From an uncultured candidatus Porisulfidus sp. (GTDB lineage Bacteria > Pseudomonadota > Gammaproteobacteria > Poriferisulfidales > Poriferisulfidaceae), in the NCBI GenBank assembly GCA_965116025.1, contig OZ220480.1, positions 193,335 through 257,334 of the forward strand: a DNA stretch of 64,000 nucleotides, written 5' to 3'. Numbering within the stretch: the stretch's first letter is position 1; every line of letters starts with the position of its first letter. Shown piece after piece: positions 1 through 64,000 of the stretch. The translations under genes were made by a program, and so were the position numbers. The notes beneath the pieces were generated by a model. That model had not been told where the DNA came from. It did not search any database and saw nothing but the letters and a program-made list of their open reading frames with translations.

Positions 1-1013
1 TCCTGGATGTGCATGAAGCGGTTCTCGAAGATCGTCTCGGTGATGGCGCTGGTTCCCTCCGCCACCGCGCTGACCGCCGCCATCTGCGCCTGCATATCCG
101 TCGGAAACCCCGGATAGGCCGCCGTGTGGATATCCGCGGCCCGGGGCCGGCCGCCTCGCATGTCCAGTTCCACGTAGTCCTCTCCCAGCTTGATATCCGC
201 GCCGTATTCGCCAAGTTTGACCAGCACGGCCTCCATGGTGTCGGGCCGCACCCGAGTGACCCGGACGTTCCCTCCGGTGACGCAACCCGCGGCCAGATAG
301 GTGGCCGCCTCGATTCGGTCGGGCAATACCCGGTGCGTCGCACCACGCAACGCGCGGACCCCCTCAATCTCGATTCGGCTGGTCCCCGCCCCCCGAACAC
401 GCGCGCCCATCGCCGTCAGACAGGCGGCCAAGTCCTCGACCTCAGGCTCGCGGGCGGCGTTCTCGATCACTGTCGTGCCCTCGGCCAGCGTCGCGGCCAT
501 CATCAGATTCTCCGTTCCGGTCACCGTGATCTGGTCAAAGGCCAGCGCAGCGCCCCGAACGCGCTTGGCGCGCGCCCGAATATAGCCGCCGTCAACCTCG
601 ATGCGGGCGCCCATCAACCTGAGATTCGAAAGATGCAGGTCGATCGGCCGGGTCCCGATCGCGCACCCGCCAGGCAACGACACCTCCGCTCGGCCATAAC
701 GCGCCAAGAGCGGACCCAGAACCAGAATGGACGCGCGCATGGTGCGCACGATCTCGTACGAGGCATGGCAACGGTCGAGCTTACGGGCGTCCACGCGCAA
801 GCTGTTGTCCTCGCCTAACGTCACGGTCGCCCCCATGCTGCTCAGCAAGAGCATGGTCGAGGCCACGTCCTGAAGGTGCGGGACGTTCTGGACTATCAAA
901 GGCTCCTCGCTCATCAACGAGGCGGCTAGCACGGGAAGCACGGAGTTCTTGGCGCCGGAGATCGGCACCTCGCCGCATAGCGGCGCTCCGCCCTCGATCA
1001 GCAGCCGATCCAT
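1..1013 (-). CDS. murA: UDP-N-acetylglucosamine 1-carboxyvinyltransferase MurA (3' end truncated by the window edge)
   Basis: Reverse-strand translation gives [34 protein letters not shown]...[29 protein letters not shown]...[27 protein letters not shown], the canonical MurA N-terminus and motifs. The ATG maps to 1011-1013. The ORF-track frames 9..818(+) and 781..978(-) are antisense or out-of-frame artefacts. Confidence 0.85.
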
Positions 1014-1032
1014 CGCGAGGGTGGAACGCGAA

Positions 1033-1689
1033 TCAGGCCCGCGCGGTCGGCGGCGCGAGCCGTCGGGAGGATATCCCGGGAGCCTCGCCCCGCAAACGCT
1101 GAATCACGGAATCCAAGCCATTCTGGTTGATTTCGGGACGCAGGCTATCTTTCAGGCTCTTGATCAGGAACACCCCGTCGGCGCGAATCTCGAACACGCG
1201 CCACTCGCCCTCGGTCTCGCGCATCAGATAGGTCAGGTCGACCGGCTCCTTGCCCGACATCACGAACTTGGTGCGAACCACTTGGTAGCTCTTGTCTGGC
1301 AGCATCTCGAACGGCAGGTAGCTCACCTTTCCATCGGCGTACTTGAGAATGATCTTCGCGTACAGCTGAAGCAACTGCCGCCTCAGAGAGACGATGAACT
1401 CGCGACGCTTCTCGAAGGACGTTTCCTGGTAGACCTTCTTGCCAAGAATAATTCGCGCGATCCGGTCGTAGTCCAGCACCCCGCCCAGCGTATCACTCAC
1501 GAACCTGTACAGCGTCTCATCGTCGCGCTCGAACTCATCCATTCTCAGACGGATCTGCGACAGCAACTCGTCGCTAACGCCGCGCAACCGGGCCTGCGGA
1601 GAGTCCGCCGCCTCAAGATTTGAGCACGGCAACAGGACGGAGAGCGCGAGCGCGCCCCCGAACAAACGCAGCGATGCAATGCTCGTCAC
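1033..1689 (-). CDS. mlaC: phospholipid-binding periplasmic protein MlaC (Ttg2D family)
   Basis: 218-aa ORF with an N-terminal signal peptide ([21 protein letters not shown]). The body resembles MlaC ([38 protein letters not shown]...GLDSVIQRL). It is directly followed by murA on the same strand, as in mla-murA clusters. Confidence 0.7.
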
Positions 1690-1757
1690 CCTACAGTCTC
1701 GCGCGGATCAAGTGAGGAATTATAGCAAGTCGGGCGTGGTCGGGAGTGCCATTTCTA

Positions 1758-3527
1758 ATGCCATTGGCGCTATTGGCGGCGGGGCTTTCGGCGCTGGCGC
1801 TGCCGGCGCGGGCGGAGACGATCAACCTGTACGGGTGGCAGAACCACTCGTGGGAGTTCGTGGACATCGACGGCGGGCGCAGCTTCGACCGCATCCAGTC
1901 GAACGCCGGGAACATCGGCTTCTCGGCCAGCGTGGACACTGGCATGAGCGACATAAAGGTGAACCTGCAGTGCGAGCAGTTCACCTACTACAACCACTTC
2001 GCCGGCGGCACCGGCTGGTGCAACCGCAACTCCAAGATCGGGCTGGCGCACCCGATGGCCGGCGAGATCATGTTCGCCACCTGGCTGCTGCCGTACAACG
2101 AGGGCGTGGCCCAGTGGGTGGACCCGTTCTACGACGCCGGGGCCGACTCGCACACCAGCATCATGGGCTCGGTCGGGGCCAACACCATCTTCTACAACAC
2201 CGGCGACTTCGACCAGCAGGCGTCGGCGTCGGGGCCGGCGACCGGCTTCTCCGGGGCGGAGTTCAACTACGCCGGGGCCGGCTACGACACCGGCTTCAAC
2301 CGGCGCCAGGAGAACATCATCCAGTACTGGTCGCCGAACTGGAACGGCTTCGTGTTCCGCTTCGCCTGGACGGCCGGCAACCGCGACGAGACGAACGCGC
2401 CGACCGGCGGCGGGAAGATCGACCCGGTGATCCGCTCGAGCAGCCTGGCGTACACGAACGGCCCGCTGTGGCTGGCGGCGACCTGGCAGGACCACGAGGA
2501 CTGGACGGCGGTCTCGGTCGGGGAGATGGAGAGCTCGGACGCGGAGAGCTTCCGCCTGGCCGGGCGCTACATCATGGACCTGGGCGACGGCATGAGCGTT
2601 CAACTGTCGGCCATGTGGGAAACGCTGGAGTACGAGTTCCACGGCGTGACCACCATCGATAAGGCCATGAAGGCGTTCGGGTATGGGAATTTCATGGATT
2701 CTTACGAGTTGAGCGTCACGGATGCGGAGATAATGAAGAAGAAGACCCAAGGGCTGGCGCTCGATATCTTGACGGATGAGAAGGGCATGCTGATTCCTAT
2801 GGGGGACACGGCGCGGGGTTTATATGGGGAGCAGGTTAAAACCACTATGAGCCTGTACACCGCATACATGGGTGAGATAGACACCGTAACCTCCACCAGC
2901 TTGAACTTGGTCGCTGAACGCAGAACTGTGGTCGACTGGAACGACTATTACAAAGAGGCGCCTGATAATCCTGTTAAAGTCAGCACTACCGCCATGCGAA
3001 CCGGGTCCCAAAATGTCATGCTTTTCACGACCATGCTGAGCACGACTACGCTGAACGCGGCTAAAACGGCCGCGGAGGAGGCCAAAATGAAGGATATGGA
3101 TGATCGAACGGACGAGGACAAATCGAAAATCAAGTTCTATGACGATCTGGTCTCGATGGCGAAATCCCGAGCCCGCGACGAGAAGAGCATGGGCGGGAAC
3201 GTGAAGATCGAGCGAGACGCCTGGATGGTGTCGGGCAAGATCAAGTTCGGCGGCCCGCTGGACTTCCGCTTCTCCTACATGGACGCCGACGACCTGGAGC
3301 TGTCATGCAACTACTGCATGGGAGACTGGGACGAGACGGCGGCGGACGCCTGGAACGTCGGGGTGTTCTACACGATGCCGGCGGGAACCGAGCTGCGGCT
3401 GACGTATTCGGAGGTCAACAACGACGACAACGGGACCTACGGGCAGGGCATCTCGGGGACCGGCTTGGGAACGCCGGGGGCGGAGATCGAGATGTTCGCG
3501 CTGGGGATCGTGCACTGGTTCGACTGA
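1758..3527 (+). CDS. porin-like secreted/outer-membrane protein, family copy 1 (N-form A, cassette type X)
   Basis: ATG at 1758 with GGGAG 11 bp upstream (the ORF track starts at a GTG at 1746). Signal peptide MPLALLAAGLSALALPARA followed by ETINLYGWQNHSWEFVDIDGG. The conserved N and C frameworks are shared with 7 paralogs, with alternating hydrophobic beta-strand-like patterns and a terminal ...EIEMFALGIVHWFD. Confidence 0.8.
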   Translation: MPLALLAAGLSALALPARAETINLYGWQNHSWEFVDIDGGRSFDRIQSNAGNIGFSASVDTGMSDIKVNLQCEQFTYYNHFAGGTGWCNRNSKIGLAHPMAGEIMFATWLLPYNEGVAQWVDPFYDAGADSHTSIMGSVGANTIFYNTGDFDQQASASGPATGFSGAEFNYAGAGYDTGFNRRQENIIQYWSPNWNGFVFRFAWTAGNRDETNAPTGGGKIDPVIRSSSLAYTNGPLWLAATWQDHEDWTAVSVGEMESSDAESFRLAGRYIMDLGDGMSVQLSAMWETLEYEFHGVTTIDKAMKAFGYGNFMDSYELSVTDAEIMKKKTQGLALDILTDEKGMLIPMGDTARGLYGEQVKTTMSLYTAYMGEIDTVTSTSLNLVAERRTVVDWNDYYKEAPDNPVKVSTTAMRTGSQNVMLFTTMLSTTTLNAAKTAAEEAKMKDMDDRTDEDKSKIKFYDDLVSMAKSRARDEKSMGGNVKIERDAWMVSGKIKFGGPLDFRFSYMDADDLELSCNYCMGDWDETAADAWNVGVFYTMPAGTELRLTYSEVNNDDNGTYGQGISGTGLGTPGAEIEMFALGIVHWFD

Positions 3528-3549
3528 CCCGTTGGGTCATCCACGACAG

Positions 3550-3582
3550 CGAGCGGGCGCCTTCGGGCGCCCGCTTTCTTTG
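3550..3582 (+). terminator. rho-independent terminator of copy 1
   Basis: AGCGGGCGCC-ttcg-GGCGCCCGCT followed by TTCTTT, 23 bp after the stop codon. Confidence 0.7.
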
Positions 3583-4062
3583 AGGATCAGGATTCTCGAC
3601 TTGATCCGCCGCCACGAGGCAAATCGTGATGATGGCGGATCGCGAGAGCCAGATGTAACCGCTTCGGATGGTCGCGCGGGCGCTTGGAGTGATGCCACGA
3701 AAGCTGTGCGGGGCGTTCCGGCTTCAGGCTTTCATCAAAGATCGGAAACTCGATAGTTCCAGAGATCGATAGGCTGACCCCTGTTCGTCGCCACGCGGGA
3801 AGTCTGCTTGATCGAGGACGACGGGCCTCTCACCCTCTTTCCTCCCCGAGGCGCGCGCCGATCCACGCCCTCCGATTTCTCACCGCGTCTCTTATATCCA
3901 AGCGATATCAAGAATTCTCAGTCCACCGCACCACCTTGTGGTGGATCGGGTCATCCCGATCCGGTCTGCCGCGAGCGGATCGCCTTCCGGGCGCGTCGGA
4001 ACCAGGCCTCGCGCCGCCGGCGCTGGCCCGACTCTCGATCTGGTCGCGAAGCGCCGACCTCA

Positions 4063-4095
4063 AAGAAAGCGGGCGCCCGAAGGCGCCCGCTCGCT
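4063..4095 (-). terminator. rho-independent terminator of copy 2
   Basis: Mirror image of the same GC hairpin plus T-tract on the minus strand, immediately 3' of the convergent paralog. Confidence 0.7.
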
Positions 4096-4115
4096 GTCGT
4101 GGATGACCCAACGGG

Positions 4116-5947
4116 TCAGTCGAACCAGTGCACGATCCCCAGCGCGAACATCTCGATCTCCGCCCCCGGCGTCCCCAGGCCGGTCCCCGAGATGCCCTGC
4201 CCGTAGGTCCCGTTGTCGTCGTTGTTGACTTCCGAATACGTCAGCCGCAACTCGGTTCCCGCCGGCATCGTGTAGAACACCCCGACGTTCCAGGCGTCCG
4301 CCGCCGTCTCGTCCCAGTCCCCCATGCAGTAGTTGCACGACAGCTCCAGGTCGTCGGCGTCCATATAGGAGAAGCGGAAGTCCAGCGGGCCGCCGAACTT
4401 GATCTTGCCCGACACCATCCAGGCGTCCCGCTCGATCTTCACGTTGGAGCTCATGGTTTGCTTCAGCTTGGCGTCGGCGTATTCCGTCATCTTCTTCTCG
4501 TACTCCATCACCTTCTCGTTGTGCGGCTCCAGGGCGTACTCCCTCGCCTTCGCCACGTATTCCTTGTAGAAGTCCATGTCCGTCTTGTCATCCAGATACT
4601 TCGTGGTCGATGTCTTCAACTTGTTCAGGATCGTGGTGCTCAGCTTGGTAGTCAGGGCCGCTTTGTACGCCGTGTTCAATCCCCCAGTGGTGAACCTGTA
4701 GTAGCGATCGATCGCTGGGATGTTCTGATAATTACTCCAACTTTGATTATCGAAGTATTTTTTATAGGACCCCCCGTATCACTAGGACTTAAGTCGGTGG
4801 GCCATACGGCCAGACCGGCCATGTTGGTCCTCCATTTCCCGTTCTCGTCCGTCAGCAGCTCGACCGCGAGCCCCCCGGTCATCTGCGCCTCTATCAGCGG
4901 CTTCAGCTCCGCTTCGGTGGGCATCGTCGGCTTCGTCGGCATGTCCATGTCGGCGGGGGCCATGACCTTCATGTCGTAGTAGGTTTTCTCGAAATGGTTG
5001 ATGTTGGGATCGGTACCGCCGTACCCGAACGCCTTCATGGCCTTGTTGATGTCGGTCACGCCGTGGAACTCGTACTCCAAAGTCTCCCACATGGCCGACA
5101 GTTGAACGCTCATGCCGTCGCCCAGGTCCATGATGTAGCGCCCGGCCAGGCGGAAGCTCTCCGCGTCCGAGCTCTCCATCTCCCCGACCGAGACCGCCGT
5201 CCAGTCCTCGTGGTCCTGCCAGGTCGCCGCCAGCCACAGCGGGCCGTTCGTGTACGCCAGGCTGCTCGAGCGGATCACCGGGTCGATCTTCCCGCCGCCG
5301 GTCGGCGCCATCGTCTCGTCGCGGTTCCCGGCCGTCCAGGCGAAGCGGAACACGAAGCCGTTCCAGTTCGGCGACCAGTACTGGATGATGTTCTCCTGGC
5401 GCCGGTTGAAGCCGGTGTCGTAGCCGGCCCCGGCGTAGTTGAACTCCGCCCCGGAGAAGCCGGTCGCCGGCCCCGACGCCGACGCCTGCTGGTCGAAGTC
5501 GCCGGTGTTGTAGAAGATGGTGTTGGCTCCGACCGAGCCCATGATGCTGGTGTGCGAGTCGGCTCCGGCGTCGTAGAACGGGTCCACCCACTGGGCCACG
5601 CCCTCGTTGTACGGCAGCAGCCAGGTGGCGAACATGATCTCGCCGGCCATCGGGTGCGCCAGCCCGATCTTGGAGTTGCGGTTGCACCAGCCGGTGCCGC
5701 CGGCGAAGTGGTTGTAGTAGGTGAACTGCTCGCACTGCAGGTTCACCTTTATGTCGCTCATGCCGGTGTCCACGCTGGCCGAGAAGCCGATGTTCCCGGC
5801 GTTCGACTGGATGCGGTCGAAGCTGCGCCCGCCGTCGATGTCCACGAACTCCCACGAGTGGTTCTGCCACCCGTACAGGTTGATCGTCTCCGCCCGCGCC
5901 GGCAGCGCCAGCGCCGAAAGCCCCGCCGCCAATAGCGCCAATGGCAT
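4116..5947 (-). pseudogene. porin-like family copy 2 (N-form A, cassette type Y), frameshifted
   Basis: ATG at 5947 (MPLALLAAG...). The reading frame breaks near 4680-4800, giving two overlapping ORFs (4676..5947 and 4116..4679). Both halves are homologous to the intact copy 4. Low-complexity odd sequence sits at 4740-4800. Confidence 0.6.
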
Positions 5948-6171
5948 TAGAAATGGTATCGTAGGGCATCAGCAAATCGAAAAACTCTCCACGGAATATC
6001 TGGCCAAAACGTCGCTTCTCCCATATATTGTTCGGTGAAATTCCGCCTCCCAAACTCTCGATTTCCGTTCCCTAGATTCCGCATTGAATTGCGGCACCAT
6101 TTCCTTTGTGGGAAAATAAGACGCTATGGGACGGGATTATCAATGTTGGCAAGGAAACCGGGAGAGGGTTG

Positions 6172-7395
6172 ATGAGAGGAACTAGAGTCCCACCGCGAAT
6201 CGAGCGATTAAAGGTGCAGAACTTCCGCGCGTTGCGCGATGTGGAGCTAAACCTTACGCCGCTCACCGTGTTACTTGGCCCAAATGGCAGTGGAAAGTCC
6301 ACGATTTTTGATGTCTTCGCCTTTTTGGCAGAGTGTTTTGAGAGCGGGCTACGTCGAGCGTGGGAAAAACGTGGCAAAGCTCGGGAACTTAGGTCGCGGG
6401 GCGGAGAGGGTCCTATATTGATTGAAATCGCATATCGCGAAAAACCGCGCACACCCTTGATCACGTATCACCTTCAAGTGGACGAGAAAAATGGCCGACC
6501 TCGCGTGGTCTGCGAATGGCTCCGATGGAAGCGGGGGCGCTACGGGCAACCGTTCAAATTTCTCGATTACGCGGACGGAGTTGGGCAGGTCATCTCGGGT
6601 GAGATGCCTGACGCGCGGGCTGAGCGGATAGAGATCCCTTTGAGTTCTCCTGATACGCTCGCGGTTAACGCGCTTGGCCAACTGGCGGAAAATTCTCGTG
6701 TCGTCGAGCTGAGAGATTTCATCATGGGATGGCATGTGTCCTACTTGTCAGCCGAGGATACGAGAGGACAACCGGAAGCGGGGCCACAGGAACGCCTGAG
6801 CAGGACAGGAGACAATCTCGCTAACGTGATTCAATATCTGTCCGAAGAACATCCAGAACTTTTGGAGTCCATTCTTGGCAGCATCAGAGAAAGGATCCCG
6901 AAAGCCCAGAGCGTGGTGGCGGACCAGATGCCGGACGGAAGGTTGTTGCTGAAAATCAAGGATGCCCCATTCGCTGACCCCGTCATGGCGCGCTTCGCGT
7001 CCGATGGCACACTTAAAGTGCTCGCCTATCTAGTCTTGTTGCGTGATCCAACCCCTCCTCCTTTTATTGGCATTGAGGAGCCGGAGAACTTCCTGCATCC
7101 ACGCCTGCTTCACGGTTTGGCGGAAGAATGCCGAACCTCCTCCGAGGCCACACAGGTCCTCGTGACCACCCATTCTCCTTTTTTCCTTGATGCGCTTCGT
7201 CCCATGGAAGTTCGGGTGTTGTGGCGCGACGAATTCGGTTACACGAGATGCGACCCCTTGGATGAGAACAAAAAAATTTTGGCGTTTATGGAAGCGGGCG
7301 CCCAGCTTGGAGATCTTTGGATGGAAGGACATTTCGGGGTTGGAGATCCGCTGACTTCGGAAGGAATGGCCATGCCGGGAAGAGGCGGGAGCTGA
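6172..7395 (+). CDS. OLD/ABC-type (AAA_21-like) ATPase
   Basis: Walker [10 protein letters not shown] near the N-terminus. Walker B/D-loop [13 protein letters not shown] and H-loop LVTTHSPFF near the C-terminus. ATG at 6172 is preceded by GGGAGAGG (the ORF track begins at 6106). Confidence 0.7.
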
Positions 7396-7396
7396 C

Positions 7397-8014
7397 ATGC
7401 CCGCGTCTCATTTGGAGTTCCTCGTGGAGGAGCGTTCCATGGAAGCGTTTCTCGTTGCTTGGCTACCAAAGTTTCTGCCGGAGGGCTGCACTTTCAAGGT
7501 CTATGCGCACCAAGGCAAAAACGCGTTGTTGAGAAAAATCGAAGATCGACTCGGAGCATATAAGGCATGGATGCCAAACGAATGTCGTATCGTGGTGGTA
7601 GTGGACCGCGACCGGGATGCGTGCGATGAACTCAAGCTCAAGATGGAGCGATTCTGTGAGAAAGCGGGATTGCGGTCGAGACGGGCCGCTGATGGTTCGG
7701 ACTGGCAAGTGGTGACGCGGATAGCCATAGAAGAGCTTGAAGCATGGTATTTTGGGGACTGGCAGGCGGTGTTGGCCGCTTTTCCGGGTGTCGCGGAGAA
7801 TATCCCAGACCGCGCGGCTTACCGGGATCCAGATGCGATTCAAGGTGGAACTTGGGAGGCATTCGAGCGGATTCTCCAGAAACATGGATATTTCGCGCAA
7901 GGACTGGCAAAAGCGCAGGCCGCTAGCGAGATTGGCCGACATATCGACCCTGTTCGCAATCGGTCCCGCAGTTTTATCGTTTTTCGCGATGCCATCGTCG
8001 ATGCCACCACATGA
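7397..8014 (+). CDS. DUF4276-like (Toprim-like) partner protein of the ATPase
   Basis: Start lies 1 bp after the ATPase stop (translationally coupled). The acidic motifs EFLVEERSMEAF, VVVVDRDRD and IEELEAWYF match my recollection of the DUF4276 consensus; this is not confirmed by a search. Confidence 0.55.
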   Translation: MPASHLEFLVEERSMEAFLVAWLPKFLPEGCTFKVYAHQGKNALLRKIEDRLGAYKAWMPNECRIVVVVDRDRDACDELKLKMERFCEKAGLRSRRAADGSDWQVVTRIAIEELEAWYFGDWQAVLAAFPGVAENIPDRAAYRDPDAIQGGTWEAFERILQKHGYFAQGLAKAQAASEIGRHIDPVRNRSRSFIVFRDAIVDATT

Positions 8015-8174
8015 ACATGCCATAGAAGCTATCGTGTTTCCGCAATTGAAATATCTTTGCTATGGCTATAGGAAAGCCGGTTTTCAGGACCCTCTGACCT
8101 CTGCGGTAAAATAATCGCCCAGCATGATTTTCTGGGCCCGCCGAGCCCGAAGCCGGACTTTCAGGAGACGTTAC

Positions 8175-9308
8175 TTGGCCAAACGCGCGTTGCTCGCTCT
8201 CGAAAACGGCGCGTTGTTTTTCGGAGATTCCATCGGGGCGAACGTCACCGCCATCGGGGAGGTCGTCTTCAACACCTCCATCACGGGCTACCAGGAAATC
8301 TTGACTGACCCGTCGTATTGCCGCCAACTGATCACGCTGACGCATCCGCATATCGGGAACGTCGGGGCGAATGACGAAGACAGCGAATCCGGCGCTCCGG
8401 CGCGCGCCGCTGGCCTGATCGCGCGCGATGTCCCTGCGCGCGCGAGCAACTGGCGCGCCAAGCGGTCTTTAGGGGATTTTCTTGACGAGCACGGACTGCC
8501 TGGGATCGTGGGCATCGACACGCGCCGCCTCACGCGAATCCTGCGCGACCAAGGAGCCCAGTCGGGTTGCCTCACGACCGATGTCTCCGACCCGGACCAA
8601 GCGGTCGATCAGGCCCGCGCGTTCCCGGGGCTAGCGGGAATGGATTTGGCGCGAGAAGTCTCCACGAAGGAGTCGTACGAGTGGGACGAGGGACCTTGGG
8701 GGGCAATGCCAGACGAGCTGCCGCCCGCGCGATATCGAGTTGTGGCTTACGACTACGGGATCAAGCGAAACATTCTCCGCCTCCTGCGCGCGCGCGGATG
8801 CGCGGTCACGGTCGTGCCGGCCAAGACCCCGGCATCCGAGGTGCTGAGCCGGGATCCAGATGGAGTTTTTCTATCCAACGGACCTGGAGATCCAGATCCA
8901 TGCACGTACGCCCGGGACACGATCCGAGAATTGATCCAGACCCGGACTCCGATGTTCGGCATCTGCCTTGGTTGCCAGTTGCTCGGCTTGGCCAACGGAG
9001 CGCGCACGGTCAAGATGAAGACCGGGCATCACGGAGCCAACCACCCAGTTCTCGAGATGGACACGGGCCGGGTTCTGATCAGTAGTCAGAACCATGGTTT
9101 CGCGATTGAGGAAGAGTCTCTTCCAGAATGCCTGCGCTTGACCCACCGCTCGCTTTTCGACGGCACCGTGCAAGGCATCCGGCATGTCGAGGCCCCAGCG
9201 TTCGCTTTCCAAGGACACCCGGAAGCGAGCCCCGGGCCACGCGACTTGGCTGGCTTGTTCGATCAGTTCATCGACCTGATGCGGCATCGCCCCGGACGAC
9301 TTGGTTAA
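8175..9308 (+). CDS. carA: carbamoyl-phosphate synthase small subunit
   Basis: [20 protein letters not shown]...[19 protein letters not shown], and a GATase domain with the GICLGCQLL catalytic Cys. Probable TTG start at 8175 with AGGAG 5 bp upstream (E. coli carA also uses UUG). An alternative ATG lies at 8124. Confidence 0.85.
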
Positions 9309-9312
9309 CGCC

Positions 9313-12300
9313 ATGGCGAAGCGGACCGATATCGAGAGCGTCCTCGTGATCGGGGCAGGACCAATCGTCATCGGCCAAGCCTGCGAATTCGATTACTCCG
9401 GGGCGCAAGCTTGCAAGGCGCTACGCGAGGAAGGCTACCGCGTCATCTTGGTCAACTCCAACCCCGCCACCATCATGACCGACCCGCAGATGGCGCAATC
9501 CATTTATATCGAGCCAGTCGAGTGGCGAACGCTGTCGCGCGTCATTGAGCGTGAGAAGCCGGACGCGTTGTTACCAACCATGGGCGGACAGACCGCGTTG
9601 AACTGCACGCTGGACCTGCATCGAGAGGGAACGTTGCAGGCTCATGGCGTGGAGTTGATTGGCGCCTCCCTTGAAGCCATCGCGATGGCCGAGGACCGGC
9701 AACTGTTCCGGGAGGCTATGGAGGAGATCGGGCTGGAGCAGGCGCGGTCCCGGGTGGTGCGCGGCGTGGAGGAGGCGCTGGGCTTTCAGCCCCACATCGG
9801 CTATCCCGTCATCGCGCGGCCCTCGTTCACCTTGGGCGGAACGGGAGGGGGCGTGGCCAGGAGCGAGGAGGAGCTCAGGCGCGTCGTCGCGCACGGGTTG
9901 GATCTGTCGCCCACCCGCGAGGTCCTTTTGGAGGAATCTCTTCTGGGCTGGAAGGAATTCGAGATGGAGGTGGTCCGCGACGCCAAGGACAACTGCATCA
10001 TCGTCTGCTCGATCGAGAATCTGGATCCGATGGGGGTGCACACCGGAGACTCGATCACGGTCGCGCCAGCGCAGACCTTGACGGACAAGGAATACCAGCG
10101 GATGCGCGACGCCTCCATCGCGGTATTGCGCAAGATCGGCGTGGACACTGGTGGTTCCAACGTGCAGTTCGCGACGCATCCAGGAACTGGGCGATTGCTC
10201 ATCATCGAGATGAACCCGCGCGTCTCGCGCTCCTCGGCGCTGGCCTCCAAAGCGACCGGATTTCCTATCGCCAAGGTGGCGGCCCGCCTGGCCGTGGGCT
10301 ACACCCTGGACGAGTTGCGCAACGACATCACGGACGGCGCGACTCCGTGCTCGTTCGAGCCGACTCTGGATTACATCGTGACCAAGATCCCGCGCTTCAC
10401 GTTCGAGAAGTTTCCGCAGGCGGAACCGCTCCTGACGACCCAGATGAAATCGGTCGGGGAGGCGATGGCGATCGGGCGCACCTTCCAGGAATCCTTGCAG
10501 AAGGCGTTGCGTAGCTTGGAGACTGGGCAATGCGGACTGGATCCGCTTGGCCCGATGGATCGGGAAGAGCGGAAAGATCGGCTAGTCCACCCGGATCCGC
10601 ATCGGCTGAGACATGTCGCCGACGCCTTGCGCGAGGGCTGGAGCCTGGAGGAGATCCACGAACTGACCGGCATCGATCCGTGGTTCATCGCGGAAATCGA
10701 GGATCTTGTGGCGCGTGAGCGAGCCCTGTCGGGAAGGGACTTGGACGACTTGTCGAGGGAAGAGTTGCTCGTCCTGAAGCGCGCCGGGTTTTCGGACCGG
10801 CGCCTAGGGCAATTGCTTCATGTGGATGAGGAAGACGTGCGCGCGCGGCGTCACGCGCAGGGCCTGCGGCCAGTATACAAGCGGGTCGACACTTGCGCGG
10901 CGGAGTTTCCGACTTCCACGGCCTATCTCTACTCCACCTACGAGGAGGAATGCGAGGCCCGACCGACGAACGCGCGGAAAGTGGTGGTGCTCGGCGGCGG
11001 CCCAAACCGAATCGGACAGGGCATCGAATTCGACTACTGTTGCGTGCATGCCGCGCAGAGCGCGCGCGAGCTGGGCTTCGAGACCATCATGGTCAACTGC
11101 AATCCAGAGACGGTCTCCACCGATTACGACACTTCCGATCGTCTGTATTTCGAGCCTCTCGCGCTGGAGGACGTGCTGGAGATCCTGCATGTCGAGCGTC
11201 CGTACGGAGTGATCGTCCAGTTCGGGGGGCAGACTCCCCTGAAACTCGCTCAAGGATTGGCGCGGGCGGGGATCCCGATCCTGGGCACGTCCCCGGACGC
11301 GATCGACGCTTCCGAGGATCGAGAGCGCTTTACCGGAGTGCTTGATCGCCTAGGCCTGCGTCAGCCGCCGGGGGGAACGGCGCGCGACCGCGAGGGAGCG
11401 CTGAGGTTGGCCCGCGAACTAGGCTATCCTTTGGTCGTGCGGCCTTCCTACGTGCTGGGTGGGCGGGCGATGGAGATCGTGTTCGACGAAGTGGAACTCG
11501 AGCGCTACATCAAGGACGCGGTCCAAGTGTCCGACCAGACCCCGGTGTTGCTCGATCGCTATTTGCAGGACGCGGTGGAAGTCGATGTCGACGTGGTGCG
11601 CGATGGGGAGGAAACGCTGATCGGAGGGATCATGCAACACATCGAGCAGGCCGGGATCCACTCCGGGGATTCGGCCTGCTCCCTGCCCGTCTACTCGATC
11701 GAGGAACCGGTCCTGGATATCCTGCGCGACCAAGCCACGGCGCTGGCGCGCGCGCTGGAGGTGGTGGGCCTGATGAATATTCAGTTCGCGGTGCGGGGAG
11801 ACTCGATCTACGTGATCGAGGCCAACCCCCGCGCCTCGCGTACCGTGCCGTTCGTTTCCAAAGTGACCGGTCGCTCGCTGGCGCGGATCGCGACCGCCTG
11901 CATGCTGGGCCGGTCCTTGCGCGAGCAAGACTGCCGCGAGGAGGCGCGGCTGGAATACTTCGCGGTTAAGGAAGCGGTGTTTCCCTTTCTCAAATTCTCG
12001 GGGGTCGACCCGATCTTGGGCCCGGAGATGAAGTCGACCGGCGAGGTGATGGGGGTTGGCGAGCGCTTCGAGGAGGCGTTCGCCAAATCGCAACGCGCGG
12101 CCGGGGTGCGCATCCCAACTGGCGGGCGAGCCCTGATCAGCGTGCGAGACCAGGATAAGCCTGGATGCTCTCGGTTGGCGCGCGAACTGCTCGCGGCTGG
12201 CTTCGAACTGGTGGCGACCCACGGAACGGCGGAACACTTGCGCCAGGAAGGCCTGGACTGCGCTGGCATCAACAAGGTGGCGCAAGGCTCGCCTCATGTC

Positions 12301-12552
12301 GTTGACAGGATTCGGGGCGGCGAGATCGACTTGATCATAAACACGACCCAAGACAAGCTGGCGATCCGCGATTCGCTAGCCATTCGCCGGGAAGCGCTGC
12401 AACGTCAAGTTTGCTACACGACGACCTTGACCGGCGCCAGCGCGTTGGTCCGCGTGTTAAAATCCGAGGTGATCGAGGATGTGTATCAATTGCAAGCCTT
12501 GCACGAGAAGCGCGTGCGCCGGATGCCGGCGCGAGATGATGTTTCCGAATAG
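9313..12552 (+). CDS. carB: carbamoyl-phosphate synthase large subunit
   Basis: [30 protein letters not shown]..., with duplicated ATP-grasp halves and an MGS-like C-terminus. About 1080 aa. Confidence 0.95.
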
Positions 12553-12561
12553 ACCGGGAGA

Positions 12562-13041
12562 TTGATGGGCATGGTGCCAATGACCGCGCGCGGGGCCTCC
12601 CTCTTGCGCGAAGAGCTTGAGCGGCTCAAGCGAGTGGAGCGCCCGGCCGTCATCCAAGCGATCGCTGAGGCGCGCGCCCATGGGGATTTGCGCGAGAACT
12701 ACGAGTACAAGGCGGCGCGGGATCAGCAAGGATTCCTGGAAGGACGCATCAAGGAAATCGAGGCCAAGCTATCTCGCGCGCAGGTCATAGACATCTCCGA
12801 ACTGCAACTCAACGGCAAGGTGGTGTTCGGCACCACGGTGGAATTGGTCGACTTGGAATCTGGAGAGCGGGTGCGCTACCAGATTGTTGGCGAGGATGAG
12901 GCGGATATCGAGAAAGACCGGCTCTCGGTGCATACGCCGATCGCTCGGGCGTTGATCGGACGCCCGGAGGGAGAAGAGATAACGGTGGAAACGCCGGGCG
13001 GGAAAAGGGTTTTCGAAATTGTCGCGGTGCGCCGCGAATAA
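12562..13041 (+). CDS. greA: transcription elongation factor GreA
   Basis: [66 protein letters not shown]. The true start may be the ATG at 12571. Confidence 0.9.
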
Positions 13042-13118
13042 TCAGGACCGCGTAGACCGCTCGCTTACCACCATCCCGCCGCTCTTCACGGGCGTACAAT
13101 GACTCTTGCGTTCACGAG

Positions 13119-15929
13119 TTGAAGCGGCGCATGCGAAAAACCACCATTTCGACCTCTTGGTTCATTCGCTGGACCCTCGTCGCTCTGACGCTGATTCTGG
13201 CCGCGTCCCCGGCGTGGGCCGAAAGCGCGTCAAAGCCATCCGGCGATTTAGAGCAAGTGACGGTGACTGGATCTCGCATCAAGCGGACGTTGCAACAGGA
13301 TGTCGCCACGCCACTGGCGAGCTACGATTTGGAAGATCTTCGGAATCTGGGCGCCAGCGATATCCGGGATCTGGTGCAGTCGCTGCCCGGCAACGCCGGC
13401 GCCCAGAACAACGCTGACGCTCTTTCGCAGAACTACACGGTCGGCACCTCGAACATTAATCTTCGCGGACTCGGAGTGTCCTCGACCTTGGTGCTGCTCA
13501 ACGGTCGCCGGCAGGTCGTCTCGGCGCTTCCCACCATCGACGGATCTAGTTTCGTGGATCTGTCGGCATTGGTGCCGACGCTCGCGTTGGAGAGGGTCGA
13601 GATCCTGAAAGACGGAGCGGCCGCGGTCTATGGTTCAGACGCTATCGCCGGCGTCGCCAATTTCGTCACCCGCTCCGATTTTCGAGGATTCGAAGTAGCG
13701 GCCGAGCGTCGCGAGCGGACCAACGACGGATCCCAGTCGGATGATCGCGTGGAACTCGTGTATGGACGAGATTTTATAGAATCTGGCGATCTGCTGCTCG
13801 CGCTGAGTTATTTGGATCGGACGCGGCTGGTTATGGATGAGGTTTCTTGGGTCACCCCGTCGTGGAGCACCGCGGCGAATCCTGGTAATTTCGTCATGTT
13901 GGGCGAGACGGCTTTGCCGGACGGAACCCGGCTAGCGTCCGGCGCGATCACGGCCGCGCCCCATTGCTCCGAGCACGTCCCGCCAGCCAGTTACGTCCCG
14001 CCAGCGGCCTTCGCCAAGAACTCTGGAACGCACAGCGTCTGTCGTTTCGACTATGGACCGCAGGTTACGGTCGTGCCAGAGGAAGAGCGAGTCCAGGCTT
14101 TCGCCCAACTCAAATTCGGTCTTGGCGAGAAGGCCCGCCTGACGGCGGAACTCGGCTACGCGCGAAACGATATCCGCCGCCTCATCTCTCCCAGCCTTCC
14201 CGCCATCAGTCCCAATCTGTCCTACATTCCGGCCATGCACCCCGGCAACCCGTTCCGAAATGACGATGGCGACCCAGTCGCGGCGCGCTACATCGGTCGC
14301 GTATATGGTGTCAGCGAGCCGCCCGAGACCAACGATTTCAAGAACGAGACAAGCCGCATGGCGCTGATGGCCGAAGGCGACGCGACTGACCGTCTGTCGT
14401 GGGAAATGTCCTTCCTGCATGCCCGTAGCGATATCGATTGGCGGATCCCCGACACGCTATACCGCAATCTGCAGAGCGCCATGGGCGCGGGCGAGAACGA
14501 TACCGCCTTGCTCGGCGTGGGCCCGGACTGTCCAGTCGATCGCGGCGCTCTTGAGAAAGGAGATGTCTGCCTGTTCTACAATCCGTTCAGCGTCGCCAAC
14601 AAGGTGCTGGCCATGACTTGGGATGGCGGCGCGTTCGGAGGAACGCGCGCTGGCACGGCGGGCGAGCAAGCGTTCATGCGCGACTATCTTCTCGCGGACG
14701 CGCTTGGCGCCGCCGAATCCGAGTTGAACGTCTTCGAGGCGGTTTTGACCGGCGATGGAATGTCTCTGCCAGGCGGCAATCTAGTCGGCTACGCCCTCGG
14801 CATTCAGTACCGAGACGAAACCATTCGTGGCGATTTCAGCTCGCTCTTCAACGACTTCGAGTTCTCGTTCGTAGGGGGAGGCCCCGACTATTCTGGCTCC
14901 CGGGACGCTATCGCCGTCTTCGGTGAGGTTTTGTTGCCTTTGGGGCCGGATCTTGAGGCGACGCTTGGCGCGCGCCATGAGGACTACGGAGGCGCCATCG
15001 GTAGCGCGACCGATCCGAAGCTGTCTCTGCTCTGGACGCCAACGAACATTCTTTCGCTACGCGCTTCCGCGAGCAGCTCGTTCCGCGCTCCCGCGTTGCA
15101 CCAAACGCAGGGCGTGCAAACGTCCTTCTCCGATATCGTGGAAGGCGGGCGACAGTTCTTCGTCCCCAACCTGACCTACGGCAACGAGAATCTAAAACCG
15201 GAAACCGCCACGTCTCTGAATCTGGGCGGCTCCATAGCCGTGGAAGATTGGGAGCTCAACCTGGATTACTGGAACTTTCGCTTCGAGGACGCTCTGGCGC
15301 GCGAGAACCCTCAGTCGGTCGTCGAGGCCGACGCGCGACGCGTCGCCGCTGGCGAGGAGAGCCGTGTGATTCGCACGGCGGACGGAACGGTCGCTCGCGT
15401 TCGCACTCGATACATCAACACCGACGAGATCCGCGCCTCTGGATTGGATTTCTCGGTCAGCGGGAGAATCTGGACGGAATTCGGGAGCCTCCTTCCCGGC
15501 TTGCGGGCGACGCGCGTCCTCGAATACGAGATCACGCGCCCCGACGGGCGAAAGATCGATGGGGCCGGCTACCTGAATTTCGCCAATATTGGCAGTCCCA
15601 TGCCGGAATGGCGTGGCGCGCTGAGTCTGGTCTGGCGGCGCGGCGACCACCAAGCGGGCTTGACTCTCAACTACACGGATGGCTATCAGTATCGCCGCTC
15701 AGTCGCGGCCTTGGATCGCATCGATTCCACTACCACCCTTGATTTCCAGTATCGCCTCACTCTCGGAGGACTGTTCGACTCGGATTCCGAGACATCGCTG
15801 ACGGCCGGGGCGCTCAACATCATGGACGAGGACCCACCGTACGTGAACATACCCGGTGGGTACGACTCGCGCACCGCCGACCCACGGGGGCGACGGGCGT
15901 ACGTGTCGATCCGGTCCCGTTTCGAATGA
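13119..15929 (+). CDS. TonB-dependent outer-membrane receptor
   Basis: Signal peptide and a plug region (QVTVTGSRIKRTLQQDVATPLASYDLEDL...), a long beta-barrel body, and a terminal ...YVSIRSRFE. Confidence 0.8.
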   Translation: MKRRMRKTTISTSWFIRWTLVALTLILAASPAWAESASKPSGDLEQVTVTGSRIKRTLQQDVATPLASYDLEDLRNLGASDIRDLVQSLPGNAGAQNNADALSQNYTVGTSNINLRGLGVSSTLVLLNGRRQVVSALPTIDGSSFVDLSALVPTLALERVEILKDGAAAVYGSDAIAGVANFVTRSDFRGFEVAAERRERTNDGSQSDDRVELVYGRDFIESGDLLLALSYLDRTRLVMDEVSWVTPSWSTAANPGNFVMLGETALPDGTRLASGAITAAPHCSEHVPPASYVPPAAFAKNSGTHSVCRFDYGPQVTVVPEEERVQAFAQLKFGLGEKARLTAELGYARNDIRRLISPSLPAISPNLSYIPAMHPGNPFRNDDGDPVAARYIGRVYGVSEPPETNDFKNETSRMALMAEGDATDRLSWEMSFLHARSDIDWRIPDTLYRNLQSAMGAGENDTALLGVGPDCPVDRGALEKGDVCLFYNPFSVANKVLAMTWDGGAFGGTRAGTAGEQAFMRDYLLADALGAAESELNVFEAVLTGDGMSLPGGNLVGYALGIQYRDETIRGDFSSLFNDFEFSFVGGGPDYSGSRDAIAVFGEVLLPLGPDLEATLGARHEDYGGAIGSATDPKLSLLWTPTNILSLRASASSSFRAPALHQTQGVQTSFSDIVEGGRQFFVPNLTYGNENLKPETATSLNLGGSIAVEDWELNLDYWNFRFEDALARENPQSVVEADARRVAAGEESRVIRTADGTVARVRTRYINTDEIRASGLDFSVSGRIWTEFGSLLPGLRATRVLEYEITRPDGRKIDGAGYLNFANIGSPMPEWRGALSLVWRRGDHQAGLTLNYTDGYQYRRSVAALDRIDSTTTLDFQYRLTLGGLFDSDSETSLTAGALNIMDEDPPYVNIPGGYDSRTADPRGRRAYVSIRSRFE

Positions 15930-16035
15930 AAACAGATTTTTGATTCGACGGGCGCGCCCTCGCCTCGCGGCGATCAGGAAGAATCGGGACGAAACGCCAT
16001 TGACGATTTTCGCGCGCGTGATTCGATAAGCGGGT

Positions 16036-16097
16036 GTATAATTAGCGGCAGGAGATCATCCGGGTTCCAAAGAGAAGCCCCCGAAAGGGGGTTTCTG
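16036..16097 (+). promoter_or_regulatory. rimP-nusA leader: TATAAT box plus GC hairpin with T-tract (attenuator-like)
   Basis: TATAAT at 16036-16041, preceded by GTG. Hairpin GCCCCC-gaaa-GGGGGT followed by TTCT at 16075-16097, just upstream of the rimP RBS GGGAGG. Confidence 0.4.
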
Positions 16098-16112
16098 TTA
16101 GGTGCGGGAGGA

Positions 16113-16586
16113 ATGTTGATGAGGGCCGATGGCGCGACTCACACATTGAGATCCCTGGTCGCTCCCCAAGTCGAGAAAATGGGCTATGAGTTATGGGGGC
16201 TGGTGTGCCGGCTCGGCGCGCGCCAGGGTCGGGTGTGCGTGTATATAGACCATCCGGACGGCATCAGCCATGCGGATTGCGAGGTCGTGAGCGACCAAGT
16301 GAGCGGATTGCTGGACGTGGCGGATCCGATTCGAACCCCGTATCGGCTGGAGGTTTCCTCGCCGGGGCTGGACCGGCCGTTGCTGTGTCCGGAACACTTC
16401 CGGCGTTATCGGGGCTCGCGGGTCGACATGCGCTTGCGCTGGCCGCTGGAAGGACGCCGCCGTCTGTTTGGGCGAGTGGAGGAAGCCGACGGTGACGCCG
16501 TGGAAATCCGGGAGGAGGATGGGCGGACGTTCGTGGTTCCGTACAACGTGATCGCGCGGGCGCGATTGCATTACGAGGAGGAATGA
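16113..16586 (+). CDS. rimP: ribosome maturation factor RimP
   Basis: Position immediately upstream of nusA. Motifs GYELWGLVCR...VYIDHPDGISHADCEVVSDQVSGLLDV. Confidence 0.85.
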   Translation: MLMRADGATHTLRSLVAPQVEKMGYELWGLVCRLGARQGRVCVYIDHPDGISHADCEVVSDQVSGLLDVADPIRTPYRLEVSSPGLDRPLLCPEHFRRYRGSRVDMRLRWPLEGRRRLFGRVEEADGDAVEIREEDGRTFVVPYNVIARARLHYEEE

Positions 16587-16592
16587 CTGGCG

Positions 16593-18089
16593 ATGGGCGA
16601 TGACGTGATAGACGTTCTGGGCGTGGTTGATGCCGCTTCCGCGGAGAAGGGCATTGAGCGCGAAGTGATTTTCGAGGCTCTGGAGATGGCGCTGGCCGCC
16701 GCGACCCGCAAGAATCTGGGTGGCGATGCCGACGTTCGCATCGCCATCGACCGGGAAACGGGAACCTACGAGACCTTCCGGCGCTGGCTGGTGATGGCGG
16801 ACGACGACCCCGAGTTTCAGTCGCCCGATGGGCAGAGGCTGTTGAGCGTCGCGCGGCAGACCGATCCGGGGGACCCAAAGCTTGAGGTCGGAGACTACAT
16901 TGAGGAACCGATCGATTCAGTAGACATCGCGCGGATTTCCGCGCATACCGCCAAGCAGGTCATCGTGCAAAAAGTGCGCGAGGCGGAGCGAGCGCAGATC
17001 GCGGAAGCCTACCAGGACAAGGTCGGCGAGTTGCTCATTGGGATCGTCAAGCGAGTCGAGAACTCTGGGGCTTACATAGACTTGGGCGGCAACACGGAAG
17101 GATTCATTCCGCGAGAGGACACCATCCAGCGCGAAATCATTCGCACGGGCAACCGACTGCGCGCCTATCTGCGCGAGGTGCGCGAGGAAGCCCGAGGCCC
17201 GCAACTGATCCTGTCCCGGACCGTTCCGGAGTTCCTGGTCCAGCTGTTTCACTTGGAGGTTCCAGAGATCGACCAAGGACTCATCGAGATCGTGGGAGCG
17301 GCTCGGGACCCAGGAATTCGCGCCAAGATCGCGGTGCGCACCAACGATTCGCGACTGGACCCGGTCGGCGCCTGCGTGGGCATGCGGGGATCCCGGGTGC
17401 AGGCGGTCTCCAACGAGCTTTCGGGCGAGCGCATAGACATCATCACCTGGAACGAGAACGCGGCGCAATACGTGATCAACGCCATGTCGTTGCCTTCGGT
17501 CGACGAGATCGTTCAGGACGAGGAAGGGAAGGTTATGGACATCGCGGTCGAGGAGGATCGTCTGTCGCAGGCGATTGGCCGCAACGGGCAGAATGTCCGT
17601 CTGGCGAGCCAGCTGACCGGTTGGACGCTGAACGTCATGACCGCGCAGGAGTTGCGCGAGAAAAGCGACCAGGAGCAACGGGCGCTGGAGGAGCGCTTCC
17701 AGCAAGAGCTGGATGTCGATGAGCACATCGCGGCGATTCTGGTGGAGAATGGCTTCCGCGAGATCCAGGAGTTGGCGTATGTCCCGGATCAAGATCTTCT
17801 GCAGGTGCCCGAATTCAACGAGCAAGTGGTGACGGAGCTAAAGGAGCGGGCGCGAGACAGTCTGGAGCAGAGCGCGGAGGTGGCGGAAGACGAGGATATC
17901 CTCAACGTCGAGGGAATGGATCCCGACCTCGCTATGCAACTGGCGCTTCATGGCATCACCACGCGGCGGCAGCTAGCGGAACTGGCCCTGGACGAGTTGC
18001 CCGAGATCGAGTCGTTGGACGAGGAGCGCGCGGGCGCCTTGATCATGAAAGCGCGAGAAAATCTGGAACTGCAGTTGCCGGACGCTTGA
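16593..18089 (+). CDS. nusA: transcription termination/antitermination factor NusA
   Basis: S1 and KH domains plus C-terminal acidic repeats. Canonical NusA N-terminus [31 protein letters not shown]. Confidence 0.95.
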
Positions 18090-20500
18090 GGCGCGCCAAC
18101 ATGCCCACGATCGCCGAATACGCCCCATCCTTGCGCATGTCGCCCGAGCAGTTGCTCGCGATGTGCCAGCGGGCTGGACTGGCGAAGCGCGACGAGTCGG
18201 ACGCGCTCAGTGACGAGGACAAGAAACAGTTGGTGCGCTACATGCGCGGCGGCGGACCCATGGGCGCGACGCTGGTGAAGTCCCGGCCATCGGCTGGCCA
18301 GGTCGAGATCCCGAGGACGGGCGGACCCGGCCGCAATCGAGTCAAGGTCAAGCTCAAGGGCAAGTATCGCGTGGTGCGACCCAAGATCGAGACGAGTGAA
18401 AAGACGCCAGAGCCACCTGTCGAGCCCGCGCCCGAGGTCCAGTCCGGGTCCCCTGCCGAAGTGAAGTCGGAGGAGCCGCGAGAGGAGCGGCCGGAGAAGC
18501 CCGCCACGCAGCCCAAGGAAGAGAAGAAAACCCCTGCCGCGCCGCCTCGCTCTGGGCGAAAGGGTAAGCCGCGCTCCAAGCCGCGCGACGCCAAGGATTC
18601 TCGCGGCAAGGCGCCCTCAGGCCGAGGGCGGCGCCGTGGCCAGTTGCACATAGACGACCAACGCCGAACGCGCAAGCCACGCGCCAAGAAGCAGGGCAAG
18701 GTGGTGGTCGACAACAAGCATCAGTTCACCGAGCCAACCGCCCAGATCGTGCGGGAGGTCGTCTTGGGGGGGCCGATGACGGTGGCGGAGCTGGCGATGG
18801 CGATGGCGGTCAAAGCCTCCGCGGTGATCAAGACCATGATGGAACTGGGCGAGACGGCCACCATCAATGATGTGCTGGATCCCGACACCGCGGAGTTGGT
18901 CGTCGAGAACATGGGACACAAGGCGCGGCGCTCCCGCGACGAGGATGTGGAAGCGGGCTTGCTTTTGGATTCCGCGTCGGAAGGCGATCCCGTGCCGCGC
19001 CCGCCCGTGGTGACCGTCATGGGGCATGTCGATCATGGAAAAACCTCGTTGCTGGACCATCTGCGAGAAACTCGAGTGGCCGCCGGCGAGGCGGGCGGGA
19101 TCACCCAGCACATTGGCGCCTACCAGCTGGAGACGCCGCGCGGCAAGATCACGTTCCTGGACACGCCCGGGCACGCCGCGTTCACCGCGATGCGTGGACG
19201 TGGCGCTCGGTGCACCGACATCATCGTGCTGGTGGTCGCGGCCGACGATGGCGTGAAACCGCAAACCGAGGAGGCGATCCGGCACGCGCGGGAAGCGGAA
19301 GTCCCGATCATCGTGGCGATCAACAAGATTGATCGCGAAAACGCGGATATTGAGAAGGTGCGCACGGAGCTCACGGCTCTGGGCTTGCAGCCCGAAGATT
19401 GGGGCGGCGATACGATGTTCGTACCGGTCTCGGCCAAAACGGGAGAGGGAATGGACGCGTTGCTGGAGGCTATCTCCCTGCAAGCCGAATTGATGGACCT
19501 CAAAGCACCAGCCGAGGGCATGGCCCGTGGCGTGGTGATCGAATCCAGTCTGGATCGCGGCCGTGGCTCGACCGTGACGGTGCTGGTCGAGGAAGGACGT
19601 CTGCGTCAGCGCGATCTGCTTCTGTGCGGCCAGGAATACGGGCGAGTCAGAAGCATCTTCGACGACAACGGGCGAAAAGTCGACCAAGCGGGACCGTCTT
19701 CCCCGGTGCTGGCGCTGGGCTTGTCGGGAGTCCCCCAAGCGGGGGATCCTATGCATGTGGTGGCGGACGAGCAAAAGGCGAGGGAAATAGCCGATTATCG
19801 AAAGGAGGCAGCGCGACGCCAGCAGACGGACGAGCCGCGCGAGGCTAGCCTGGCCTGGGCGATGCAAATGGGCGAGGAGCGGAAAGCGGCACTCAATCTG
19901 ATCATCAAGACGGACGTGCGCGGGAGCGGCGAAGCCCTTCGGGGAGCGCTGGATGGCTTGTCCACCGACGAGGCGACTATCAAAATCGTGCTATCAGGGG
20001 TCGGGGGCATCAACGAATCCGATGCCTTGCTGGCGGATGCCTCCAAGTCCACCCTGCTAGGCTTCAACGTGCGCGCCGATAGCGCGGCGCGGCGCGTCGT
20101 CGCGGACCGAAGCCTGGACTTGCGCTATTACAGCGTGATCTACGAGCTGGTCGACGACATCAAGGAAATGCTGGAGAAGCAATTGGCTCCAGAAGTCCGC
20201 GAGGAGATCATGGGACTGGCGAACGTCATCGAGGTCTTCCGTTCCAGCAAGATGGGTCCAGTCGCCGGTAGTCGGGTGGACCAAGGCGTGGTCCAGCGAG
20301 GTGGCTACCCAATCCGGGTGCTACGCGACAACATAGTCATTTACGAGGGAGAACTAGAGTCTTTGCGGCGCCACAAGGAGGATGTCCAGGAAGTGCAGGC
20401 CGGTACTGAATGCGGCATAGCGGTGGCCAACTACAACGATGTGCAGGTCGGCGACCAGATCGAGGTGTACCGCCGCGTGGAGACCGCCCGCACGCTTTAA
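18086..20500 (+). CDS. infB: translation initiation factor IF-2
   Basis: GTP-binding domain [17 protein letters not shown]...DTPGHAAF...NKIDR. Overlaps the nusA stop by 4 bp. Confidence 0.95.
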
Positions 20501-20509
20501 GGAAGGCGA

Positions 20510-20875
20510 GTGATTCCCGGACGGCGCCCGTTGGCGGTGGGCGAGCAAATGCGCCGGCTTCTCGGCTTGGCTCTGTTGCATGAGGCCAATGACCCGCGCT
20601 TGCGGCGGCTGACGGTCGCCGATGTCGTCATGAGCCGCGACCTCAAGCACGCCACCGTGTACGTAATCAGCGCCGAGACTCCAGATTCACGCCGTCGCGC
20701 GGAGATCGCCGCCGGGCTCACGCGCGGCATCCCGTTCTTTCGCCGGTTGATCGGCGCGCGCGCGGGCCTGCGCTATGTGCCAAAACTGCGTTTCGTTTTG
20801 GACGATACCGAGGATCGGGCGGAGCGGATCGAGAGCCTCCTGAAGGAATCCGCCCGCGCCAAGACGACCTCATGA
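20510..20875 (+). CDS. rbfA: ribosome-binding factor A
   Basis: RRLLGLALLHEANDPRLRRLTVADVVMSRDLKHATVYV. Confidence 0.85.
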   Translation: MIPGRRPLAVGEQMRRLLGLALLHEANDPRLRRLTVADVVMSRDLKHATVYVISAETPDSRRRAEIAAGLTRGIPFFRRLIGARAGLRYVPKLRFVLDDTEDRAERIESLLKESARAKTTS

Positions 20876-21786
20876 ATCGGCGGGAGCCTTGTGGCTGGCT
20901 ACTGCTGGACAAGCCGATCGGCCTGAGCTCGGCCCACGCCGTGGCCCGCGTCAAGCGCGCTTTTCAAGCGCGGCGCGCTGGCCACGCGGGCACTCTCGAC
21001 CCACTGGCGAGTGGTCTTTTGGCGATTGCGCTGGGTCCGGCCACGCGCTGGTGCGCCTACCTGCTGGACGCCCCGAAATCTTACCGGTTCACGATCCGCC
21101 TAGGGCAGACCACGGACAGTCACGATGCGGAAAGCCTTGCGCGCACGGTCCCGCCCGAAGTTGACATTCCTTCACTAAATCAAGACGATATCAAGGCTTT
21201 GCTGGCTCGCTTCACCGGGACCATCCAACAGGTTCCGCCGATGTTCTCCGCGCTCCACAGCGGGGGGCGGCGCCTGTACGAGCTGGCCCGCGAGGGCAAG
21301 GAGGTCGCTCGACCCGCCCGCGCCGTGCGGATCGATCATCTACGCTTGGTCCGGGACCGCGGGGAGGAGTGGGATCTGGAAGTCCGCTGCGGCAAGGGCA
21401 CGTATGTGCGCTCGCTCGCCCACGATATTGGCCAAACCTTGGGTTGCGGAGCTTATGTGAGCCGGTTGCGCCGCTCGGGACTCGGCTCCTTCGACGAATC
21501 GCGGGCTGTTAGCCTTGAGTGGATCGAGAGAGACTCGCGCGAGGGTCGCGAGGCGCGCTTGCTACCAGCGGATGCGGCGTTGCCGGAATGGCCGATTCGC
21601 GTCTGCGCGGCGGACGAGGAGCGCGCTTTGCGCGCCGGGAAACAGGTCACGCTTGAAGGGCCTGCGGGGTTCTGGAAACTGGTGGACGCGCGCGGGCGGT
21701 TCTTCGGCGTGGCTGAATCGCGGGACGCGGGGCGGCTTCAGCCGCGCCGCCTGATGACGATGCCAGAAGATTCGGTACAATCGTGA
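20872..21786 (+). CDS. truB: tRNA pseudouridine(55) synthase
   Basis: GWLLLDKPIGLSSAHAVARVKRAF...GHAGTLDPLASGLL. The catalytic Asp sits in the TLDP motif. Confidence 0.9.
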   Translation: MNRREPCGWLLLDKPIGLSSAHAVARVKRAFQARRAGHAGTLDPLASGLLAIALGPATRWCAYLLDAPKSYRFTIRLGQTTDSHDAESLARTVPPEVDIPSLNQDDIKALLARFTGTIQQVPPMFSALHSGGRRLYELAREGKEVARPARAVRIDHLRLVRDRGEEWDLEVRCGKGTYVRSLAHDIGQTLGCGAYVSRLRRSGLGSFDESRAVSLEWIERDSREGREARLLPADAALPEWPIRVCAADEERALRAGKQVTLEGPAGFWKLVDARGRFFGVAESRDAGRLQPRRLMTMPEDSVQS

Positions 21787-21805
21787 AACTGGAGGTGTAG
21801 CCGCT

Positions 21806-22729
21806 ATGGACGAAAAAGAATCCGCCTTGGTCGTCGCGGTCCGGGAACTAACCGTCGAGACCCGCCGGGCCCGACGCTGGCGGACCGCGTTTGGGCTGTT
21901 ACCGGTTTTGGTTCTGTTTTTAGTGCTGCTCGCGGTTCTTGGAAACGAGACTTCCCTGCCGAGCCAGAGTCCGCACTCCGCCCGGATCGACGTGTCCGGT
22001 TTGATCGCGCCCCAAGCCCCGGCAGGCTCGGAGTTCGTGAACCAGTCGTTGCGGGCCGCGTTCGAGGAAGATCTGGCGAAAGGGGTGATTCTGTGGATCA
22101 ACAGCCCCGGAGGGTCCCCGGTACAGGCGGATCGCATAGCCGTGGAGATCCAGAAGTTGAAAGCGGAATACCCAAGCAAGAAAATCTACGCGGTGGTCGA
22201 GGATCTGTGCGCCTCCGCCGCGTACTACATTGCCGTCGCGACGGACGAGATCTATGTGAACGAGAGCAGTCTGGTCGGCTCTATCGGGGTGATCGCTAGT
22301 GGGTTCGGCTTGGTAGATCTGATACGGGAGTGGGGCATCGAGCGGCGCGTGATCACGTCCGGGCGCCACAAGGCGATGTTGGACCCGTTTCTACCAATGG
22401 ATCCGGAAGCCGAGGCGCATCTGCAGGCGATAGTGGACGAGGTCCATGGGCAGTTCCGGGATATCGTCAAGGAAGCGCGGGGGGATCGCTTGGTCGCGTC
22501 AGACGAGACGCTGTTCGATGGACGGATCTGGACGGGCGATCAGGCTTGGGAAATGGGGCTGGTGGATGGATTCTCGGATGTCGAGCGAGTCGCGCGCGAG
22601 TTGATCGGTGCCGAGGATGTGGTGGATTACACCTACGAGCCGGATCTTTTGGAGCGCTTCGCGGATCGAGTCGGGACCCGCGTTGGCCAGATCATGGAGG
22701 CCTGGTCGCGCGCGCCCGTCAGATTCTAG
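21806..22729 (+). CDS. sppA: signal peptide peptidase SppA (S49 family, 36K type)
   Basis: GVILWINSPGGSPVQADRIAVEIQKLKAEYPSKKIYAVVEDLCASAAYYIAVATDEIYVNESSLVGSIGV. Confidence 0.8.
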   Translation: MDEKESALVVAVRELTVETRRARRWRTAFGLLPVLVLFLVLLAVLGNETSLPSQSPHSARIDVSGLIAPQAPAGSEFVNQSLRAAFEEDLAKGVILWINSPGGSPVQADRIAVEIQKLKAEYPSKKIYAVVEDLCASAAYYIAVATDEIYVNESSLVGSIGVIASGFGLVDLIREWGIERRVITSGRHKAMLDPFLPMDPEAEAHLQAIVDEVHGQFRDIVKEARGDRLVASDETLFDGRIWTGDQAWEMGLVDGFSDVERVARELIGAEDVVDYTYEPDLLERFADRVGTRVGQIMEAWSRAPVRF

Positions 22730-23336
22730 TCCGAGCCGGGAATCTCGAGCCCGGCATCCTGAAGCAACTCGATCAGGCGGATCATCGGCAACCCAATCAG
22801 AGCGGTCGGGTCGTCGCCTATGATGTGATCCGTGAGGCTGGCTCCCAGTCCCTCGGATCTGAAACTCGCGGTGCAGTTGTATGGCCTCTCGCTTCGCAGG
22901 TAACGCTTGATTACGTCCTCGCTCAATTCCTTGTAACGTACCGTGTGGCGGGACTCGGAGTAGCGGCATACGCCGGCGCTGGTGTCCAGAAGGCATAGAC
23001 CGGTCAGGAAAGCCACCTCCTGCCCGCTGAGCTGGCGTAGTTGCTCCACGGCCGCGCCATGCGTTCCCGGCTTGCCCAGCAACTTCCCGCTTAGCTCCGC
23101 GCACTGGTCGCTACTGATTATCAGGGAATCCGGGTGTCGGACCCCAACCTCCGCGGCCTTCTCATGGGCGAGCCGTCGCACGTAGTCCGAAACCCTCTCG
23201 CCTAGCCGCGGGGTCTCGTCGATATCGGGCGCGTCCACCGTGAAGTCTAGGCGCAAGCGTTCAAGAAGTTCTCGACGATAAGGAGAGCTGCTACCGAGCA
23301 CGAGAGGACGCGTCGCCGCCATTTCGATCATCATGG
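22726..23336 (-). CDS. maf: Maf-family nucleoside triphosphate pyrophosphatase
   Basis: LVLGSSSPYRRELLERLRLDFTVDAPDIDE...SLIISSDQ. The likely start is the MIEMAATRPLVLGSSS Met (the ORF track extends to 23382). Confidence 0.8.
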
Positions 23337-25010
23337 CGAGAGACCGACAGGATTTTCGTTGGACAGCGGAGCTCGGTTCCATCGCGCGTCTCGCTTCCGG
23401 TCTGGATTCGCGATTACGTGCAAGTAGGAAGTGGCGCGGCTAAACCCGACGTAAGCGAATCGGTCTGGACTCTCTCCAGAAGGTCGGTCGAGCACCACGA
23501 CCACCGCGAGGGATTCCAGTCCCTTAAAACGAGCGATCGTCTCGGTCACGATGCCATCGGCATCATACTGGCAAAAAACAGTGTCGGATACATCCATATC
23601 GAGGAGGCGATTCCGGAGAGACGGCGTTTCGCAAAGCACGACAATATCCTGCCGTTCAAAGTTCTCGGACAATAGGCGGTCAACGACTCGGCGTACGATC
23701 TTTTCTGGTTTCTGGGAAGGCTGGAGGTCCGTCCAGCGGGGTTTCGGACCGGATGCCCCGGAAGCGAGCGTGGTCGCCCCAGTGGTAGCCGCGACTCGCT
23801 CGGCGATCGGTTGCGCGTTTCGGCAGTTCATGGACAAATCGATCATCACGAAACCTTCGGGCGTGTCCCAGTCCCTTTCCCACAGTTTTTGGTCCTCATC
23901 CGCCAAAATCAGGAACGGAGTGTCCGAACCCCTTTCGCAAAGCGTCTGGAGCGCCTCGAGCCAAAGGCTGGAAAAGTCTTGGCCCTCATCAACGATGATC
24001 GCGTCGAATCGCGCGCCCGCCCGCTCCGCCGCGTCAACGAGAATATAAGGCACTTCCTTCTCCCACCATTCCGCTTGAGGCGCGTCGGGAACCTCGACTC
24101 CGGCCTGGCGCGCCGTGGACATGCATAAGGCATGAAACGTGTGCGCCGCAACCCCCTCCAAGGAGGGGTCGTCCCCGAGTTTTTGACCAAGCAGTTTGTT
24201 GTAGCAGGTCAGCAGCACTCGATGACCCGACGCGTGAAGTTGCCTCGCTTTCTCGCAAGCGAGAATCGTTTTTCCTGTGCCAGCCCCACCGAACACGACG
24301 ACTCGCCGATTCCGGCGCATCATGTCAAGAACCCGAATCTGCTCCTCGGTCAAATTCACAAGGCGGACCTTGGCATCGTGCGCCTCATCAGACAGGGTTC
24401 GCCGAACCTGGACGGTAGGCGCCAAGGCGTTAGCGATATCTTGGACTTGACGGAAGGATAAATCCGCGGAAAGCCGCCAATGAAGAACTACATCGCGAAT
24501 GGCGGAAGGCGCGTCCGTCAAATGGCCCGCGTCCAACGCGATCGCTTTCGGGGCATCTGGACCCAACAACGGCAATTCCCGCAAGTCAGGGAACCAAACG
24601 GCATGGCACGTCGGAACGCGACGCTCGAATCGCTCCGCTATGAACCGACCCAGAGCGGCCTTGGACGCTACCGCCTGCTCAAACGGGTTTTTGATGTCGT
24701 GGACTTCCTCGTTTCGGTCCCGGGACTTCCAACGTCCGGCTTCGACGTGGACTCCTCCGCCCTTCACCTCAAGCACGACGATCCCATGCGACCGATGAAT
24801 CAGGACAAAATCCGCTTCTCCGTCGCCGGTCCGTCGCCCGCGCGGGCCCTGCCAAGCGACGGAGTGAAGCACCGTCCAATCATCGGATAGCGTAGACAGC
24901 GCGTCGTAGACCTTCCGTTCCGAATCGGCATCGACTCCGACTGTGGGGCAGGCGAATGTGATGGCCATGACCGTGGCGTTTCCGTTCGACTCCGGCTCAC
25001 CCGAAGTCAA
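23331..25010 (-). CDS. NERD-domain protein fused to a UvrD/DUF2075-like P-loop helicase
   Basis: N-terminal NERD-like region (SERKVYDALSTLSDDWTVLHSV...GEADFVLIHRSHGIVVLEVKGG) and a Walker A motif VVVFGGAGTGKTILACEKARQL. The likely start is MAITFACP at ~24965. Confidence 0.6.
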   Translation of the reverse strand: MTSGEPESNGNATVMAITFACPTVGVDADSERKVYDALSTLSDDWTVLHSVAWQGPRGRRTGDGEADFVLIHRSHGIVVLEVKGGGVHVEAGRWKSRDRNEEVHDIKNPFEQAVASKAALGRFIAERFERRVPTCHAVWFPDLRELPLLGPDAPKAIALDAGHLTDAPSAIRDVVLHWRLSADLSFRQVQDIANALAPTVQVRRTLSDEAHDAKVRLVNLTEEQIRVLDMMRRNRRVVVFGGAGTGKTILACEKARQLHASGHRVLLTCYNKLLGQKLGDDPSLEGVAAHTFHALCMSTARQAGVEVPDAPQAEWWEKEVPYILVDAAERAGARFDAIIVDEGQDFSSLWLEALQTLCERGSDTPFLILADEDQKLWERDWDTPEGFVMIDLSMNCRNAQPIAERVAATTGATTLASGASGPKPRWTDLQPSQKPEKIVRRVVDRLLSENFERQDIVVLCETPSLRNRLLDMDVSDTVFCQYDADGIVTETIARFKGLESLAVVVVLDRPSGESPDRFAYVGFSRATSYLHVIANPDRKRDARWNRAPLSNENPVGLSP

Positions 25011-25438
25011 TCATGAATTCGATCAAGAGCGCGCGCCAAGGGCCGCGGTCAGATTCCGGAAAACTTGAGGAATCAATAGTTCGCCAAGAGGTCTTGAACG
25101 TCGACTTGAAGTCAAGCAAGCCCGGCGTGCCCGGAAAAAGAAAGATATCGCGTCTTGAGCCATGCTCGAGATGGAAATCCCTCCTTCTTGCGGCATTTCA
25201 CTCGGGGTGGTTTCTTTCGGGATAGGAAAAGGCAAAGTGCCAACATGTTACTCAATAGATCGCTGGCGTTTCTCCGGCTCTACGGCGTTGGCCGCGAAAG
25301 GACCAGATCATGTGAAAGAGGGATCAAAGCTGGGTGGGAAATACAAACGAACGCATAGCCGAGTCTCTAACTCGTGATGCGTGGTCGATTATAAATCACG
25401 CGCGATCATCATGAGCGCGGACGCGCTCGATATCCAAA

Positions 25439-27268
25439 TTGGCCCGAGCACGGGATTCCGTAGCAATCTCATTTCTAATCCCATTGACGCTGCTGGCGGC
25501 GTCGCTGTCGGCGCTGTCGCTGTCGGCGCGGGCGGAGACGATCAACCTGTACGGGTGGCAGAACCACTCGTGGGAGTTCGTGGACATCGACGGCGGGCGC
25601 AGCTTCGACCGCATTCAGTCGAACGCCGGGAACATCGGCTTCTCGGCCAGCGTGGACACCGGCATGAGCGACATAAAGGTGAACCTGCAGTGCGAGCAGT
25701 TCACCTACTACAACCACTTCGCCGGCGGCACCGGCTGGTGCAACCGCAACTCCAAGATCGGGCTGGCGCATCCGATGGCCGGCGAGATCATGTTCGCCAC
25801 CTGGCTGCTGCCGTACAACGAGGGCGTGGCCCAATGGGTGGACCCGTTCTACGACGCCGGGGCCGACTCGCACACCAGCATCATGGGCTCGGTCGGGGCC
25901 AACACCATCTTCTACAACACCGGCGACTTCGACCAGCAGGCGTCGGCGTCCAATCCTGGCACTGGCTTCTCCGGCAACGAGTTCAACTACGCCGGGGGCG
26001 GCTACGACACCGGCTTCAACCGGCGCCAGGAGAACATCATCCAGTACTGGTCGCCGAACTGGAACGGCTTCGTGTTCCGCTTCGCCTGGACGGCCGGCAA
26101 TCGCGACGAGACCCACGCGCTCAAGGACGCCAAAGGTAATTACGCGGCCGGCCCCAAGATCGACCCGGTGATCCGCTCGAGCAGCCTGGCGTACACGAAC
26201 GGCCCGCTGTGGCTGGCGGCGACCTGGCAGGACCACGAGGACTGGACGGCGGTCTCGGTCGGGGAGATGGAGAGCTCGGACGCGGAGAGCTTCCGTCTGG
26301 CCGGGCGCTACATCATGGACCTGGGCGACGGCATGAGCGTTCAATTGTCCGCCATGTGGGAGACCTTGGAGTACGAGTTCCACGGCGTGACCACCATCGA
26401 TAAGGCCATGAAGGCGTTCGGGTATGGGAATTTCATGGATTCTTACGAGTTGAGCGTCACGGATGCGGAGATAATGAAGAAGAAGACCCAAGGGCTGGCG
26501 CTCGATATCTTGACGGATGAGAAGGGCATGCTGATTCCTATGGGGGACACGGCGCGGGGTTTATATGGGGAGCAGGTTAAAACCACTATGAGCCTGTACA
26601 CCGCATACATGGGTGAGATAGACACCGTAACCTCCACCAGCTTGAACTTGGTCGCTGAACGCAGAACTGTGGTCGACTGGAACGACTATTACAAAGAGGC
26701 GCCTGATAATCCTGTTAAAGTCAGCACTACCGCCATGCGAACCGGGTCCCAAAATGTCATGCTTTTCACGACCATGCTGAGCACGACTACGCTGAACGCG
26801 GCCAAAACGGCCGCGGAGGAGGCCAAAAAGAAGGATATGGATGATCGAACGGGCGAGGACAAATCGAAAATCAAGTTCTATGACGACCTGGTCTCGATGG
26901 CGAAATCCCGAGCCCGCGACGAGAAGAGCATGGGCGGGAACGTGAAGATCGAGCGAGACGCCTGGATGGTGTCGGGCAAGATCAAGTTCGGCGGCCCGCT
27001 GGACTTCCGCTTCTCCTACATGGACGCCGACGACCTGGAACTGTCGTGCAACTACTGCATGGGAGACTGGGACGAGACGGCGGCGGACGCCTGGAACGTC
27101 GGGGTGTTCTACACGATGCCGGCGGGGACCGAGCTGCGGCTGACGTATTCGGAAGTCAACAACGACGACAACGGGACCTACGGGCAGGGCATCTCGGGGA
27201 CTGGCTTGGGAGTGGCTGGCGCGGAGATCGAGATGTTCGCGCTGGGGATCGTGCACTGGTTCGACTGA
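25439..27268 (+). CDS. porin-like family copy 3 (N-form B, cassette type X)
   Basis: Near-identical framework to the other copies. There is no ATG, so the ORF track uses TTG at 25439 (MARARDSVAISFLIPLTLLAASLSALSLSARA then ETINLY). Its cassette is almost identical to copy 1. Confidence 0.7.
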   Translation: MARARDSVAISFLIPLTLLAASLSALSLSARAETINLYGWQNHSWEFVDIDGGRSFDRIQSNAGNIGFSASVDTGMSDIKVNLQCEQFTYYNHFAGGTGWCNRNSKIGLAHPMAGEIMFATWLLPYNEGVAQWVDPFYDAGADSHTSIMGSVGANTIFYNTGDFDQQASASNPGTGFSGNEFNYAGGGYDTGFNRRQENIIQYWSPNWNGFVFRFAWTAGNRDETHALKDAKGNYAAGPKIDPVIRSSSLAYTNGPLWLAATWQDHEDWTAVSVGEMESSDAESFRLAGRYIMDLGDGMSVQLSAMWETLEYEFHGVTTIDKAMKAFGYGNFMDSYELSVTDAEIMKKKTQGLALDILTDEKGMLIPMGDTARGLYGEQVKTTMSLYTAYMGEIDTVTSTSLNLVAERRTVVDWNDYYKEAPDNPVKVSTTAMRTGSQNVMLFTTMLSTTTLNAAKTAAEEAKKKDMDDRTGEDKSKIKFYDDLVSMAKSRARDEKSMGGNVKIERDAWMVSGKIKFGGPLDFRFSYMDADDLELSCNYCMGDWDETAADAWNVGVFYTMPAGTELRLTYSEVNNDDNGTYGQGISGTGLGVAGAEIEMFALGIVHWFD

Positions 27269-27287
27269 CCCTTCGTCATCCACGAAG

Positions 27288-27318
27288 CGAGCGGGCGCCC
27301 TCGGGCGCCCGCTTTCTT
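27288..27318 (+). terminator. rho-independent terminator of copy 3
   Basis: GCGGGCGCCC-tcg-GGCGCCCGC followed by TTTCTT. Confidence 0.7.
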
Positions 27319-27843
27319 GTGGGCTCAGGAATTCCTGACAGGTCCGCCACCAGGCGGGACCAAGACGATGGCCAGCCTCGAGACCGAGACGGACCCGCTT
27401 CGGACTACCCCCCGAATGCTTGGAGTGGCTCCACGGAAGCCGTGAGGGAAACTCCGGTTTCAGGCTTTCATCAAAGACTGTGCACCCGATATTCTTGAGA
27501 AAGGAGTTCCGGGGACCGATGGACTTGTGAAAGCCTTGGTTCACCCACCGCGCGAGCGAGACGCGTCGCGCGAAGTCCACTCGATCAAGGGCGATGGCCC
27601 TCTCGCTCTTTTCCTCCCCGAGGCGCGCGCTGACCCGAACCCTCCGGTTTCCCGCCGCCTCGCCTGGATTCCAGCTATACCGAGAATTCTCGGTCCTCCA
27701 TCACTTTGTCGTGGATTGGGTCATCCCGATCTCGCCCGCCGCGAGCGAATGGCCTTCCGAGCGTGTGGCGGGCGCGGCGAAGCCAGGTCTCGCGCCGCCG
27801 GCGCTGGCCCGACTCCCGATCTGGCCGCGAAACGCCGGATCCA

Positions 27844-27876
27844 AAGAAAGCGGGCGCCCGAAGGCGCCCGCTCGCT
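27844..27876 (-). terminator. rho-independent terminator of copy 4
   Basis: Mirror GC hairpin plus T-tract on the minus strand. Confidence 0.7.
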
Positions 27877-27894
27877 GTCGTGAATGACGAAGGG

Positions 27895-29830
27895 TCAGTC
27901 GAACCAGTGCACGATCCCCAGCGCGAACATCTCGATCTCCGCCCCCGGCGTCCCCAGGCCAGTCCCCGAGATGCCCTGCCCGTAGGTCCCGTTGTCGTCG
28001 TTGTTGACTTCCGAATACGTCAGCCGCAGCTCGGTCCCCGCCGGCATCGTGTAGAACACCCCGACGTTCCAGGCGTCCGCCGCCGTCTCGTCCCAGTCTC
28101 CCATGCAGTAGTTGCATGACAGCTCCAGGTCGTCGGCGTCCATGTAGGAGAAGCGGAAGTCCAGCGGGCCGCCGAACTTGATCTTGCCCGACACCATCCA
28201 GGCGTCCCGCTCGATCTTCACGCTCGACCCCATGGTCTGCTCCAGCTTGGCGGCAGCATATTTTTCCTTGCCCTCCTCGTATGCCGTCATGGCATCGTCG
28301 TAGGCTTTCTTAGCCTCGTTGTACTTCTCGTCATATGGCCTCATGGCCTCCTCCTTGACCTTCGCCACGTATTCCTTGTACCAGTCAGCGCCTGTTTTGT
28401 CGCCCGAATATTTCGTGGTCGATGTCTTTAAAGTATTCAGTGTCGTGGAGCTCAGTTTGGTGGTAACGAGCGTTCGCAGCGCCTGATCCGTTCCTATAGT
28501 GTTAAGTCTATAGTATTGAACCAGCTTTCTCCGATGTACGAGGCCAGAACCCCATTGCGCTAGCTCTGTGTGGAAGCTGCCTTGGAGAGTACTTAATTCC
28601 TTGGGCACCGCGATATTACTGAGGCTTGATGTCGCGCTCTTGCTATCCACTGGAATGGTCCGCCAGTACCCGCTCTCGTCAAGCAACATCTCCATCGCAA
28701 GCCCTTGGGTCATCTGCGCGTCGATCTCGGCTTGGGTGGCCATCCCTCGTTCAGGCTTCGTCGTGGTCGGCTTCGTCGGCATGTCCATGTCGGCGGGGGC
28801 CATGACCTTCATGTCGTAGTAGGTCTTCTCGAAATGGTTGATGTTGGGATCGGTGCCGCCGTACCCGAACGCCTTCATGGCCTTGTTAATGTCGGTCACG
28901 CCGTGGAACTCGTACTCCAAAGTCTCCCACATGGCCGACAATTGAACGCTCATGCCGTCGCCCAGGTCCATGATGTAGCGCCCGGCCAGACGGAAGCTCT
29001 CCGCGTCCGAGCTCTCCATCTCCCCGACCGAGACCGCCGTCCAGTCCTCGTGGTCCTGCCAGGTCGCCGCCAGCCACAGCGGGCCGTTCGTGTACGCCAG
29101 GCTGCTCGAGCGGATCACCGGGTCGATCTTGGGGCCGGCCGCGTACTTGCCCTCGGCGTTCTTGAGCGCGTGGGTCTCGTCGCGATTGCCGGCCGTCCAG
29201 GCGAAGCGGAACACGAAGCCGTTCCAGTTCGGCGACCAGTACTGGATGATGTTCTCCTGGCGCCGGTTGAAGCCGGTGTCGTAGCCGCCCCCGGCGTAGT
29301 TGAACTCGTTGCCGGAGAAGCCAGTGCCAGGATTGGACGCCGACGCCTGCTGGTCGAAGTCGCCGGTGTTGTAGAAGATGGTGTTGGCCCCGACCGAGCC
29401 CATGATGCTGGTGTGCGAGTCGGCCCCGGCGTCGTAGAACGGGTCCACCCACTGGGCCACGCCCTCGTTGTACGGCAGCAGCCAGGTGGCGAACATGATC
29501 TCGCCGGCCATCGGGTGCGCCAGCCCGATCTTGGAGTTGCGGTTGCACCAGCCGGTGCCGCCGGCGAAGTGGTTGTAGTAGGTGAACTGCTCGCACTGCA
29601 GGTTCACCTTTATGTCGCTCATGCCGGTGTCCACGCTGGCCGAGAAGCCGATGTTCCCGGCGTTCGACTGGATGCGGTCGAAGCTGCGCCCGCCGTCGAT
29701 GTCCACGAACTCCCACGAGTGGTTCTGCCACCCGTACAGGTTGATCGTCTCCGCCCGCGCCGACAGCGACAGCGCCGACAGCGACGCCGCCAGCAGCGTC
29801 AATGGGATTAGAAATGGTATCTCCTCGAAA
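27895..29830 (-). CDS. porin-like family copy 4 (N-form B, cassette type Y')
   Basis: Full-length framework with an intact cassette homologous to the two halves of copy 2. There is no in-frame ATG near the signal peptide (...EEIPFLIPLTLLAAS). The ORF-track extension to 29973 reads into the IS4 junction. Confidence 0.7.
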
Positions 29831-29975
29831 TCCCAATCCCACCGAGAACCATGATGACCATGCGCCCCAAGACTCCGCCCAAGAGACCGTGGAAACCGAA
29901 ATCCACCGATCCCCGGAGCATGGGAAACTGAGACGAAACCATGGCTGATTCTGAAACTTCGGGATGACTCCAACT

Positions 29976-31311
29976 CACTAGTGTCCCAACGTTTCAGTTC
30001 GATTGGTCTGCAATAGATTGTTTATAATGAGTTTTTTCGCGATTTCCAGCGTTGTCGATTTCAATCTTTGGCCGGAGCCCGTGGCGGACCCTGCCCGGCG
30101 CGAGCTGTCGCGAGGGGGGTCAAGCCAATGCATTCCGGAAAACTCGTGTTCGCTCAAGTGATGGATCATCTTCCCTGGCCCAGTTTCCAGCGGCGCGTCG
30201 AGCGCCACGGCGGACATCACAAGGTCAAGTCCTTCAGTTGCGGCGATCAGTATCGCTGCATGGCTTTCGCGCAACTGACCTATCGGTCCTCCCTGCGCGA
30301 CGTCGAGGCCTGCCTGCGCGCGCAGTCGAGCAAGCTGTACCACATGGGCATCCGCGGGGGCGTGGCGAGGAACACGCTGGCGAACGCCAACGCGACCCGG
30401 GACTGGAGGATCCATGCCGATTTCGCGCGCGACCTGATTGACGAGGCGCGGCGTCTTCTTGGCGAGGAGAGCCACGGACTGGATCTGGACCGCACCGTCT
30501 ACGCGTTGGACTCGTCCACCATCGACCTGTGCCTGTCGCTGTTTCCGTGGGCGCCGTTTCGCGCGACCAAGGCGGCCGTCAAGATGCATACGCTGCTCGA
30601 CCTGCGCGGAAACATCCCGACTTTTCTGCATGTTACGGACGGAAAGGTTCACGACGTGAACATTCTGGACCTGCTGGTTCCAGAGCCCGGGGCCTTCTAC
30701 GTCATGGATCGGGCCTACCTCGATTTCTCCCGCTTGCACGCGCTGCGCCTGCATGGGGCCCACTTCGTGTTGCGCTCCAAGTCCAACATCAAACTCCGGC
30801 GCTTGTCTTCCCGCGCGGCCGACCGCGACGCGGGCGTTCTTCGCGACCAGGTGGTCCGGGCCAGCGGCGCCACCACCGCGAGCGCCTATCCCGACCGGCT
30901 TCGGCGCGTCAAGCATCGAGACCGAGAGCGGGAGAAGACCCTCGTGTTCCTGACCAACGACTTCACGCTTCCGGCGCGGACGATCGCCGAGCTGTATCGG
31001 GCGCGCTGGCGCGTGGAGCTGTTCTTCAAATGGATCAAGCGGCATCTGAGGATCCAGTCGTTCTTCGGCACGACGGAGAACGCCGTGAAGACCCAGATCT
31101 GGATCGCGATCTCGGTTTACGTGCTGGTGGCGATCCTTCGGAAGCGGTTGCGGCTGGAGACGGAGCTGCGCGCTATTCTCCAGATTTTGAGCCTCACTCT
31201 TTTTGAGAAAGTTCCTTTATATCAATTACTTGCGAAGAATGAACCCCAAATCGAACTGCCGGGGGGCCCTAAACAGTTGAATTTGCTACCATTAACGTTG
31301 GGACACTAGTG
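29976..31311 (+). mobile_element. IS4-family insertion sequence (1336 bp), perfect 18-bp terminal inverted repeats, 9-bp target-site duplication
   Basis: Left end CACTAGTGTCCCAACGTT (29976-29993). Right end AACGTTGGGACACTAGTG (31294-31311). Direct repeat ACTCCAACT at 29967-29975 and 31312-31320. Confidence 0.85.
30068..31309 (+). CDS. IS4-family DDE transposase
   Basis: 413 aa, with an IS4-like N-terminal domain (MHSGKLVFAQVMDHLPWPSFQRRVERHGG...KVKSFSCGDQY) and a DDE core. Confidence 0.85.
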   Translation: MAGARGGPCPARAVARGVKPMHSGKLVFAQVMDHLPWPSFQRRVERHGGHHKVKSFSCGDQYRCMAFAQLTYRSSLRDVEACLRAQSSKLYHMGIRGGVARNTLANANATRDWRIHADFARDLIDEARRLLGEESHGLDLDRTVYALDSSTIDLCLSLFPWAPFRATKAAVKMHTLLDLRGNIPTFLHVTDGKVHDVNILDLLVPEPGAFYVMDRAYLDFSRLHALRLHGAHFVLRSKSNIKLRRLSSRAADRDAGVLRDQVVRASGATTASAYPDRLRRVKHRDREREKTLVFLTNDFTLPARTIAELYRARWRVELFFKWIKRHLRIQSFFGTTENAVKTQIWIAISVYVLVAILRKRLRLETELRAILQILSLTLFEKVPLYQLLAKNEPQIELPGGPKQLNLLPLTLGH

Positions 31312-31473
31312 ACTCCAACTATGCCGACAGATTGCCGAACCAACCCATTCCGAGGCAGGAAACGACGACGATGGCCACCCTAATAGGCGAGCGTCTTGAG
31401 CGTTGGCTTATGCGGTGTGAGAGTCGATGTCTACCATCGGGCGATACTGAGTGATGGAATTGATAATTCGCGC

Positions 31474-33033
31474 TTATTTGACTGGCACGGGAGACGTGAA
31501 CACGAATCGAGCCAAGCCATCGCCATAGCGGACCGCGCACCGTGATGGCAAAGACTGCAACATGTTGGTGTCCACAAGGTAGCGCTCTGACTGACGCAGG
31601 CCACGAATGTTTCGCTCGCGCTCGGCGAGGACCGCGTTGGCCTCGAAATCGCGCATCTCGTCATCGATTAGGATGCTGCCGCTCATGCGGGCCAGCCATA
31701 ATGCCGTGTCTGGATCGTTGACCCGGTAGGCGAATTTCAGGCCGCAGTTCTCGGTTACTGAAGATATCACCTGTTCCGGGTCCAGATCGTCGGGAACGTT
31801 GCGCAAGTCGTTGACCGTCTGATGCGCCAGCACTAGGTGCGCCCGTTTGTCCCGGATAGAGGCGAGCGCCTCCAGTAGCGGAGCGCTGATCAGATAGCGG
31901 AGCTCATCCAGAAACATGCAGACTTGGCGGGATCTTTCGCGGGCGCGGCGCTCGCAACTCTGGATCACCGACAGCACGAACATCTTCTGAAGCTTGAGAA
32001 TACGGGAGTGGCGTGGGGAGCCGAGCACGTAGATCACCGCGCCCTCCTCAATCGCTCGCGCGACATCCAACCCCTCCTCGGCCCGAGCCGCGGGGGTCGC
32101 CGCGATCTCTTCCATATCATCAATGAACTTCGTGGCCTTGCGCGCAACGGTCTCGCTTCGGAACGTCGCCAAAAGATTCGGCAGGGACTCGCCGTCATGC
32201 AACCGCGCGAATTCTCGTGCGGCGCGACGATCATTGAGACGATAGAAATCCGCCTCGGAGCCTCGCTCTCCGAGGCCGAAGCTTGCCACCAGGAGCTCCT
32301 CAATCTCATCGGAACTCTTTCCGCGCAGGGGATTCCATCGCGCCTCCTCGCCCATGAGATCCAAGCGATAGAAGGGTTTGCCGGCCTCGCGGGCCGCACG
32401 CTCCAAGACTCGTGGAGCGTACTCGTCACGCTTAGGGTCCACCACCACGACCGCCTCGCCTTGCCGCGCGGCCTGGGTTAGCAGAATTCCTGCCAAGACA
32501 CCTTTTCCACTTCCGGTCATCCCGATAATATCGATATGGGACCGCCTCCATAGATTCTGATCCACGTGCACGGGATCGCCGTTCGGATCCAGCCCTAAAA
32601 ATAGTCGGTCATCAGACTGGCAGAACGGCAAGGGGTCATACTCGTTCCGGGCCTTCGGCAGGAAGTCTCCGATGTCGCGGATATCGGTCCGCGCGTCCCG
32701 GGCCAGTGGGCTACGTTTCATCCATCGCGCGCGCCACCGCTCGAGCGCGCCGCTTCCTCGACGCGCCATGAGGATGGCCAGCGCGGTGCCAATGAGAAAC
32801 TGTCCCATGAAGAGCGGGACATGCCAGCCCGGATGGTTTGTCCCTATCGCATGCGGCACCAGCACCAAGAGCGCCGTAAAGACGGACAAGGTCAGCATCA
32901 GCAAGCCAAGCGCCCTCGGCGCTTGTAGCAGACCAAGCGTCATGAGAATGCCGCCGGGCAACCCAAGCCAAGGCCAACTCCATCCGTAGAACATGTTTTC
33001 GGACAGGCCGCCGACGATCTCCCAAAACCCCAT
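31474..33033 (-). CDS. TraD/VirD4/TrwB-like type IV coupling ATPase (orphan)
   Basis: N-terminal transmembrane segments, Walker [15 protein letters not shown], Walker [12 protein letters not shown], and LAHQTVNDL. No other conjugation genes lie nearby. Confidence 0.6.
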
Positions 33034-33057
33034 GCGAGCGTCCTATTGGGGTCGGGC

Positions 33058-33147
33058 TGGCGGAGAGGGAGGGATTCGAACCCCCGGAACCTTTCGATTC
33101 AACGGTTTTCAAGACCGCCGCATTCGACCACTCTGCCACCTCTCCGC
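33058..33147 (-). tRNA. tRNA-Ser (anticodon UGA)
   Basis: The reverse complement reads GGAGAGGTGGCAGAGTGGTCGAATGC...CGGTCTTGAAAACCG...GGGGGTTCGAATCCCTCCCTCTCCGCCA. It has a long variable arm, an anticodon loop CTTGAAA, and a 3' CCA. Confidence 0.9.
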
Positions 33148-33183
33148 ATAGCGTTCCGGTGGACCGCGTCCGCGCGAGCCAGT

Positions 33184-33990
33184 CTACACCGCGAGCACGT
33201 CCTGCATGGAATACAGGCTAGGAGGCTGACCCACCACCCAAGCGGCCGCGCGCATGGCGCCACTGGCGAAGATCTCCCGGCTTCCGGCATGGTGCGCCAG
33301 CTCCAGCCGCTCGCCGTTCCAAGCGAAAATCACCCGGTGCTCACCGACCACGTTCGCCATTCGCATGATGTGGAACTGTATCTTGTCGATTTCCCGCTCG
33401 ACACCCGTCGCCAGTGCCTGAAAAGACGCGCAATCCGGGAATCGCTGGCCAGTTCCCTTGGCCACGGCCTCGCCCAGCGCTAGCGCGGTGCCAGAGGGCG
33501 CGTCATGCTTCTCGCGATGATGCAATTCTACGATGTCCGCTTCCGCTTCGGAACCAAGCGCCTTGGATGCCGCGGTGACCAGATTCAGCATCAGGTTAAT
33601 GCCAACGCTCATGTTCGGCGCCATCACGATAGGAATTTCCCGGGCTCCTTGGGCGATAGCCTCCAGCTGCTTTTGGTCGTGCGCGGTCGTGCCGATGACC
33701 ATTCCCTTGTTTTTCTCCACGCAGAATTGAACCAGATCCACCGTGTACTCGGGGCAGGTGAAGTCAATAGCCACATCGAAGTCCGTGTGACAGTATTCCA
33801 GCGATCCAGAAATCGCCACGCCCGATTCCTTTCCTCCCGTGAACAGTCCCGCATCCCGCCCAATCACCAACTCGTCCTTGCTACGCGAGCTAGCCGCGCC
33901 GAGCGTGATGCCGGGGGTCTCCAGCGATACTCGAACCAGGATGCTTCCCATGCGGCCGGTGACCCCGGCGATTCCCACGCGAACCTTCTC
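33184..33990 (-). CDS. dapB: 4-hydroxy-tetrahydrodipicolinate reductase
   Basis: [20 protein letters not shown] (NAD(P)-binding) ... [14 protein letters not shown]. Located downstream of dnaJ as in Pseudomonas-type synteny. Confidence 0.85.
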
Positions 33991-33995
33991 CATCT

Positions 33996-35141
33996 CTAGT
34001 GCAGCCACGATTTCAGGTTGTCCACGAAGTGCCGCCCTCGTTTCAGCCAAGAATCGGCACGGGGGGAGTGTACCTCATTTCCGGTCAGGGAGCCCTCCAG
34101 CTCTTCCAAGAGCCTGCGTTGCTCGGGGTTCAAGTTCACGGGAGTCTCCACGACCATAGCGCAAATCATATCGCCCTTAGCTTGGTCGTGGAGCGAGCGC
34201 ACGCCCTTGCCGCGCAGGCGCAACGACATCCCGGTCTGCGTTTCCGGTGGAACTCTCAGATTGACGTGACCGTCAAGCGTCGGCACTTCGATAGTCCCTC
34301 CCAACGCGGCCGTGGCGAAACTGACCGGCACGTCGCAATGCAGATCGTCGCCCTCGCGACGAAACAGGTGGTGCGGCCGCACCGTCACGTCGACGTACAG
34401 GTCCCCCGGCGGGCCACCTCGCGCGCCGGCCTCGCCCTTGCCAGACAAACGAATCCGGTTTCCTTGGTCCACGCCCGCCGGAATCTTGACGTTCAGGGTG
34501 CGCGTTTCGCGCACGCGCCCTGAGCCATGACACTTATGGCATGGCACGCGAATGATCCGACCCCGCCCGTGGCATTTCGGGCAGGTCTGGCGCAAGGTGA
34601 AAAATCCTTGCTGGACGGTCACCTCGCCTCGGCCTTGGCAATTCGGGCAGATTTCCGGCTTAGTGCCTGGCGCGCAACCGGAGCCGTCGCAAGCAGGGCA
34701 TTGCACGGCCATGCTGACATTAATTTCGCGGGAGGTCCCGAGCGCCGCCTCTTCCAGATCCAGATCAATGCGGTAGACAAGATCCGCGCCACGCGATTCC
34801 GCGTGCCCTCGAGCGGCTCGACCGACGCCACCGAACAAGTCCCCGAACATGTCGCCAAACATGTCCTCGAACCCGGCGGCGGCCCCCGACCCCGCCGCAT
34901 TCGCGTAGCCCGCGGCCCCGACTGCATCGTGCCCAAAACGGTCGTAGAGGGAGCGTTTCTGGGAGTCGGAAAGAACGCCGTAGGCTTCCTGGACTTCCCG
35001 GAATTTCTCGTCGGCCCCGGTATCGCCCTTGTTGCGATCCGGGTGGTGCTTCATGGCCAGCCGGCGATAGGCTTTCTTTAGATCCGCCTCATTGACCTGG
35101 CGATCCACGCCCAGCACTTCATAGTAGTCACGTTTGGCCAT
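33996..35141 (-). CDS. dnaJ: chaperone DnaJ
   Basis: J-domain MAKRDYYEVLGVDRQVNEADLKKAYRRLAMKHHPDRN, a G/F-rich region, and four CxxCxGxG zinc-finger repeats. Confidence 0.95.
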   Translation of the reverse strand: MAKRDYYEVLGVDRQVNEADLKKAYRRLAMKHHPDRNKGDTGADEKFREVQEAYGVLSDSQKRSLYDRFGHDAVGAAGYANAAGSGAAAGFEDMFGDMFGDLFGGVGRAARGHAESRGADLVYRIDLDLEEAALGTSREINVSMAVQCPACDGSGCAPGTKPEICPNCQGRGEVTVQQGFFTLRQTCPKCHGRGRIIRVPCHKCHGSGRVRETRTLNVKIPAGVDQGNRIRLSGKGEAGARGGPPGDLYVDVTVRPHHLFRREGDDLHCDVPVSFATAALGGTIEVPTLDGHVNLRVPPETQTGMSLRLRGKGVRSLHDQAKGDMICAMVVETPVNLNPEQRRLLEELEGSLTGNEVHSPRADSWLKRGRHFVDNLKSWLH

Positions 35142-35171
35142 CGGATGCTCGGCATCGAGCCACCTTCACCT

Positions 35172-37127
35172 TCAGGCGGATTTGCCGTTGCCCTTGTCTG
35201 ATCGATTCTCGGGCGAGTCGTCGACCTCGACGAAGTCGGCGTCCACCACGTCCGGGTCACGCTCGGAATCTCTCGCGGACTCTTCGTCGCCGTCCTTTTT
35301 CCGCCGAGTTTCCTGATAGGCGCGTTGCACGATATCGCCGCTGGCCTCGGTCAGCGCTTTGGTCTTGGCCTCTACGGTGGCCAGGTCGTCGCCTTTCAGC
35401 GCGTCCTTGAGATCGTTCATCGCGCTCTCCACTCGCGCGCGCTCGTCGCCCGAAACTTTGTCGCCCAAGTCCTCCATCGCCTTGCCCGTGGCATGGACGA
35501 GAGCATCCGCGGCGTTGCGCGCCTGCACCAGCTCTTGGAATTTTCGGTCCTCATCGGCGTGCTTCTCGGCATCCTTGACCATCTGCTCAATCTCGGATTC
35601 CGACAGCCCACTGGACGCTTTGATCACGATAGACTGTTCCTTCCCCGTGGCCTTGTCCTTGGCCGACACGCTGAGAATGCCATTGGCATCGATATCGAAC
35701 GACACCTCGATTTGCGGCACGCCGCGCGGCGCGGGCGGCAGGTCCGCCAGATCGAACCGGCCCAGAGACTTGTTGGCTTCCGCGCGCTCCCGTTCACCCT
35801 GCAGCACATGCACCGTAACGGCGGGTTGGTTGTCCGCCGCGGTCGAGAATACTTGGGTCTGGGTGGTCGGGATGGTAGTGTTCTTCTCGATCAGACGCGT
35901 CATCACTCCTCCCAAGGTCTCAATGCCGAGCGACAGCGGGGTCACGTCCAGCAACAAGACATCCTTGACGTCTCCGCCAAGCACGCCGCCTTGGATGGCC
36001 GCGCCGATCGCCACCGCTTCGTCTGGATTGACATCCTTGCGCGGCGCCTTGCCGAACAGGGATTCGACTGCTTCCTGAACTTTAGGCATTCGGGTCTGAC
36101 CACCAACCAGGATGACTCCAGAGATATCCCCGGCCGAAACGCCAGCGTCGCGCATCGCGACGCGGCATGGCTCCATCGTGCGCTCGATCAGGCCCTCAAC
36201 CAAGGACTCGAGCTTGGCGCGGGTGATCTTCGCGTTCAGATGCTTCGGTCCACTGGCGTCAGCCGTGATATACGGAAGATTCACTTCCGTTTGCTGCGAG
36301 CTGGATAACTCGACCTTGGCCTTCTCGGCCGCCTCCTTCAGGCGCTGGAGGGCGATCGGATCGTTGTGCAGGTCCACGCCGTGCTCTTTTTGGAAGCCTT
36401 CCGCCAAGTGGTCGATCAGGCGCAGGTCGAAGTCCTCGCCGCCTAGGAAAGTGTCGCCGTTGGTCGCCAGCACCTCAAACTGATGCTCGCCATCAACCTC
36501 GGCGATCTCAATGATCGAGATGTCGAACGTCCCGCCACCCAAGTCGTACACCGCGATCTTGGTGTCGCCATGCTTTTTGTCCATGCCATAGGCCAGCGCC
36601 GCGGCCGTGGGCTCGTTAATGATGCGCTTCACCTCAAGCCCGGCGATTCGCCCAGCGTCCTTGGTCGCTTGGCGTTGCGAATCGTTGAAGTAGGCCGGCA
36701 CGGTGATCACCGCCTCAGTCACTTTCTCGCCCAGATACTCCTCGGCCGTCTGCCTCATCTTGCCAAGCACGCGCGCAGAGACCTCTGGGGGCGCCATCTT
36801 CTTTGCGCGCGCCTCGACCCAAGCGTCGCCATTGTCCGCCTTGACGATGCCGAACGGTACCAGCTTAATATCTTTCTGCACCTCGTCTTCATCGAAACGC
36901 CGGCCAATCAGCCGCTTGACCGCGAACACGGTATGCTTCGGATTGGTGACCGCCTGGCGCTTGGCGGTCTGGCCCACCAGCACCTCGCCACCCTCATCAG
37001 GAAACGCCACAACCGACGGGGTGGTCCGATCACCCTCGCTGTTCTCAAGGACGCGCGCGCCAGAGCCCTCCATCACCGCTACGCAGGAATTGGTGGTCCC
37101 CAAGTCAATGCCAATTATTTTTCCCAT
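35172..37127 (-). CDS. dnaK: chaperone DnaK (Hsp70)
   Basis: [18 protein letters not shown]...DLGGGTFD...[11 protein letters not shown]. The ORF track starts 11 codons upstream, at 37160. Confidence 0.95.
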
Positions 37128-37200
37128 GAGGTCTGATTCTCCTGAAAGACTGGCCGACACCGGCCGCGTTAGTCATAAATATGGATTAATTGGGGGAAAA

Positions 37201-37854
37201 TCAAGCCAGGTCCGCGGGCCCACCCGGCGGGGCGGCATCAGCGTCCTCGGCATCTGGTTCCTGTTTCTCGGACTTTGGCTCAGCCGCTACTACGACCCGA
37301 GCTGGGCGCAACAAGCGATCATGCATTCGGTAGCCTTTCCGAAACACTTCCAGCACGCCGCCAGGAGCCAAGTCCTCGCTGGGCCGCGTCGCCACCGCCT
37401 CATGCAACTGCGGATCGAAAGGCTTTCCTTCCGGGTCGAGCGCCTCAATCGAGAATCGTTCCAGCACCCGCGCCATGTGGCGCAAGGTCAGCGCATGTCC
37501 CTCGCGAACGATTTCCGGCACGCTCTCATCCTGCGTCATCACTTCCCGCGCCTCCTCCATCACGTCCAAGATTTCTGGAAGCTCGCGCGCTAGCGGCTCG
37601 ACCCGGTAGCGCGCCGCCGCCGCTCGCTCGCGCTCATGCCGTTTCTGCAGGTTAGCGAGCTCCGCTCGCGCCCGCGCTAGCCCGTCCTGGAGCCGCCGCG
37701 TCTCCTCGCGCAGGCGCTCAATCTCCGCGTCTTCCTCGGATGGCTCTTCCAGAACGTCCTCGCCAGTGGTTTCCTTGGGCTCGGCGGCATCCGTGGGCGG
37801 AGCGTCGTTCGATGAGATGGAAGCCATGGATTGAAACGCTGGAATTCCTTTCAA
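37201..37854 (-). CDS. grpE: nucleotide exchange factor GrpE
   Basis: Coiled-coil region followed by a GrpE beta-domain (KGYRMHDRLLRPARVVV). Sits upstream of dnaK. Confidence 0.85.
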   Translation of the reverse strand: MKGIPAFQSMASISSNDAPPTDAAEPKETTGEDVLEEPSEEDAEIERLREETRRLQDGLARARAELANLQKRHERERAAAARYRVEPLARELPEILDVMEEAREVMTQDESVPEIVREGHALTLRHMARVLERFSIEALDPEGKPFDPQLHEAVATRPSEDLAPGGVLEVFRKGYRMHDRLLRPARVVVAAEPKSEKQEPDAEDADAAPPGGPADLA

Positions 37855-37965
37855 TATGGGGGCTAATCGAGTGGATTCAAGCCGGGCGGGTCGTTGTGGC
37901 CCAACGCGCTCCCGTCGCAGGGATTACAATACGAACCGCCATCAAGTCATGAGGATCGTCCCCTG

Positions 37966-38829
37966 ATGCCCGAATTCCGGCGCGTCGGCGTCGTCTCCCG
38001 CCCTAGCGCGGAAACCGACGCGGAAACCCTCCGTCGGGTGGCCCGGCTGGTTCGGGAGAAAGGGCGGGAGTTGCTGGTGGACCCGACGACCGCCCGAGCT
38101 CTCGGGATGTCTGGAGGACTCGAGTTGCCCGAACTCGCCAAGCGGGCCGATCTCGGCGTGATCGTTGGCGGTGACGGCACCTTGTTGCGCGCGGTTCGCC
38201 AAATGGCGCCGCGCGGCGTTCCGGTTTGCGGCGTCAACCGGGGCCGGCTGGGCTTCTTGGCGGACATCTATCCAGAACAGGTCTCCAGCGTCTTGGGCGC
38301 CATCCTAGATGGAGAGCATATGGCCGACCTGCGCTCAATCTTGGTCGGTGAAGTATGGCGCGGAGAAGAGCGGTTGCGCGTCTCGGACGCGCTCAATGAC
38401 GTAGTGGTCCACAGCTATCGGGATCTGCATATGATTGAGCTCCAAACCTTGATTAGCGGACATCCGTTGAGCGCGCTACGCGCGGACGGCCTGATCATTT
38501 CCACGCCGACTGGCTCGACCGCTTACGCTCTGTCCGGAGGTGGGCCGATCCTGCATCCCTCGCTGGATGTGCTCGTGATGGTGCCCATTTGCCCTCACAT
38601 GCTGAGTAGCCGGCCCATCGTGGTCGATCTGGACAGCGAGATTGAGCTGGAGGTGATCGGCCGCCCAGAAAGCCGGGGAATGGTTTCTTTCGACGGTTCC
38701 GCCAACCAAGAACTGAGGATCGGCGATCGCGTGCGCATCCGCCGACAGAAATACCCGCTGACCATCGTCCAGCCGAAGGGTCATGATTATTTCGAGATCC
38801 TGCGGCGGAAACTGTCTTGGAATTTGTAG
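37966..38829 (+). CDS. nadK: NAD(+) kinase
   Basis: GGDGTLL motif and NDVVVH...ADGLIISTPTGSTAYALSGGGPI. Probable start MPEFRRVGVV at 37966 (the ORF track begins at 37894). Confidence 0.85.
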   Translation: MPEFRRVGVVSRPSAETDAETLRRVARLVREKGRELLVDPTTARALGMSGGLELPELAKRADLGVIVGGDGTLLRAVRQMAPRGVPVCGVNRGRLGFLADIYPEQVSSVLGAILDGEHMADLRSILVGEVWRGEERLRVSDALNDVVVHSYRDLHMIELQTLISGHPLSALRADGLIISTPTGSTAYALSGGGPILHPSLDVLVMVPICPHMLSSRPIVVDLDSEIELEVIGRPESRGMVSFDGSANQELRIGDRVRIRRQKYPLTIVQPKGHDYFEILRRKLSWNL

Positions 38830-38835
38830 CTTCCA

Positions 38836-40524
38836 ATGTTGCGCGCCCTGAGCATTCGCGGCCTGGCCGTTATCGAGAAGCTGGACTTGGAGTTTCATCC
38901 GGGGCTGAGCGTTTTCAGTGGAGAGACCGGGGCTGGAAAATCTATTCTGGTCGGCGCGCTCGGCCTCGCGCTCGGCGCCCGCGCGTCTCGAAGCCTGATT
39001 CGCCGTGACGCTGAGCGGGCCGAGGTGACCTTAGAGTGCGATCCTGCCGCGCGGCCTGAAGCCTGCGCGTGGCTTGATCGACGCGATTTCGATTTCCGCG
39101 ACGGATTATTCCTTCGGCGCGTCCTCGCCCGGAACGGCTCATCCCGCGCGTACATTAACGACACTCCGGTCTCGGCCGCCGCCTTGCGCTCAATCGGCCA
39201 ACGACTGATCGAGATTCATGGCCAGCGAGAGCACCAGCGCTTGCTACGCCGCGACCAGCAACGCGTTATCTTGGATTCGGCCTGCGGTCATGCGGAAACG
39301 CTGGACGCGCTGGCCGAGCATTATCGGCTCTGGAGCGAGGCGCGGGCGCGGCTTGACGAGATCAGCGGGGACGCTGAACAGCGCTCCCAAGCCTTATCCC
39401 TCTTGAAGTTTCAAGTCGAGGAGCTCAATGCCCTTGAGCTTGAAGACCAGACGTACGAGGATCTGGACGAACGCCAGCGCGCGCTCGCTGGAGCGGACGA
39501 GCTTCAGGCGCTCTGCCAAGAGTTGATTGATGCTCTGTACGATCATGACGAGCGGGCCGAGTACGCCCGGCTCGCGGAGCTCGCGGACCGACTGGAGCGG
39601 GCCGCGCGAATCGACCCAAAGCTGGAACCGGCCCGGGAACTGCTTCCGCAAGCGATGGCCTGCGTGGAGGAGGCGGTCGGGCTGTTGCGCGCGACGCTGG
39701 ATCGAGTGGATCTGGATCCCGAAAGCCTGGCTGAGGTCGAGCAGGGACTAGGCGCTCTCCACGACCTCGCCCGCAAGCACCAAGTCGCCCCGAGAGATCT
39801 ATGGAAGCATGCGCGAGGCCTGAGCGAGAAATTGGAGCGATGGCAGTCACCGGAGCATGATATCGTCTCATTGTCCGAAGAAGTGGACCGGCTGGAACGA
39901 GAGTATCGCGCCTTGGCCAGAATGGCGCACCAGACCCGATCCAAAACGGCGAAGCGAATCTCTGAACGGGTCACCGAAATCCTGCACCGTCTAGGTATGC
40001 CGCACAGCGAGTTTCGGATCTCGGTGAGCTATGATCACCAGCGTGCGCCCGGGCCGCATGGGCTGGACGACATAGACTATCGCCTCGCTACCGGTCCTAG
40101 ACAGGATCCCGGTCCAGTCGGCGAGATCGCCTCGGGCGGCGAGCTATCGCGCCTGTCACTCGCCGTCCAACAATCCACGACCGGCGGCGATGACCCTCCG
40201 GTCATGATTTTCGATGAGGTGGACGCGGGAATTGGGGGCGGAGCCGCGGAAATCGTCGGCCAGCTGTTAGCCCGGCTCGCCGAGCGCGCGCAGGTGTTGT
40301 GCGTCACGCATTTGCCGCAAGTGGCGATGCAGGCCCATCACCAATATCGCGTGCGCAAGCATGGAGGAACGCGCGCCGAAGTCGAATCGCTGGATCGGGA
40401 AGGCCGGGTGGAAGAACTTGCGCGCATGCTCTCGGGGGTGAGGAAAACCGATACCGCGCGCGAGCATGCCGAAACGCTGCTTCAGCGTGGCCGCGACCGC
40501 TCCTTGCTAGAATTGGAGTCATGA
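38836..40524 (+). CDS. recN: DNA repair protein RecN
   Basis: N-terminal Walker A GETGAGKSIL and a C-terminal ELSGGELSRLSLA signature with FDEVDAGIGG. About 560 aa. Confidence 0.9.
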   Translation: MLRALSIRGLAVIEKLDLEFHPGLSVFSGETGAGKSILVGALGLALGARASRSLIRRDAERAEVTLECDPAARPEACAWLDRRDFDFRDGLFLRRVLARNGSSRAYINDTPVSAAALRSIGQRLIEIHGQREHQRLLRRDQQRVILDSACGHAETLDALAEHYRLWSEARARLDEISGDAEQRSQALSLLKFQVEELNALELEDQTYEDLDERQRALAGADELQALCQELIDALYDHDERAEYARLAELADRLERAARIDPKLEPARELLPQAMACVEEAVGLLRATLDRVDLDPESLAEVEQGLGALHDLARKHQVAPRDLWKHARGLSEKLERWQSPEHDIVSLSEEVDRLEREYRALARMAHQTRSKTAKRISERVTEILHRLGMPHSEFRISVSYDHQRAPGPHGLDDIDYRLATGPRQDPGPVGEIASGGELSRLSLAVQQSTTGGDDPPVMIFDEVDAGIGGGAAEIVGQLLARLAERAQVLCVTHLPQVAMQAHHQYRVRKHGGTRAEVESLDREGRVEELARMLSGVRKTDTAREHAETLLQRGRDRSLLELES

Positions 40525-41039
40525 GAACGTTCTTGGCTCGATCCGCCCTCGCGCGCTTGGCGCTATCGTGCGGATGCGCGGCGACCGCTGGATGCGAATA
40601 CATGTTGCCGGACGGGTTCGAGTTGGGGCAGCATCGGATCGCCGTGCAGCAAGGCAACACGCTGACGGAGGAATCTATCCGGAACCTGCGCGCCGGAATG
40701 GATGCTCAGCAAGTGCTGTTCTTGCTAGGAACGCCCTTGGTCAAGGACGCGTTCCACCCGGATCGATGGGATTATCCTCTGTACGTAGAGGCGAAGGAAA
40801 GCGGCGAGAAATCCCGCCTCGACGTGGTCAGCTTGCGCTTCAAGGAGGGCAAACTCGAGGAGGTTCGCAGGCTAGTGCCGATTAACCCGGAAGTCGCGAG
40901 CGTCGAGCCTGGAGGCCAACTTGACGCGGCGGCTGAATGGTTCGAACTAGGCGACGCGTTGGTCGCGGACAAATCTCCAGAACCAGCGGCGATTGATGGC
41001 GAGGTCATCGCGGAGCCCGAGCAAACGCATCGGGACTGA
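40521..41039 (+). CDS. bamE: outer-membrane protein assembly factor BamE (SmpA/OmlA) with a C-terminal extension
   Basis: ATG overlaps the recN stop (ATGA). A lipoprotein-like N-terminus (LALSCGCAATAGC) is followed by the SmpA/OmlA core VQQGNTLTEESIRNLRAGMDAQQVLFLLGTPL. Confidence 0.7.
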   Translation: MRTFLARSALARLALSCGCAATAGCEYMLPDGFELGQHRIAVQQGNTLTEESIRNLRAGMDAQQVLFLLGTPLVKDAFHPDRWDYPLYVEAKESGEKSRLDVVSLRFKEGKLEEVRRLVPINPEVASVEPGGQLDAAAEWFELGDALVADKSPEPAAIDGEVIAEPEQTHRD

Positions 41040-41089
41040 TAACGCCCACGGATGAGCGTCGCCCGAACGGCGTTCTCCGTTCAGACATC

Positions 41090-41353
41090 TCACTTTTTCG
41101 CCGCCGCGCGGCGGCGGACCTCTTGCGGCGATATCTCCAACGGCGGACAGATCTCTAGCCGGTCTCCCTCCCGAAGCTCGTACCCAAGGGAGACCGTTCG
41201 GCCGAACACGCCAATCCCCCATTTTCCTCTCTTTTCCTCCGGCTCTGTCCAGCCATAGTGGGACAGCGCGTCGGACACGGTCGCTCCTTCTGGCAACGTT
41301 AGGATCCGCGTCGCCGGACGCGGGTCGCTAGCGTCAACCACCTCGATTTTCAT
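41090..41353 (-). CDS. RnfH/RatB (UPF0125) family protein
   Basis: MKIEVVDASDPRPATRILTLPEGATVSDAL... is ubiquitin-fold-like. The position between bamE and ratA matches the E. coli yfjF context. Confidence 0.6.
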   Translation of the reverse strand: MKIEVVDASDPRPATRILTLPEGATVSDALSHYGWTEPEEKRGKWGIGVFGRTVSLGYELREGDRLEICPPLEISPQEVRRRAAAKK

Positions 41354-41786
41354 CCCCGCTCCGCGCGCGGCGGTGAGCTTCCGCGACGAAAGACTGCACC
41401 AACCGCCCACATACTTCGGCGAACACGGCGGAAAGCGGCAAAAAACGGAACGAGCCTTTCACCTCGAATTCCATGTCCAACGCGACCCGGCAGCCATGTG
41501 GCCGTTCGGAAAAGGTCCAGATTCCCTGCAGATGCCGGAACGGGCCGTCTTGCAGGCGCATGTCGATTCGCTCGCGTGGGGTCAGCGCGTTGCGCGTGGT
41601 GAACGAAGTGCGCAAGCCACCACGCGCGAGCGTCAATCGGGCCGTCACTTCAGCGTCAGCATGGCTCAGCAACTCCGCCCGGGGACACCAGGGAAGAAAT
41701 TTCGGATAGGATTCGACGTCGTTGACGAGCTCGTACATCAAGGAAGCCGGGTACGGCACCCGGGCCTCGCGGTGAATGCGCACGGA
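41334..41786 (-). CDS. ratA: SRPBCC/RatA (YfjG)-family ribosome-association protein
   Basis: REARVPYPASLMYELVNDVESYPKFLPWC...TSFTTRN aligns with E. coli RatA. The start was trimmed to avoid overlapping the upstream transporter gene (the ORF track gives 41873). Confidence 0.65.
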   Translation of the reverse strand, partial: SVRIHREARVPYPASLMYELVNDVESYPKFLPWCPRAELLSHADAEVTARLTLARGGLRTSFTTRNALTPRERIDMRLQDGPFRHLQGIWTFSERPHGCRVALDMEFEVKGSFRFLPLSAVFAEVCGRLVQSFVAEAHRRARSGDENRGG

Positions 41787-41794
41787 ACCGTGGG

Positions 41795-43162
41795 TCAGAG
41801 CCAGCCGAAACCGTTCAGCAGGATCAAGAAGACCGCCACCGGGACGAGCAACCGGACCAACCAGAGCCAGCACTCGAACAGCCAGCCTTTTCCCATATCC
41901 GCTTCGCCCTCAAGCACGGATCGCTTGACCATCCAGCCCGCGTAGACCGCGATCAGGATGCCGCCGACCGGCAACATGACGTTCGAGGCCAAATAGTCCA
42001 TCCACTCGAAGAAGTTCTGCCCGTGGAATGTCCAGTCCTTTCCGATATTGAACGAGACCACGGTGCCTAAGCCCGCGAGCCAGATCACGGCCGAGCTGGC
42101 CAAAGTCGCCGCGCGGCGACTCATTCCACGCGAGTCCACCAGCCAAGAGACCGCTGGCTCTAGTAGCGAGATCGCCGAGGTCCAAGCCGCAATCAGGGTC
42201 AGCGCGAAAAACAGGACACCGATCAGCCAACCCCCAGGCATTTGTCCGAAGGCGATCACCAGGGTCTGGAAAATCAATCCCGGTCCGGCATCCGGCTCCA
42301 TGCCGCTCGCGAATACGATTGGGAACAAGGCGATGCCCATCAGGATCGCGACGAGCACATCCGCGGTCACGACTACTCCGGCCGCTTCCGGGATAGAGAA
42401 CTGGCGAGGCAGGTAGGCACCATAGACCATAATCGCGCCCATGCCAATGCTCAGCGAGAAGAACGCCTGGCCCATCGCCTTGAGCGCGACTTCTGGAGAT
42501 AGCTGCTCATAGTTGAACGAGAACAGGTAATTGATGCCACGGCCGAAATCTCCATGCAACGCGGCGAAACCGACCAGTAGCAGCAACAACCCGAAGAGGG
42601 AGGGAATGAGAATGGTCGTGGCCTGCTCAATGCCTCTGTTGACACCGCGCAGAATGATCCAGGCGACCAGAATGGTCATCAGGGTGTGCCAGCCAAGCAA
42701 CCTCCAGGGACTTTCAGTCAGTCGGGCGAAGTGACTCTCCGCGGTCGCCCGATCAAAGCCTTGGAACGTGCCGAATATGCTGTCCACCAAATACGCCGCG
42801 GTCCAGCCAGAAATAACCAAGTAGAAAGACAAGATCATCACTCCGGCCAGCATGCCGAGCCAGCCGATCGCTTGCCAGTTCCTTGAGCGTCCGTCCTGCT
42901 TAGCTAAGCGACGCATGGTCTGGATCGGACTGTGGCGGCCGCGACGACCTAGCACGATCTCGGCCATCATGACCGGAAAACCGATCAGCACCACGCAGGC
43001 TAGGTACACTAGGACGAACGCGGCCCCGCCATTCTCCCCAGTCATGTAGGAAAATTTCCAGATGTTGCCTAATCCCACCGCTGAGCCAATGGCGGCGAAC
43101 ATGAACGCGGTGCGCCGCGACCACAACCCATGTTGCGAGAATTCGGGGGAAGACGCTTTCAT
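41795..43162 (-). CDS. sodium-dependent transporter, NSS/SNF family
   Basis: FMFAAIGSAVGLGNIWKFSYMTGENGGAAFVLVYL, with about 12 predicted TM helices. Confidence 0.8.
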   Translation of the reverse strand: MKASSPEFSQHGLWSRRTAFMFAAIGSAVGLGNIWKFSYMTGENGGAAFVLVYLACVVLIGFPVMMAEIVLGRRGRHSPIQTMRRLAKQDGRSRNWQAIGWLGMLAGVMILSFYLVISGWTAAYLVDSIFGTFQGFDRATAESHFARLTESPWRLLGWHTLMTILVAWIILRGVNRGIEQATTILIPSLFGLLLLLVGFAALHGDFGRGINYLFSFNYEQLSPEVALKAMGQAFFSLSIGMGAIMVYGAYLPRQFSIPEAAGVVVTADVLVAILMGIALFPIVFASGMEPDAGPGLIFQTLVIAFGQMPGGWLIGVLFFALTLIAAWTSAISLLEPAVSWLVDSRGMSRRAATLASSAVIWLAGLGTVVSFNIGKDWTFHGQNFFEWMDYLASNVMLPVGGILIAVYAGWMVKRSVLEGEADMGKGWLFECWLWLVRLLVPVAVFLILLNGFGWL

Positions 43163-43275
43163 CGAAAAAGAGGGAGTGCCGACTTCCGTATGGAATCGGA
43201 CGCGACAAAATCACCGCGCCCGGATCTAATAACGGTTATCCGAGCGCGATCAGAGCTGGTTGTGGATCGCGCGCG

Positions 43276-43953
43276 TCAATCGTCGCCGAACGCGGAGAGC
43301 AGATGCAGCAGACTAGTGAACAGGTTATACAGCGACACGTACAAAGTCACGGTCGCCATGATGTAGTTGGTCTCCCCACCGTGGATGATGGCACTGGTCT
43401 GGTATAGGATCAGGCCACACATCAGCAGAACGAACATGGCCGAGATTCCGAGCATGGCTCCAGACACCTCCATGCCGAACATTGAGGCGACGACCAAGCC
43501 CAGCCCAGACAGGAAAGCGACCAGAATTCCCACCATCAACATCCCGCCCATGAAACTGAAGTCTTTGCGCGTGGTCAGCACATAGCCGGACAGTAGCAGG
43601 AAGATGCCGCCGGTCATCCCGAGGGCAGTGGTCACCAGTTGCGAGCCGTTTCGCGTAGCCGTCAGGTAATAGTCGATGATCGGACCAAGCGTGAGTCCCA
43701 TGAAGCCGGTCAGGGCGAAAACGCATAGCAGTCCCCATCCGCTGTCACGGAACCGGGTCGTGAGAAACAACAGCCCGAAATAGCCAACCAGCGTCAGAAT
43801 CAGCCCCGGATGCGGCCAGTTGAATGCCATGGAAAGTCCGGCCATCGCCGCGCTGAACAACAGCGTGAGAGACAGTAGCGCATAGGTGTTGCGCAAAACG
43901 CGGTTGACGGCAAATGCCGGAGCCGAGGCGGAAATCGCGCGATGTTGATTCAT
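43276..43953 (-). CDS. Bax inhibitor-1/YccA-family membrane protein
   Basis: Seven hydrophobic helices. YccA-like motifs NRVLRNTYALLSLTLLFSA and a charged C-terminal tail. Confidence 0.8.
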   Translation of the reverse strand: MNQHRAISASAPAFAVNRVLRNTYALLSLTLLFSAAMAGLSMAFNWPHPGLILTLVGYFGLLFLTTRFRDSGWGLLCVFALTGFMGLTLGPIIDYYLTATRNGSQLVTTALGMTGGIFLLLSGYVLTTRKDFSFMGGMLMVGILVAFLSGLGLVVASMFGMEVSGAMLGISAMFVLLMCGLILYQTSAIIHGGETNYIMATVTLYVSLYNLFTSLLHLLSAFGDD

Positions 43954-44061
43954 TGGAGAATCCTCCCTGAAAAGATAGCGACTAGTTTACCAAATCCCTA
44001 GCCACGCGAGTTTCTGGGTTTCTCGATTTGCTGATGCTCTACGATACCATTTCTAATCCCA

Positions 44062-45948
44062 TTGACGCTGCTGGCGGCGTCGCTGTCGGCGCTGTCGCTG
44101 TCGGCGCGGGCGGAGACGATCAACCTGTACGGGTGGCAGAACCACTCGTGGGAGTTCGTGAACATCGACGGCGGGCGCAGCTTCGACCGCATCCAGTCGA
44201 ACGCCGGGAACATCGGCTTCTCGGCCAGCGTGGACACCGGCATGAGCGATATCAAGGTGAACCTGCAGTGCGAGCAGTTCACCTACTACAACCACTTCGC
44301 CGGCGGCACCGGCTGGTGCAACCGCAACTCCAAGATCGGGCTGGCGCATCCGATGGCCGGCGAGATCATGTTCGCCACCTGGCTGCTGCCGTACAACGAG
44401 GGCGTGGCCCAATGGGTGGACCCGTTCTACGACGCCGGGGCCGACTCGCACACCAGCATCATGGGCTCGGTCGGGGCCAACACCATCTTCTACAACACCG
44501 GCGACTTCGACCAGCAGGCGTCGGCGTCGGGGCCGGCGACCGGCTTCTCCGGGGCGGAGTTCAACTACGCCGGGGCCGGCTACGACACCGGCTTCAACCG
44601 GCGCCAGGAGAACATCATCCAGTACTGGTCGCCGAACTGGAACGGCTTCGTGTTCCGCTTCGCCTGGACGGCCGGCAACCGCGACGAGACGATGGCGCCG
44701 ACCGGCGGCGGGAAGATCGACCCGGTGATCCGCTCGAGCAGCCTGGCGTACACGAACGGCCCATTGTGGCTGGCGGCGACCTGGCAGGACCACGAGGACT
44801 GGACGGCGGTCTCGGTCGGGGAGATGGAGAGCTCGGACGCGGAGAGCTTCCGTCTGGCCGGGCGCTACATCATGGACCTGGGCGATGGTATGAGCGTGCA
44901 GCTGTCGGCCATGTGGGAGACTTTGGAGTACGAGTTCCACGGCGTGACCACGGTCGAGAAGGCGATGGCGGCGTTCGGCTACGGGAACTTCGCGTCCTCC
45001 TACGCCGAGCCGATCTACGCCATGGATGCGGCCACCAAGAAGGTGGACGAGACGGTCATGGACCCCACCCAGGCCGAGATCGACGCGCAGAAAACTCGTG
45101 GAGCGGCGCTCGAGTTCCTCACGGACGAGAAGGGGCTCCTAAGGTCGATGGAGGTTAAAGAAGGGGACAGTGGCAACCCGAGAGGCACATCCTTAAAAGG
45201 AATGTTCGTATCCAAGCCTTTATTCAATGATCTCACCACGAACGATAAAGGAATGCTGATCGGCTGGACGGATCAGACCGATCTGAGCATGCCTGATGCC
45301 ACCTCAGTTCATGGCGCGTACGCGGCCTTCCTCACCACTGACGCCGCCAAAACGGCTATTCGAGCGGGAAACCTGAAAGAGGTGATGCGCAAGCAGTCGT
45401 TCTACACCACCCGGCTGACCTCCACCGAGCTCACGGCTCTGAAGCTACCCGATAAAGCTGTCTCAGGAGCGGATACCGGCGCGGTGGTTGGCGACAAATG
45501 GCTCTACGACAACATCGTGGCGCATGCCAAGACCGAGGCCAAGAAGATGAAGGAAACGGCCAAGGAGGCGGAGATGAAGGCCGTGGAGACGGCCCGGATG
45601 GCCAAGAGCATGGGGTCGAACGTCAAGATCGAGCGGGACGCCTGGATGGTGTCGGGCAAGATCAAGTTCGGCGGCCCGCTGGACTTCCGCTTCTCCTACA
45701 TGGACGCCGACGACCTGGAGCTGTCGTGCAACTACTGCATGGGGGACTGGGACGAGACGGCGGCGGACGCCTGGAACGTCGGGGTGTTCTACACGATGCC
45801 GGCGGGGACCGAGCTTAGGCTGACGTATTCGGAAGTCAACAACGACGACAACGGGACCTACGGGCAGGGCATCTCGGGGACCGGCCTGGGGACGCCGGGG
45901 GCGGAAATCGAGATGTTCGCGCTGGGGATCGTGCACTGGTTCGACTGA
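44062..45948 (+). CDS. porin-like family copy 5 (N-form A, cassette type Z)
   Basis: Conserved frameworks. An in-frame TGA sits immediately upstream of ...IPFLIPLTLLAAS, so the only available start is TTG at 44062. Promoter-like box TTTCTCGATTTGCTGATGCTCTACGATACC upstream. Confidence 0.7.
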   Translation: MTLLAASLSALSLSARAETINLYGWQNHSWEFVNIDGGRSFDRIQSNAGNIGFSASVDTGMSDIKVNLQCEQFTYYNHFAGGTGWCNRNSKIGLAHPMAGEIMFATWLLPYNEGVAQWVDPFYDAGADSHTSIMGSVGANTIFYNTGDFDQQASASGPATGFSGAEFNYAGAGYDTGFNRRQENIIQYWSPNWNGFVFRFAWTAGNRDETMAPTGGGKIDPVIRSSSLAYTNGPLWLAATWQDHEDWTAVSVGEMESSDAESFRLAGRYIMDLGDGMSVQLSAMWETLEYEFHGVTTVEKAMAAFGYGNFASSYAEPIYAMDAATKKVDETVMDPTQAEIDAQKTRGAALEFLTDEKGLLRSMEVKEGDSGNPRGTSLKGMFVSKPLFNDLTTNDKGMLIGWTDQTDLSMPDATSVHGAYAAFLTTDAAKTAIRAGNLKEVMRKQSFYTTRLTSTELTALKLPDKAVSGADTGAVVGDKWLYDNIVAHAKTEAKKMKETAKEAEMKAVETARMAKSMGSNVKIERDAWMVSGKIKFGGPLDFRFSYMDADDLELSCNYCMGDWDETAADAWNVGVFYTMPAGTELRLTYSEVNNDDNGTYGQGISGTGLGTPGAEIEMFALGIVHWFD

Positions 45949-45969
45949 CCGGTTGGGTCACCCACGATA

Positions 45970-46002
45970 GCGAGCGGGCGCCTTCGGGCGCCCGCTTTCT
46001 TT
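45970..46002 (+). terminator. rho-independent terminator of copy 5
   Basis: AGCGGGCGCC-ttcg-GGCGCCCGCT followed by TTCTTT. Confidence 0.7.
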
Positions 46003-46487
46003 GAGGATCAAGATTCTCGACTTGATCCGCCGCCACGAGGCAAATCGTGATGATGGCGGATCGCGAGAGCCAGATGTAACTGCTTCGGATGGTCGCGCGG
46101 ACGCTTGGAGTGATGCCACGAAAGCCGTGCGGGGCGATCCGGCTTCAGGCTTTCATCAAGGATCGGAAACTCGATAGTTCCAGGGATCGATAGGCTGACC
46201 CCTGTTCGTCGCCGCGCGGGAAGTCTGCTTGATCGAGGACGACAAACCTCTCACTCCGTTTCTTCCTCGCGGCGCGCGCTAACCCGAACCCTCCGATTTC
46301 CCGCCGCCTCGCTTGGATTCCAGCGATGTCAAGAATTCTTGGTCCACCACCTTGTCGTGGATCGGGTCATCCCGATCTGGCCTGCCGCGAGCGGATCGCC
46401 TTCCGGGTGCGTGGGGGCGCGTCGGAACCAGGCCTCACGCCGCCAGCGCTGGACCCACTCTCGATCCAACCGGAAAACACCAGTCTC

Positions 46488-46520
46488 AAAAGAAAGCGGG
46501 CGCCCGAAGGCGCCCGCTCT
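46488..46520 (-). terminator. rho-independent terminator of copy 6
   Basis: Mirror GC hairpin plus T-tract on the minus strand. Confidence 0.7.
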
Positions 46521-46541
46521 CGTCGTGAATGATCCAACGGA

Positions 46542-48449
46542 TCAGTCGAACCAGTGCACGATCCCCAGCGCGAACATCTCGATCTCCGCGCCAGCCACCC
46601 CCAGCCCGGTCCCCGAGATGCCCTGCCCGTAGGTCCCGTTGTCGTCGTTGTTGACTTCCGAATACGTCAGCCGCAGCTCGGTCCCCGCCGGCATCGTGTA
46701 GAACACCCCCACGTTCCAGGCGTCCGCCGCCGTCTCGTCCCAGTCTCCCATGCAGTAGTTGCATGACAGCTCCAGGTCGTCGGCGTCCATGTAGGAGAAG
46801 CGGAAGTCCAGCGGGCCGCCGAACTTGATCTTGCCCGACACCATCCAGGCGTCCCGCTCGATCTTCACGTTCGACCCCATGCTCTTGGCCATCCGGGCCG
46901 TCTCCACGGCCTTCATCTCCGCCTCCTTGGCCGTTTCCTTCATCTTCTTGGCCTCGGCCGTCGCATGCTTCACGATGTTGTCGTAGAGCCATTTGTCGCC
47001 AGTCACATCACCGGTATCCGCTCCTGAGACAACTTTATTGGGTAGCTTCAGGGCCGTGAGCTCCGTGGAGGTCAGCCGGGTGGTGTAGAACGACTGCTTG
47101 CGCATCACCTCTTTCAGATTGCCCGCTCGAATAGCCGTTTTCGCGGCGTCAGTGGTGAGAAAAGCTCCGTACTCGCCGTGAACCGTGGACGTACTAAGAT
47201 TGTTGAAGTTTCTCGTCGTCCAACCGGTCAGCATTCCTTTATCGTTCGTGATCAGCGTATTGAATAAAGCGCCAGTTACGGCTCTTGTGATGGATGTACC
47301 GGCATTAGTACTCCCAGAAGGCGTCATTAATCCTTTCTCGTCCGTCAGAAACTCAAGCGCCGCTCCACGAGTTTTCTGCGCGTCGATCTCGGCCTGGGTG
47401 GGGTCCATGACCGTCTCGTCCACCTTCTTGGTGGCCATGTCCATGGCGTAGGCCTGCTCGGCGTAGGAGGACGCGAAGTTCCCGTAGCCGAACGCCGCCA
47501 TCGCCTTCTCGACCGTGGTCACGCCGTGGAACTCGTACTCCAAAGTCTCCCACATGGCGGACAATTGAACGCTCATGCCGTCGCCCAGGTCCATGATGTA
47601 GCGCCCGGCCAGACGGAAGCTCTCCGCGTCCGAGCTCTCCATCTCCCCGACCGAGACCGCCGTCCAGTCCTCGTGGTCCTGCCAGGTCGCCGCCAGCCAC
47701 AGCGGGCCGTTCGTGTACGCCAGGCTGCTCGAGCGGATCACCGGGTCGATCTTGGGGCCGGCCGCGTAATTACCTTTGGCGTCCTTGAGCGCGTGGGTCT
47801 CGTCGCGATTGCCGGCCGTCCAGGCGAAGCGGAACACGAAGCCGTTCCAGTTCGGCGACCAGTACTGGATGATGTTCTCCTGGCGCCGGTTGAAGCCGGT
47901 GTCGTAGCCGCCCCCGGCGTAGTTGAACTCGTTGCCGGAGAAGCCAGTGCCAGGATTGGACGCCGACGCCTGCTGGTCGAAGTCGCCGGTGTTGTAGAAG
48001 ATGGTGTTGGCCCCGACCGAGCCCATGATGCTGGTGTGCGAGTCGGCCCCGGCGTCGTAGAACGGGTCCACCCATTGGGCCACGCCCTCGTTGTACGGCA
48101 GCAGCCAGGTGGCGAACATGATCTCGCCGGCCATCGGATGCGCCAGCCCGATCTTGGAGTTGCGGTTGCACCAGCCGGTGCCGCCGGCGAAGTGGTTGTA
48201 GTAGGTGAACTGCTCGCACTGCAGGTTCACCTTTATGTCGCTCATGCCGGTGTCCACGCTGGCCGAGAAGCCGATGTTCCCGGCGTTCGACTGAATGCGG
48301 TCGAAGCTGCGCCCGCCGTCGATGTCCACGAACTCCCACGAGTGGTTCTGCCACCCGTACAGGTTGATCGTCTCCGCCCGCGCCGACAGCGACAGCGCCG
48401 ACAGCGACGCCGCCAGCAGCGTCAATGGGATTAGAAATGGTTTTTTCAT
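46542..48449 (-). CDS. porin-like family copy 6 (N-form B, cassette type Z), best-supported expressed copy
   Basis: Canonical ATG with AGGAG 8 bp upstream, and a classical signal peptide MKKPFLIPLTLLAASLSALSLSARA. Confidence 0.85.
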   Translation of the reverse strand: MKKPFLIPLTLLAASLSALSLSARAETINLYGWQNHSWEFVDIDGGRSFDRIQSNAGNIGFSASVDTGMSDIKVNLQCEQFTYYNHFAGGTGWCNRNSKIGLAHPMAGEIMFATWLLPYNEGVAQWVDPFYDAGADSHTSIMGSVGANTIFYNTGDFDQQASASNPGTGFSGNEFNYAGGGYDTGFNRRQENIIQYWSPNWNGFVFRFAWTAGNRDETHALKDAKGNYAAGPKIDPVIRSSSLAYTNGPLWLAATWQDHEDWTAVSVGEMESSDAESFRLAGRYIMDLGDGMSVQLSAMWETLEYEFHGVTTVEKAMAAFGYGNFASSYAEQAYAMDMATKKVDETVMDPTQAEIDAQKTRGAALEFLTDEKGLMTPSGSTNAGTSITRAVTGALFNTLITNDKGMLTGWTTRNFNNLSTSTVHGEYGAFLTTDAAKTAIRAGNLKEVMRKQSFYTTRLTSTELTALKLPNKVVSGADTGDVTGDKWLYDNIVKHATAEAKKMKETAKEAEMKAVETARMAKSMGSNVKIERDAWMVSGKIKFGGPLDFRFSYMDADDLELSCNYCMGDWDETAADAWNVGVFYTMPAGTELRLTYSEVNNDDNGTYGQGISGTGLGVAGAEIEMFALGIVHWFD

Positions 48450-49181
48450 TTTTTGACTCCTGAAAAATTAGTCTCCGCAAGGCAATCACTCCTCACGAAC
48501 AATGTGGTGAAATTACCACATTTCGGCGTGGATTATATAGCCTAGAGATGATGTCAATCGGCCATGCTGTTGTTTTTTAGAAACAAGTTTGGTTTAGGTA
48601 AGGTGGATGTCGATATCAGCATCTTTCTAATTTAAAAACAACAGGATTTCTTTACCTACTGCATTGCCTCGATAGGCGTATAGATATCCGAAACTGATAA
48701 TGTTTTCTAGCTTTAGGAGATTTTCTGGAGTCATAGCGAGATGATCACTTCCCATGGATATGGTAGTAAAACGACCACATTTCTGCACGGTTATAGAACC
48801 TCTGGACACAGGCAAACGTCATGCCTATTGTTAGATTTTAGTGACAGGAGCGAATGAGAAAACCAGAAGCTGGTTTCAGTTTTCTATTGTTCTAAAAACA
48901 ACAACATATCTTTCCACCAAAATTTCTATCGGATAGGATATAGTGAACGTATCAAGTTCGCCGTTATCAACTCGGCAACTGATTAGCGAATTGGCCTACA
49001 AAAATGAACGGAGCGGCGACGAAAATGCGTTCAAGCCAATTCGATTTTGCAACTGGCTTGGCACGGGTTTTCATGGTCCAAATATAGTAATGAATCCAAT
49101 TATCAATAGTGACCGTCGCTTGCTCCCGCCTGAAATCTCGTTATCAGAGCTCGGAAGAGCGACGCTCAAACTTAATCCTTA

Positions 49182-50357
49182 ATGAAGGAGAAAATAAAAA
49201 TGACAGCAAGAGACTTTGAGATGGTTGAGGAATCTGGCCGTTCGGTCCCTTCCAAAACGTACGCTAGCTACGTCGGACTCGATGTCCACAAGGACAGCAT
49301 CGCCGTCGCCGTCGCTCATGCGGGCCGAGGAGCTCCAGAATCCTGGGGTACCATACCGAACACGAAGAAAGCGATCGCAAAACTCGTGGATCGGCTGTAT
49401 GCGAAGAACGAGACTTTCCTGATTTGCTACGAGGCTGGCCCATGCGGATACACCCTGTATCAGAACCTGATTGCCATGGGGGTAGATTGCCGGGTCGTGG
49501 ATCCTCCAAGAAACGAAAAGATCAAGACGGACCAGCGGGACGCGTTACGTTTGGCACGGCTTTTGCGCGCTGGAGAACTGGTAGAGATTTGGGTGCCGGA
49601 TCAAGAGCAAGAAGCGATTCGCGACCTGTGCCGTTGTCGAGCCGATTTCATGGTGCAGCAACGGAAACTGCGCCAGCAATTCAACGCTTTCTTGCTACGC
49701 CATGGACACCATTGGCCAACAAACTGGAAACGCTGGACGCAAAAACATCTCGATTGGTTGGAAAAGCTCGATTTCCCGTATATTTTCATGAGCGAGGTTC
49801 GAGATGAATATATCTCGGCCGTCCGCCTGTCCGCGTCAAGAATTCTTGATCTCGACAAAAAAATCGACAAGGCTGTGCAGGCTTGGTCGTGGGCGCCAGT
49901 GGTCAACAGCCTGAAAGCGTTGCGTGGGTTCGACCAGTTATCCGCGGTTATGTTGCTATCCGAATTGGGTGATATCAGTCGTTTCGAATCTCCTAGTCAA
50001 CTTATGGGCTACTTGGGACTGGTTCCGTGCGTGTATAGCTCTGGGGCGTATCACCGCACCGGGGGCGCCACGCGAGCGGGAAACCGTCATGCCCGGCAAG
50101 TATTGATCGATTCGGCTTGGTGCTACCGGTTCCCCGCTCGTCAAACCGCCTACATGAGCCGCAAATCGGAAGGCGCATCCGCATACGCCCAAACTATTTC
50201 GTGGAAAGCGCAAAAACGATTGTGCGGACAATATCGGAAGTTGACCACGGCGGGAAAGAGCCAGAAAGTTGTTTGCGTGGCGATTGCGAGAGAATTGTCG
50301 GGGTTTGTCTGGGATATCGTCTGTCACGAAAAAGCCCGCCTAAGCCGAGTGAGATAG
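49182..50357 (+). CDS. IS110-family transposase
   Basis: YVGLDVHKDSIAVAV...ICYEAGPCGYTLY, with a C-terminal IS116/IS110/IS902-type domain. Embedded in an AT-rich segment whose IS boundaries are undetermined. Confidence 0.85.
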   Translation: MKEKIKMTARDFEMVEESGRSVPSKTYASYVGLDVHKDSIAVAVAHAGRGAPESWGTIPNTKKAIAKLVDRLYAKNETFLICYEAGPCGYTLYQNLIAMGVDCRVVDPPRNEKIKTDQRDALRLARLLRAGELVEIWVPDQEQEAIRDLCRCRADFMVQQRKLRQQFNAFLLRHGHHWPTNWKRWTQKHLDWLEKLDFPYIFMSEVRDEYISAVRLSASRILDLDKKIDKAVQAWSWAPVVNSLKALRGFDQLSAVMLLSELGDISRFESPSQLMGYLGLVPCVYSSGAYHRTGGATRAGNRHARQVLIDSAWCYRFPARQTAYMSRKSEGASAYAQTISWKAQKRLCGQYRKLTTAGKSQKVVCVAIARELSGFVWDIVCHEKARLSRVR

Positions 50358-50608
50358 GAGGTATATGCCGAGACTTGTCGCAAAAATCAGGGTGCTTCAG
50401 TCTGTCGGAGAATCCTTGTAATTTCTATATCGGTGCGAGACCGTGTATGCTTGATTCGCATATTTGAACTCGTGATCCATGCTATTAGACAAAGGTTCAG
50501 CTCCGCGACTTCTACAGGTCACATCGGTAACCAACCCGAGTTTCATCCATGGCCTGCTATCGCAAATGATTGGAGTATCCTGGTTTTTGCGCCGCGTCTA
50601 GGGGGCAG

Positions 50609-51507
50609 CTACTTGATGCTCTCGAGCCAATGTCCTTCGGAGACAATCCTGATTGGAAATTCTTGGGTACGCAACGTCACAGCCTTCTCAATTTTTCGGC
50701 CATACGCGGACTGTATCCAAGTACCCTCAGCATAGGATCCGATCACCAAATAATCCGTTGCTCTTGTGGGGGATTTTTGGCAAATTCCCTGCCGTGTTTG
50801 GATTTCACGCTCGCACTGTATGCGGCTACCATAGAAAAACTTTCCAGTCAGGCAAAATTTGCGACCCGCGAATACGACTTCCGGGGGTGGGTCATCCAGC
50901 CATAGCGTTGTCGCATTCAGGCACTCCCCAACTTCCGTCTTCCCGCCGACCAAGCCGCTCAGCAGTTGTAGCAATTGCATAGTTCTATCGGTATCTCCCG
51001 CGTTCTGCCCCCAAAAAGAGTTCAGCTTCTCTCGGAACGCCTTGGCCACTGGATTGTTGAATGTCTCTTCATGATCTATCAGCCAAGTACGCAACGCCCG
51101 TGTCTCGCTTTCAGCAATTTTTCCATCCGCGATCAAGCCGCGGCATAGCCCCAGCAATTCGGGGATGTAACCACCGTCCAATTCGTTGATTGCAATTCGA
51201 CCGTGACCAAATGATTCCTCTCCACCCGAATAATCATCCAAAAGAATATGAACTAGTTGCGTCAGTTCCTCGCTTTCACTGGTATCCAGCGTCTCGTCCT
51301 TGAGCATTTGTCCGACGCGCGTCCGCAGAATTTCCACGAGAGAATTCCCTGTCTCTTGATCGATCAGCCAAGCATAAAGCGATTCCACTTCGCTTTGGAC
51401 GATTTTTCCGTCCGCGATCAGGCCCTTGCATAGGCCTATTAGTTCTGAACTTTGGCGTCCATTCAAACGACCACGATGGTACTTCAAGAAATTCGATTGA
51501 TCAGACA
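50609..51507 (-). CDS. protein with two TerB-like repeats and a C-terminal BRCT domain
   Basis: Repeats LIGLCKGLIADGKIVQSEVESLYAWLID and LLGLCRGLIADGKIAESETRALRTWLID. C-terminal region FAGRKFCLTGKFFYGSRIQCEREIQTRQGICQKSPTRATDYLVIGSYAEGTWIQSAYGRKIEKAVTLRTQEF is BRCT-like. Start MSDQ at 51507. The ORF-track extension to 51811 is antisense read-through into copy 7. Confidence 0.6.
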
Positions 51508-51590
51508 TTAGGAAGAGCGACGTTTTGGCCAGATATTCCGTGGAGAGTTTTTCGATTTGCTGATGCCCTACGATACCATTTCTAATCCCA

Positions 51591-53486
51591 TTGACGCTGC
51601 TGGCGGCGTCGCTGTCGGCGCTGTCGCTGTCGGCGCGGGCGGAGACGATCAACCTGTACGGGTGGCAGAACCACTCGTGGGAGTTCGTGGACATCGACGG
51701 CGGGCGCAGCTTCGACCGCATCCAGTCGAACGCCGGGAACATCGGCTTCTCGGCCAGCGTGGACACCGGCATGAGCGACATAAAGGTGAACCTGCAGTGC
51801 GAGCAGTTCACCTACTACAACCACTTCGCCGGCGGCACCGGCTGGTGCAACCGCAACTCCAAGATCGGGCTGGCGCACCCGATGGCCGGCGAGATCATGT
51901 TCGCCACCTGGCTGCTGCCGTACAACGAGGGCGTGGCCCAGTGGGTGGACCCGTTCTACGACGCCGGGGCCGACTCGCACACCAGCATCATGGGCTCGGT
52001 CGGCGCGAACACCATCTTCTACAACACCGGCGACTTCGACCAGCAGGCGTCGGCGTCGGGGCCGGCGACCGGCTTCTCCGGGGCGGAGTTCAACTACGCC
52101 GGGGCCGGCTACGACACCGGCTTCAACCGGCGCCAGGAGAACATCATCCAGTACTGGTCGCCGAACTGGAACGGCTTCGTGTTCCGCTTCGCCTGGACGG
52201 CCGGCAACCGCGACGAGACGATGGCGCCGACCGGCGGCGGGAAGATCGACCCGGTGATCCGCTCGAGCAGCCTGGCGTACACGAACGGCCCGCTGTGGCT
52301 GGCGGCGACCTGGCAGGACCACGAGGACTGGACGGCGGTCTCGGTCGGGGAGATGGAGAGCTCGGACGCGGAGAGCTTCCGCCTGGCCGGGCGCTACATC
52401 ATGGACCTGGGCGACGGCATGAGCGTTCAATTGTCGGCCATGTGGGAGACTTTGGAGTACGAGTTCCACGGCGTGACCACGGTCGAGAAGGCGATGGCGG
52501 CGTTCGGCTACGGGAACTTCGCGTCCTCCTACGCCGAGCCGATCTACGCCATGGACATGGCCACCAAGAAGGTGGACGAGACGGTCATGGACCCCACCCA
52601 GGCCGAGATCGACGCCCAGATGACCCGCGGGCTCGCCATCCAGCTGCTCACGGATGACCGAGGACGGGAGAAAGAGGACGATGATGGCAACAGCTTTTTG
52701 GCTACCGCTCTAGGCCAGGAAATAGTGACGACGGCCGCTCCCAACAAGCCCGCCGAGTGGACGTTCAAAGAAATAGATGCCAGTGCTGACCTGCCAACGA
52801 CTACGGTCATAGGAGAGTACCGGCAGTATCTTAGTACCGCCCTCAAGAAAATCGCCGGTCCGGGCGGACATCAAACCTCGGGGCTCATCTACAGCGTGAA
52901 TCCCGTGAAGCATCGCCAGTCGCAGCCGTTCTGGACCACCCGGCTGACCTCCACGGAGCTCACGGTCCTGAAGCTGGGCTACGCGACGACCATGATCGCC
53001 TCATCCGGGGAGAATCAGAAAGTGTTTGGCGACCCTGCGCTGTACACGGCGATCATGAACGCGGCGAAGGAAAATGCCAAAACGAAAAAGCAGATGGACA
53101 AGGAGGCGGAGATGAAGAAGGTGGAGGACGCCCGGATGGCCAAGAGCATGGGCTCGAACGTGAAGATCGAGCGGGACGCCTGGATGGTGTCGGGCAAGAT
53201 CAAGTTCGGCGGCCCGCTGGACTTCCGCTTCTCCTACATGGACGCCGACGACCTGGAGCTGTCATGCAACTACTGCATGGGAGACTGGGACGAGACGGCG
53301 GCGGACGCCTGGAACGTCGGGGTGTTCTACACGATGCCGGCGGGGACCGAGCTGCGGCTGACGTATTCGGAGGTCAACAACGACGACAACGGGACCTACG
53401 GGCAGGGCATCTCGGGGACCGGGCTGGGGACGGCTGGCGCGGAGATCGAGATGTTCGCGCTGGGGATCGTGCACTGGTTCGACTGA
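51591..53486 (+). CDS. porin-like family copy 7 (N-form A, cassette type Z)
   Basis: Same 5' box as copies 2 and 5. No ATG (TTG at 51591). Intact frameworks. Confidence 0.7.
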   Translation: MTLLAASLSALSLSARAETINLYGWQNHSWEFVDIDGGRSFDRIQSNAGNIGFSASVDTGMSDIKVNLQCEQFTYYNHFAGGTGWCNRNSKIGLAHPMAGEIMFATWLLPYNEGVAQWVDPFYDAGADSHTSIMGSVGANTIFYNTGDFDQQASASGPATGFSGAEFNYAGAGYDTGFNRRQENIIQYWSPNWNGFVFRFAWTAGNRDETMAPTGGGKIDPVIRSSSLAYTNGPLWLAATWQDHEDWTAVSVGEMESSDAESFRLAGRYIMDLGDGMSVQLSAMWETLEYEFHGVTTVEKAMAAFGYGNFASSYAEPIYAMDMATKKVDETVMDPTQAEIDAQMTRGLAIQLLTDDRGREKEDDDGNSFLATALGQEIVTTAAPNKPAEWTFKEIDASADLPTTTVIGEYRQYLSTALKKIAGPGGHQTSGLIYSVNPVKHRQSQPFWTTRLTSTELTVLKLGYATTMIASSGENQKVFGDPALYTAIMNAAKENAKTKKQMDKEAEMKKVEDARMAKSMGSNVKIERDAWMVSGKIKFGGPLDFRFSYMDADDLELSCNYCMGDWDETAADAWNVGVFYTMPAGTELRLTYSEVNNDDNGTYGQGISGTGLGTAGAEIEMFALGIVHWFD

Positions 53487-53508
53487 CCCGTTGGGTCACT
53501 CACGGCAA

Positions 53509-53540
53509 TGAGCGGGCGCCTTCGGGCGCCCGCTTTCTTA
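53509..53540 (+). terminator. rho-independent terminator of copy 7
   Basis: GCGGGCGCC-ttcg-GGCGCCCGC followed by TTTCTT. Confidence 0.7.
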
Positions 53541-54030
53541 TGGGCTCAGGAATTCCTGACAGGTCCGCCACCAGGCGGGACCAAGACGATGGCCAGCCTC
53601 GAGACCGAGACGGACCCGCTTCGGGCGGTCGCGCAGGCGCTTGGAGTGATGCCACGAAAGCCGTGCGGGACGCTCCGGCTTCAGGCTTTCATCAAGGATC
53701 GGAAACTCGATAGTTCCAGGGATCGATAGGCTGACCCCTGTTCGTCGCCGCGCGGGAAGTCTGCTTGATCAAGGACGACGGACCTCTCACTCCCTTTCCT
53801 CCTCGAGACGCGCGCCGATCCACGCCCTCCGATTTCTCACCGCGTCTCTTAGATCCAAGCGATATCAAGAATTCTCGGTCCACCGCACCACCTTGTGGTG
53901 GATCGGGTCATCCCGATCCGGTCTGCCGCGAGCGAATGGCCTTCCGAGCGTGTGGCGGGCGCGTCGAAGCCAGGCCTCGCGTCCGCCGGCGCTGGCCCGA
54001 CTCCCGATCTGGCCGCGAAACGCCGGACCC

Positions 54031-54063
54031 AAAGAAAGCGGGCGCCCGAAGGCGCCCGCTCGC
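54031..54063 (-). terminator. rho-independent terminator of copy 8
   Basis: Mirror GC hairpin plus T-tract. Confidence 0.7.
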
Positions 54064-54084
54064 TATCGTGGATGACCCAACGGG

Positions 54085-55998
54085 TCAGTCGAACCAATGC
54101 ACGATCCCCAGCGCGAACATCTCGATCTCCGCCCCCGGCGTCCCCAGCCCGGTTCCCGAGATGCCCTGCCCGTAGGTCCCGTTGTCGTCGTTGTTGACTT
54201 CCGAATACGTCAGCCGCAGCTCGGTCCCCGCCGGCATCGTGTAGAACACCCCCACGTTCCAGGCGTCCGCCGCCGTCTCGTCCCAGTCTCCCATGCAGTA
54301 GTTGCATGACAGCTCCAGGTCGTCGGCGTCCATGTAGGAGAAGCGGAAGTCCAGCGGGCCGCCGAACTTGATCTTGCCTGACACCATCCAGGCGTCCCGC
54401 TCGATCTTGACATTGGAGCCCATGCTCTTGGCCATCCGGGCCGCCTCCACATCCTTCACCTTCTTGTCATGAGCCGTTTTCGCGGCCGTCTCCTTCATCT
54501 CCTTGGCATTGGTCTTCGCCTGCGTCATGATCGCCGTGTACAGTTGTTGGAAACCCCACACCGGATCGCTTGTCGAAGGACTGGTGTCTGGGCCTGGCCG
54601 CGCGAGGGCCGTGAGCTCCGTGGAGGTCAGCCGGGTGGTCCAGAACGGCTGCTTCTGGCGAAGCTCCACGTAATCCCCGCCAGCGTTATATGCAACTCTG
54701 TTGTCAAAAAGAAATTTGTTGTACTCTCCGTACACCGTGGTCGTCGGAAGGTTGCTGTTATTGGTACTGGTGAATCTCCACGCGGTGGGATCGCCCGGCT
54801 TGTCGTTCGTGTTTATGGTATGGGCTATGGCGTTAATTACTCCCTGTTGATCGGTAGCTACAGGATTGCTTGCGCTTGCCCTATACAGTTTAAACAATCC
54901 CCGGTCATCCGTGATCAACTCGATGGCGAGCCCACGGGTCTTCTGCGCGTCGATCTCGGCCTGGGTGGGGGCCGCCACCTCCCCCATCGGGTCCACCTTC
55001 TTGGTGGTCTCGTCCATGGCGTAGATCGGCTCGGCGTAGGAGGACGCGAAGTTCCCGTAGCCGAACGCCGCCATCGCCTTCTCGACCGTGGTCACGCCGT
55101 GGAACTCGTACTCCAAAGTCTCCCACATGGCCGACAATTGAACGCTCATGCCGTCGCCCAGGTCCATGATGTAGCGCCCGGCCAGACGGAAGCTCTCCGC
55201 GTCCGAGCTCTCCATCTCCCCGACCGAGACCGCCGTCCAGTCCTCGTGGTCCTGCCAGGTCGCCGCCAGCCACAGCGGGCCGTTCGTGTACGCCAGGCTG
55301 CTCGAGCGGATCACCGGGTCGATCTTGGGGCCGGCCGCGTAATTACCTTTGGCGTCCTTGAGCGCGTGGGTCTCGTCGCGATTGCCGGCCGTCCAGGCGA
55401 AGCGGAACACGAAGCCGTTCCAGTTCGGCGACCAGTACTGGATGATGTTCTCCTGGCGCCGGTTGAAGCCGGTGTCGTAGCCGCCCCCGGCGTAGTTGAA
55501 CTCGTTGCCGGAGAAGCCAGTGCCAGGATTGGACGCCGACGCCTGCTGGTCGAAGTCGCCGGTGTTGTAGAAGATGGTGTTGGCCCCGACCGAGCCCATG
55601 ATGCTGGTGTGCGAGTCGGCCCCGGCGTCGTAGAACGGGTCCACCCATTGGGCCACGCCCTCGTTGTACGGCAGCAGCCAGGTGGCGAACATGATCTCGC
55701 CGGCCATCGGATGCGCCAGCCCGATCTTGGAGTTGCGGTTGCACCAGCCGGTGCCGCCGGCGAAGTGGTTGTAGTAGGTGAACTGCTCGCACTGCAGGTT
55801 CACCTTTATGTCGCTCATGCCGGTGTCCACGCTGGCCGAGAAGCCGATGTTCCCGGCGTTCGACTGAATGCGGTCGAAGCTGCGCCCGCCGTCGATGTCC
55901 ACGAACTCCCACGAGTGGTTCTGCCACCCGTACAGGTTGATCGTCTCCGCCCGCGCCGACAGCGACAGCGCCGACAGCGACGCCGCCAGCAGCGTCAA
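54085..55998 (-). CDS. porin-like family copy 8 (N-form B, cassette type Z')
   Basis: Intact frameworks. The N-terminus reads ...TTGIQKPFLIPLTLL, with ATT in place of the ATG of copy 6 and no RBS. Confidence 0.7.
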   Translation of the reverse strand: MTLLAASLSALSLSARAETINLYGWQNHSWEFVDIDGGRSFDRIQSNAGNIGFSASVDTGMSDIKVNLQCEQFTYYNHFAGGTGWCNRNSKIGLAHPMAGEIMFATWLLPYNEGVAQWVDPFYDAGADSHTSIMGSVGANTIFYNTGDFDQQASASNPGTGFSGNEFNYAGGGYDTGFNRRQENIIQYWSPNWNGFVFRFAWTAGNRDETHALKDAKGNYAAGPKIDPVIRSSSLAYTNGPLWLAATWQDHEDWTAVSVGEMESSDAESFRLAGRYIMDLGDGMSVQLSAMWETLEYEFHGVTTVEKAMAAFGYGNFASSYAEPIYAMDETTKKVDPMGEVAAPTQAEIDAQKTRGLAIELITDDRGLFKLYRASASNPVATDQQGVINAIAHTINTNDKPGDPTAWRFTSTNNSNLPTTTVYGEYNKFLFDNRVAYNAGGDYVELRQKQPFWTTRLTSTELTALARPGPDTSPSTSDPVWGFQQLYTAIMTQAKTNAKEMKETAAKTAHDKKVKDVEAARMAKSMGSNVKIERDAWMVSGKIKFGGPLDFRFSYMDADDLELSCNYCMGDWDETAADAWNVGVFYTMPAGTELRLTYSEVNNDDNGTYGQGISGTGLGTPGAEIEMFALGIVHWFD

Positions 55999-56093
55999 TG
56001 GGATTAGAAATGGTTTTTGAATCCCAGTTGTGGCAAAATTAGTCTAGAGTTTCCCGTTAGACGGGTTTCCGAATAAACTGACTGGTCAAAATC

Positions 56094-56366
56094 ATGCCTA
56101 AATACATTATTGAACGCGAAATTCCCGGTGCAGGGAACTTGTCAGCCGAAGACCTGCATGACATTTCCCAAAAATCCTGCAGCATCTTAAATTCTATGGG
56201 ACCACAGATCCAATGGGTCGAGAGTTATGTGACGGACGATAAGGTCTACTGCACTTATATCGCTCCCAATGAGGACGCGGTCCGTGAACATGCCAAAAAA
56301 GGTGGATTTCCAGCCAATCGTATCTCTGAAGTGCGGGCGGTGATCAATCCCACGACCGGAGAATAA
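56094..56366 (+). CDS. small conserved hypothetical protein (DUF4242-like)
   Basis: MPKYIIEREIPGAGNLSAEDLHDISQKS...WVESYVTDDKVYCTYIAPNEDAVREHAKKGGFP. Confidence 0.5.
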   Translation: MPKYIIEREIPGAGNLSAEDLHDISQKSCSILNSMGPQIQWVESYVTDDKVYCTYIAPNEDAVREHAKKGGFPANRISEVRAVINPTTGE

Positions 56367-56369
56367 GCG

Positions 56370-56699
56370 ATGCCCGAAATGAGCGCGTTGGGTCGGATCC
56401 GGGAACAGGTTACCGGAAATCCTGTTATCCTGTATATGAAAGGTACGCCCCAGATGCCGCAATGCGGTTTCTCCAGTCGCGTCGCGCAGGCCCTGATGGA
56501 GTGTGGCGAGGAGTTCGCTTACGTAAACGTCCTGATGGATCAAGAAGTTTTTCAGGATCTGCCGAAATTCGCCGATTGGCCGACTTTTCCCCAGTTGTAT
56601 ATCGGTGGCGAACTGATTGGCGGTTGCGATATCGCCATGGAATTGCACCAGAAAGGAGATCTTCAGGAAATGGTGCGGAAGGCGCGCGCGAGTGCTTAA
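56370..56699 (+). CDS. grxD: monothiol glutaredoxin Grx4/GrxD
   Basis: VILYMKGTPQMPQCGFSSRVAQAL with a CGFS active site...WPTFPQLYIGGELIGGCDI. Confidence 0.9.
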   Translation: MPEMSALGRIREQVTGNPVILYMKGTPQMPQCGFSSRVAQALMECGEEFAYVNVLMDQEVFQDLPKFADWPTFPQLYIGGELIGGCDIAMELHQKGDLQEMVRKARASA

Positions 56700-57365
56700 T
56701 CAGCTCGAAGGTTCTCTCTGATCCTGCGCGGGATGTCCCGCGCGGGCCGCGTTCTGGTATTGGTCTCGCCAATAGTTGACGATCATGCAGAACACTCGCG
56801 CCGTCATGGCGGCGTCATAGTTGGCGCTGTGCGCCTGGCTCTCGTCCCAGCCAAGTCCCGCTCGTTCCGCGATCCTCGATAGCACCGTTTGTCCAAACGC
56901 TACCGCCCCCAAGCTGACCGTATCCAGTGTACTGAACGGGTGAAACGGATTTCTCTTGATTCGGCAACGCTCACAAGCGGCATTGATAACCGCTAGATCG
57001 AACGCCGCGTTGTGCCCAAGCAAAACCGCTCGCTGACAGTGATGCTCTCGAACCGCTTTCCGGATCGCCTTGAAAATGGTTTCCAGAGCCTTTTTCTCAG
57101 ATATCGCCTCGCGTTCAGGATCATGCGGATCAATGCCAATCAACTGCAGTGAGGCCGGATCGGTCCGAGCTCCTTCGAACGGATGGACCGCGAGGGAAAT
57201 GGGACTCTCGGGGAACAGATAACCGTCGGCGTCCATGCGCAACAATACCGCCGAGACTTCCAACAACGCGTCGGTTTCTGGAACCAGCCCACCGGTTTCC
57301 ACGTCCACCGCGACCGGCAGGAAACCGCGAAATCGGTTTTCTAGACTAATCCCTGTCATTTCCAT
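56700..57365 (-). CDS. rnt: ribonuclease T
   Basis: DEDDh exonuclease motifs (VAVDVETGGL, HNAAFDLAVI, ANYDAAMTARVF). Confidence 0.85.
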   Translation of the reverse strand: MEMTGISLENRFRGFLPVAVDVETGGLVPETDALLEVSAVLLRMDADGYLFPESPISLAVHPFEGARTDPASLQLIGIDPHDPEREAISEKKALETIFKAIRKAVREHHCQRAVLLGHNAAFDLAVINAACERCRIKRNPFHPFSTLDTVSLGAVAFGQTVLSRIAERAGLGWDESQAHSANYDAAMTARVFCMIVNYWRDQYQNAARAGHPAQDQREPSS

Positions 57366-57436
57366 TCCCCTGCACTCAGGTCTCCCCCTTATAATATCAA
57401 CCCGCTTTCACCGGCGCTTCGCCAAGTCTCTCCATC

Positions 57437-58648
57437 ATGTCGAAATACCGCAAGGTCGTGTTAGCGTATTCGGGAGGTTTAGACACATCGATCATCCTGA
57501 AATGGTTGCAGGAACGCTACGAATGCGAAGTCGTAACGTACACTGCCGATTTGGGCCAGCAAGAGAATCTCGAACCAGCCCGGCAACGGGCGCGAGCGTT
57601 GGGCATCCAAAATATAAGGATTGAGGACCTGCGCGAGACGTTCGCGCGGGACTATATTTTTCCGATGTTGCGGGCCAACCCTTTGTATGAGGGACAGTAT
57701 CTTCTTGGCACCGCGATCGCCCGGCCGCTCATCGCGGCGGGAATGGCGCGGGCCGCGCGCGAGACAGGAGCCGACGCGGTCGCGCATGGCGCGACCGGGA
57801 AAGGAAACGATCAGGTGCGTTTCGAACTGGCTATCCGCGCGCTGAATCCGAACTTGGGCATTATCGCTCCATGGCGAGAATGGGATCTGAGGTCCCGGGC
57901 CGACTTGCTCGCGTACGCGGGACGAAATGGCATTGAGGTCGAACGAAATCCAGATGGTGGGAGCCCCTACTCAATGGATGCCAATCTGTTGCACATCTCT
58001 TACGAGGGAGGGGTTCTGGAAGATCCGAATGCCGCCCCACCCGTCGATATGTGGCGTTGGACCACGGACCCTCGGGAAGCTCCGGACGAGCCCCAGATAT
58101 TGCGTATCTCGTTCGAGGAGGGAGACCCCGTCGCCGTGGATGGGGAAGAATTGGAGCCAGCCGCGTTGATGAAGGCGGTTAACGCGGTTGCCGCGCGCCA
58201 TGGCATCGGCCGGGTCGACATGGTTGAGAACAGATATCTGGGCCTCAAGTCACGTGGGTGCTACGAGACTCCCGGCGGTACTGTGCTGATGGCCGCGCGC
58301 CGGGCAGTGGAATCGCTGACTCTGGATCGCGAGGTCGCGCACCTCAAGGAATCGCTAATGTCACGGTACGCGACGATGGTCTACAACGGCTACTGGTTCA
58401 GTCCAGAGCGCGAAGCCATGCAACGGATGATCGATTATTCCCGACAAGATGTTCGCGGAGAGGCCAGAATGCGCCTGTACAAAGGCTCGGTCACTGTGGA
58501 AGGCAGGCAGTCCCCCAACAGCCGGTATGACCCAACCCAGGCGACTTTTGAGGACGACCAAGGCCGGTTCGATCACACTGACGCCACGGGATTTATCCGG
58601 CTGTCCGGCCTGAGACTGGAATCCTGCCGACCTGTGGATGGTATATAG
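57437..58648 (+). CDS. argG: argininosuccinate synthase
   Basis: [19 protein letters not shown] (PP-loop) ... [13 protein letters not shown]. Confidence 0.9.
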
Positions 58649-58679
58649 TAGCCTAGCAACGTTCATGCCCCGGAAATCC

Positions 58680-59402
58680 ATGCATCGTCAACTCCGTTCT
58701 TCCGCCCTGTCATTGGCTTGCCTGTTGACGCTCTCTGTTCCCGCGCTAGCTGACGATCTCGCCCCCAACGATCCGCGTGATCCTTGGGAAGGATACAATC
58801 GCGCGATATACGGCTTCAACAAGGGAGTCGACTCGATGCTCTTGAAACCGGCCGCGCAAGCCTACGACGCGCTGACCCCGGAAGCGGTCGACCAAGGCAT
58901 CACCAATTTTTTCTCCAACCTCGGAGAGATCCGAAATTCGCTCAATAATTTCCTGCAGGGCAAGCCGGACAAGGGAGCCACTTCTCTCGCGCGGTTGCTG
59001 ATCAACACTACGGTCGGATTGCTTGGGTTCATTGATGTCGCTACCGAGGTTGGAATTCACAAATCCAAAGAGGACTTCGGTCAGACTCTTGGTGCTGGAG
59101 GGATCGAGCCTGGTCCTTATTTCGTGTTGCCATTTCTTGGCCCAAGCACGGTGCGCGACGCCATCGCCACACCTGTCGATATCGCCACCAATCCCTTCAC
59201 TTGGGCGGATGACAGCGAAGTCAGAGCCGTCGCCTTTGGGGTTCAAGTCGTGGATTATCGGGCTGACCTTCTGGATACGGAGGAGGCCGTTGAAGGCATT
59301 ACCGAGGATGAGTACGCGCTGGTGCGCAACGCCTATTTGGATCAGCGCCGGTTCGACGTAAGCGATGGCGCGGTCGCCGACGACTACGAGATAGAAGACT
59401 GA
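58680..59402 (+). CDS. mlaA: MlaA/VacJ-family lipoprotein
   Basis: Signal peptide, then DPWEGYNRAIYGFNKGVD...TTVGLLGFIDVATEVG...GPYFVLPFLGPSTVRD. The ORF track begins at 58638; the ATG at 58680 fits better. Confidence 0.8.
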   Translation: MHRQLRSSALSLACLLTLSVPALADDLAPNDPRDPWEGYNRAIYGFNKGVDSMLLKPAAQAYDALTPEAVDQGITNFFSNLGEIRNSLNNFLQGKPDKGATSLARLLINTTVGLLGFIDVATEVGIHKSKEDFGQTLGAGGIEPGPYFVLPFLGPSTVRDAIATPVDIATNPFTWADDSEVRAVAFGVQVVDYRADLLDTEEAVEGITEDEYALVRNAYLDQRRFDVSDGAVADDYEIED

Positions 59403-59692
59403 CGAGCGGCCCACCGACTAGGCGGATCGCTCGCCCACAGGTGCTTTCCTCGGCTTGGCTCTAACCGCAAAACAGCTTTTTCAGCCAAGCGCAGAACCCA
59501 CTGTTCTGGCTTTGTTGCCCCTCGCTTTGGCTTTGGGAATCGCTACACGAACCACTGTCGCTGGCCGCGGTGGAAGAACCGCCTGAACCGCTTCGGCTGA
59601 TCATTTGTTCGTGATGGCGTTTCAACACGGAATCTGTTGGTGCGCTCATTATCAGTTGGCCCTCGTGCCATTATCACTCTGACATTGTACAT

Positions 59693-61134
59693 AGTCGTTG
59701 CTGAAGTATCCGCCTCCGGTCATGCGGGACGGAGAGAAAATCGCCTCGAAAAGCTGAGGATCCGGCCTCGGAGGAGAAATTCCCGGAATTTTCTCCAGGC
59801 GCGGGAAAACCCGGCCAGAAGCTTGGCGAAGTCGTGCCCGGCCGCCGCCAGAACCGCGTTGGCGCGGTCGCCGGAGCGGCCTTTCAGCCGATTCCGATGC
59901 AGCCGGTGATCCGATTTCAGATGGCCGATGGTCGGCTCGATCACCGCCCGCCGCTTCATCCACTTCCGCGCCATTCGCGTCGCCGTCTTCGGGATCTTCC
60001 CCACCACATGCGCCCGCGTCTCTCCCGACACCCCGTGCCCCCGATACCCCTGGTCGCAGTAGACCCGCTTCGGCCGCTGGCCCGCCAGCCGCTCGATCCG
60101 CTCCAGCGCGGCGGCCAGCGTGCGCCCGTCATACGGGTTCCCCGCCAGGCTCATCGCCGACACCAGCCAGTTCCCCTTCGAGGTCGTCGCGAACGAGACC
60201 TTGCACCCGAACTCGTAACGCCGATGCGGCCTGCCCTTGGCGACGCGCTCCACCTCCGGCGCATGCACGCTGTACAGCTTGCCCTTGTCCTCGCGCTTCT
60301 GTTTCAGCAGGTGCTCGGATCGCTCCAGTAGCGTCTCCAGCGCCGCGTCCGGGCTCGGAACCTTCCGCCGAATGTCCCGCGCCACCCGCCCGAGCATCGT
60401 CTTCAAGGTGCGCTTCTGGCGCACGTACCCGTAACGCCCGCACAGGATCAGCGCCTTCTTCCCGACCCGCTGGTAGCTCTGCCGCAGAGCCACGCCGCGC
60501 TTCCACGCCTCCCGAACCAGCGCCGCCCGCGCCTTGTGATACAGCCGCGCGTCGGTCGGGAACGCCACCGCCTTCTCCTGCACCGTCGTGTCCACGTTCA
60601 CCCGCTCCAGCTCGCGCGCCCATGAACCCTTCCCGCCGCGCCACCCGGATCGTCCGCGTCAGCAAGCAGTCCAGACGCTCCCCCACCCGCTCTCGCCAGC
60701 ACGTCATGCCGCTCGAGTGCAGAGGCGCCTTCATCTGCATGCGCTCATAACCGCAGAACGCCTGCCAGTACGGGTTCTGCCGCCAGATCCAGACCACCCG
60801 CTCGTCGCTCATGCGCGCGCTTCAGAAAGTGGAGACCCGCCATCAGCCGGGTCGGCAACGGCAGCTGTCCCGGTCCGGGCGTGTGCAGGCCGCCGAGCTC
60901 CTCCTCCATCTCCTCCCAGTCGATCTTCTCGCCCAGAAGCGGCAAGGGCTCCTTCGGGTCCAGCATCTGGGACAGGCGGGCGCGGAACAGGTCGGCGTGA
61001 TTATCGGGCTTTTTCGGTTTCATGTTTCGCAAGGAATCGGCGCTCGAGCGCGGGAAAACTTGCGATGCGGCATACCCGAAAACGGATTCTATGTCAAGTG
61101 AATCAGGCAGTTAGGAATATTTCAGCAACGACTA
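59693..61134 (-). mobile_element. IS5-family insertion sequence, degenerate (transposase in three frames)
   Basis: Terminal inverted repeats share TAGTCGTTGCTGAA (59693-59706) and TTCAGCAACGACTA (61121-61134). The transposase is split into 60745..61032, ~60640..60812 and 59720..60601, all on the minus strand, with IS5-type motifs. Confidence 0.7.
59720..61032 (-). pseudogene. IS5-family transposase with two frameshifts
   Basis: N-terminal part MRNMKPKKPDNHADLFRARLSQMLD.... Middle part SDERVVWIWRQNPYWQAFCGYE.... C-terminal DDE part ...VYCDQGYRGHG... in a third frame. Confidence 0.7.
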
Positions 61135-61327
61135 AAATATCTGAAATAAATTAAACTTTATTCGGTGCAAGTAAGCCTGCCGGGAAGGTAGCGCGGTCGC
61201 AAAAAAGTTTTTAGCTTCGCCTGTTTTGGTGTCGTGTTATGATTATCAAACTTGACCAGATGGATTACTGACATCCTTGTGACCTTCCTTAAAAAACGTT
61301 TGATTTTTATTCGGGAAGAAAATTTTT

Positions 61328-61909
61328 ATGACTCAAGCCCACGCTCAAGAGGCTTCCCAGCGGCCGCCCGCGTTTGATACGATAAAGGGGCAGAAGAAGC
61401 TGACGAACGGGGGCTTCTCGGAGAATCAGGCCATGACCATCGTCGAGACCATCCAAGACTCCCAAGCGGAGCTCGTCACGAGAGACGATTTGCTCTCGAC
61501 GCGGAAAGATCTGAAAGCCGAGATCGTGAAATTGGGACTTGAGCTTCGCAACGAGTTCCGTAACGCGATTAACACCTTGCGCGACGAGTTCCGAGGCGAG
61601 TTGCATAGAGAGATTGACGGCCTGCGCCAGGAGATGCATAGAGAGATTGGCGACCTGCGCCAGGAGATGCATAGAGAGATTGGCGGCCTGCGCAAGGAGA
61701 TGCATAGCGAGATTGGCGGCCTGCGCAAAGAAATGCGAGATCAATTTTCCGCCATGCATGATCAATTTTCGGCCATGCAGGGTCAGTTTTCCGCTATGCA
61801 GGATCGTCTTTCCACTATGCTGTGGCGCATCCTGATTGGTTTCGGGGTGATCGTTGGTATTTTCGGAACCATTGTCGGGATCATCTTCACGCTGATTGGC
61901 GGAAAGTAG
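61328..61909 (+). CDS. DUF1640-like coiled-coil membrane protein with internal tandem repeats
   Basis: 193 aa. Four 11-aa repeats HREIxxLRxEM (4 x 33 bp at 61604-61735), then four 7-aa repeats xxQFSAM (4 x 21 bp at 61738-61821), and a C-terminal TM helix ILIGFGVIVGIFGTIVGIIFTLIGG. Confidence 0.65.
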   Translation: MTQAHAQEASQRPPAFDTIKGQKKLTNGGFSENQAMTIVETIQDSQAELVTRDDLLSTRKDLKAEIVKLGLELRNEFRNAINTLRDEFRGELHREIDGLRQEMHREIGDLRQEMHREIGGLRKEMHSEIGGLRKEMRDQFSAMHDQFSAMQGQFSAMQDRLSTMLWRILIGFGVIVGIFGTIVGIIFTLIGGK

Positions 61910-62230
61910 TGCTTCGAGCCAGACGGCTTTACCAGATCGTCAACGTCGCGAGCTGGAGTGCCCACCGGACAGTGCGGGGATTCCTGAACAAATGACTAGA
62001 GCAAGTGAAGACGCGCGATCACCATGATCGTGCTTAATCTGGCGAGGCAGCGGACTTAAAAACAAGATGAGCGACAATCCATCGATCTCCGTATGGTCGC
62101 TATTGTCAAAGCCGAGTTGATCTCTGGTGAAAACCACGGTCTTGCCCGCAAAACGGTCGGATCCGTCCTTAATTTCTCGAAGGTTCTGGATACGAACAAG
62201 GAAGAGACCAAAGTACCCCGGACATCCTGA

Positions 62231-64000
62231 ATGGAAAACCGAAAATGGATGCGCCGAGCATTATGGATCACGCTGGCCTGCATCATCATCGTTTTGGCTT
62301 CGACGCTCGCCGCGCTTTTTCTCAGCCGCCCGCAAGTTTCTGGATTTGAGAATCTCATTGGTCTGGACCACCCGGTCGCCGTTTCCCGAGACATCATCGG
62401 GCATACCAAGATACAGGCTAGATCGCGGGAAGACATCGCTCGGGCCGCGGGCTTCATCCATGCGCAGGAGCGCTTTCTTTCCATGGATTTACGTCGTCGG
62501 TTCGCGGCGGGCGAGATAGCCGCTTTGCTGGGAACCTTTGGATTAGGACAGGATCGAGAAAATCGACCGCACCGTTTTCGAGAAAAGGCGCGGAAAATCG
62601 TCACCGGCTTATCCGAAAAGGAGCACGCCATCCTGCGGGCCTACGCGGAAGGAGTCAACCAGGGTCTGGAAGCGCTTCCCGTTTGGCCTTTTCCCTATGT
62701 CTTGTTTCTGACCCGACCCGATCCATGGAAACCGGAAGACAGCATTCTGTCGCTCTTCGCCATGCATTTGGTTCTCCAAGGCGGGCGCTGGAAATACGAT
62801 TCCGTGGTGGGAGTCCTCCACGAGGTTTTCGGGGCGGATGTCACGGACTTCCTAGTGCCGGTAGGCACCCACCACGACGCTCCTTTGGATGACACTCCGA
62901 TTCCACTATATCTCCCACGAGTGCCCGAAGCGCATGAGATTGACCTGAGATCAACCCCCTTGAATCCAGAAAATATCAAGAATGTACGAATGTCGTGGGA
63001 AACCCCCGGAAGCAACGCTTTCGCTGTTAGTGGCGACCTGAGCTCTCACGACAGCGCTTTATTGGCCAACGATATGCATCTGGTATTGCTGGTGCCGAAC
63101 ATTTGGTATCGGATGCATTGGCAATGGAAAGAAGATGGAACGAGTCACATGGTCAGTGGCCTTACCCTCCCGGGGCTGCCTTGGCTGATCGCTGGAAGCA
63201 ACGGACGAATCGCTTGGGGCTTCACCAATAGCAACGTCGATAGTCAAGACTTGATCGAGCTTAGTCCCGGAGATGCCTCGTTAACCACGATCAAGGAAAC
63301 GTTGGAAGTCCGCTTTGGTATGGACGAGAAATTCGCTTATGAAGTTTCTCCTTGGGGGCCCGTCGTCAGCGAAACATCCGAAAACCGGAAGCATGCGCTG
63401 CGCTGGGCCTCGTATTGGTTGACGGGAGACCACATCAATTTCAGCCAGATTGAAACGTCCGAAGACGCGCGTTCCGCTATTCCTTTGTTTCAGAAATCCG
63501 CGATTCCAGGGCAAAACGTGGTGATGGCGGACCATAAAGGAAATATCGCTTGGACTATCGCCGGCATCTTGCCCAAGCGCGATGGTTATAGTGGCCGAAT
63601 CCCGATCGGGAGCACCGTGCCGAGCCTTCCTCCTCAGTGGCTGTCGCTCGGCGAATACCCTGTGGAGATCAATCCTCCCGGCCAACGCCTCTGGTCAGCG
63701 AACAGTCGTCATGTCGGTGGCGAGCGATTCGCCGTTCTGGGAGATGGCCGCTACACATCCGGGATGCGAGCTCGGCAGATTCGAAACCGTCTGAGAGAGC
63801 AAGAAACGTTTCGCGAATCCGACTTGCTGGCTATACAACGTGACAACCGGGCGGAATATTTGGATGAGTGGTATCCCAGGATCGAGCGCGCGATGAACCA
63901 GCCCAGCGTCACCCCTTTGGTGAAGCGCCACCGCATTCGCGAATGGCTGGAAAAATGGAACGGGCGAAGCGATGCTGACAGCGTCGGCTACCGAATCATG
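62231..64000 (+). CDS. penicillin acylase family (Ntn-hydrolase) protein, 3' end beyond the window
   Basis: N-terminal TM/signal anchor, then long similarity to penicillin/AHL acylases (...GPVVSETSENRKHALRWASYWL..., SNAFAVSGDLSSHDSALLANDMHL). The open frame runs to the window end. Confidence 0.6.
   Translation, partial: MENRKWMRRALWITLACIIIVLASTLAALFLSRPQVSGFENLIGLDHPVAVSRDIIGHTKIQARSREDIARAAGFIHAQERFLSMDLRRRFAAGEIAALLGTFGLGQDRENRPHRFREKARKIVTGLSEKEHAILRAYAEGVNQGLEALPVWPFPYVLFLTRPDPWKPEDSILSLFAMHLVLQGGRWKYDSVVGVLHEVFGADVTDFLVPVGTHHDAPLDDTPIPLYLPRVPEAHEIDLRSTPLNPENIKNVRMSWETPGSNAFAVSGDLSSHDSALLANDMHLVLLVPNIWYRMHWQWKEDGTSHMVSGLTLPGLPWLIAGSNGRIAWGFTNSNVDSQDLIELSPGDASLTTIKETLEVRFGMDEKFAYEVSPWGPVVSETSENRKHALRWASYWLTGDHINFSQIETSEDARSAIPLFQKSAIPGQNVVMADHKGNIAWTIAGILPKRDGYSGRIPIGSTVPSLPPQWLSLGEYPVEINPPGQRLWSANSRHVGGERFAVLGDGRYTSGMRARQIRNRLREQETFRESDLLAIQRDNRAEYLDEWYPRIERAMNQPSVTPLVKRHRIREWLEKWNGRSDADSVGYRIM

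What the first reader, a model, noticed from the sequence alone, without database searches (positions are those of the whole stretch)
1690..56093. The family occupies three separate insertion points in otherwise conserved housekeeping synteny
The pairs interrupt three junctions: mlaC|carA (pair 1 plus the ATPase module), maf/NERD|tRNA-Ser-dapB (pair 2), and yccA|grxD (pairs 3 and 4). Each ~4.4-kb pair unit (promoter box-gene-spacer-gene-promoter box) looks like a self-contained module that has been copied to new sites, rather than a single tandem array.
Basis: inference. Interest (0 to 1): 0.5.

Follow-up and report, generated by a model that had tools for sequence, protein, structure and literature searches.

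The report
RNA-guided porin gene shuffling system
Eight near-identical porin genes in four tail-to-tail pairs look like alternative versions of one surface protein, apparently swapped onto a single promoter by a resident IS110-type recombinase and its guide RNA, and that swapping probably also inverted 19.5 kb of housekeeping genes.

Summary
Four 4.2-4.4 kb convergent pairs of Porin_4 genes sit at mlaC|carA, maf-NERD|tRNA-Ser-dapB and yccA|grxD. Relatives (Candidatus Porisulfidus, sponge symbionts) have none there.

- Junctions 1 and 2 are the two ends of one inversion. A relative reads dapB-tRNA-Ser-carA...maf|mlaC without porins; here carA...maf (5956-25469) is flipped, bounded by the 5' ends of porins 1B and 2A.
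- The units are not self-contained. They have no shared promoter box, no flanking direct repeats and no transposase.
- All eight copies lose similarity at one point, N|ATTTCTAAT, inside the signal peptide. Only 3B keeps the genus-conserved promoter, leader, ribosome-binding site and ATG.

Between pairs 3 and 4 lie an IS110-family recombinase (49200-50357) and a conserved structured RNA (50366-50606). One internal loop of that RNA carries CAUUUCUA and the complement of UCUAAUUGC in relatives (6-7 nt each side in this genome). These match both strands of the porin site and overlap at CT, as bridge RNA guides do.

Best reading (about 0.6): an RNA-guided inversion system with one expression site and silent copies. 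Nothing was tested experimentally. A donor loop was not found.

The parts
1746..3527 (+). Porin 1A (N-terminal type I, variable region alpha). Recombination-site motif CATTTCTAAT at 1750-1759. No conserved expression site upstream.
3528..4115 (.). Spacer of pair 1, with mirror-image terminator hairpins at both ends. Homologous to the spacers of pairs 2-4.
4116..5955 (-). Porin 1B (type I, variable region beta-like), split into two overlapping ORFs (4676-5947 and 4116-4679). Site at 5946-5955.
5956..6021 (-). 66 nt upstream of 1B that are 97% identical to the DNA upstream of 4A, which is the promoter-less end of the recombinase cassette. 3A shares 30 nt of it (44018-44047). Origin unexplained.
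5956..25469 (.). Segment inverted relative to the order in relatives (HEC-01 ATPase/DUF4276, carA ... maf, NERD helicase). It is bounded exactly by the 5' sites of 1B and 2A.
25470..27268 (+). Porin 2A (type II). Its variable region is 99% identical to that of 1A. Site at 25470-25479.
27269..27894 (.). Spacer of pair 2.
27895..29816 (-). Porin 2B (type II). Its variable region is 62% identical to that of 1B. Site at 29807-29816.
44048..45948 (+). Porin 3A (type I). An in-frame TGA lies 6 codons before P-F-L-I, and there is no ribosome-binding site or ATG. Site at 44048-44057.
45949..46541 (.). Spacer of pair 3.
46542..48449 (-). Porin 3B (type II). The only copy joined to the conserved expression site (begins MKKPFLIPL). 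Site at 48430-48439.
48440..48600 (-). Expression site: ATG at 48447-48449, ribosome-binding site AGGAG at 48457-48461, a leader of about 80 nt, TATAAT at 48532-48537 and TTGACA at 48552-48557 (spacer only 14 nt in this genome), and A-rich inverted boxes further upstream. Conserved in 11 genomes.
49200..50357 (+). IS110-family DEDD recombinase (PF01548 plus PF02371), 385 aa. Carries the GLDVHK, YEAG, KTDQRDA and GLVPCVYSSG motifs.
50366..50606 (+). Conserved structured RNA with a long closing stem and two arms. The internal loop of arm 1 holds the candidate guides AAUUUCUA (50420-50427) and GCUAUUAGA (50481-50489).
50609..51499 (-). Gene of unknown function that accompanies the recombinase in most relatives (weak BRCT-like C-terminus). 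Absent in L020 and in the distant homologues.
51577..53486 (+). Porin 4A (type I), joined to the promoter-less end of the cassette. Site at 51577-51586.
53487..54084 (.). Spacer of pair 4.
54085..56012 (-). Porin 4B (type II). Its upstream DNA has no ATG or ribosome-binding site. Site at 56003-56012.

Best explanation
The eight genes are alternative alleles of one outer-membrane porin. Each has a constant barrel-forming N-terminal part (about 320 aa), a constant C-terminal part (about 130 aa) and a variable middle of 150-250 aa.

Proposed mechanism:
- Only one copy at a time (now 3B) is joined to the single expression site: promoter, leader, ribosome-binding site and ATG AAA AAA.
- A host-resident IS110-family recombinase, guided by the structured RNA encoded just after its gene, recombines DNA at the motif ATTT-CT-AAT at the start of every copy.
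- Each tail-to-tail pair has this motif at both outer ends in inverted orientation, so a pair is an invertible two-allele cassette. The 3.1-kb recombinase cassette between 3B and 4A is invertible as well.
- Inversion between the expression-site copy and any oppositely oriented copy would move the promoter and start codon to another allele.
- Because copies are scattered along the chromosome, the same reaction can flip housekeeping DNA. The 19.5-kb carA...maf inversion between the sites of 1B and 2A looks like such an event.
- Homologous recombination between the near-identical constant parts additionally shuffles and homogenises the copies.

Shown: the anatomy, the sharp common boundary, the single expression site, the conserved recombinase-RNA pair, guide-to-site complementarity, a cassette inverted between species, and the inversion relative to relatives.

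Inferred: that the RNA guides the enzyme, that switching is ongoing, that the other copies are silent, and how the pairs first reached the three sites.
For: 1. Common breakpoint.
- 62 porin 5' ends from 33 sources were compared. Paralogues within a source are 92.5% identical (median) over the 120 nt downstream and 26% identical upstream.
- The run of identity stops 0-4 nt before TTTCTAAT in 40 of 57 pairs.
- In the window the motif occurs only at the 8 porin starts.

2. Single expression site.
- At least 180 nt of promoter, leader, AGGAGTCC and ATGAAAAAA are conserved across 11 genomes.
- In the window only 3B has it. 3A and 4A carry an in-frame stop just upstream, and 4B has no ATG.

3. Recombinase.
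- PF01548 plus PF02371, with the DEDD-type and G--P----SG motifs (motif definition from PMC11187229).
- Homologues (71-82% identity) lie between or beside porins in 13 loci from relatives and 2 metagenome contigs.

4. RNA.
- It occurs once per recombinase, on the same strand, directly 3' of the gene.
- 98% of cells are paired, against 34-44% in the slid controls. 14 pairs show compensatory changes, against 1-5. None of 500 shuffles reached the observed values.
- The window's copy folds the same way, z = -3.3.

5. Guides.
- The 5' side of the internal loop, GGCAUUUCUA, equals the top strand of the site.
- The 3' side, UGCAAUUAGAC, is the complement of TCTAATTGCA.
- The two overlap at the CT core, with the bottom-strand match placed 5' of the top-strand match. 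This is the layout of IS110-type bridge RNAs and seekRNAs (PMC11208160, PMC11187229).

6. The cassette lies in both orientations relative to a marker gene in different species, with junctions exactly at the site.

7. The carA...maf inversion ends exactly at the sites of 1B and 2A.

8. More distant homologues of the recombinase (62-66% identity) with the same RNA sit at a fixed housekeeping position (kdsA|rpmF) in two other species. That argues for a resident enzyme acting in trans rather than a hopping element.
Against: - No second (donor-binding) loop with matching guides was found in arm 2 of the RNA.
- Guide-to-site co-variation could not be tested. In this genome the guides match only 6-7 nt on each side (AAUUUCUA and GCUAUUAGA against CCATTTCTAATCCC). 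The third-to-fifth bases of the right half do not follow the site.
- The window's promoter has a 14-nt spacer and was not called by the consensus scan.
- No reads were available, so no inversion variants within one population were seen.
- Copies 1A and 1B (an internal ATG) and 2A (an upstream TTG) could have their own starts.
- The mosaic pattern shows that ordinary homologous recombination is also at work: 2A, 3B and 4B are 100% identical over 600 nt, and pair 1 is type I/I while pair 2 is type II/II. That process alone could produce inversions.
- Rfam has no matching family.
- The 66-nt and 30-nt shared upstream stretches are not explained by exchange only at the core.
Confidence: 0.6

Rival explanations
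1. Homologous recombination only. RecA-dependent crossing-over and gene conversion between the 1-kb constant 5' parts, as in the Campylobacter fetus sap locus, produce the inversions, the mosaics and the spread. The recombinase and RNA are bystanders.
For: - The constant parts are 93-100% identical, and 2A, 3B and 4B are 100% identical over 600 nt.
- Pair 1 is type I/I and pair 2 is type II/II, while 1A matches 2A (99%) and 1B matches 2B (62%) in the variable region. This is what a crossover between the inner copies downstream of the variable region would give.
- The spacers are mosaics.
Against: - It does not explain why similarity stops at the same nucleotide in 62 copies across more than 12 genomes.
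- It does not explain why the left flank shows an A-rich consensus.
- It does not explain why an RNA loop next to a recombinase spells both strands of exactly that point.
Confidence: 0.2
2. A selfish IS110 element that merely targets porin starts. The recombinase, RNA and accompanying gene form an ordinary insertion sequence whose preferred target happens to be the porin 5' sequence. The porin copies arose by ordinary duplication and each is expressed on its own.
For: - IS110 elements choose specific targets through their RNA (PMC11208160, PMC11187229).
- The cassette is low in G+C, 0.50-0.52 against about 0.62 elsewhere.
- Homologues at 56-60% identity in other bacteria are labelled as transposases.
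Against: - It is single-copy and in the same neighbourhood in 13 or more genomes that differ by 18-29% in protein sequence.
- It is flanked by two outward-facing porin genes in inverted orientation, not by a split target.
- The expression site lies inside the cassette.
- Distant homologues are fixed at kdsA|rpmF in two species.
Confidence: 0.1
3. Each 4.4-kb pair is a self-contained mobile module, with promoter boxes at both ends, that transposes to new sites.
For: - The unit, including its spacer, is present four times.
- The spacer is specific to this lineage.
- Relatives lack porins at these junctions.
Against: - There is no shared upstream box.
- Only one copy has a promoter and start codon.
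- There are no target-site duplications.
- There is no transposase inside the unit.
- Two of the three junctions are products of one inversion.
Confidence: 0.05
4. Assembly artefact. The carA...maf inversion, or the number of pairs, results from mis-joining across near-identical inverted repeats.
For: Inverted repeats of about 1 kb at 95-99% identity flank the segment. Metagenome contigs of relatives routinely break at the porin starts.
Against: - The source record is a single 2.02-Mb contig.
- Each pair has its own distinguishing variable regions, spacer variants and unique flanks.
- Similar architectures recur in several independently assembled complete chromosomes.
Confidence: 0.05

Closest known systems
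Piv invertase and the tfpQ/tfpI pilin switch of Moraxella lacunata and M. bovis (own knowledge; Piv's relation to IS110 is cited in PMC11187229)
   Same: A recombinase of the IS110/Piv DEDD family, kept by the host, inverts DNA at sites inside the coding sequence of a surface protein. Alternative variable parts are thereby joined to one expressed 5' end.
   Different: - Here there are eight alleles in four pairs spread over at least 54 kb and interleaved with housekeeping genes, not one 2-kb segment.
- The exchanged 5' part is only the promoter, leader and three codons.
- The recombinase (385 aa) belongs to a different, longer subgroup than Piv (315-330 aa).
- A conserved guide-like RNA accompanies it. 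No RNA guide is described for Piv in the texts I read.
IS621 and ISEc21 bridge RNA or seekRNA-guided IS110 recombination (PMC11208160, PMC11208158, PMC11187229)
   Same: - An IS110-family recombinase has a structured RNA encoded in the adjacent non-coding region.
[quoted passage not shown]
- Those systems can insert, excise and invert DNA.
   Different: - It is not a multi-copy insertion sequence. It is single-copy and syntenic across species.
- The RNA lies downstream of the gene.
- No donor-binding guides were identified.
- Both recombining partners appear to be the same kind of site.
- Sequence similarity to IS621 is marginal (E = 0.18).
Campylobacter fetus sap locus (own knowledge)
   Same: Several homologues of a surface protein share conserved 5' parts. 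One promoter sits on an invertible segment flanked by oppositely oriented homologues, and inversion changes which homologue is expressed.
   Different: The sap inversion relies on general homologous recombination within about 600 bp of 5' homology. Here there is a dedicated recombinase, and the breakpoint is confined to one short motif.
Phage Mu G segment, P1 C segment and the R64 shufflon (own knowledge)
   Same: Tail-to-tail variable gene segments lie inside an invertible cassette bounded by inverted sites, with the constant part and the promoter outside.
   Different: Those systems use serine (Gin, Cin) or tyrosine (Rci) recombinases with protein-recognised sites, and they sit in one compact locus.
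Mycoplasma pulmonis vsa / HvsR and similar multi-gene inversion systems (own knowledge)
   Same: There is one expression site and many silent genes that lack the 5' end. Site-specific inversions at a short site near the start of the coding sequence activate one gene at a time.
   Different: The recombinase there is a tyrosine recombinase, no RNA is involved, and the genes are clustered.

Membership tests
Gram-negative porin (Pfam Porin_4) | Significant match to PF13609 above the curated cut-off | tested here: met
   E = 4e-19 to 7e-18 and 66-70 bits against a cut-off of 27 for four copies. The match is in two stretches that flank the variable middle.
Gram-negative porin (Pfam Porin_4) | Beta-barrel fold, with the variable region in a surface loop | tested here: inconclusive
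   The AlphaFold model built from 7 paralogues had pLDDT 32. A profile search found no solved relative by sequence.
IS110-family DEDD recombinase | DEDD_Tnp_IS110 (PF01548) plus Transposase_20 (PF02371) domains | tested here: met
   E = 9e-17 and 2e-17, both above their cut-offs.
IS110-family DEDD recombinase | Catalytic D-E-D-D residues and the C-terminal G--P----SG motif | tested here: met
   GLDVHK, YEAGP, KTDQRDA and GLVPCVYSSG were read in the translation. The motif is as described in PMC11187229. Positions were assigned by eye, not by structural alignment.
IS110-family insertion sequence (mobile element) | Several copies, or variable locations inserted into a split specific target | tested here: not met
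   There is one copy in the window. It keeps the same neighbourhood in 13 loci from relatives and 2 metagenome contigs, flanked by inverted rather than split targets. Distant homologues are fixed at kdsA|rpmF. Whole genomes could not be scanned.
Bridge RNA / seekRNA-guided recombination | A structured non-coding RNA encoded next to the recombinase | tested here: met
   A conserved element of about 235 nt lies directly 3' of the gene in all 19 loci. Its structure is supported by covariation.
Bridge RNA / seekRNA-guided recombination | Two loop segments complementary to the two strands of the target, overlapping at a core dinucleotide | tested here: met
   CAUUUCUA (8 nt) and the complement of TCTAATTGC(AT) (9-11 nt) lie on opposite sides of one internal loop and overlap at TCTA. 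In the window the matches are 7 and 6 nt.
Bridge RNA / seekRNA-guided recombination | A second loop with guides for the donor DNA | tested here: inconclusive
   Arm 2 exists and is conserved, but no segment of it matches the sequence around any site.
Bridge RNA / seekRNA-guided recombination | The RNA binds the recombinase and is required, and changing the guides changes the target | not testable with these tools
   This needs experiments. The natural co-variation test failed for lack of the porin sequences of the distant genomes.
Programmed inversion switch (Piv, sap or shufflon type) | A single expression site, with the other copies lacking a promoter and start | tested here: met
   Caveat: 1A, 1B and 2A have possible alternative starts.
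Programmed inversion switch (Piv, sap or shufflon type) | Both orientations of the invertible segment observed | tested here: met
   Between species only. The cassette is in one orientation in L010 and L004 and in the other in L012, L001 and L019, with junctions at the site. It was not observed within one population.
   There is no transposase ORF inside the units.

The most novel reading that the evidence does not exclude
A host-domesticated, bridge-RNA-guided IS110 recombinase acts as a cellular switch. One guide loop recognises a short motif placed at the start of many scattered porin alleles and moves a single promoter and start codon among them by DNA inversion. As a by-product it reshapes chromosome order in a reduced-genome sponge symbiont. 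This would be the first natural cellular function for an RNA-guided recombinase outside transposition. It would also suggest that Piv-type invertases may be RNA-guided.
Probability: 0.5. Interest if true: 0.9.

Novelty: new variant of a known kind. Interest (0 to 1): 0.8.

Why it matters
- **A natural cellular role for bridge recombinases.** So far they are known as parts of selfish insertion sequences and as engineering tools. This would be a host-kept version that uses one guide for many chromosomal sites. The library I searched holds no paper linking bridge RNAs to phase or antigenic variation.
- **Directly testable.** The sites, the guide loop and the enzyme are all defined, so an inversion reporter with guide and site mutations could test the idea.
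- **Symbiosis.** The system points to strong pressure to vary one porin, possibly from phages or from recognition by the host.
- **Genome evolution.** It gives a concrete cause for synteny breaks in small symbiont genomes.
- **Genome annotation.** Seven 'porin genes' here may be silent cassettes, and an 'IS110 transposase' may be a housekeeping switch enzyme.

Tried and rejected
- **Flanking direct repeats.** None exceeded chance at 30-nt or 150-nt flanks.
- **Site-like motifs at the empty junctions of relatives.** None was found.
- **Bridge RNA upstream of the recombinase.** There is only a moderately conserved leader of about 120 nt with no match to the site.
- **TTTCTAAT at 48623 inside the cassette.** It is not conserved in relatives, so I treated it as chance.
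- **Rfam.** No match in the cassette even at E = 5, and only the tRNA in the whole window.
- **Donor-loop guides.** K-mer matching of the RNA against 90 nt around every site gave only the two arm-1 guides consistently. A window-specific 8-9 nt match lies inside the closing stem and was dismissed.
- **Porin structure.** The model had pLDDT 32 and was unusable. There were no PDB sequence hits. The location of the variable region, surface or periplasm, is therefore unknown.
- **Inversion variants within a species.** The window's own proteins are not in the exact-match index. The metagenome scan for the expression-site junction gave only 2 contigs, both ending in the porins. Two strains with nearly identical recombinases are colinear.
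- **One-step replicative-transposition model for the inversion.** Rejected, because it predicts inverted copies of one pair, whereas pairs 1 and 2 are colinear, with 1A matching 2A.
- **History of the yccA|grxD rearrangement.** I could not reconstruct it from single inversions.
- **Plasmid collection search with carA-carB.** Uninformative.

Full report
**What is in the window**

The window carries eight paralogous genes of the Gram-negative porin family (PF13609, E about 1e-18). They form four convergent pairs: 1A/1B at 1746-5955, 2A/2B at 25470-29816, 3A/3B at 44048-48449 and 4A/4B at 51577-56012.
- The first 950 nt or so, and the last 350 nt, are 93-100% identical among copies. The middle 450-770 nt is largely unalignable between most copies.
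- A spacer of about 590 bp, with a terminator hairpin after each stop codon, is shared by all four pairs (87% mean column identity). It has no counterpart in relatives. Whole gene-spacer-gene units therefore multiplied in this lineage.
- Unit lengths are 4206-4436 bp.

**Source organism**

The source is a 2.02-Mb contig. Its closest relatives are Candidatus Porisulfidus and other sponge-associated gammaproteobacterial genomes of 1.6-1.9 Mb.

**Synteny with relatives**

- In chromosome OZ243950 the order is grpE-dnaK-dnaJ-dapB-tRNA-Ser-carA-carB-greA ... nusA-infB-rbfA-truB-NfeD-maf(-)|mlaC-murA-hisG, without any porin. dapB, tRNA-Ser and carA lie within 304 bp. TsSOB also reads maf|mlaC.
- In the window, murA-mlaC is followed by pair 1, then carA ... 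maf-NERD, then pair 2, then tRNA-Ser-dapB in the opposite orientation.
- Flipping 5956-25469 restores the relatives' order. That interval is bounded exactly by the 5' boundary motifs of 1B (5946-5955) and 2A (25470-25479).
The underlying insertion points are tRNA-Ser|carA and maf|mlaC.
- Both points also hold accessory genes: a type IV coupling-protein-like gene, an IS4-type transposase, a HEC-01 candidate defence pair and a NERD helicase.
- The DNA downstream of dapB and tRNA-Ser is a variable spot in other relatives too. One has the coupling-protein-like gene there, another has Cas9-Cas1.
- For junction 3, three relatives have yccA directly beside the small SCO4226-like gene that precedes grxD. 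In them the porin cluster lies on the other side of the grxD-rnt-argG block. I could not reduce that difference to a simple series of inversions.
- No porin locus in a relative lies within 10 kb of mlaC, carA, maf or dapB.

**The unit ends are not promoter boxes**

- Similarity among all eight copies begins at CCATTTCTAAT, inside the signal-peptide coding sequence. Upstream DNA is unrelated, apart from 66 nt shared by 1B and 4A and 30 nt shared with 3A.
- There are no flanking direct repeats. The empty junctions in relatives carry no similar motif.
- The same sharp boundary is seen across the genus. Among 62 porin 5' ends, paralogues from one source are 92.5% identical (median) downstream and 26% upstream. 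The identity run ends 0-4 nt before TTTCTAAT in 40 of 57 pairs. The left flank shows the consensus AAWAYCA.
- One copy per genome carries a conserved expression site: TTGACA, 16-17 nt, GACAAT, a leader of about 110 nt, AGGAGTCC, and ATGAAAAAA joined to CCATTTCTAAT.
- In the window only 3B has this site. Its promoter spacer is only 14 nt, and the consensus scan did not call it.
- 3A and 4A have an in-frame stop six codons upstream, and 4B has no ATG. 1A and 1B have an internal ATG, and 2A has an upstream TTG.

**The recombinase and its RNA**

- Between 3B and 4A lies a 3.1-kb low-G+C cassette. It holds the expression site at one end, an IS110-family DEDD recombinase at 49200-50357, a conserved non-coding element at 50366-50606, and a gene of unknown function on the other strand.
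- Homologues of the recombinase (71-82% identity) lie between or beside porins in 13 loci from relatives and 2 metagenome contigs.
- The non-coding element is better conserved than the flanking genes. It occurs once per recombinase, always directly 3' and on the same strand.
- It folds into a long closing stem with two arms. 98% of cells are paired, against 34-44% when partners are slid. 14 pairs show compensatory changes, against 1-5. None of 500 shuffles reached the observed values. The window's copy folds alike.
- The internal loop of arm 1 has GGCAUUUCUA on its 5' side and UGCAAUUAGAC on its 3' side. The first is the top strand of the porin site. The second is the complement of TCTAATTGCA. 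They overlap at the CT in ATTT-CT-AAT.
- This is the arrangement described for the target-binding loop of IS110-type bridge RNAs and seekRNAs: the bottom-strand match lies 5', the top-strand match 3', and both cover the core (PMC11208160, PMC11187229).
- Exchange at that core would produce exactly the observed boundary.

**Evidence that the reaction has happened**

- The cassette lies in one orientation relative to a marker gene in L010 and L004 and in the other in L012, L001 and L019. The expression site joins a different porin in each state, and the junctions are at the motif.
- The carA...maf inversion ends at two such motifs.
- More distant homologues of the recombinase (62-66% identity) with a homologous RNA (left guide CAUUUCUA retained, right guide varied) sit at kdsA|rpmF in two further species, with no porin nearby. 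This fits a resident enzyme that acts in trans.

**Limits**

- I found no donor-type guides in arm 2.
- In this genome the guides match only 7 and 6 nt, and the outer bases of the right guide do not follow the site.
- I could not obtain porin sequences from the distant genomes for a co-variation test.
- No read data were available to show switching within a population.
- The porin model failed, so the location of the variable region is unknown.
- Homologous recombination clearly also acts. 2A, 3B and 4B are identical over 600 nt. Pair 1 is type I/I and pair 2 type II/II, while 1A matches 2A and 1B matches 2B in the variable region. It could account for some inversions on its own.

**Verdict**

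The 'three insertion points' idea is half right: there are three ancestral points, two of them now joined by an inversion. The 'self-contained module' idea is wrong.

The best-supported explanation is a multi-site porin inversion system with one expression site, driven by a host-kept IS110-family recombinase and a bridge-RNA-like guide, with homologous recombination acting on top. The library I searched holds no description of such a system.

Noticed in passing
window 6106-8014: An AAA_21/AAA_15 ATPase plus DUF4276 pair matches the PADLOC candidate defence system HEC-01 (E = 2e-154 and 1.5e-80). Relative OZ243950 has a different variant (37% and 27% identity) at another place, after greA, so these look like independent acquisitions.
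   Followed up: partly
window 23331-25010 (-): A NERD plus UvrD-like helicase next to maf matches the PADLOC model RTasNERD-Hel (E = 1.6e-55). It is absent at maf|mlaC in the two relatives examined. One of them has two unrelated ORFs there and the other what looks, from reading the sequence, like a small toxin-antitoxin pair.
   Followed up: partly
window 30068-33033; L041, L042: An IS4-type transposase and a TraG/TrwB-like coupling-protein gene lie beside tRNA-Ser-dapB. The coupling-protein-like gene (79% identity) also follows dapB in another relative. OY764335 has Cas9-Cas1 at that spot. The site is a variable island hotspot.
   Followed up: partly
L004 near 6877 (same as L029 near 3893): In OZ243950 the copy at the promoter-less end of the cassette reads AAAAAAATGAAAAA|CC, one A shorter than the expression site. 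This puts its ATG out of frame. It may be a length-variable A tract acting as a second on/off layer.
   Followed up: no
window 48560-48640 and 48878-48905; alignment: Upstream of the porin promoter, two conserved inverted boxes (GTTGTTTTTT ... AAAAAAACAAC) are present in all genomes. The window has a third similar copy. They may be binding sites for a regulator or for the recombinase.
   Followed up: no
window 1690-1749: Only 60 nt separate the mlaC start codon from the boundary of porin 1A. The promoter of mlaC-murA must therefore lie in these 60 nt or inside the porin gene.
   Followed up: no
window 5956-6021 and 44018-44047: The 66-nt and 30-nt stretches upstream of 1B and 3A are identical to the promoter-less end of the recombinase cassette. 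Exchange only at the core motif does not explain them.
   Followed up: partly
L016 (OZ251520): Two adjacent convergent porin pairs in which all four copies keep their own ATG. The motif there reads ACGTCCCTAAT instead of CCATTTCTAAT, and similarity among copies extends to TAAATG. This lineage may have lost or changed the system. No recombinase or RNA lies within 10 kb.
   Followed up: no
L048-L051: A recombinase-plus-RNA pair homologous to the window's sits between kdsA and rpmF in two other species. L050 has a half-site-like GCATTTCTAG about 210 nt downstream of the left guide.
   Followed up: partly
window 59720-60601 (-): A second DDE transposase lies between the grxD-argG block and the gene at 62231. 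In relatives a silent porin sits at that position.
   Followed up: no
L032/L035, L046, L047, L043: The recombinase cassette varies from 3.1 kb to about 13 kb between genomes. In L043 it has picked up toxin-antitoxin genes, an IS481-type element and a second IS110-type gene.
   Followed up: partly

What the first reader, a model, noticed from the sequence alone, without database searches (positions are those of the whole stretch)
3528..4115. Conserved ~600-bp spacer with facing terminators and conserved hairpins between every convergent pair
All four pairs are separated by the same element (3528-4115, 27269-27894, 45949-46541, 53487-54084).
- Identical GC-rich terminators (GCGGGCGCC-ttcg-GGCGCCCGC plus T-tract) sit on both strands.
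- An ~450-bp conserved core contains a perfect 8-bp stem GGATCGGG-tcat-CCCGATCC. The spacer 2 variant GGATTGGG...CCCGATCT still pairs, through G-U wobbles.
- An adjacent CCACC/GGTGG hairpin is present.
- In spacers 2 and 4 there is a 12-bp perfect palindrome CAGGAATTCCTG followed by GGTCCGCC-acca-GGCGGGACC.
- The small ORFs inside are not conserved in frame, so a non-coding role is more likely: an sRNA, a protein-binding site, or a recombination or inversion site for the flanking genes.
- The spacer is itself a mosaic of modules, like the genes.
Basis: seen in the sequence. Interest (0 to 1): 0.7.

Follow-up and report, generated by a model that had tools for sequence, protein, structure and literature searches.

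The report
Filler DNA between mirrored porin genes
The repeated ~600-bp element is the non-coding centre of four mirror-image porin gene pairs: its two ends are real transcription terminators, and its middle looks like slowly decaying filler (partly an old copy of the porin gene's tail), not a new RNA gene or recombination switch.

Summary
Eight paralogous Porin_4 genes form four convergent pairs, and each pair is separated by a 588-626 bp spacer. The four spacers align in the same orientation at 77-90% identity.

The functional reading is not supported:
- The spacer ends are the porins' own 3' UTRs, each with an 11-bp UUCG-loop hairpin (-25.6 kcal/mol) and a U-tract. That stem occurs only behind the eight porins in the window.
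- The core diverges by 10-23% between copies. Third codon positions of the adjacent constant gene parts diverge by 5.6%.
- The core is a patchwork of two roughly 70%-identical variants per segment, which fits patchy gene conversion.
- About 115 nt of the core is a decayed direct copy of the porin 3' end, stop codon and terminator.
- No conserved ORF, Pfam or Rfam match, or strand-specific covariation was found. The 8-bp hairpin has a chance probability of about 0.09.
- The core is absent from relatives. Their equivalent spacers (476-905 bp) hold unrelated DNA, including MazE-like and XRE-type small genes.

Best reading: terminators plus a length-providing, sequence-indifferent centre of a large inverted repeat. 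An RNA or DNA-site function is not excluded.

The parts
1746..3527 (+). Porin 1A (Porin_4), left arm of palindromic pair 1
   Evidence: ORF. Pfam PF13609, E 4e-19. Arm identity 99% over 938 nt with 1B (I6).
3528..3606 (+). 3' UTR of porin 1A. It still belongs to the inverted repeat with 4037-4115.
   Evidence: I23: arms 3181-3606 and 4037-4462, 94% complementary.
3551..3581 (+). Intrinsic terminator of porin 1A: 11-bp stem 3551-3561/3566-3576, UUCG loop, U-tract UUUCUUU 3575-3581
   Evidence: -25.6 kcal/mol, z -4.5, 0 of 200 shuffles fold as well; the stem is found only behind porins. The strict scan did not list it, because two U residues are absorbed into the stem.
3607..3643 (+). Short post-terminator hairpin segment (GATCCGCC..GGCGGATC). 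It is replaced in spacers 2 and 4 by the CAGGAATTCCTG + GGTCCGCC-acca-GGCGGGACC variant.
   Evidence: columns 41-120: sp1=sp3 and sp2=sp4 at 97-100%, about 66% between the two groups. (3585-3650 folds at -30.3 kcal/mol, z -3.8).
3644..3760 (+). Decayed direct copy of the porin 3' end, stop codon and terminator region (parent 3483-3607). Equivalents: 27380-27500, 46065-46181, 53601-53717.
   Evidence: local alignment z 5.5-6.4, 0 of 200-300 shuffles reach the score; 58-66% identity over about 129 aligned columns.
3761..4036 (.). Core of unknown origin. Equivalents: 27511-27817, 46182-46462, 53718-54005.
   Evidence: No similarity to porin units, the rest of the window, relatives, Pfam in six frames or Rfam.
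3929..3962 (+). Twin hairpins: CACCAC-ctt-GTGGTG (3929-3943) and GGATCGGG-tcat-CCCGATCC (3943-3962)
   Evidence: A perfect 8-bp stem arises by chance with P about 0.09 per core. The first hairpin is lost in spacers 2 and 3.
4037..4115 (-). 3' UTR of porin 1B with its intrinsic terminator (stem 4067-4092, U-tract 4062-4068 on the - strand)
   Evidence: -25.6 kcal/mol.
4116..5956 (-). Porin 1B, right arm of pair 1. The reading frame is broken near 4676-4679, beside a G5 run.
27269..27894 (+). Spacer 2 (between porins 2A and 2B). It is the most diverged copy and carries 14-, 6- and 17-nt insertions.
   Evidence: 77-85% identity to the other spacers.
45949..46541 (+). Spacer 3 (between porins 3A and 3B)
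53487..54084 (+). Spacer 4 (between porins 4A and 4B)

Best explanation
Each spacer is the asymmetric, non-coding centre of a large inverted repeat formed by two convergent paralogous porin genes.

- Ends (shown): the outer ~55-80 bp on each side belong to the porin genes. They carry strong Rho-independent terminators that stop the two convergent transcripts before they meet.
- Core (shown): the inner ~430 bp has no recognisable gene or RNA family. About 115 nt of it is a decayed duplicate of the porin 3' end and terminator, left by an earlier rearrangement.
- Similarity (shown and inferred): the four spacers resemble each other because the whole unit (porin, spacer, porin) was multiplied. Short tracts have since been exchanged between copies by gene conversion. 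This is the same process that keeps the constant gene parts 95-100% identical, but it acts more rarely on the spacer.
- Role (inferred): any selected role of the core is length-dependent, not sequence-dependent. It keeps the ~1.9-kb arms apart, so the repeat is a spaced inverted repeat and not a fragile perfect palindrome. It also gives convergent RNA polymerases room to terminate.
For: - Architecture and terminators.
- Divergence: the core differs by 10-23% between copies. Third codon positions of the adjacent constant gene regions differ by 5.6%, and positions 1 and 2 by 1.8%. The core is therefore no better conserved than nearly neutral sites next to it.
- Mosaic: each segment exists in two variants, 95-100% identical within a variant and 66-75% between variants, reassorted among the four spacers.
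- Independent histories: variable regions of 1A and 2A are 99% identical, but their adjacent spacers are only 78% identical. Spacer and gene have separate conversion histories.
- Relic of the porin 3' end.
- No coding or RNA signal.
- Relatives: in the nearest available relatives the pair architecture is kept, but the spacer core is unrelated sequence. L001 has 806 bp, L002 has 905 and 537 bp, L003 has 726 bp and L008 has 476 bp. Some of these spacers hold MazE-like or XRE small genes. All ten spacers seen are at least 476 bp.
- Established knowledge: fragility of inverted repeats falls with the distance and divergence between the arms (abstract of PMC10164571). SbcCD processes palindromes in E. 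coli (PMC3315005, PMC4245961).
Against: - Some blocks stay invariant between the ~70%-identical variants, for example TTCAGGCTTTCATCAA and GGGTCATCCCGATC.
- The three substitutions in the 8-bp hairpin all keep pairing as G-U on the + strand.
- Spacer 2 folds better than shuffles on the + strand (z -3.4).
- Both variants of the post-terminator segment keep a hairpin on the same 5' arm.
- The 276-nt remainder of the core has no identified origin.
- The stabilising or insulating role of spacer length is inferred, not tested.
- Gene-conversion rates may differ between gene and spacer, so the divergence comparison is not a clean neutrality test.
Confidence: 0.62

Rival explanations
1. The core encodes, or forms part of, a structured + strand RNA. 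This could be a 3'-UTR extension or read-through product of the A porin, or an independent sRNA. It would act on porin expression, for example as an antisense RNA to the 3' end of the B porin or as an RNA-stability element.
For: - Hairpin 3943-3962 is kept in all four copies, and its substitutions are compatible only with + strand G-U pairs.
- Spacer 2 on the + strand has z -3.4.
- Hairpin-rich segments follow the left terminator in both variants.
- Invariant blocks lie within diverged segments.
Against: - No Rfam match, even at E <= 1, apart from the terminator stems.
- Spacer 1 is not more structured than shuffles on either strand.
- RNAalifold finds as many 'compensatory' pairs on the minus strand (9 of 136) as on the plus strand (6 of 116), and the covariation terms are small.
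- The core contains no terminator-like end.
- Indels of 5-17 nt separate the copies.
- The sequence is absent from relatives.
- There are only about two independent sequence variants, so covariation has almost no power.
Confidence: 0.15
2. The core is a DNA site for a recombinase or a regulator. It would be an inversion or cassette-exchange site, possibly served by the conserved IS110-family recombinase gene next to pairs 3 and 4, or an operator for a dimeric DNA-binding protein.
For: - Perfect or near-perfect DNA palindromes are present: the 8-4-8 GGATCGGG-tcat-CCCGATCC, and the 12-bp CAGGAATTCCTG in spacers 2 and 4.
- Genes and spacers are recombination mosaics.
- An IS110-type gene (49182-50357) sits between porin pairs here and at the same place in four other genomes or contigs.
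- In a relative, one porin (P0007) is joined to different spacers and partner porins in two contigs of one sample.
Against: - All four spacers have the same orientation.
- The palindromes are degenerate or absent in some copies.
- No serine or tyrosine invertase gene was seen among the flanking ORFs scanned against Pfam.
- The core has no similarity to the IS110 region.
- No RNA family was detected in the IS110 flanks.
- Ordinary homologous recombination between 95-100% identical kilobase arms explains the mosaics without a special site.
Confidence: 0.08
3. The unassigned part of the core is the decayed remnant of a small cargo gene, of the antitoxin-like or HTH type that occupies the same position in the related MAG. 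It is now functionless. This reading is compatible with the best explanation and concerns only the origin of the filler.
For: - Relatives carry a 97-aa MazE/AbrB-like gene, a frameshifted 61-aa copy of it, and a 97-aa XRE HTH gene inside equivalent spacers.
- The minus-strand translation of the hairpin region reads ..LAADRIGMTRSTTRW.., which to the eye resembles an XRE helix-turn-helix.
- There is a weak tblastn match of a Phd/YefM antitoxin C-terminus to the relic region (E 0.003 in a 2.4-kb database) and a weak tblastx match to the L002 HTH gene region (E 0.004).
Against: - Pfam finds nothing in any frame, even at E <= 10.
- Smith-Waterman alignment against the relative's HTH protein is no better than shuffles (P 0.3-0.7).
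- tblastn with the MazE-like and HTH proteins gives nothing.
- Differences between copies in that frame are mostly amino-acid changes and frameshifts.
- The Phd/YefM match falls in the segment better explained as the porin 3' relic.
Confidence: 0.1

Closest known systems
Rho-independent (intrinsic) terminators between convergent genes
   Same: A GC-rich 11-bp stem, a UUCG tetraloop and a U-tract lie 24 nt after each stop codon, one for each of the two convergent genes.
   Different: This covers only the outer ~55 bp at each end. It does not account for the ~430-bp core.
Large palindromes with a unique central spacer whose arms are homogenised by arm-to-arm gene conversion (for example human Y-chromosome palindromes; interrupted palindromes studied in E. 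coli, PMC3315005)
   Same: - Two ~1.9-kb arms lie in inverted orientation and are 94-99% identical in their constant parts.
- The centre is non-duplicated and asymmetric.
- Evolution is concerted.
   Different: - There are four paralogous palindromes that also exchange sequence with each other.
- Each arm carries a hypervariable ~800-nt segment that escapes homogenisation.
- The spacer itself is shared between palindromes.
REP/BIME-type repetitive extragenic palindromes
   Same: They are repeated, hairpin-forming, intergenic sequences at gene 3' ends.
   Different: - REPs are 20-40 nt and are scattered behind many unrelated genes.
- Here the stem occurs only behind the porin paralogs, and the core occurs only between porin pairs within the 64 kb.
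Outer-membrane protein multigene families diversified by gene conversion (for example Anaplasma msp2, Neisseria opa/pil; reviewed in PMC4534519)
   Same: Constant flanks and a hypervariable centre recur in many paralogs, with mosaic exchange between copies.
   Different: - All eight copies here look like full-length genes with their own terminators, not one expression site plus silent cassettes.
- They are arranged as convergent pairs.
- This comparison concerns the genes, not the spacer.
Invertible phase-variation switches (fim, hin, shufflons)
   Same: A DNA segment is bracketed by inverted repeats.
   Different: - No dedicated invertase gene was seen next to the spacers.
- The inverted repeats are the whole genes.
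- Inverting the spacer alone would change no coding sequence or promoter.
- Only one orientation was observed.

Membership tests
Intrinsic (Rho-independent) terminator | Stable GC-rich stem-loop immediately downstream of a stop codon | tested here: met
   An 11-bp stem with a UUCG loop at -25.6 kcal/mol; 0 of 200 shuffles fold as well. It starts 24 nt after the stop and is present at all 8 porin 3' ends.
Intrinsic (Rho-independent) terminator | U-rich tract directly after the stem | tested here: met
   UUUCUUU follows the GC stem. The stricter consensus scan did not call it, because two U residues pair into the stem.
Intrinsic (Rho-independent) terminator | Transcripts actually end there | not testable with these tools
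   This needs Term-seq or 3'-end mapping.
REP/BIME-like repetitive extragenic palindrome | Many copies dispersed behind unrelated genes | tested here: not met
   Within the 64-kb window the stem occurs only behind porins and the core occurs only between porin pairs. The whole genome could not be searched, because the source genome is not in genome contigs.
Small regulatory RNA gene | Match to a described RNA family | tested here: not met
   Rfam 15 at gathering and at E <= 1 matched only the terminator stems, weakly.
Small regulatory RNA gene | Own promoter and terminator | tested here: inconclusive
   No sigma-70-like or terminator-like site lies inside the cores. The scan also finds no promoter upstream of the porin genes themselves, so it has no positive control in this organism.
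Small regulatory RNA gene | Structure supported by strand-specific covariation | tested here: not met
   6 of 116 pairs on the + strand and 9 of 136 on the - strand have double changes, and the covariation terms are -0.69 and -0.81. There are only about 2 independent variants, so power is very low.
Small regulatory RNA gene | Conservation in related genomes | tested here: not met
   No similarity to the spacers or any other part of 67 related loci. No hits came from the metagenome, viral or plasmid searches.
Invertible DNA switch | Adjacent site-specific invertase and both orientations observable | tested here: not met
   The flanking ORFs scanned against Pfam include no serine or tyrosine recombinase. 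An IS110-type gene lies 2.6-3.1 kb from spacers 3 and 4 only. All four spacers are in one orientation. Read-level heterogeneity is not testable here.
Spaced large inverted repeat (palindromic gene duplication) | Two long arms in inverted orientation with high identity around a unique centre | tested here: met
   I6 has 938 nt at 99%, I23 has 426 nt at 94%, and I4, I9, I12, I16, I22 are equivalent for the other pairs. The core has no inverted partner.
Type II antitoxin / XRE small gene (as in relatives' spacers) | Intact ORF with a recognisable domain | tested here: not met
   No conserved ORF, no Pfam hit in six frames, and no significant similarity to the relatives' MazE-like or HTH proteins.

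The most novel reading that the evidence does not exclude
The spacer core is a cis-acting control element of a porin-diversification system. It would be either a + strand RNA structure that sets which member of a convergent pair is expressed, or a DNA site through which a recombinase targets cassette exchange or inversion between the eight hypervariable porin genes. One candidate recombinase is the IS110-family enzyme conserved between porin pairs in five genomes or contigs.
Probability: 0.07. Interest if true: 0.75.

Novelty: new member of a known kind. Interest (0 to 1): 0.25.

Why it matters
The spacer itself matters little. It is a clean example of intergenic DNA that looks conserved only because it sits inside a multiplied, gene-converting unit. 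Repeat-based conservation within one genome should not be read as constraint.

The surrounding system is more interesting. An uncultured, small-genome (~2 Mb) gammaproteobacterium keeps eight porins with near-identical barrels and hypervariable ~250-aa inserts as four spaced palindromes. Defence-like genes and a positionally conserved IS110-type recombinase gene lie beside them. This points to surface-receptor diversification, against phage or a host.

If spacer length is what keeps such palindromes stable, that would be a testable design rule for inverted gene duplications in bacteria.

Tried and rejected
- Hidden small protein. ORF lists for all four spacers, stop-to-stop frames and Pfam on 14 frames at E <= 10 showed nothing conserved or recognisable. 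A candidate 32-aa ORF behind a GGAGG motif loses its start codon in spacer 2.
- Decayed HTH gene. The minus-strand peptide LAADRIGMTRSTTRW looked XRE-like to the eye and coincides with the 8-bp hairpin. Pfam finds nothing, and Smith-Waterman against the relative's HTH protein gives P = 0.3-0.7. I treat it as unsupported.
- Phd/YefM relic. A weak tblastn hit (E 0.003) lies in the segment that is significantly similar to the porin 3' end. I treat it as compositional or chance.
- A second degenerate terminator copy at 3945-4000. I saw this by eye, but it was not significant in the chunked alignment test.
- Searches for the core elsewhere:
  - The genome contigs pattern scan gave only a chance 22-mer in Photobacterium. 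The source genome is evidently not in that collection.
  - The metagenome-contig scan gave 0 and the viral-contig scan gave 0.
  - blastn against plasmids gave 0.
  - A protein search with a spacer-derived ORF gave 0, not even a self hit, so it is uninformative.
  - Exact look-ups of the window's own porins were not on record, so the rest of the genome could not be fetched.
- Link to the IS110 element. The core has no similarity to the 48.4-51.6 kb region, and no RNA family was found there.
- Global RNA structure. The z-scores are inconsistent between copies and strands.

Full report
**What is there.** The window is about 62% G+C. It carries eight paralogous genes of 590-690 codons that match Pfam Porin_4. 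They form four convergent pairs:
- Pair 1: 1746-3527(+) and 4116-5956(-)
- Pair 2: 25439-27268(+) and 27895-29973(-)
- Pair 3: 44062-45948(+) and 46542-48449(-)
- Pair 4: 51591-53486(+) and 54085-55998(-)

Each pair is a large inverted repeat. For pair 1, 938 nt of the 5' parts are 99% complementary, and 426 nt spanning the 3' parts plus 79 nt beyond the stop are 94% complementary (I6 and I23).

The four spacers align co-linearly in one orientation, with 85% mean column identity.

**The ends are the porins' terminators.** GCGGGCGCC-N4-GGCGCCCGC occurs eight times in the 64 kb, once behind each porin and nowhere else. As RNA it forms an 11-bp stem with a UUCG loop at -25.6 kcal/mol, which no shuffle reached, and UUUCUUU follows it. 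The left copy is oriented to terminate the + strand gene and the right copy the - strand gene. The same stem sits behind the porins of a related metagenome-assembled genome. These ends lie inside the inverted repeat, so they belong to the genes and not to a separate element.

**The core is not under detectable constraint.**
- Gene constant parts. Across the eight genes the constant 5' (~840 nt) and 3' (~340 nt) parts are 94-100% identical. The central ~800 nt is hypervariable at 38-55% mean identity. In the constant parts, pairwise differences are 1.8% at codon positions 1 and 2, and 5.6% at position 3.
- Spacers. The spacers differ by 10-23%. That is two to four times more than the nearly neutral sites next to them.
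- Mosaic. Divergence is patchy in a specific way. Every ~40-80-nt segment exists in two versions, 95-100% identical within a version and 66-75% identical between versions. The versions are reassorted among the four spacers. For example, sp1=sp3 and sp2=sp4 in columns 41-120, sp1=sp4 and sp2=sp3 in columns 361-400, and sp2=sp4 in columns 481-600. This is the signature of short gene-conversion tracts.
- Separate histories. Spacer history is uncoupled from gene history. The variable regions of 1A and 2A are 99% identical, but their adjacent spacers are only 78% identical.

**Part of the core has an identifiable origin.** Positions 3644-3760, and the equivalent segment in the other three spacers, are a decayed direct copy of 3483-3607. 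That parent segment holds the last ~45 nt of the porin coding sequence, the stop codon, the terminator and the next ~30 nt. Identity is 58-66% over about 129 aligned columns. Local alignment scores lie 5.5-6.4 SD above shuffles, and none of 200-300 shuffles reached them. The remaining 276 nt (3761-4036) match nothing:
- not the porin units including 300 nt upstream;
- not the rest of the window;
- not 67 related loci by blastn or tblastx;
- not plasmids;
- not Pfam in any frame;
- not Rfam.

**Tests of the RNA idea.**
- Spacer 1 is no more structured than dinucleotide shuffles on either strand (z -0.88 and -0.67). Spacer 2 scores z -3.4 on the + strand and -1.8 on the - strand, partly because of its private palindromic insertions.
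- RNAalifold on the + strand gives 6 of 116 pairs with double changes and a covariation term of -0.69. The reverse strand gives 9 of 136 and -0.81. The apparent covariation is what the optimiser finds on either strand.
- A perfect stem of at least 8 bp with a 3-8-nt loop arises in about 9% of shuffles of a core.
- The only directional hint is weak. The three substitutions in that stem are all C-to-T changes that keep G-U pairs on the + strand. In spacer 2 the hairpin folds only on that strand (-13.3 against -8.1 kcal/mol).
- No sigma-70-like promoter or terminator-like site lies inside the cores. The same scan finds no promoter in front of the porin genes, so this negative carries little weight.

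**Comparison with relatives.**
- Distribution of the porins. A protein search found 631 relatives (E <= 0.001), the best of them in uncultured Gammaproteobacteria with ~1.5-2.0-Mb genomes. The source contig is 2,018,984 bp and holds seven of the listed proteins, which matches the seven intact genes in the window.
- The nearest available genome. This is a MAG from ENA sample ERZ25068685, with porins about 70% identical. It has the same convergent pairs at syntenic positions, next to carAB-greA, argG/RNase T and an IS110-type gene. Its spacers are 537-905 bp and share only the terminator with the window's spacers.
- Content of its spacers. They contain a 97-aa MazE/AbrB-like gene, a truncated 61-aa copy of it, and a 97-aa XRE-type HTH gene.
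- Other genomes. Another genome (L008) has a convergent pair with a 476-bp spacer. More distant relatives have single, tandem or divergent porins.
- Conclusion. The architecture recurs with spacers of 476-905 bp in all ten cases seen, while the spacer sequence is replaceable.

**Most likely mechanism.**
- Shown: the ends are porin terminators. The core is non-coding, less conserved than adjacent synonymous sites, mosaic, partly a dead copy of the porin 3' end, and lineage-specific.
- Inferred: the four spacers are similar through common descent of a multiplied porin-spacer-porin unit, plus occasional short conversion tracts.
- Inferred: selection on the core, if any, acts on its presence and length. 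A few hundred base pairs of asymmetric DNA turn a ~4-kb perfect palindrome into a spaced inverted repeat. This is expected to lower hairpin or cruciform formation and SbcCD-type cleavage (PMC3315005, PMC4245961, PMC10164571). The spacing also separates two convergent, presumably strongly expressed genes.
- I put this explanation at about 0.6. The rivals are a + strand RNA element (about 0.15), a protein or recombinase site (about 0.08) and a decayed small cargo gene as the source of the unassigned part (about 0.1, compatible with the main reading).

**Comparison with known systems.**
- The ends are ordinary intrinsic terminators.
- The whole resembles large palindromes with unique centres whose arms are homogenised by gene conversion.
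- It is not REP-like within the window.
- It lacks the defining features of an invertible switch. No invertase gene was seen among the flanking ORFs scanned, only one orientation is observed, and inverting the spacer would have no coding or promoter consequence.
- It fails the tests available for an sRNA gene.
- I class it as a new member of a known kind and score its interest low.

**Limits.**
- The complete source genome could not be retrieved. 'Nowhere else' therefore holds only for this 64 kb and for the collections scanned.
- Only about two independent sequence variants exist, so covariation tests have almost no power.
- Transcription, protein binding and inversion cannot be judged from an assembly.

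Noticed in passing
window 48450-51590; also L002/L003/L004 3451-5752, L006 4438-6786, L007 5031-7378: An IS110-family gene (DEDD_Tnp_IS110 + Transposase_20, 49182-50357) and a ~300-aa ORF with no Pfam match sit between the divergently oriented porins of pairs 3 and 4, in a low-GC stretch (0.51-0.54). The same 'porin(-), ~300 aa, IS110, porin(+)' module is present in four other genomes or contigs whose porins are only 60-70% identical. This suggests a long-resident, possibly domesticated recombinase. No Rfam hit was found in its flanks.
   Followed up: partly
window 4660-4690 (porin 1B, - strand): Porin 1B is split into two ORFs (4116-4679 and 4676-5947) by a frameshift beside a G5 run (CTGGGGGATT) in its hypervariable part. 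It could be a pseudogene, a phase-variable tract or a homopolymer error of a long-read assembly.
   Followed up: partly
window 1746-3527 vs 25439-27268, and all eight porins: The porin constant regions are 94-100% identical at the DNA level across all eight copies, and the central ~800 nt is 38-55% identical on average. The variable regions of 1A and 2A are 99% identical even though the spacers next to them are only 78% identical. Across 28 homologues from many genomes the N-terminal ~310 and C-terminal ~105 residues are nearly invariant.
   Followed up: partly
L002 vs L003 (both ENA ERZ25068685), from position 7939 onward: The same 645-aa porin (P0007) with identical upstream genes is followed in a 38.7-kb, 9x contig by an XRE gene, a 586-aa porin and cbbQ. 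In a 1.05-Mb, 24x contig it is followed by a different spacer, a 627-aa porin and rimP-nusA-infB. Either the population carries rearrangements at porin pairs, or the assembly breaks at them.
   Followed up: no
L001 12207-12392, L002 834-1127 and 8032-8325: In the related MAG the centres of the porin palindromes hold orphan antitoxin-like or regulator genes (MazE/AbrB-like and XRE HTH) with no adjacent toxin gene called. One of them is a truncated copy.
   Followed up: partly
window 6106-8014, 23331-25010, 31474-33145: Defence- or mobile-looking genes lie directly beside the porin pairs. These are AAA_21 ATPase + DUF4276 (6106-8014), a NERD-domain helicase (23331-25010), and a TrwB/TraG-like coupling protein next to tRNA-Ser (31474-33145). 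In L001 a BrxC/BrxD-like ATPase, a TerB-domain protein, a DEAD helicase and DUF4365 flank the orthologous pair.
   Followed up: no
window 61565-61762: Five tandem 33-nt repeats (an 11-aa unit, roughly EMHREIGGLRQ) lie inside an ORF of 152 aa (61307-61765, - strand) that has no Pfam match.
   Followed up: no
window 59720-60601: A DDE_Tnp_1 transposase gene lies near the right end of the window. It is a second IS type in the region.
   Followed up: no

Follow-up and report, generated by a model that had tools for sequence, protein, structure and literature searches.

HEC-01, for Hma-embedded candidate 01, was described by Payne et al. (bioRxiv 10.1101/2024.01.29.577857), and its second protein, HEC-01B, shares the metal site of OLD (10.1101/2024.01.29.577857). 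An isolated representative gave its discoverers no protection against either a BASEL subset or classic coliphages (10.1101/2024.01.29.577857). By contrast, one HEC-01 representative shielded E. coli B from one or more of T4, T5 and T7, in a study where HEC-01 also came within the top 12 system types by abundance in cold-seep genomes (10.1101/2024.09.26.614923). Later surveys count HEC-01 as unvalidated (PMC12853721). The type is common and its validation is conflicting, with one test showing no protection and one showing some. In the related PARIS system, the ATPase is a scaffold from which the Toprim protein is released (PMC11464382). If HEC-01 is a working defence, it would be a further case of an ABC ATPase sensor coupled to a Toprim nuclease, a design that has been very successful in OLD, Gabija, PARIS, AbiL and MADS3-4.

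We analyzed a 64-kb stretch of DNA (64,000 nucleotides, called the window here) from an uncultured marine bacterium. Two adjacent open reading frames, both intact and of full length, were found on its forward strand together with their putative ribosome-binding sites:

6160 to 6168, + strand: Shine-Dalgarno-like purine run GGGAGAGGG, 5' of the ATG at 6172, read from the sequence; similarity to related loci starts here
6172 to 7395, + strand: gene A (hec01A), ABC ATPase (AAA_21/AAA_15), 407 aa; its reading frame is open back to a TTG at 6106
7387 to 7391, + strand: Shine-Dalgarno-like site GGGAG for gene B, within the 3' end of gene A
7397 to 8014, + strand: gene B (hec01B), DUF4276 Toprim-fold protein and predicted metal-dependent nuclease, 205 aa

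Using the system models of PADLOC-DB v2.0.0, we found that A matched HEC-01A (PDLC04182) with an E value of 2.1e-154 and 512 bits, residues 30-414 of the longest reading frame covering profile positions 2-404 of 406. B matched HEC-01B (PDLC04202) with an E value of 1.5e-80, residues 5-202 covering positions 2-199 of 204. Matches this strong cannot be put down to chance. Judged by these profiles, A plus B is HEC-01, a catalogued candidate anti-phage pair. The full-length matches to HEC-01A and HEC-01B agree with the original prediction of a candidate anti-phage system. The accompanying statement that the pairing could not be assigned to a named system from sequence alone is outdated, because both proteins match HEC-01 models end to end and PADLOC-DB v2.0.0 calls HEC-01.

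The start of gene A had been placed at 6106. While the reading frame itself is real, the TTG at 6106 is merely the farthest-upstream TTG of a 429-aa open reading frame, and the start is almost certainly the ATG at 6172. This is because the purine run lies just ahead of this ATG, family profiles match only from about residue 30 of the 429-aa frame, 82 related loci resemble the window's DNA from 6160 onward, and an identical public protein (P0302) has 407 aa, with homologues of 407-412 aa. The homologues of B have 205 aa, as B does. The junction between the genes is as first reported, with gene B beginning 1 bp past the stop of gene A: the TGA occupies 7393-7395 and the ATG lies at 7397, leaving a spacer of 1 nt.

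Protein A carries the motifs expected of an ABC ATPase. GPNGSGKST, IEEPENF and TTHSP, all named previously, were found in the translation, and comparison with homologues added two further conserved stretches:

6277 to 6303, + strand: Walker A (P-loop) GPNGSGKST, A residues 36-44, with conservation of 97% or more among 74 homologues
6742 to 6816, + strand: A residues 191-215, between the two ATPase half-domains, near-invariant and predicted with low confidence
7000 to 7017, + strand: ABC signature-like SDGTLK, A residues 277-282, picked out by conservation in 74 homologues
7072 to 7092, + strand: Walker B and next residues, IEEPENF, A residues 301-307, with E302 and E303 invariant
7165 to 7179, + strand: H-loop TTHSP, A residues 332-336 (H334), invariant

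Seven of the nine Walker A residues, K42 included, are strictly invariant (alignment A2). Within SDGTLK, residues S277, G279, T280, L281 and K282 reach a conservation of 97% or more and D278 one of 80% or more in the 74 homologues; from its position ahead of Walker B, this is probably the ABC signature motif. Residues R198, Q200, P201, E202, G204, L209, G213 and N215 of the 191-215 segment also reach at least 97% in the same homologues, and the pLDDT of this segment is 30-48 in the predicted structure. Such a segment may contact the partner or the trigger.

A profile search of Pfam placed A in AAA_21 (E 1.2e-29) and also in AAA_15. A structural model of moderate confidence, built with database homologues of only 75-83% identity as input (pLDDT 73, the other four models reaching 38-52), folds as an SMC/Rad50/OLD-type ABC ATPase head. 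The fold is ABC and not AAA+, as described for HEC-01A. Both results bear out the proposed resemblance to AAA_21/OLD-class ABC ATPases. A sequence search for a solved structure of A gave P-loop-level matches only. Weak matches to RecF, RecN and SbcC over the P-loop, together with the location of the pair among the core genes carAB and greA, raise the question of whether it is a housekeeping factor for DNA repair or chromosome maintenance, with a RecF- or Rad50-Mre11-like ATPase and a nuclease. We regard this as very unlikely. The repair-family matches span only about the first 45 residues of A, and predicted A has a short insert in place of the SMC/Rad50 coiled coil. Furthermore, cross-phylum similarity of 53-83% occurs in unrelated genomic contexts, relatives of the pair sit inside restriction operons, and relatives with a 75% identical MlaC have other neighbors there and no pair.

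Protein B matches Pfam DUF4276 over its full length (E 4.7e-26) and not an unrelated family, and about 4,200 clusters (90% identity) match B. The DUF4276 family has been assigned to the Toprim superfamily with its Glu and DxD (PMC12065111). The three acidic motifs proposed earlier (EERSME, VVVVDRDRD and EELEAWYF) are all present in the translation:

7427 to 7432, + strand: Toprim glutamates E11-E12 (EERSME), right after strand 1 (residues 5-10)
7604 to 7612, + strand: Toprim DxD, D70-R-D72 (VVVVDRDRD), at the end of strand 3 (residues 63-70)
7730 to 7762, + strand: acidic cluster EELEAWYFGDW, B residues 112-122, after strand 4

B adopts a three-layer alpha/beta fold with four strands in the order b1-a1-b2-a2-b3-a3-b4 that the Toprim superfamily requires. 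Its first two motifs occupy the positions expected of the Toprim Glu, just past strand 1, and of the DxD, just past strand 3, consistent with the Toprim assignment made at the outset. The Glu, DxD and EELEAW residues, E11 and E12 among them, show conservation of 97% or more in 74 close homologous pairs. Among 89 diverse homologues, E11, D70 and D72 are each conserved in at least 90%, and E115, W117 and G120 do not vary across the diverse DUF4276 family. By analogy with OLD nucleases, the EELEAWYFGDW cluster may contribute to a second metal site. Searches for a solved structure of B by sequence, profile search included, found none.

Next, we compared the pair with its relatives. The pairing is obligate: of 82 related loci, drawn from many phyla, 81 have A directly upstream of B in the same orientation, and for 63 of 74 homologous pairs the distance from the A stop to the B start is -4, -1 or +1 nt. 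Divergence of A and divergence of B are correlated (r 0.72), and both genes are under purifying selection (dN/dS about 0.1 for each). The pair has also spread horizontally. Identity across at least eight bacterial phyla is 64-83% for A and 53-77% for B, with many of the hosts being sponge symbionts; DNA similarity among loci is limited to the two genes (6160-8017), and the neighbors change from genome to genome. The subfamily to which the window's copy belongs occurs mainly in uncultured marine and sponge-associated bacteria.

In some relatives the pair is embedded in type I restriction systems. A full-length HsdR gene lies within 10 kb downstream in 14 of the 82 loci, and in eight of these HsdM and HsdS are encoded as well, with hsdM and hsdS upstream and hsdR downstream of the pair (hsdM-hsdS-A-B-hsdR in L063). 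The HsdR proteins of these eight loci are 72-77% identical across phyla, and the restriction system and HEC-01 therefore seem to travel together. Could the pair be a non-autonomous accessory of a methylation-based system (type I restriction-modification, Hma or MADS-like), serving there as a second layer of nuclease, so that the window's copy, its partner system lost, would be an orphan of little or no activity? These eight loci speak for such a role, as do the first discovery of HEC-01 embedded in Hma (10.1101/2024.01.29.577857), the inactivity of the isolated HEC-01 of Payne et al., and the ATPase plus DUF4276 accessory genes Mad3 and Mad4 of MADS (10.1101/2023.03.30.534895; PMC12065111). 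We nevertheless find it improbable. About 68 of the 82 loci lack HsdR within 10 kb and have varied neighbors, yet their genes are intact and dN/dS is about 0.1. In addition, the DNA common to the loci comprises the two genes and nothing else, A reaches 114 bits with MAD3 where the cut-off is 420, and cloned HEC-01 is reported to be protective in E. coli B (10.1101/2024.09.26.614923).

Other neighbors among the related loci include RhuM/Fic, DUF4411/IrrE and further AAA_21 ATPases. Some copies adjoin toxin-antitoxin pairs (DUF433/PIN in L001, IrrE/DUF4411 in L048). This adjacency would suit a selfish toxin-antidote (addiction) cassette in which B is a toxic nuclease, A its neutralizer, and phage defence plays no part, the module persisting because cells that lose it die; so would a compact two-gene unit that is mobile across many phyla without recognizable mobility genes and whose GC content is below that of its flanks in 51 of 68 loci. 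The pair is rare, however, on plasmids (9 of 72,556 records) and has no match in phages (50,697 records), and such scarcity is unusual for an addiction module. Moreover, the ATP-hydrolysis site of A is complete and invariant, so that a regulated sensor fits better than a simple antidote. We consider an addiction cassette quite improbable, and toxin-antitoxin behavior and abortive-infection defence can coexist.

In the window, the pair is flanked by a porin gene (Porin_4) and carA, with carB and greA also nearby. The adjacent porin paralogue is apparently split by a frameshift. No hsd genes were found within the 64-kb window. The pair lies outside any defence island, an observation that we counted against defence. 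The cassette has a GC content of 0.55, and the remainder of the window one of 0.61. It had been described as inserted between mlaC and carA. Its flanking genes were named correctly and its GC content is indeed lower, whereas insertion itself is a supposition. The search turned up no close relative carrying an empty site, and comparison therefore neither dates nor delimits the insertion. In the closest relatives of MlaC (75-77% identical), mlaC lies beside maf/truB/infB and not carA. The best relatives of CarA in metagenome contigs are 64% identical, and exact-match searches with the B protein of the window returned no contig. An imperfect 16-nt inverted repeat surrounds the pair (6084-6099 / 8035-8050). 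Terminal inverted repeats were rejected across 71 loci, the best flank-to-flank match being 7.9 nt against 7.6 nt in shuffled controls, as expected by chance. A search of Rfam over 5800-8400 gave no matches, the spacer between B and carA folds no better than its shuffles (z -0.55), and promoter and terminator scans gave nothing above shuffled controls.

Standing alone among housekeeping genes beside a split porin paralogue, and with promoter and terminator signals at background, the pair might be a horizontally acquired cassette in decay, by now a non-functional remnant. We find this extremely unlikely. Both frames have the full length of their homologues (407-412 aa and 205 aa), the two ribosome-binding sites are preserved along with the coupled junction, and the window's copy keeps every residue conserved at 97% or more in the 74-pair alignments, in which conservation was scored against the window's own sequence.

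We conclude that the locus is probably an intact, solitary HEC-01 module, an ABC ATPase together with a Toprim protein of the OLD/PARIS superfamily, whose likeliest role would be defence against phages or other invading DNA. Its most likely function is a PARIS/OLD-like defence in which an ATPase sensor controls a Toprim nuclease. The proposed course of events would be the following: 1) A and B are co-transcribed and translationally coupled; 2) A self-associates, binds B and holds it inactive; 3) an infection cue, perhaps a phage protein or perhaps an aberrant nucleic acid, shifts the ATP-dependent state of A so that B is released or activated; and 4) B, acting as a Toprim enzyme with two acidic sites (Glu11/12, Asp70-x-Asp72 and Glu113/115), cleaves nucleic acid. 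The target might be DNA, as in OLD and Gabija, or tRNA, as in PARIS. Cleavage would halt phage replication, and the infected cell would probably be sacrificed. Rather unlikely, in our judgment, is that this HEC-01 subfamily is a fully autonomous immune module working differently from PARIS, OLD and Gabija. One possibility is that residues 191-215 of A are a sensor or a latch for B and that B attacks some new target, RNA or DNA. The failed coliphage test in E. coli would then also be explained, by the absence of a trigger or host factor.

Returning to the PARIS/OLD-like sensor and nuclease, we compared the pair with known systems one by one. The PARIS effector AriB is a DUF4435 protein of about 300 aa, whereas B is a DUF4276 protein of 205 aa with no match to the AriB model. 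The AriA model (PDLC02980) matches A with an E value of 1.5e-28 and its best stretch at residues 220-362 only, the match to HEC-01A being stronger by about 125 orders of magnitude. PARIS is typically found on phage satellites and prophages (PMC11464382), whereas the window's family has no match in 50,697 phage records. With no DUF4435 effector and a partial AriA match, membership in PARIS was rejected. In OLD and GajA, a single polypeptide contains both ATPase and Toprim, whereas here two reading frames are separated by a stop codon. Gabija also has the UvrD-like helicase GajB, and no helicase gene adjoins the pair. The Old and GajA models match weakly and partially (E 5e-17 and 6e-16), and for want of fusion and of GajB we rejected OLD class 1 and Gabija GajA. 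Septu was rejected as well: PtuA matches the P-loop only (41 bits, cut-off 500), and the partner is a Toprim protein and not the HNH protein PtuB.

The MADS proteins Mad3 (AAA_21-type ATPase) and Mad4 (DUF4276) resemble A and B (10.1101/2023.03.30.534895), and the PADLOC models for both were matched (mad3, E 1.9e-23; mad4, E 1.1e-05). The immediate neighbors here are the porin gene, carA and carB, in place of a methyltransferase or of mad6-8, which are mandatory in MADS. Membership in MADS was rejected, with A scoring 113.9 bits against NCBIfam MAD3 (cut-off 420) and mad6-8 not beside the pair. In AbiL/RloA-RloB and the NsnC-DUF4276 variants of Menshen, too, a small divergent Toprim protein accompanies an ABC ATPase, and these systems often lie in type I restriction-modification loci, like the eight relatives of the pair (PMC12065111). 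A matches AbiLi (E 4.8e-24) and NsnB (E 3e-18). AbiL/RloAB was rejected with B matching neither RloB (PF13707) nor AbiLii. Menshen is a three-gene system whose NsnA and NsnC are both absent here.

The window's copy itself adds little to what is known of HEC-01. Its value is that of a clean, minimal and well-conserved representative from an uncultured marine bacterium, and we know of no representative tested in the literature that comes from its subfamily. The comparative data narrow the mutation targets and contexts to consider, through the obligate pair, the invariant or near-invariant catalytic residues, the conserved but disordered segment of A, and the relatives found repeatedly between hsdS and hsdR. 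Whereas HEC-01 was discovered inside Hma, a context that its detection does not require, the window's copy stands alone between the porin gene and carA, outside Hma or a restriction system. In composition HEC-01 and the pair in the window agree: in each, the gene for an ABC ATPase (AAA_21/AAA_15) precedes that for a small DUF4276/Toprim protein, and the predicted OLD-like metal site is shared.

The interval is filled by two open reading frames in the same orientation, which encode a predicted ABC ATPase (hec01A, here A) and a DUF4276 protein of Toprim fold, a predicted nuclease (hec01B, here B):

6106-7395, plus strand, open reading frame of A (TTG 6106 to TGA 7395)
7397-8014, plus strand, open reading frame of B (ATG 7397 to TGA 8014), its first base 1 nt past the A stop
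5 bases 5' of the B start, within the 3' end of A, GGGAG ribosome-binding site of B

Every motif cited in the original prediction was found in the two translations. The start of A, placed there at 6106, was corrected to ATG 6172, because positions 6160-6168 form a purine-rich ribosome-binding stretch (GGGAGAGGG), all profile matches start at about residue 30 of the long reading frame, DNA similarity with related loci begins at 6160, and an identical public protein (P0302) has 407 aa. Judged from its sequence, the locus is an intact, coupled operon for an ABC ATPase together with a Toprim protein, both predicted to be catalytically complete.

The Pfam families and PADLOC models that had been proposed as checks were both found. 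A matched AAA_21 (1.2e-29) and AAA_15 (3.1e-20), and B matched DUF4276 (4.7e-26, covering 184 of 192 profile positions). In PADLOC-DB, the two proteins matched end to end the models of HEC-01, a two-gene candidate anti-phage system (HEC-01A, PDLC04182, E 2.1e-154; HEC-01B, PDLC04202, E 1.5e-80). Runner-up system types were much weaker (AriA 1.5e-28, AbiLi 4.8e-24, mad3 1.9e-23, Old 5e-17, GajA 6e-16). These matches support the reading of an ATPase paired with a DUF4276-like Toprim protein, and they supply a name for a pairing that had been thought not assignable to any named system from sequence alone. The pair almost certainly belongs to HEC-01. In NCBIfam, A hit MAD3 only below threshold, at 114 bits where 420 is the cut-off, and B had no match. 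The locus is a routine case of an already catalogued candidate system, one that PADLOC would annotate automatically, and this copy shows no departure from the family.

Relatives of B number about 4,200 among 90%-identity clusters; with 1.84 billion proteins reduced to 50%-identity representatives, the number is 1,216. When one genome was scanned for each species, 459 emerged, and the best 80 of them are 53-74% identical and belong to Gamma- and Alphaproteobacteria, Binatia, Latescibacterota, Acidobacteriota, Cyanobacteria, Chloroflexota, Thermodesulfobacteriota and others. At least eight phyla are represented among the pair's closest relatives (L003-L082), many of which are lineages of sponge symbionts (Ca. 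Poriferihabitaceae, Poriferisocius, Ca. Synechococcus spongiarum, Aphanocapsa feldmannii, Entotheonella), a spread that may stem from gene sharing across the habitat or from the way databases are sampled.

Across 74 pairs, residues at least 97% conserved in A are Walker A G36-T44 except S43 (itself at least 80% conserved), Q170, S277/G279-K282, E302/E303 and H334. Those in B are E11/E12, D70/D72, E112/E113/E115, W117, G120, D121 and D146, and they hold too in a more diverse set of 89 DUF4276 proteins. E11/E12 come after strand 1 and D70-x-D72 lies at the end of strand 3, the exact sites of the Toprim Glu and DxD, which bears out the Toprim-like reading of the acidic motifs of B. Residues 191-215 of A (6742-6816), a stretch with one half of the ATPase head on either side, are nearly invariant, many of them reaching at least 97% conservation over 74 homologues, yet the model has very low confidence there (pLDDT 30-48); speculatively, this segment might contact B or a trigger.

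Comparison of 82 related loci showed that A and B are inherited jointly, are under constraint, have spread horizontally and often lie within restriction operons. In 81 of the 82, B has an A homologue (64-83% identical) directly upstream of it. Of 74 pairs, 63 have a distance from A stop to B start of -4, -1 or +1 nt, a pattern suggestive of translational coupling. Divergence of A tracks that of B (r 0.72). Each gene has a dN/dS of about 0.1 relative to its nearest homologues, with synonymous sites saturated, indicating that the genes are strongly constrained and that transfers were not recent. Nucleotide similarity among loci is confined to 6160-8017, the two genes alone, and no consistent flanking repeats surround the pair across the compared loci. 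Plasmids seldom carry the family, which occurs in 9 of 72,556 plasmid records, and none of 50,697 phage records contains it. One alphaproteobacterial genome holds two pair copies (L016 and L019, both OZ244055.1) within a 4,466-nt duplication of 96% identity, which also spans roughly 2.3 kb of genes upstream, among them DUF1828/DUF1829 and an HSDR_N-like ORF.

Direct neighbours of the pair vary among related loci, and a clear minority are defence genes: among 129, HSDR_N occurs in 11, HsdS in 3 and further AAA_21 ATPases in 7, the remaining defence types being Fic, RhuM or DUF4143. Full-length HsdR lies within 10 kb downstream in 14 of the 82 loci, with HsdM and HsdS as well in 8; gene order in L063 is hsdM-hsdS-A-B-hsdR. 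The pair is inside a type I restriction-modification locus in L063 (5799-13790), L003, L004, L013, L019, L050, L054 and L056, flanked by hsdM and hsdS on its upstream side and by hsdR on its downstream side. For seven of these eight, full-length HsdR is 72-77% identical across phyla (the L004 match covers just 194 residues), which suggests that the restriction system travels together with the pair embedded in it. This embedded arrangement is how HEC-01 came to light in Hma systems (10.1101/2024.01.29.577857). Further small genes, of defence or toxin-antitoxin-like kind, directly precede the pair in L001 (DUF433 and PIN/DUF5615, 5718-6340), L048 (IrrE-like peptidase and DUF4411, 502-2186) and L013 (RhuM/Fic protein, 7492-8499). 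A ribonucleotide reductase small-chain gene occupies 6 of the 129 neighbour positions, probably one locus common to related Latescibacterota genomes.

Upstream of the pair in the window are mlaC and two inverted Porin_4 paralogues; carA, carB and greA lie downstream:

1033-1689, minus strand, mlaC
1749-2686 and 5019-5956, Porin_4 inverted arms, 938 nt, 99% identity
3181-3606 and 4037-4462, Porin_4 inverted arms, 426 nt, 94% identity

Neither hsd genes nor a second copy of the pair occur anywhere in the 64 kb. GC content of the cassette is 0.55, compared with 0.61 elsewhere in the window and 0.62-0.65 in neighbouring carAB. From GC content and patchy distribution, we infer that the pair was inserted between mlaC and carA. 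In two loci with MlaC 75% identical to that of the window (L083 and L084), murA and hisG are kept on one side of mlaC, whereas the other side carries maf, truB and infB where the window has its porins, HEC-01 pair and carAB, which makes this region a synteny breakpoint. The porin genes (1746-5956) form a large inverted duplication, facing each other with differing central parts, a layout through which a surface protein could undergo inversion or gene conversion. The second copy (4116-5947, minus strand) yields two ORFs (4676-5947 and 4116-4679) that lie in different frames and share 4 nt, suggesting a frameshift, pseudogene or assembly error.

HEC-01 membership, constraint and restriction-operon nesting in relatives support the anti-phage role originally proposed, and we consider a defence function likely. 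Payne et al. described HEC-01 as an ABC ATPase and Toprim pair with the OLD metal site, and their representative gave E. coli no protection against their phage set (10.1101/2024.01.29.577857), whereas a cold-seep study reports that a representative conferred protection on E. coli B against one or more of T4, T5 and T7, with no magnitude stated for the system (10.1101/2024.09.26.614923). A later survey still lists the system as unvalidated (PMC12853721). The remaining interest lies only in the mechanism of the HEC-01 family and in its conflicting validation.

Taking PARIS (PMC11464382) and the OLD/Gabija family as analogues, we propose that A would self-associate, bind B and hold it in check; an infection cue would shift the ATP cycle of A, and B, released or switched on, would cut DNA or RNA and stop the phage, probably via abortive infection. 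We offer this sequester-and-release scheme tentatively, as somewhat short of an even chance. Toprim superfamily placement has been published for DUF4276 (PMC12065111), and MADS3-4 are grouped among ABC-ATPase/Toprim systems (PMC11464382). The substrate of B may be DNA or RNA, given that Toprim effectors of the superfamily cut either DNA (OLD and GajA) or tRNA (AriB).

Follow-up and report, generated by a model that had tools for sequence, protein, structure and literature searches.

A conserved orphan MobB-type coupling-protein gene beside tRNA-Ser(UGA) in 'Candidatus Porisulfidus' and the probably composite history of its neighbourhood

Is a block of accessory genes that ends at a tRNA gene the remnant of one integrative element, or did its parts arrive separately? 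This question is raised by positions 25011–33147 of the 64,000-nt stretch of DNA analysed here (the window), which belongs to an uncultured member of 'Candidatus Porisulfidus', a genus of sponge symbionts. The block holds two porin genes (pair 2), an IS4-family element and a type IV coupling protein (T4CP) gene that adjoins tRNA-Ser(UGA), and the initial annotation had interpreted all of it as one decayed integrative element. Our reading is that the block is a composite of three unrelated events, with parts of different ages: a T4CP gene as a relic, a small variable spot affected by an inversion, and the transposition of IS4. We assign this three-event explanation, taken jointly, a probability of about 0.72; the locus would then mostly reflect ordinary genome history. 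The GC content across 25–33 kb was 0.56–0.65 versus about 0.61–0.65 in the flanking core genes, and no clear step was found at the block edges. The anatomy of the block and of the region that precedes it is directly established (strand in brackets where assigned):

1746–5959: porin pair 1, outside the block, colinear with pair 2 at 88–95% nucleotide identity
5960–25438: segment of ~19.5 kb, inverted compared to relatives and reaching beyond the block (synteny comparison)
25011–25438: unique non-coding stretch from the NERD-helicase gene to porin A, the inversion junction on this side (sequence)
25439–27268 (+): porin A of pair 2, Porin_4 (Pfam, paralogy)
27269–27894: spacer between the convergent porins of pair 2, of which 27567–27894 is conserved in other pairs
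27895–29973 (−): porin B of pair 2, Porin_4 (Pfam, paralogy); true start probably near 29800–29850
29975–31312: IS4-family insertion sequence of 1338 bp, bounded by perfect inverted repeats of 19 bp
30068–31309 (+): IS4 transposase gene (NF033592, 261 bits, cut-off 115; Pfam DDE_Tnp_1 and DUF4372)
31313–31473: intergenic sequence following the T4CP gene, beginning with the 7-bp right copy of the target duplication
31474–33033 (−): orphan MobB-type T4CP gene, 519 aa, ATG start (Pfam, fold search, motifs, alignment)
33034–33057 (−): spacer of 24 nt from the tRNA 3' end to the T4CP start codon (sequence)
33058–33145 (−): tRNA-Ser(UGA) with encoded CCA end (ARAGORN and Rfam RF00005, 59.9 bits)

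The 519-aa protein is a type IV coupling protein by domain, motif, transmembrane-segment and fold criteria. Its ORF scored above the Pfam gathering scores (in brackets) for TrwB_AAD_bind with 46.6 (20.5), T4SS-DNA_transf with 40.3 (20.1) and TraG-D_C with 27.1 (22). The Walker A motif GMTGSGKG occupies residues 171–178 and the Walker B motif CMFLDE residues 372–377; within them G171, T173, G174, G176, K177 and G178 as well as F374, D376 and E377 were invariant in 16 homologs. Three N-terminal hydrophobic segments (residues about 20–37, 41–63 and 72–90) form long helices in the AlphaFold model, which has a mean pLDDT of 71 and a confident core at residues 140–435. The best Foldseek matches of this model in the PDB were Cag-beta (8dol, E = 3e-10), TrwB (1e9r/1e9s, E = 6e-9) and DotL (6sz9), with E values for Cag-beta/VirD4 and TrwB spanning 3e-10 to 1e-8; a sequence search returned no PDB match. 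The NCBIfam TraD models remained far under their cut-offs (SXT_TraD, 84 vs 366 bits). The closest annotated homologs, with 38–43% identity over 85–95% of the protein, are located on small mobilizable plasmids, and the window protein lacks the C-terminal tail of ~60 aa seen in island homologs (519 aa vs 580–613 aa for island and plasmid homologs). The product of this surviving mobB gene is predicted to be a membrane-anchored ATPase of the hexameric type.

ARAGORN, Rfam and Pfam confirmed that a TraD/VirD4-like gene adjoins the 3' end of tRNA-Ser(UGA), as initially annotated, although the distance is 24 nt and not the 25 bp given there. The spacer contains a GGA Shine-Dalgarno-like motif; among other loci, ten share its length of 24 nt, and one has a 25-nt spacer. 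The tRNA gene itself is 96–99% identical across 11 Porisulfidus loci. Consensus scans detected neither a promoter-like site in 31200–33500 nor a terminator-like site between tRNA-Ser and the T4CP gene, and judging from the sequence the two are probably co-transcribed.

The same junction of tRNA-Ser, 24–25 nt and T4CP gene was found in 11 other loci, with 10 of the 13 species representatives of Porisulfidus among them, and the T4CP gene as such was present in all 13 representatives and in locus L058, often among housekeeping genes. Nine of the 11 loci share the upstream run grpE, dnaK, dnaJ, dapB and tRNA-Ser (plus nadK and recN in loci long enough to include them), and in a tenth, which is cut at its end, dnaJ, dapB and tRNA-Ser are visible. 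Identity to the window proteins was 77–79% for T4CP and 77–81% for DapB, with similar values for DnaJ. The dN/dS ratios, which are approximate as dS was saturated (>1), amounted to 0.07–0.13 for the T4CP gene vs 0.09–0.14 for dapB, and the pairwise T4CP distances correlated with the core-gene distances (r = 0.98). Since the T4CP gene is under purifying selection similar to that on dapB, it is not eroding, contrary to what the initial annotation had proposed for the element. These comparisons argue for vertical descent within the genus and suggest that the gene is an ancient relic, fixed in the genus, apparently functional and not decaying.

Where the gene came from is suggested by homologs outside the genus, whose neighbourhoods were inspected for ~10 kb on each side. 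A tblastn match to a MobC relaxase of ~240 aa lay just downstream of the T4CP gene in all 33 homologous loci fetched from outside Porisulfidus, a linkage that is observed directly. Two MobC proteins that were scanned exceeded the NCBIfam NF041423 cut-off (254 and 240 bits vs 200), and one outside-genus MobC shared 42% identity with the mobC annotated on a 5.5-kb Klebsiella plasmid. In two plasmids that were inspected, a gene of mobC size overlaps the T4CP stop; it is annotated as mobC in one, and the other plasmid is typed MOBC. Of 1388 plasmid matches, 1016 were typed mobilizable. Many of the outside-genus loci carry a tyrosine integrase and a tRNA or tmRNA gene 3–4 kb upstream of the T4CP gene, and those examined in detail were either small mobilizable plasmids or tRNA/tmRNA-linked islands with an integrase. 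In a quick neighbor-joining (NJ) tree, the Porisulfidus T4CPs grouped as a single clade inside T4CPs with a downstream MobC match, and the radiation around this clade spans Betaproteobacteria to Enterobacterales plasmids.

The contexts of these homologs, which share 33–50% identity with the window protein, and the quick NJ tree make an integrative element the probable source of the T4CP gene. As no integrase, att repeat or mobC remnant was found in Porisulfidus, it is from these contexts and the tree that the argument for an island origin is drawn. An ancestor of Porisulfidus would have carried a CloDF13-like integrative mobilizable element of the MOBC type; elements of this type encode an integrase, AlpA, a replication-like protein, the coupling protein MobB and the relaxase MobC. 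All but mobB would then have been lost. At its position 24 nt behind tRNA-Ser(UGA), mobB would have gone to fixation, and vertical inheritance and selection would have preserved it intact. An integrative-element origin as initially proposed is therefore retained for the T4CP gene, given the 33 outside loci, and not for the block as a unit.

Hallmarks of an island were searched for in the window and its relatives. A MobC HMM (--max, E up to 10) matched nothing in the window and nothing in 14 Porisulfidus loci, whereas the positive control L033 was recovered at 2e-47, and tblastn with two island integrases gave no match in the window at E up to 0.01; in this respect the initial annotation, which noted no integrase or other transfer genes, was correct. 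No recombinase domain was present among the large ORFs of 23–34 kb, and no T4SS or relaxase gene occurred within 10 kb in the window or the 14 related loci. A second copy of the last 16–25 nt of tRNA-Ser on the tRNA's strand, allowing ≤3 mismatches, was found nowhere in the block; this includes 25011–25438, where an attR had been expected. Elsewhere in the window the 16-nt tRNA-end pattern had 3-mismatch matches near chance level, none of them inside the block, and blastn-short returned only chance matches of 12–16 nt in the window and the 14 loci, att sites under 12 nt being beyond its reach. An empty tRNA-Ser site without the T4CP gene was not seen, all 11 other loci being occupied identically. 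The T4CP gene stands beside tRNA-Ser in these 11 loci as it does in the window, and att repeats were detected in none of them, an outcome that the initial annotation had itself named as refuting its reading.

The region downstream of the T4CP gene differs from that of the relatives. Eight of these have T4CP, a gap, carA, carB and greA in the same direction, with rimP, nusA and infB where the locus extends; the gap between T4CP and carA holds higA/higBA, and two of the eight run on to sppA, maf, a toxin–antitoxin pair and mlaC. The order in the window is mlaC, pair 1, the inverted segment, pair 2 and the T4CP gene. The segment contains the HEC-01 defence pair (6106–8014), carA to infB, truB, sppA, maf and the NERD helicase gene (23331–25010), the sign of the GC skew flips at both of its junctions, and at these junctions sit pair 1, which adjoins mlaC (1033–1689), and pair 2. 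Positions 31313–31473 showed no resemblance to the gap that contains higA in the relatives. We regard the stretch downstream of the T4CP gene as a small variable spot and a rearrangement breakpoint, a view that shares the joint probability given above. A point against the three-event explanation is that the T4CP gene has yet other neighbours in loci L052, L011, L012, L013, L015 and L058.

The window contains four convergent porin pairs that are nearly identical, eight porin genes in all, and pair 2 is among them. The porin A protein is 95.5% identical to the pair 1 porin at 1746–3527, the homology between the two pairs begins at about 25470, and the pair 2 paralogs have inverted-repeat arms of 976 nt (98%) and 365 nt (95%). 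Porin B has a 635-aa homolog on the source contig. In the spacer between the convergent porins, both ends hold a G+C-rich inverted repeat of 33 nt (27286–27318 and 27844–27876), and neither a convincing ORF nor an Rfam family was found there. Several genes of the porin family occur in every relative, and pair 2 was absent from the site adjoining the T4CP gene in all relatives examined. The multi-copy nature of the family, the position of pair 2 at an inversion junction and its absence from this site in relatives speak against the suggestion that pair 2 was brought or captured by the element. In the window genome, the HEC-01 defence pair and a porin pair would have entered the gap between T4CP and carA, recombination between the inverted porin copies of pairs 1 and 2 then most likely flipped the ~19.5-kb segment, and this flip would have left pair 2 adjoining the T4CP gene. 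Parsimony does not fix the direction of the inversion, since among the genomes compared the window genome branches as the outgroup.

The IS4 element is a simple recent insertion that is independent of the other parts. It is flanked by an intact target duplication of 7–8 bp (CTCCAAC, at 29968–29974 on the left and 31313–31319 on the right), is single-copy in the window and is absent from the site adjoining the T4CP gene in relatives. Rather than capping the block, as first described, it lies inside, between the T4CP gene and porin B, where it would have transposed later.

These data leave hardly any probability for the block as a single eroded island, integrated at tRNA-Ser and carrying pair 2 and an IS4 cap, a reading that is largely refuted. 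The T4CP gene does abut a tRNA 3' end, its homologs elsewhere reside in integrase-bearing islands beside tRNA genes, and pair 2 and IS4 are both missing at the site in relatives; but this last absence is accounted for by the inversion and the transposition, the T4CP gene is genus-fixed and its evolution resembles that of core genes, searches of the window and the relatives revealed no attR-like repeat of the tRNA end, pair 2 belongs to a family with four pairs here and multiple copies in every relative and brackets the inversion with its twin, and IS4 has its own target duplication at a position away from the block edge. It is unlikely, too, that the apparent inversion, and with it the adjacency of pair 2 and the T4CP gene, arose through misassembly or is an invertible state within the population. 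The sequence was assembled from a metagenome, and in such an assembly an inversion bounded by ~1-kb porin repeats of 94–99% identity, as present at both junctions, could be a misassembly or a population polymorphism. Against this, unique sequence (the HEC-01 pair, the NERD helicase gene, and IS4 with its duplication) adjoins the pairs consistently, and the 2.02-Mb contig probably stems from a long-read assembly like related assemblies.

As for the T4CP gene itself, it is very unlikely to be an old chromosomal gene of this lineage that was never in an island, with mobile elements having taken copies from such genes. Its occurrence in every species representative and L058, often among housekeeping genes, and its vertical descent would suit this scenario, but T4CPs belong to the machinery of conjugative and mobilizable elements, and the clade formed by Porisulfidus lies inside a wider radiation in which every homolog fetched had a downstream MobC match. 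We also consider it doubtful, albeit conceivable, that the protein still operates in a system for conjugation, mobilization or effector secretion, with the T4SS and relaxase genes of that system located elsewhere on the Porisulfidus chromosome. Strong purifying selection, the invariance of the Walker A and B motifs and of many other columns, and retention of the three-TM anchor, which MobB needs for its function (PMC7431656), speak for such a role; mobC and other transfer genes are missing within 10 kb in 14 Porisulfidus loci, the C-terminal tail of the island homologs is absent, and the genomes are small (1.6–2.0 Mb), all of which speaks against it. We therefore favour the composite reading, in which the T4CP gene is the last surviving and still-conserved piece of a very old mobilizable island, and the porin pair and the IS arrived separately.

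Several known systems resemble parts of this locus. In the E. coli thrU-tyrU-glyT-thrT-tufB operon, tRNAs and an mRNA form one co-transcription unit; as there, the protein gene in the window follows closely behind a tRNA gene with no terminator-like site between them, which makes for a tentative parallel. The window protein shares its fold (Foldseek E = 3e-10 to 1e-7) and Pfam domains with TrwB of R388, VirD4/Cag-beta and TraD, but structural alignments yielded only 14–18% identity and, unlike in these systems, T4SS genes are not nearby. MobB of CloDF13 is a T4CP with three TM helices from a mobilizable MOBC plasmid (PMC7431656), and going by this published description the window protein resembles it in its nucleotide-binding domain of the T4CP type and in its N-terminal membrane anchor, predicted to consist of three helices. 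In contrast to the CloDF13 mobB-mobC module, the window gene is chromosomal, lies 24 nt after a tRNA gene and has no mobC downstream; it descends from MobB but no longer belongs to a MOBC module. For Streptococcus, integrative mobilizable elements with genes for both a coupling protein of their own and a MobC relaxase have been described (PMC5704250), and comparable proteobacterial homologs of the window gene occur in islands with int, AlpA, STY4528-like, MobB and MobC genes that adjoin tRNA-Met, tmRNA, tRNA-Val or tRNA-Arg. In the quick tree, the window T4CP was sister to the T4CPs of these integrative mobilizable islands. Unlike them, the window lacks an integrase, AlpA, a replication-like gene, a relaxase and att repeats, and a single gene of the module is left, which is fixed throughout the genus.

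The block at 25011-33147, which the initial annotation took for a decayed integrative element abutting the 3′ end of tRNA-Ser(UGA), contains a convergent porin gene pair (pair 2), an IS4 element and the gene of a type IV coupling protein (T4CP). Its sequence had been described correctly apart from two details: the spacer between the 3′ end of the tRNA gene and the T4CP start is 24 nt rather than 25 bp, and the IS4 element sits within the block instead of capping it. The block and its left border comprise the following features:

33058-33145 (-), tRNA-Ser(UGA), the sole tRNA gene in the window
33033 to 31474 (-), T4CP ORF of 519 aa, on the same strand as tRNA-Ser, with the 24-nt spacer between them
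29975-31312, IS4-family element of 1338 bp with 19-bp perfect terminal inverted repeats
30068-31309, IS4 transposase gene
27895-29973 (-), Porin_4 gene of pair 2, convergent with 25439-27268
25439-27268 (+), Porin_4 gene of pair 2, convergent with 27895-29973
23331-25010 (-), NERD+UvrD helicase gene

Leftward beyond the helicase gene lie maf, sppA, truB and infB, and to the right of tRNA-Ser dapB, dnaJ, dnaK, grpE and nadK.

The ATPase belongs to the type IV coupling proteins of MobB type. It exceeded the Pfam cut-offs of the TrwB_AAD_bind, T4SS-DNA_transf and TraG-D_C domains, has three hydrophobic segments at its N-terminus as well as Walker A and Walker B motifs at residues 171-178 and 372-377, respectively, and gave a positive result in every coupling-protein membership test that was run. 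In a fold search, the best matches of its AlphaFold model (mean pLDDT 71, the confident part being residues 140-435) were Cag-beta/VirD4, TrwB and DotL; by sequence, no PDB chain was matched with either the protein or a 16-sequence profile as query. An F-, SXT- or TOL-type TraD was discarded, all NCBIfam TraD/TraG models being far under their cut-offs. Membership in a defence system, for which PADLOC returned only a weak partial mad8 match (2e-15) and a HerA match, was also rejected, because all homologs outside the genus are linked to a relaxase gene.

‘Candidatus Porisulfidus’ consists of Gammaproteobacteria represented by metagenome assemblies; their chromosomes measure about 1.6-2.0 Mb, and the isolate names suggest that these genomes are sponge-derived. 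The T4CP gene was present in all 13 Porisulfidus species representatives. In ten species representatives and one further assembly (locus L052), 24 nt (25 nt in one) separate tRNA-Ser(UGA) from the ATG, and a GGA motif and the CTCGC-ATG context are conserved in this spacer. The upstream run of the window (grpE, dnaK, dnaJ, dapB, tRNA-Ser) is common to nine junction loci and includes nadK and recN where these loci extend far enough; at a tenth locus, which is cut at its end, dnaJ, dapB and tRNA-Ser are visible. T4CP identity between the relatives and the window was 77-79%, on par with DapB and DnaJ, and pairwise T4CP distances closely followed the mean core-gene distances (r = 0.98). The dN/dS was 0.07-0.13 for the T4CP gene compared to 0.09-0.14 for dapB, both ranges being approximate with saturated dS. 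In a quick neighbor-joining tree, the Porisulfidus T4CPs formed one clade nested among T4CPs with a downstream match to MobC, the relaxase partner of MobB-type coupling proteins. The gene is conserved, not decaying, and its long persistence in an intact and constrained form makes it very probable that it is functional. Terminator-like or promoter-like sites were not found between tRNA-Ser and the T4CP gene, so that co-transcription of the two is plausible; a promoter scan around both genes also returned nothing.

Traces of a surrounding element were not found. Neither the window nor 14 Porisulfidus loci gave a match to a MobC HMM (an unseen positive control scored 2e-47), and the window and the Porisulfidus loci held no relics of the integrases, AlpA, STY4528-like, 441-aa and 234-aa proteins known from the islands described below. 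The island homologs carry a C-terminal tail of ~60 aa that ends in LLDVD, and the Porisulfidus T4CPs also lack this tail. A repeat of the tRNA 3′ end, expected as attR of an integrated element, was sought with 25-mer and 16-mer patterns (≤3 mismatches) and with blastn-short on the window and 14 related loci; both searches gave chance matches only. The tests that define MOBC modules and integrative elements were thus negative for the T4CP gene, which has no mobC, integrase or att repeats. These results bear out the earlier statement that the block holds no integrase or other transfer genes. The decayed integrative element itself is supported in part: an origin of the T4CP gene in an old mobilizable element is the best reading, but ongoing decay is not supported. 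The relatives share the gene at the same site, with no att repeats in the window or in their loci, which is the outcome that the initial annotation had named as refuting its proposal. A whole neighbourhood is not an island just because it adjoins a tRNA 3′ end.

In one species (L001/L011, 9592-16600), the tRNA-Ser/T4CP unit adjoins lepA and not dapB, with Fic, AAA_14/DUF4143 and HTH genes after the unit, ahead of degP-mucB-rseA-rpoE; the tRNA and T4CP genes have remained together despite this rearrangement. Another species carries a second, truncated T4CP copy (L002/L013, 14870-15412; the C-terminal ~150-180 aa) among the defence-like genes Macro, NOV_C, AAA_21 and Mrr/ResIII. This copy is 77% identical to the window protein, compared to 66% for the full-length copy of that genome, which hints at a duplication or a second acquisition.

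The left part of the block has a different history, which involves the following features:

1746-5959, 25439-29973, 44044-48440 and 51573-56034, four convergent Porin_4 pairs (pairs 1 to 4; eight genes in 64 kb)
6106-7395 and 7397-8014 (+), candidate HEC-01 defence pair, an AAA_21/AAA_15 ATPase and a DUF4276 protein (PADLOC 2e-154 and 1.5e-80)

Among the porin copies, identity is 88-99% over the 5′ ~320 codons, the 3′ ~120 codons and part of the inter-gene spacer, and the middle parts are highly variable; within pair 2, the two genes share 98% identity in their 5′ parts and 95% in their 3′ parts. Neither a credible ORF nor an Rfam family was found in the spacer of pair 2. The second porin of pair 1 (4116-5947, -) is split into ORFs 4676-5947 and 4116-4679 and is probably a pseudogene or the product of a sequencing frameshift. 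At least seven porin paralog clusters occur on the source contig and several copies in every relative, and most of the family may lie within the window. Low GC content (0.50-0.59 vs about 0.62 elsewhere) was observed at 48000-51000, 56000-59000 and 61000-64000, adjoining porin pairs 3 and 4.

No porin gene lies within 10 kb of the T4CP gene in any of the relatives. In eight of them, a gap of 0.55-2.7 kb with higA or higBA follows the T4CP gene, and beyond it carA, carB, greA and, if reached, rimP, nusA and infB run in one direction; in two of the eight the run extends via rbfA, truB, sppA, maf and a small toxin-antitoxin pair to mlaC. The order in the window is mlaC (1033-1689), pair 1, the HEC-01 pair, carA to infB, truB, sppA, maf, the NERD helicase gene, pair 2, IS4 and the T4CP gene. 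Hence, a segment of ~19.5 kb (5960-25438) is inverted relative to the eight relatives, with a porin pair at each junction. Pairs 1 and 2 are colinear near-duplicates, the GC skew changes its sign at both junctions, and the 72-nt carA leader (8098-8169) still adjoins carA. The simplest mechanism would be recombination between the oppositely oriented porin copies of the two pairs. The inverted order may also reflect a misassembly across these same repeats. The direction of the inversion is not proven, because among the genomes compared that of the window is the outgroup. The IS4 element was rejected as the cause of the rearrangement: only one copy of it occurs in the window, and its target duplication is intact, with CTCCAAC abutting both inverted repeats (29968-29974 and 31313-31319). 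Its simple insertion came late and hit the intergenic region that separates the second porin gene of pair 2 (27895-29973) from the T4CP gene. The proposal that pair 2 arrived in, or was captured by, an integrative element does not agree with these data, as the pair belongs to a multi-copy family and lies at an inversion junction.

With the inversion undone, the order becomes T4CP gene, IS4, porin pair, HEC-01 pair, carA. The gap contents then differ between the window and its relatives (higBA in most species, three uncharacterised genes in L008, Fic/AAA_14/HTH genes in L001 and housekeeping genes in L052), and the gap downstream of the T4CP gene is therefore a small variable spot in the genus. 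In L004-L010 and L014, higA is convergent with the T4CP gene (for example at 3101-3700 in L010, which also has higB); its first ~300 nt are conserved among these loci and missing in the window. Conversely, the 154 nt past the T4CP stop had no homolog in the relatives’ gap, with which the window shares only the carA leader. The HEC-01 pair (GC 0.54-0.55) was not found in any related locus fetched. At the position of the NERD+UvrD-like helicase gene just upstream of maf (PADLOC RTasNERD-Hel, 1.6e-55), the relatives have a small toxin-antitoxin-like gene pair, with a PIN toxin in one. Comparison with about a dozen related genomes thus tells three histories apart: that of an ancient relic that became fixed, that of an inversion bounded by repeats and that of a recent IS insertion.

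The best reading of the T4CP gene is that it is the last one left of a very old mobilizable element associated with a tRNA gene. The most economical history would be a single ancient acquisition on such an element, the loss of all element genes but the coupling-protein gene, and vertical inheritance thereafter. More tentatively, with a probability of roughly one in four, this MobB-type ATPase without relaxase, integrase and tail may have been co-opted genus-wide as a stand-alone membrane ATPase, made from the tRNA-Ser transcript, for a function other than self-mobilization. Candidate roles would be to interfere with conjugative or mobilizable DNA entering the cell, or to export or take up DNA or protein via an unrelated channel. 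Across a genus of symbionts with reduced genomes, purifying selection has preserved an orphan coupling protein whose gene keeps a constant distance from a tRNA gene. This pattern suggests that hosts can retain mobilization proteins for their own use, and the role of such an ATPase is the point worth following.

Outside the genus, the comparison reveals a family of small mobilizable islands in proteobacteria, which carry a CloDF13-like MobB/MobC module and lie at tRNA or tmRNA genes. Among 46 homolog loci from one scan of one genome per species, a tblastn match to a MobC of ~240 aa lay directly downstream of the T4CP gene in all 33 non-Porisulfidus loci. Two of these MobC proteins scored 254 and 240 bits on the NCBIfam MobC model (cut-off 200), and one scanned island MobC was 42% identical to a plasmid MobC. 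In Methylophaga and Methylophilaceae, a tRNA gene (tRNA-Met or another) is followed by genes for an integrase, AlpA and a protein of 270-310 aa that weakly resembles STY4528-type island replication proteins, and then by the T4CP gene and mobC; these loci look like integrative mobilizable elements by their gene content. The small-island family (integrase, AlpA, STY4528-like protein, MobB-type T4CP, MobC; loci L016-L031, L036, L043, L049 and L051) occurs in Methylophilaceae, Methylophaga, Methylococcales, Thiobacillus and others, with tRNA-Met, tmRNA or tRNA-Val 3-4 kb upstream of the T4CP gene or, alternatively, tRNA-Arg on the far side. Neither this family nor the retention of an orphan T4CP alters current concepts. 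In the plasmid collection, 1388 records matched the T4CP protein, all with <60% identity, and 1016 of them were typed mobilizable. On a 5.5-kb Klebsiella plasmid, the annotated mobC follows and overlaps the T4CP homolog, and a Spongiibacter plasmid with the same layout was typed MOBC. Pairing of an own coupling protein with a MobC relaxase occurs in plasmids and some integrative mobilizable elements (PMC5704250). The known example of the arrangement in the homolog-bearing plasmids, a coupling-protein gene with mobC, is CloDF13, a mobilizable MOBC plasmid whose MobB is a coupling protein with three transmembrane helices (PMC7431656).
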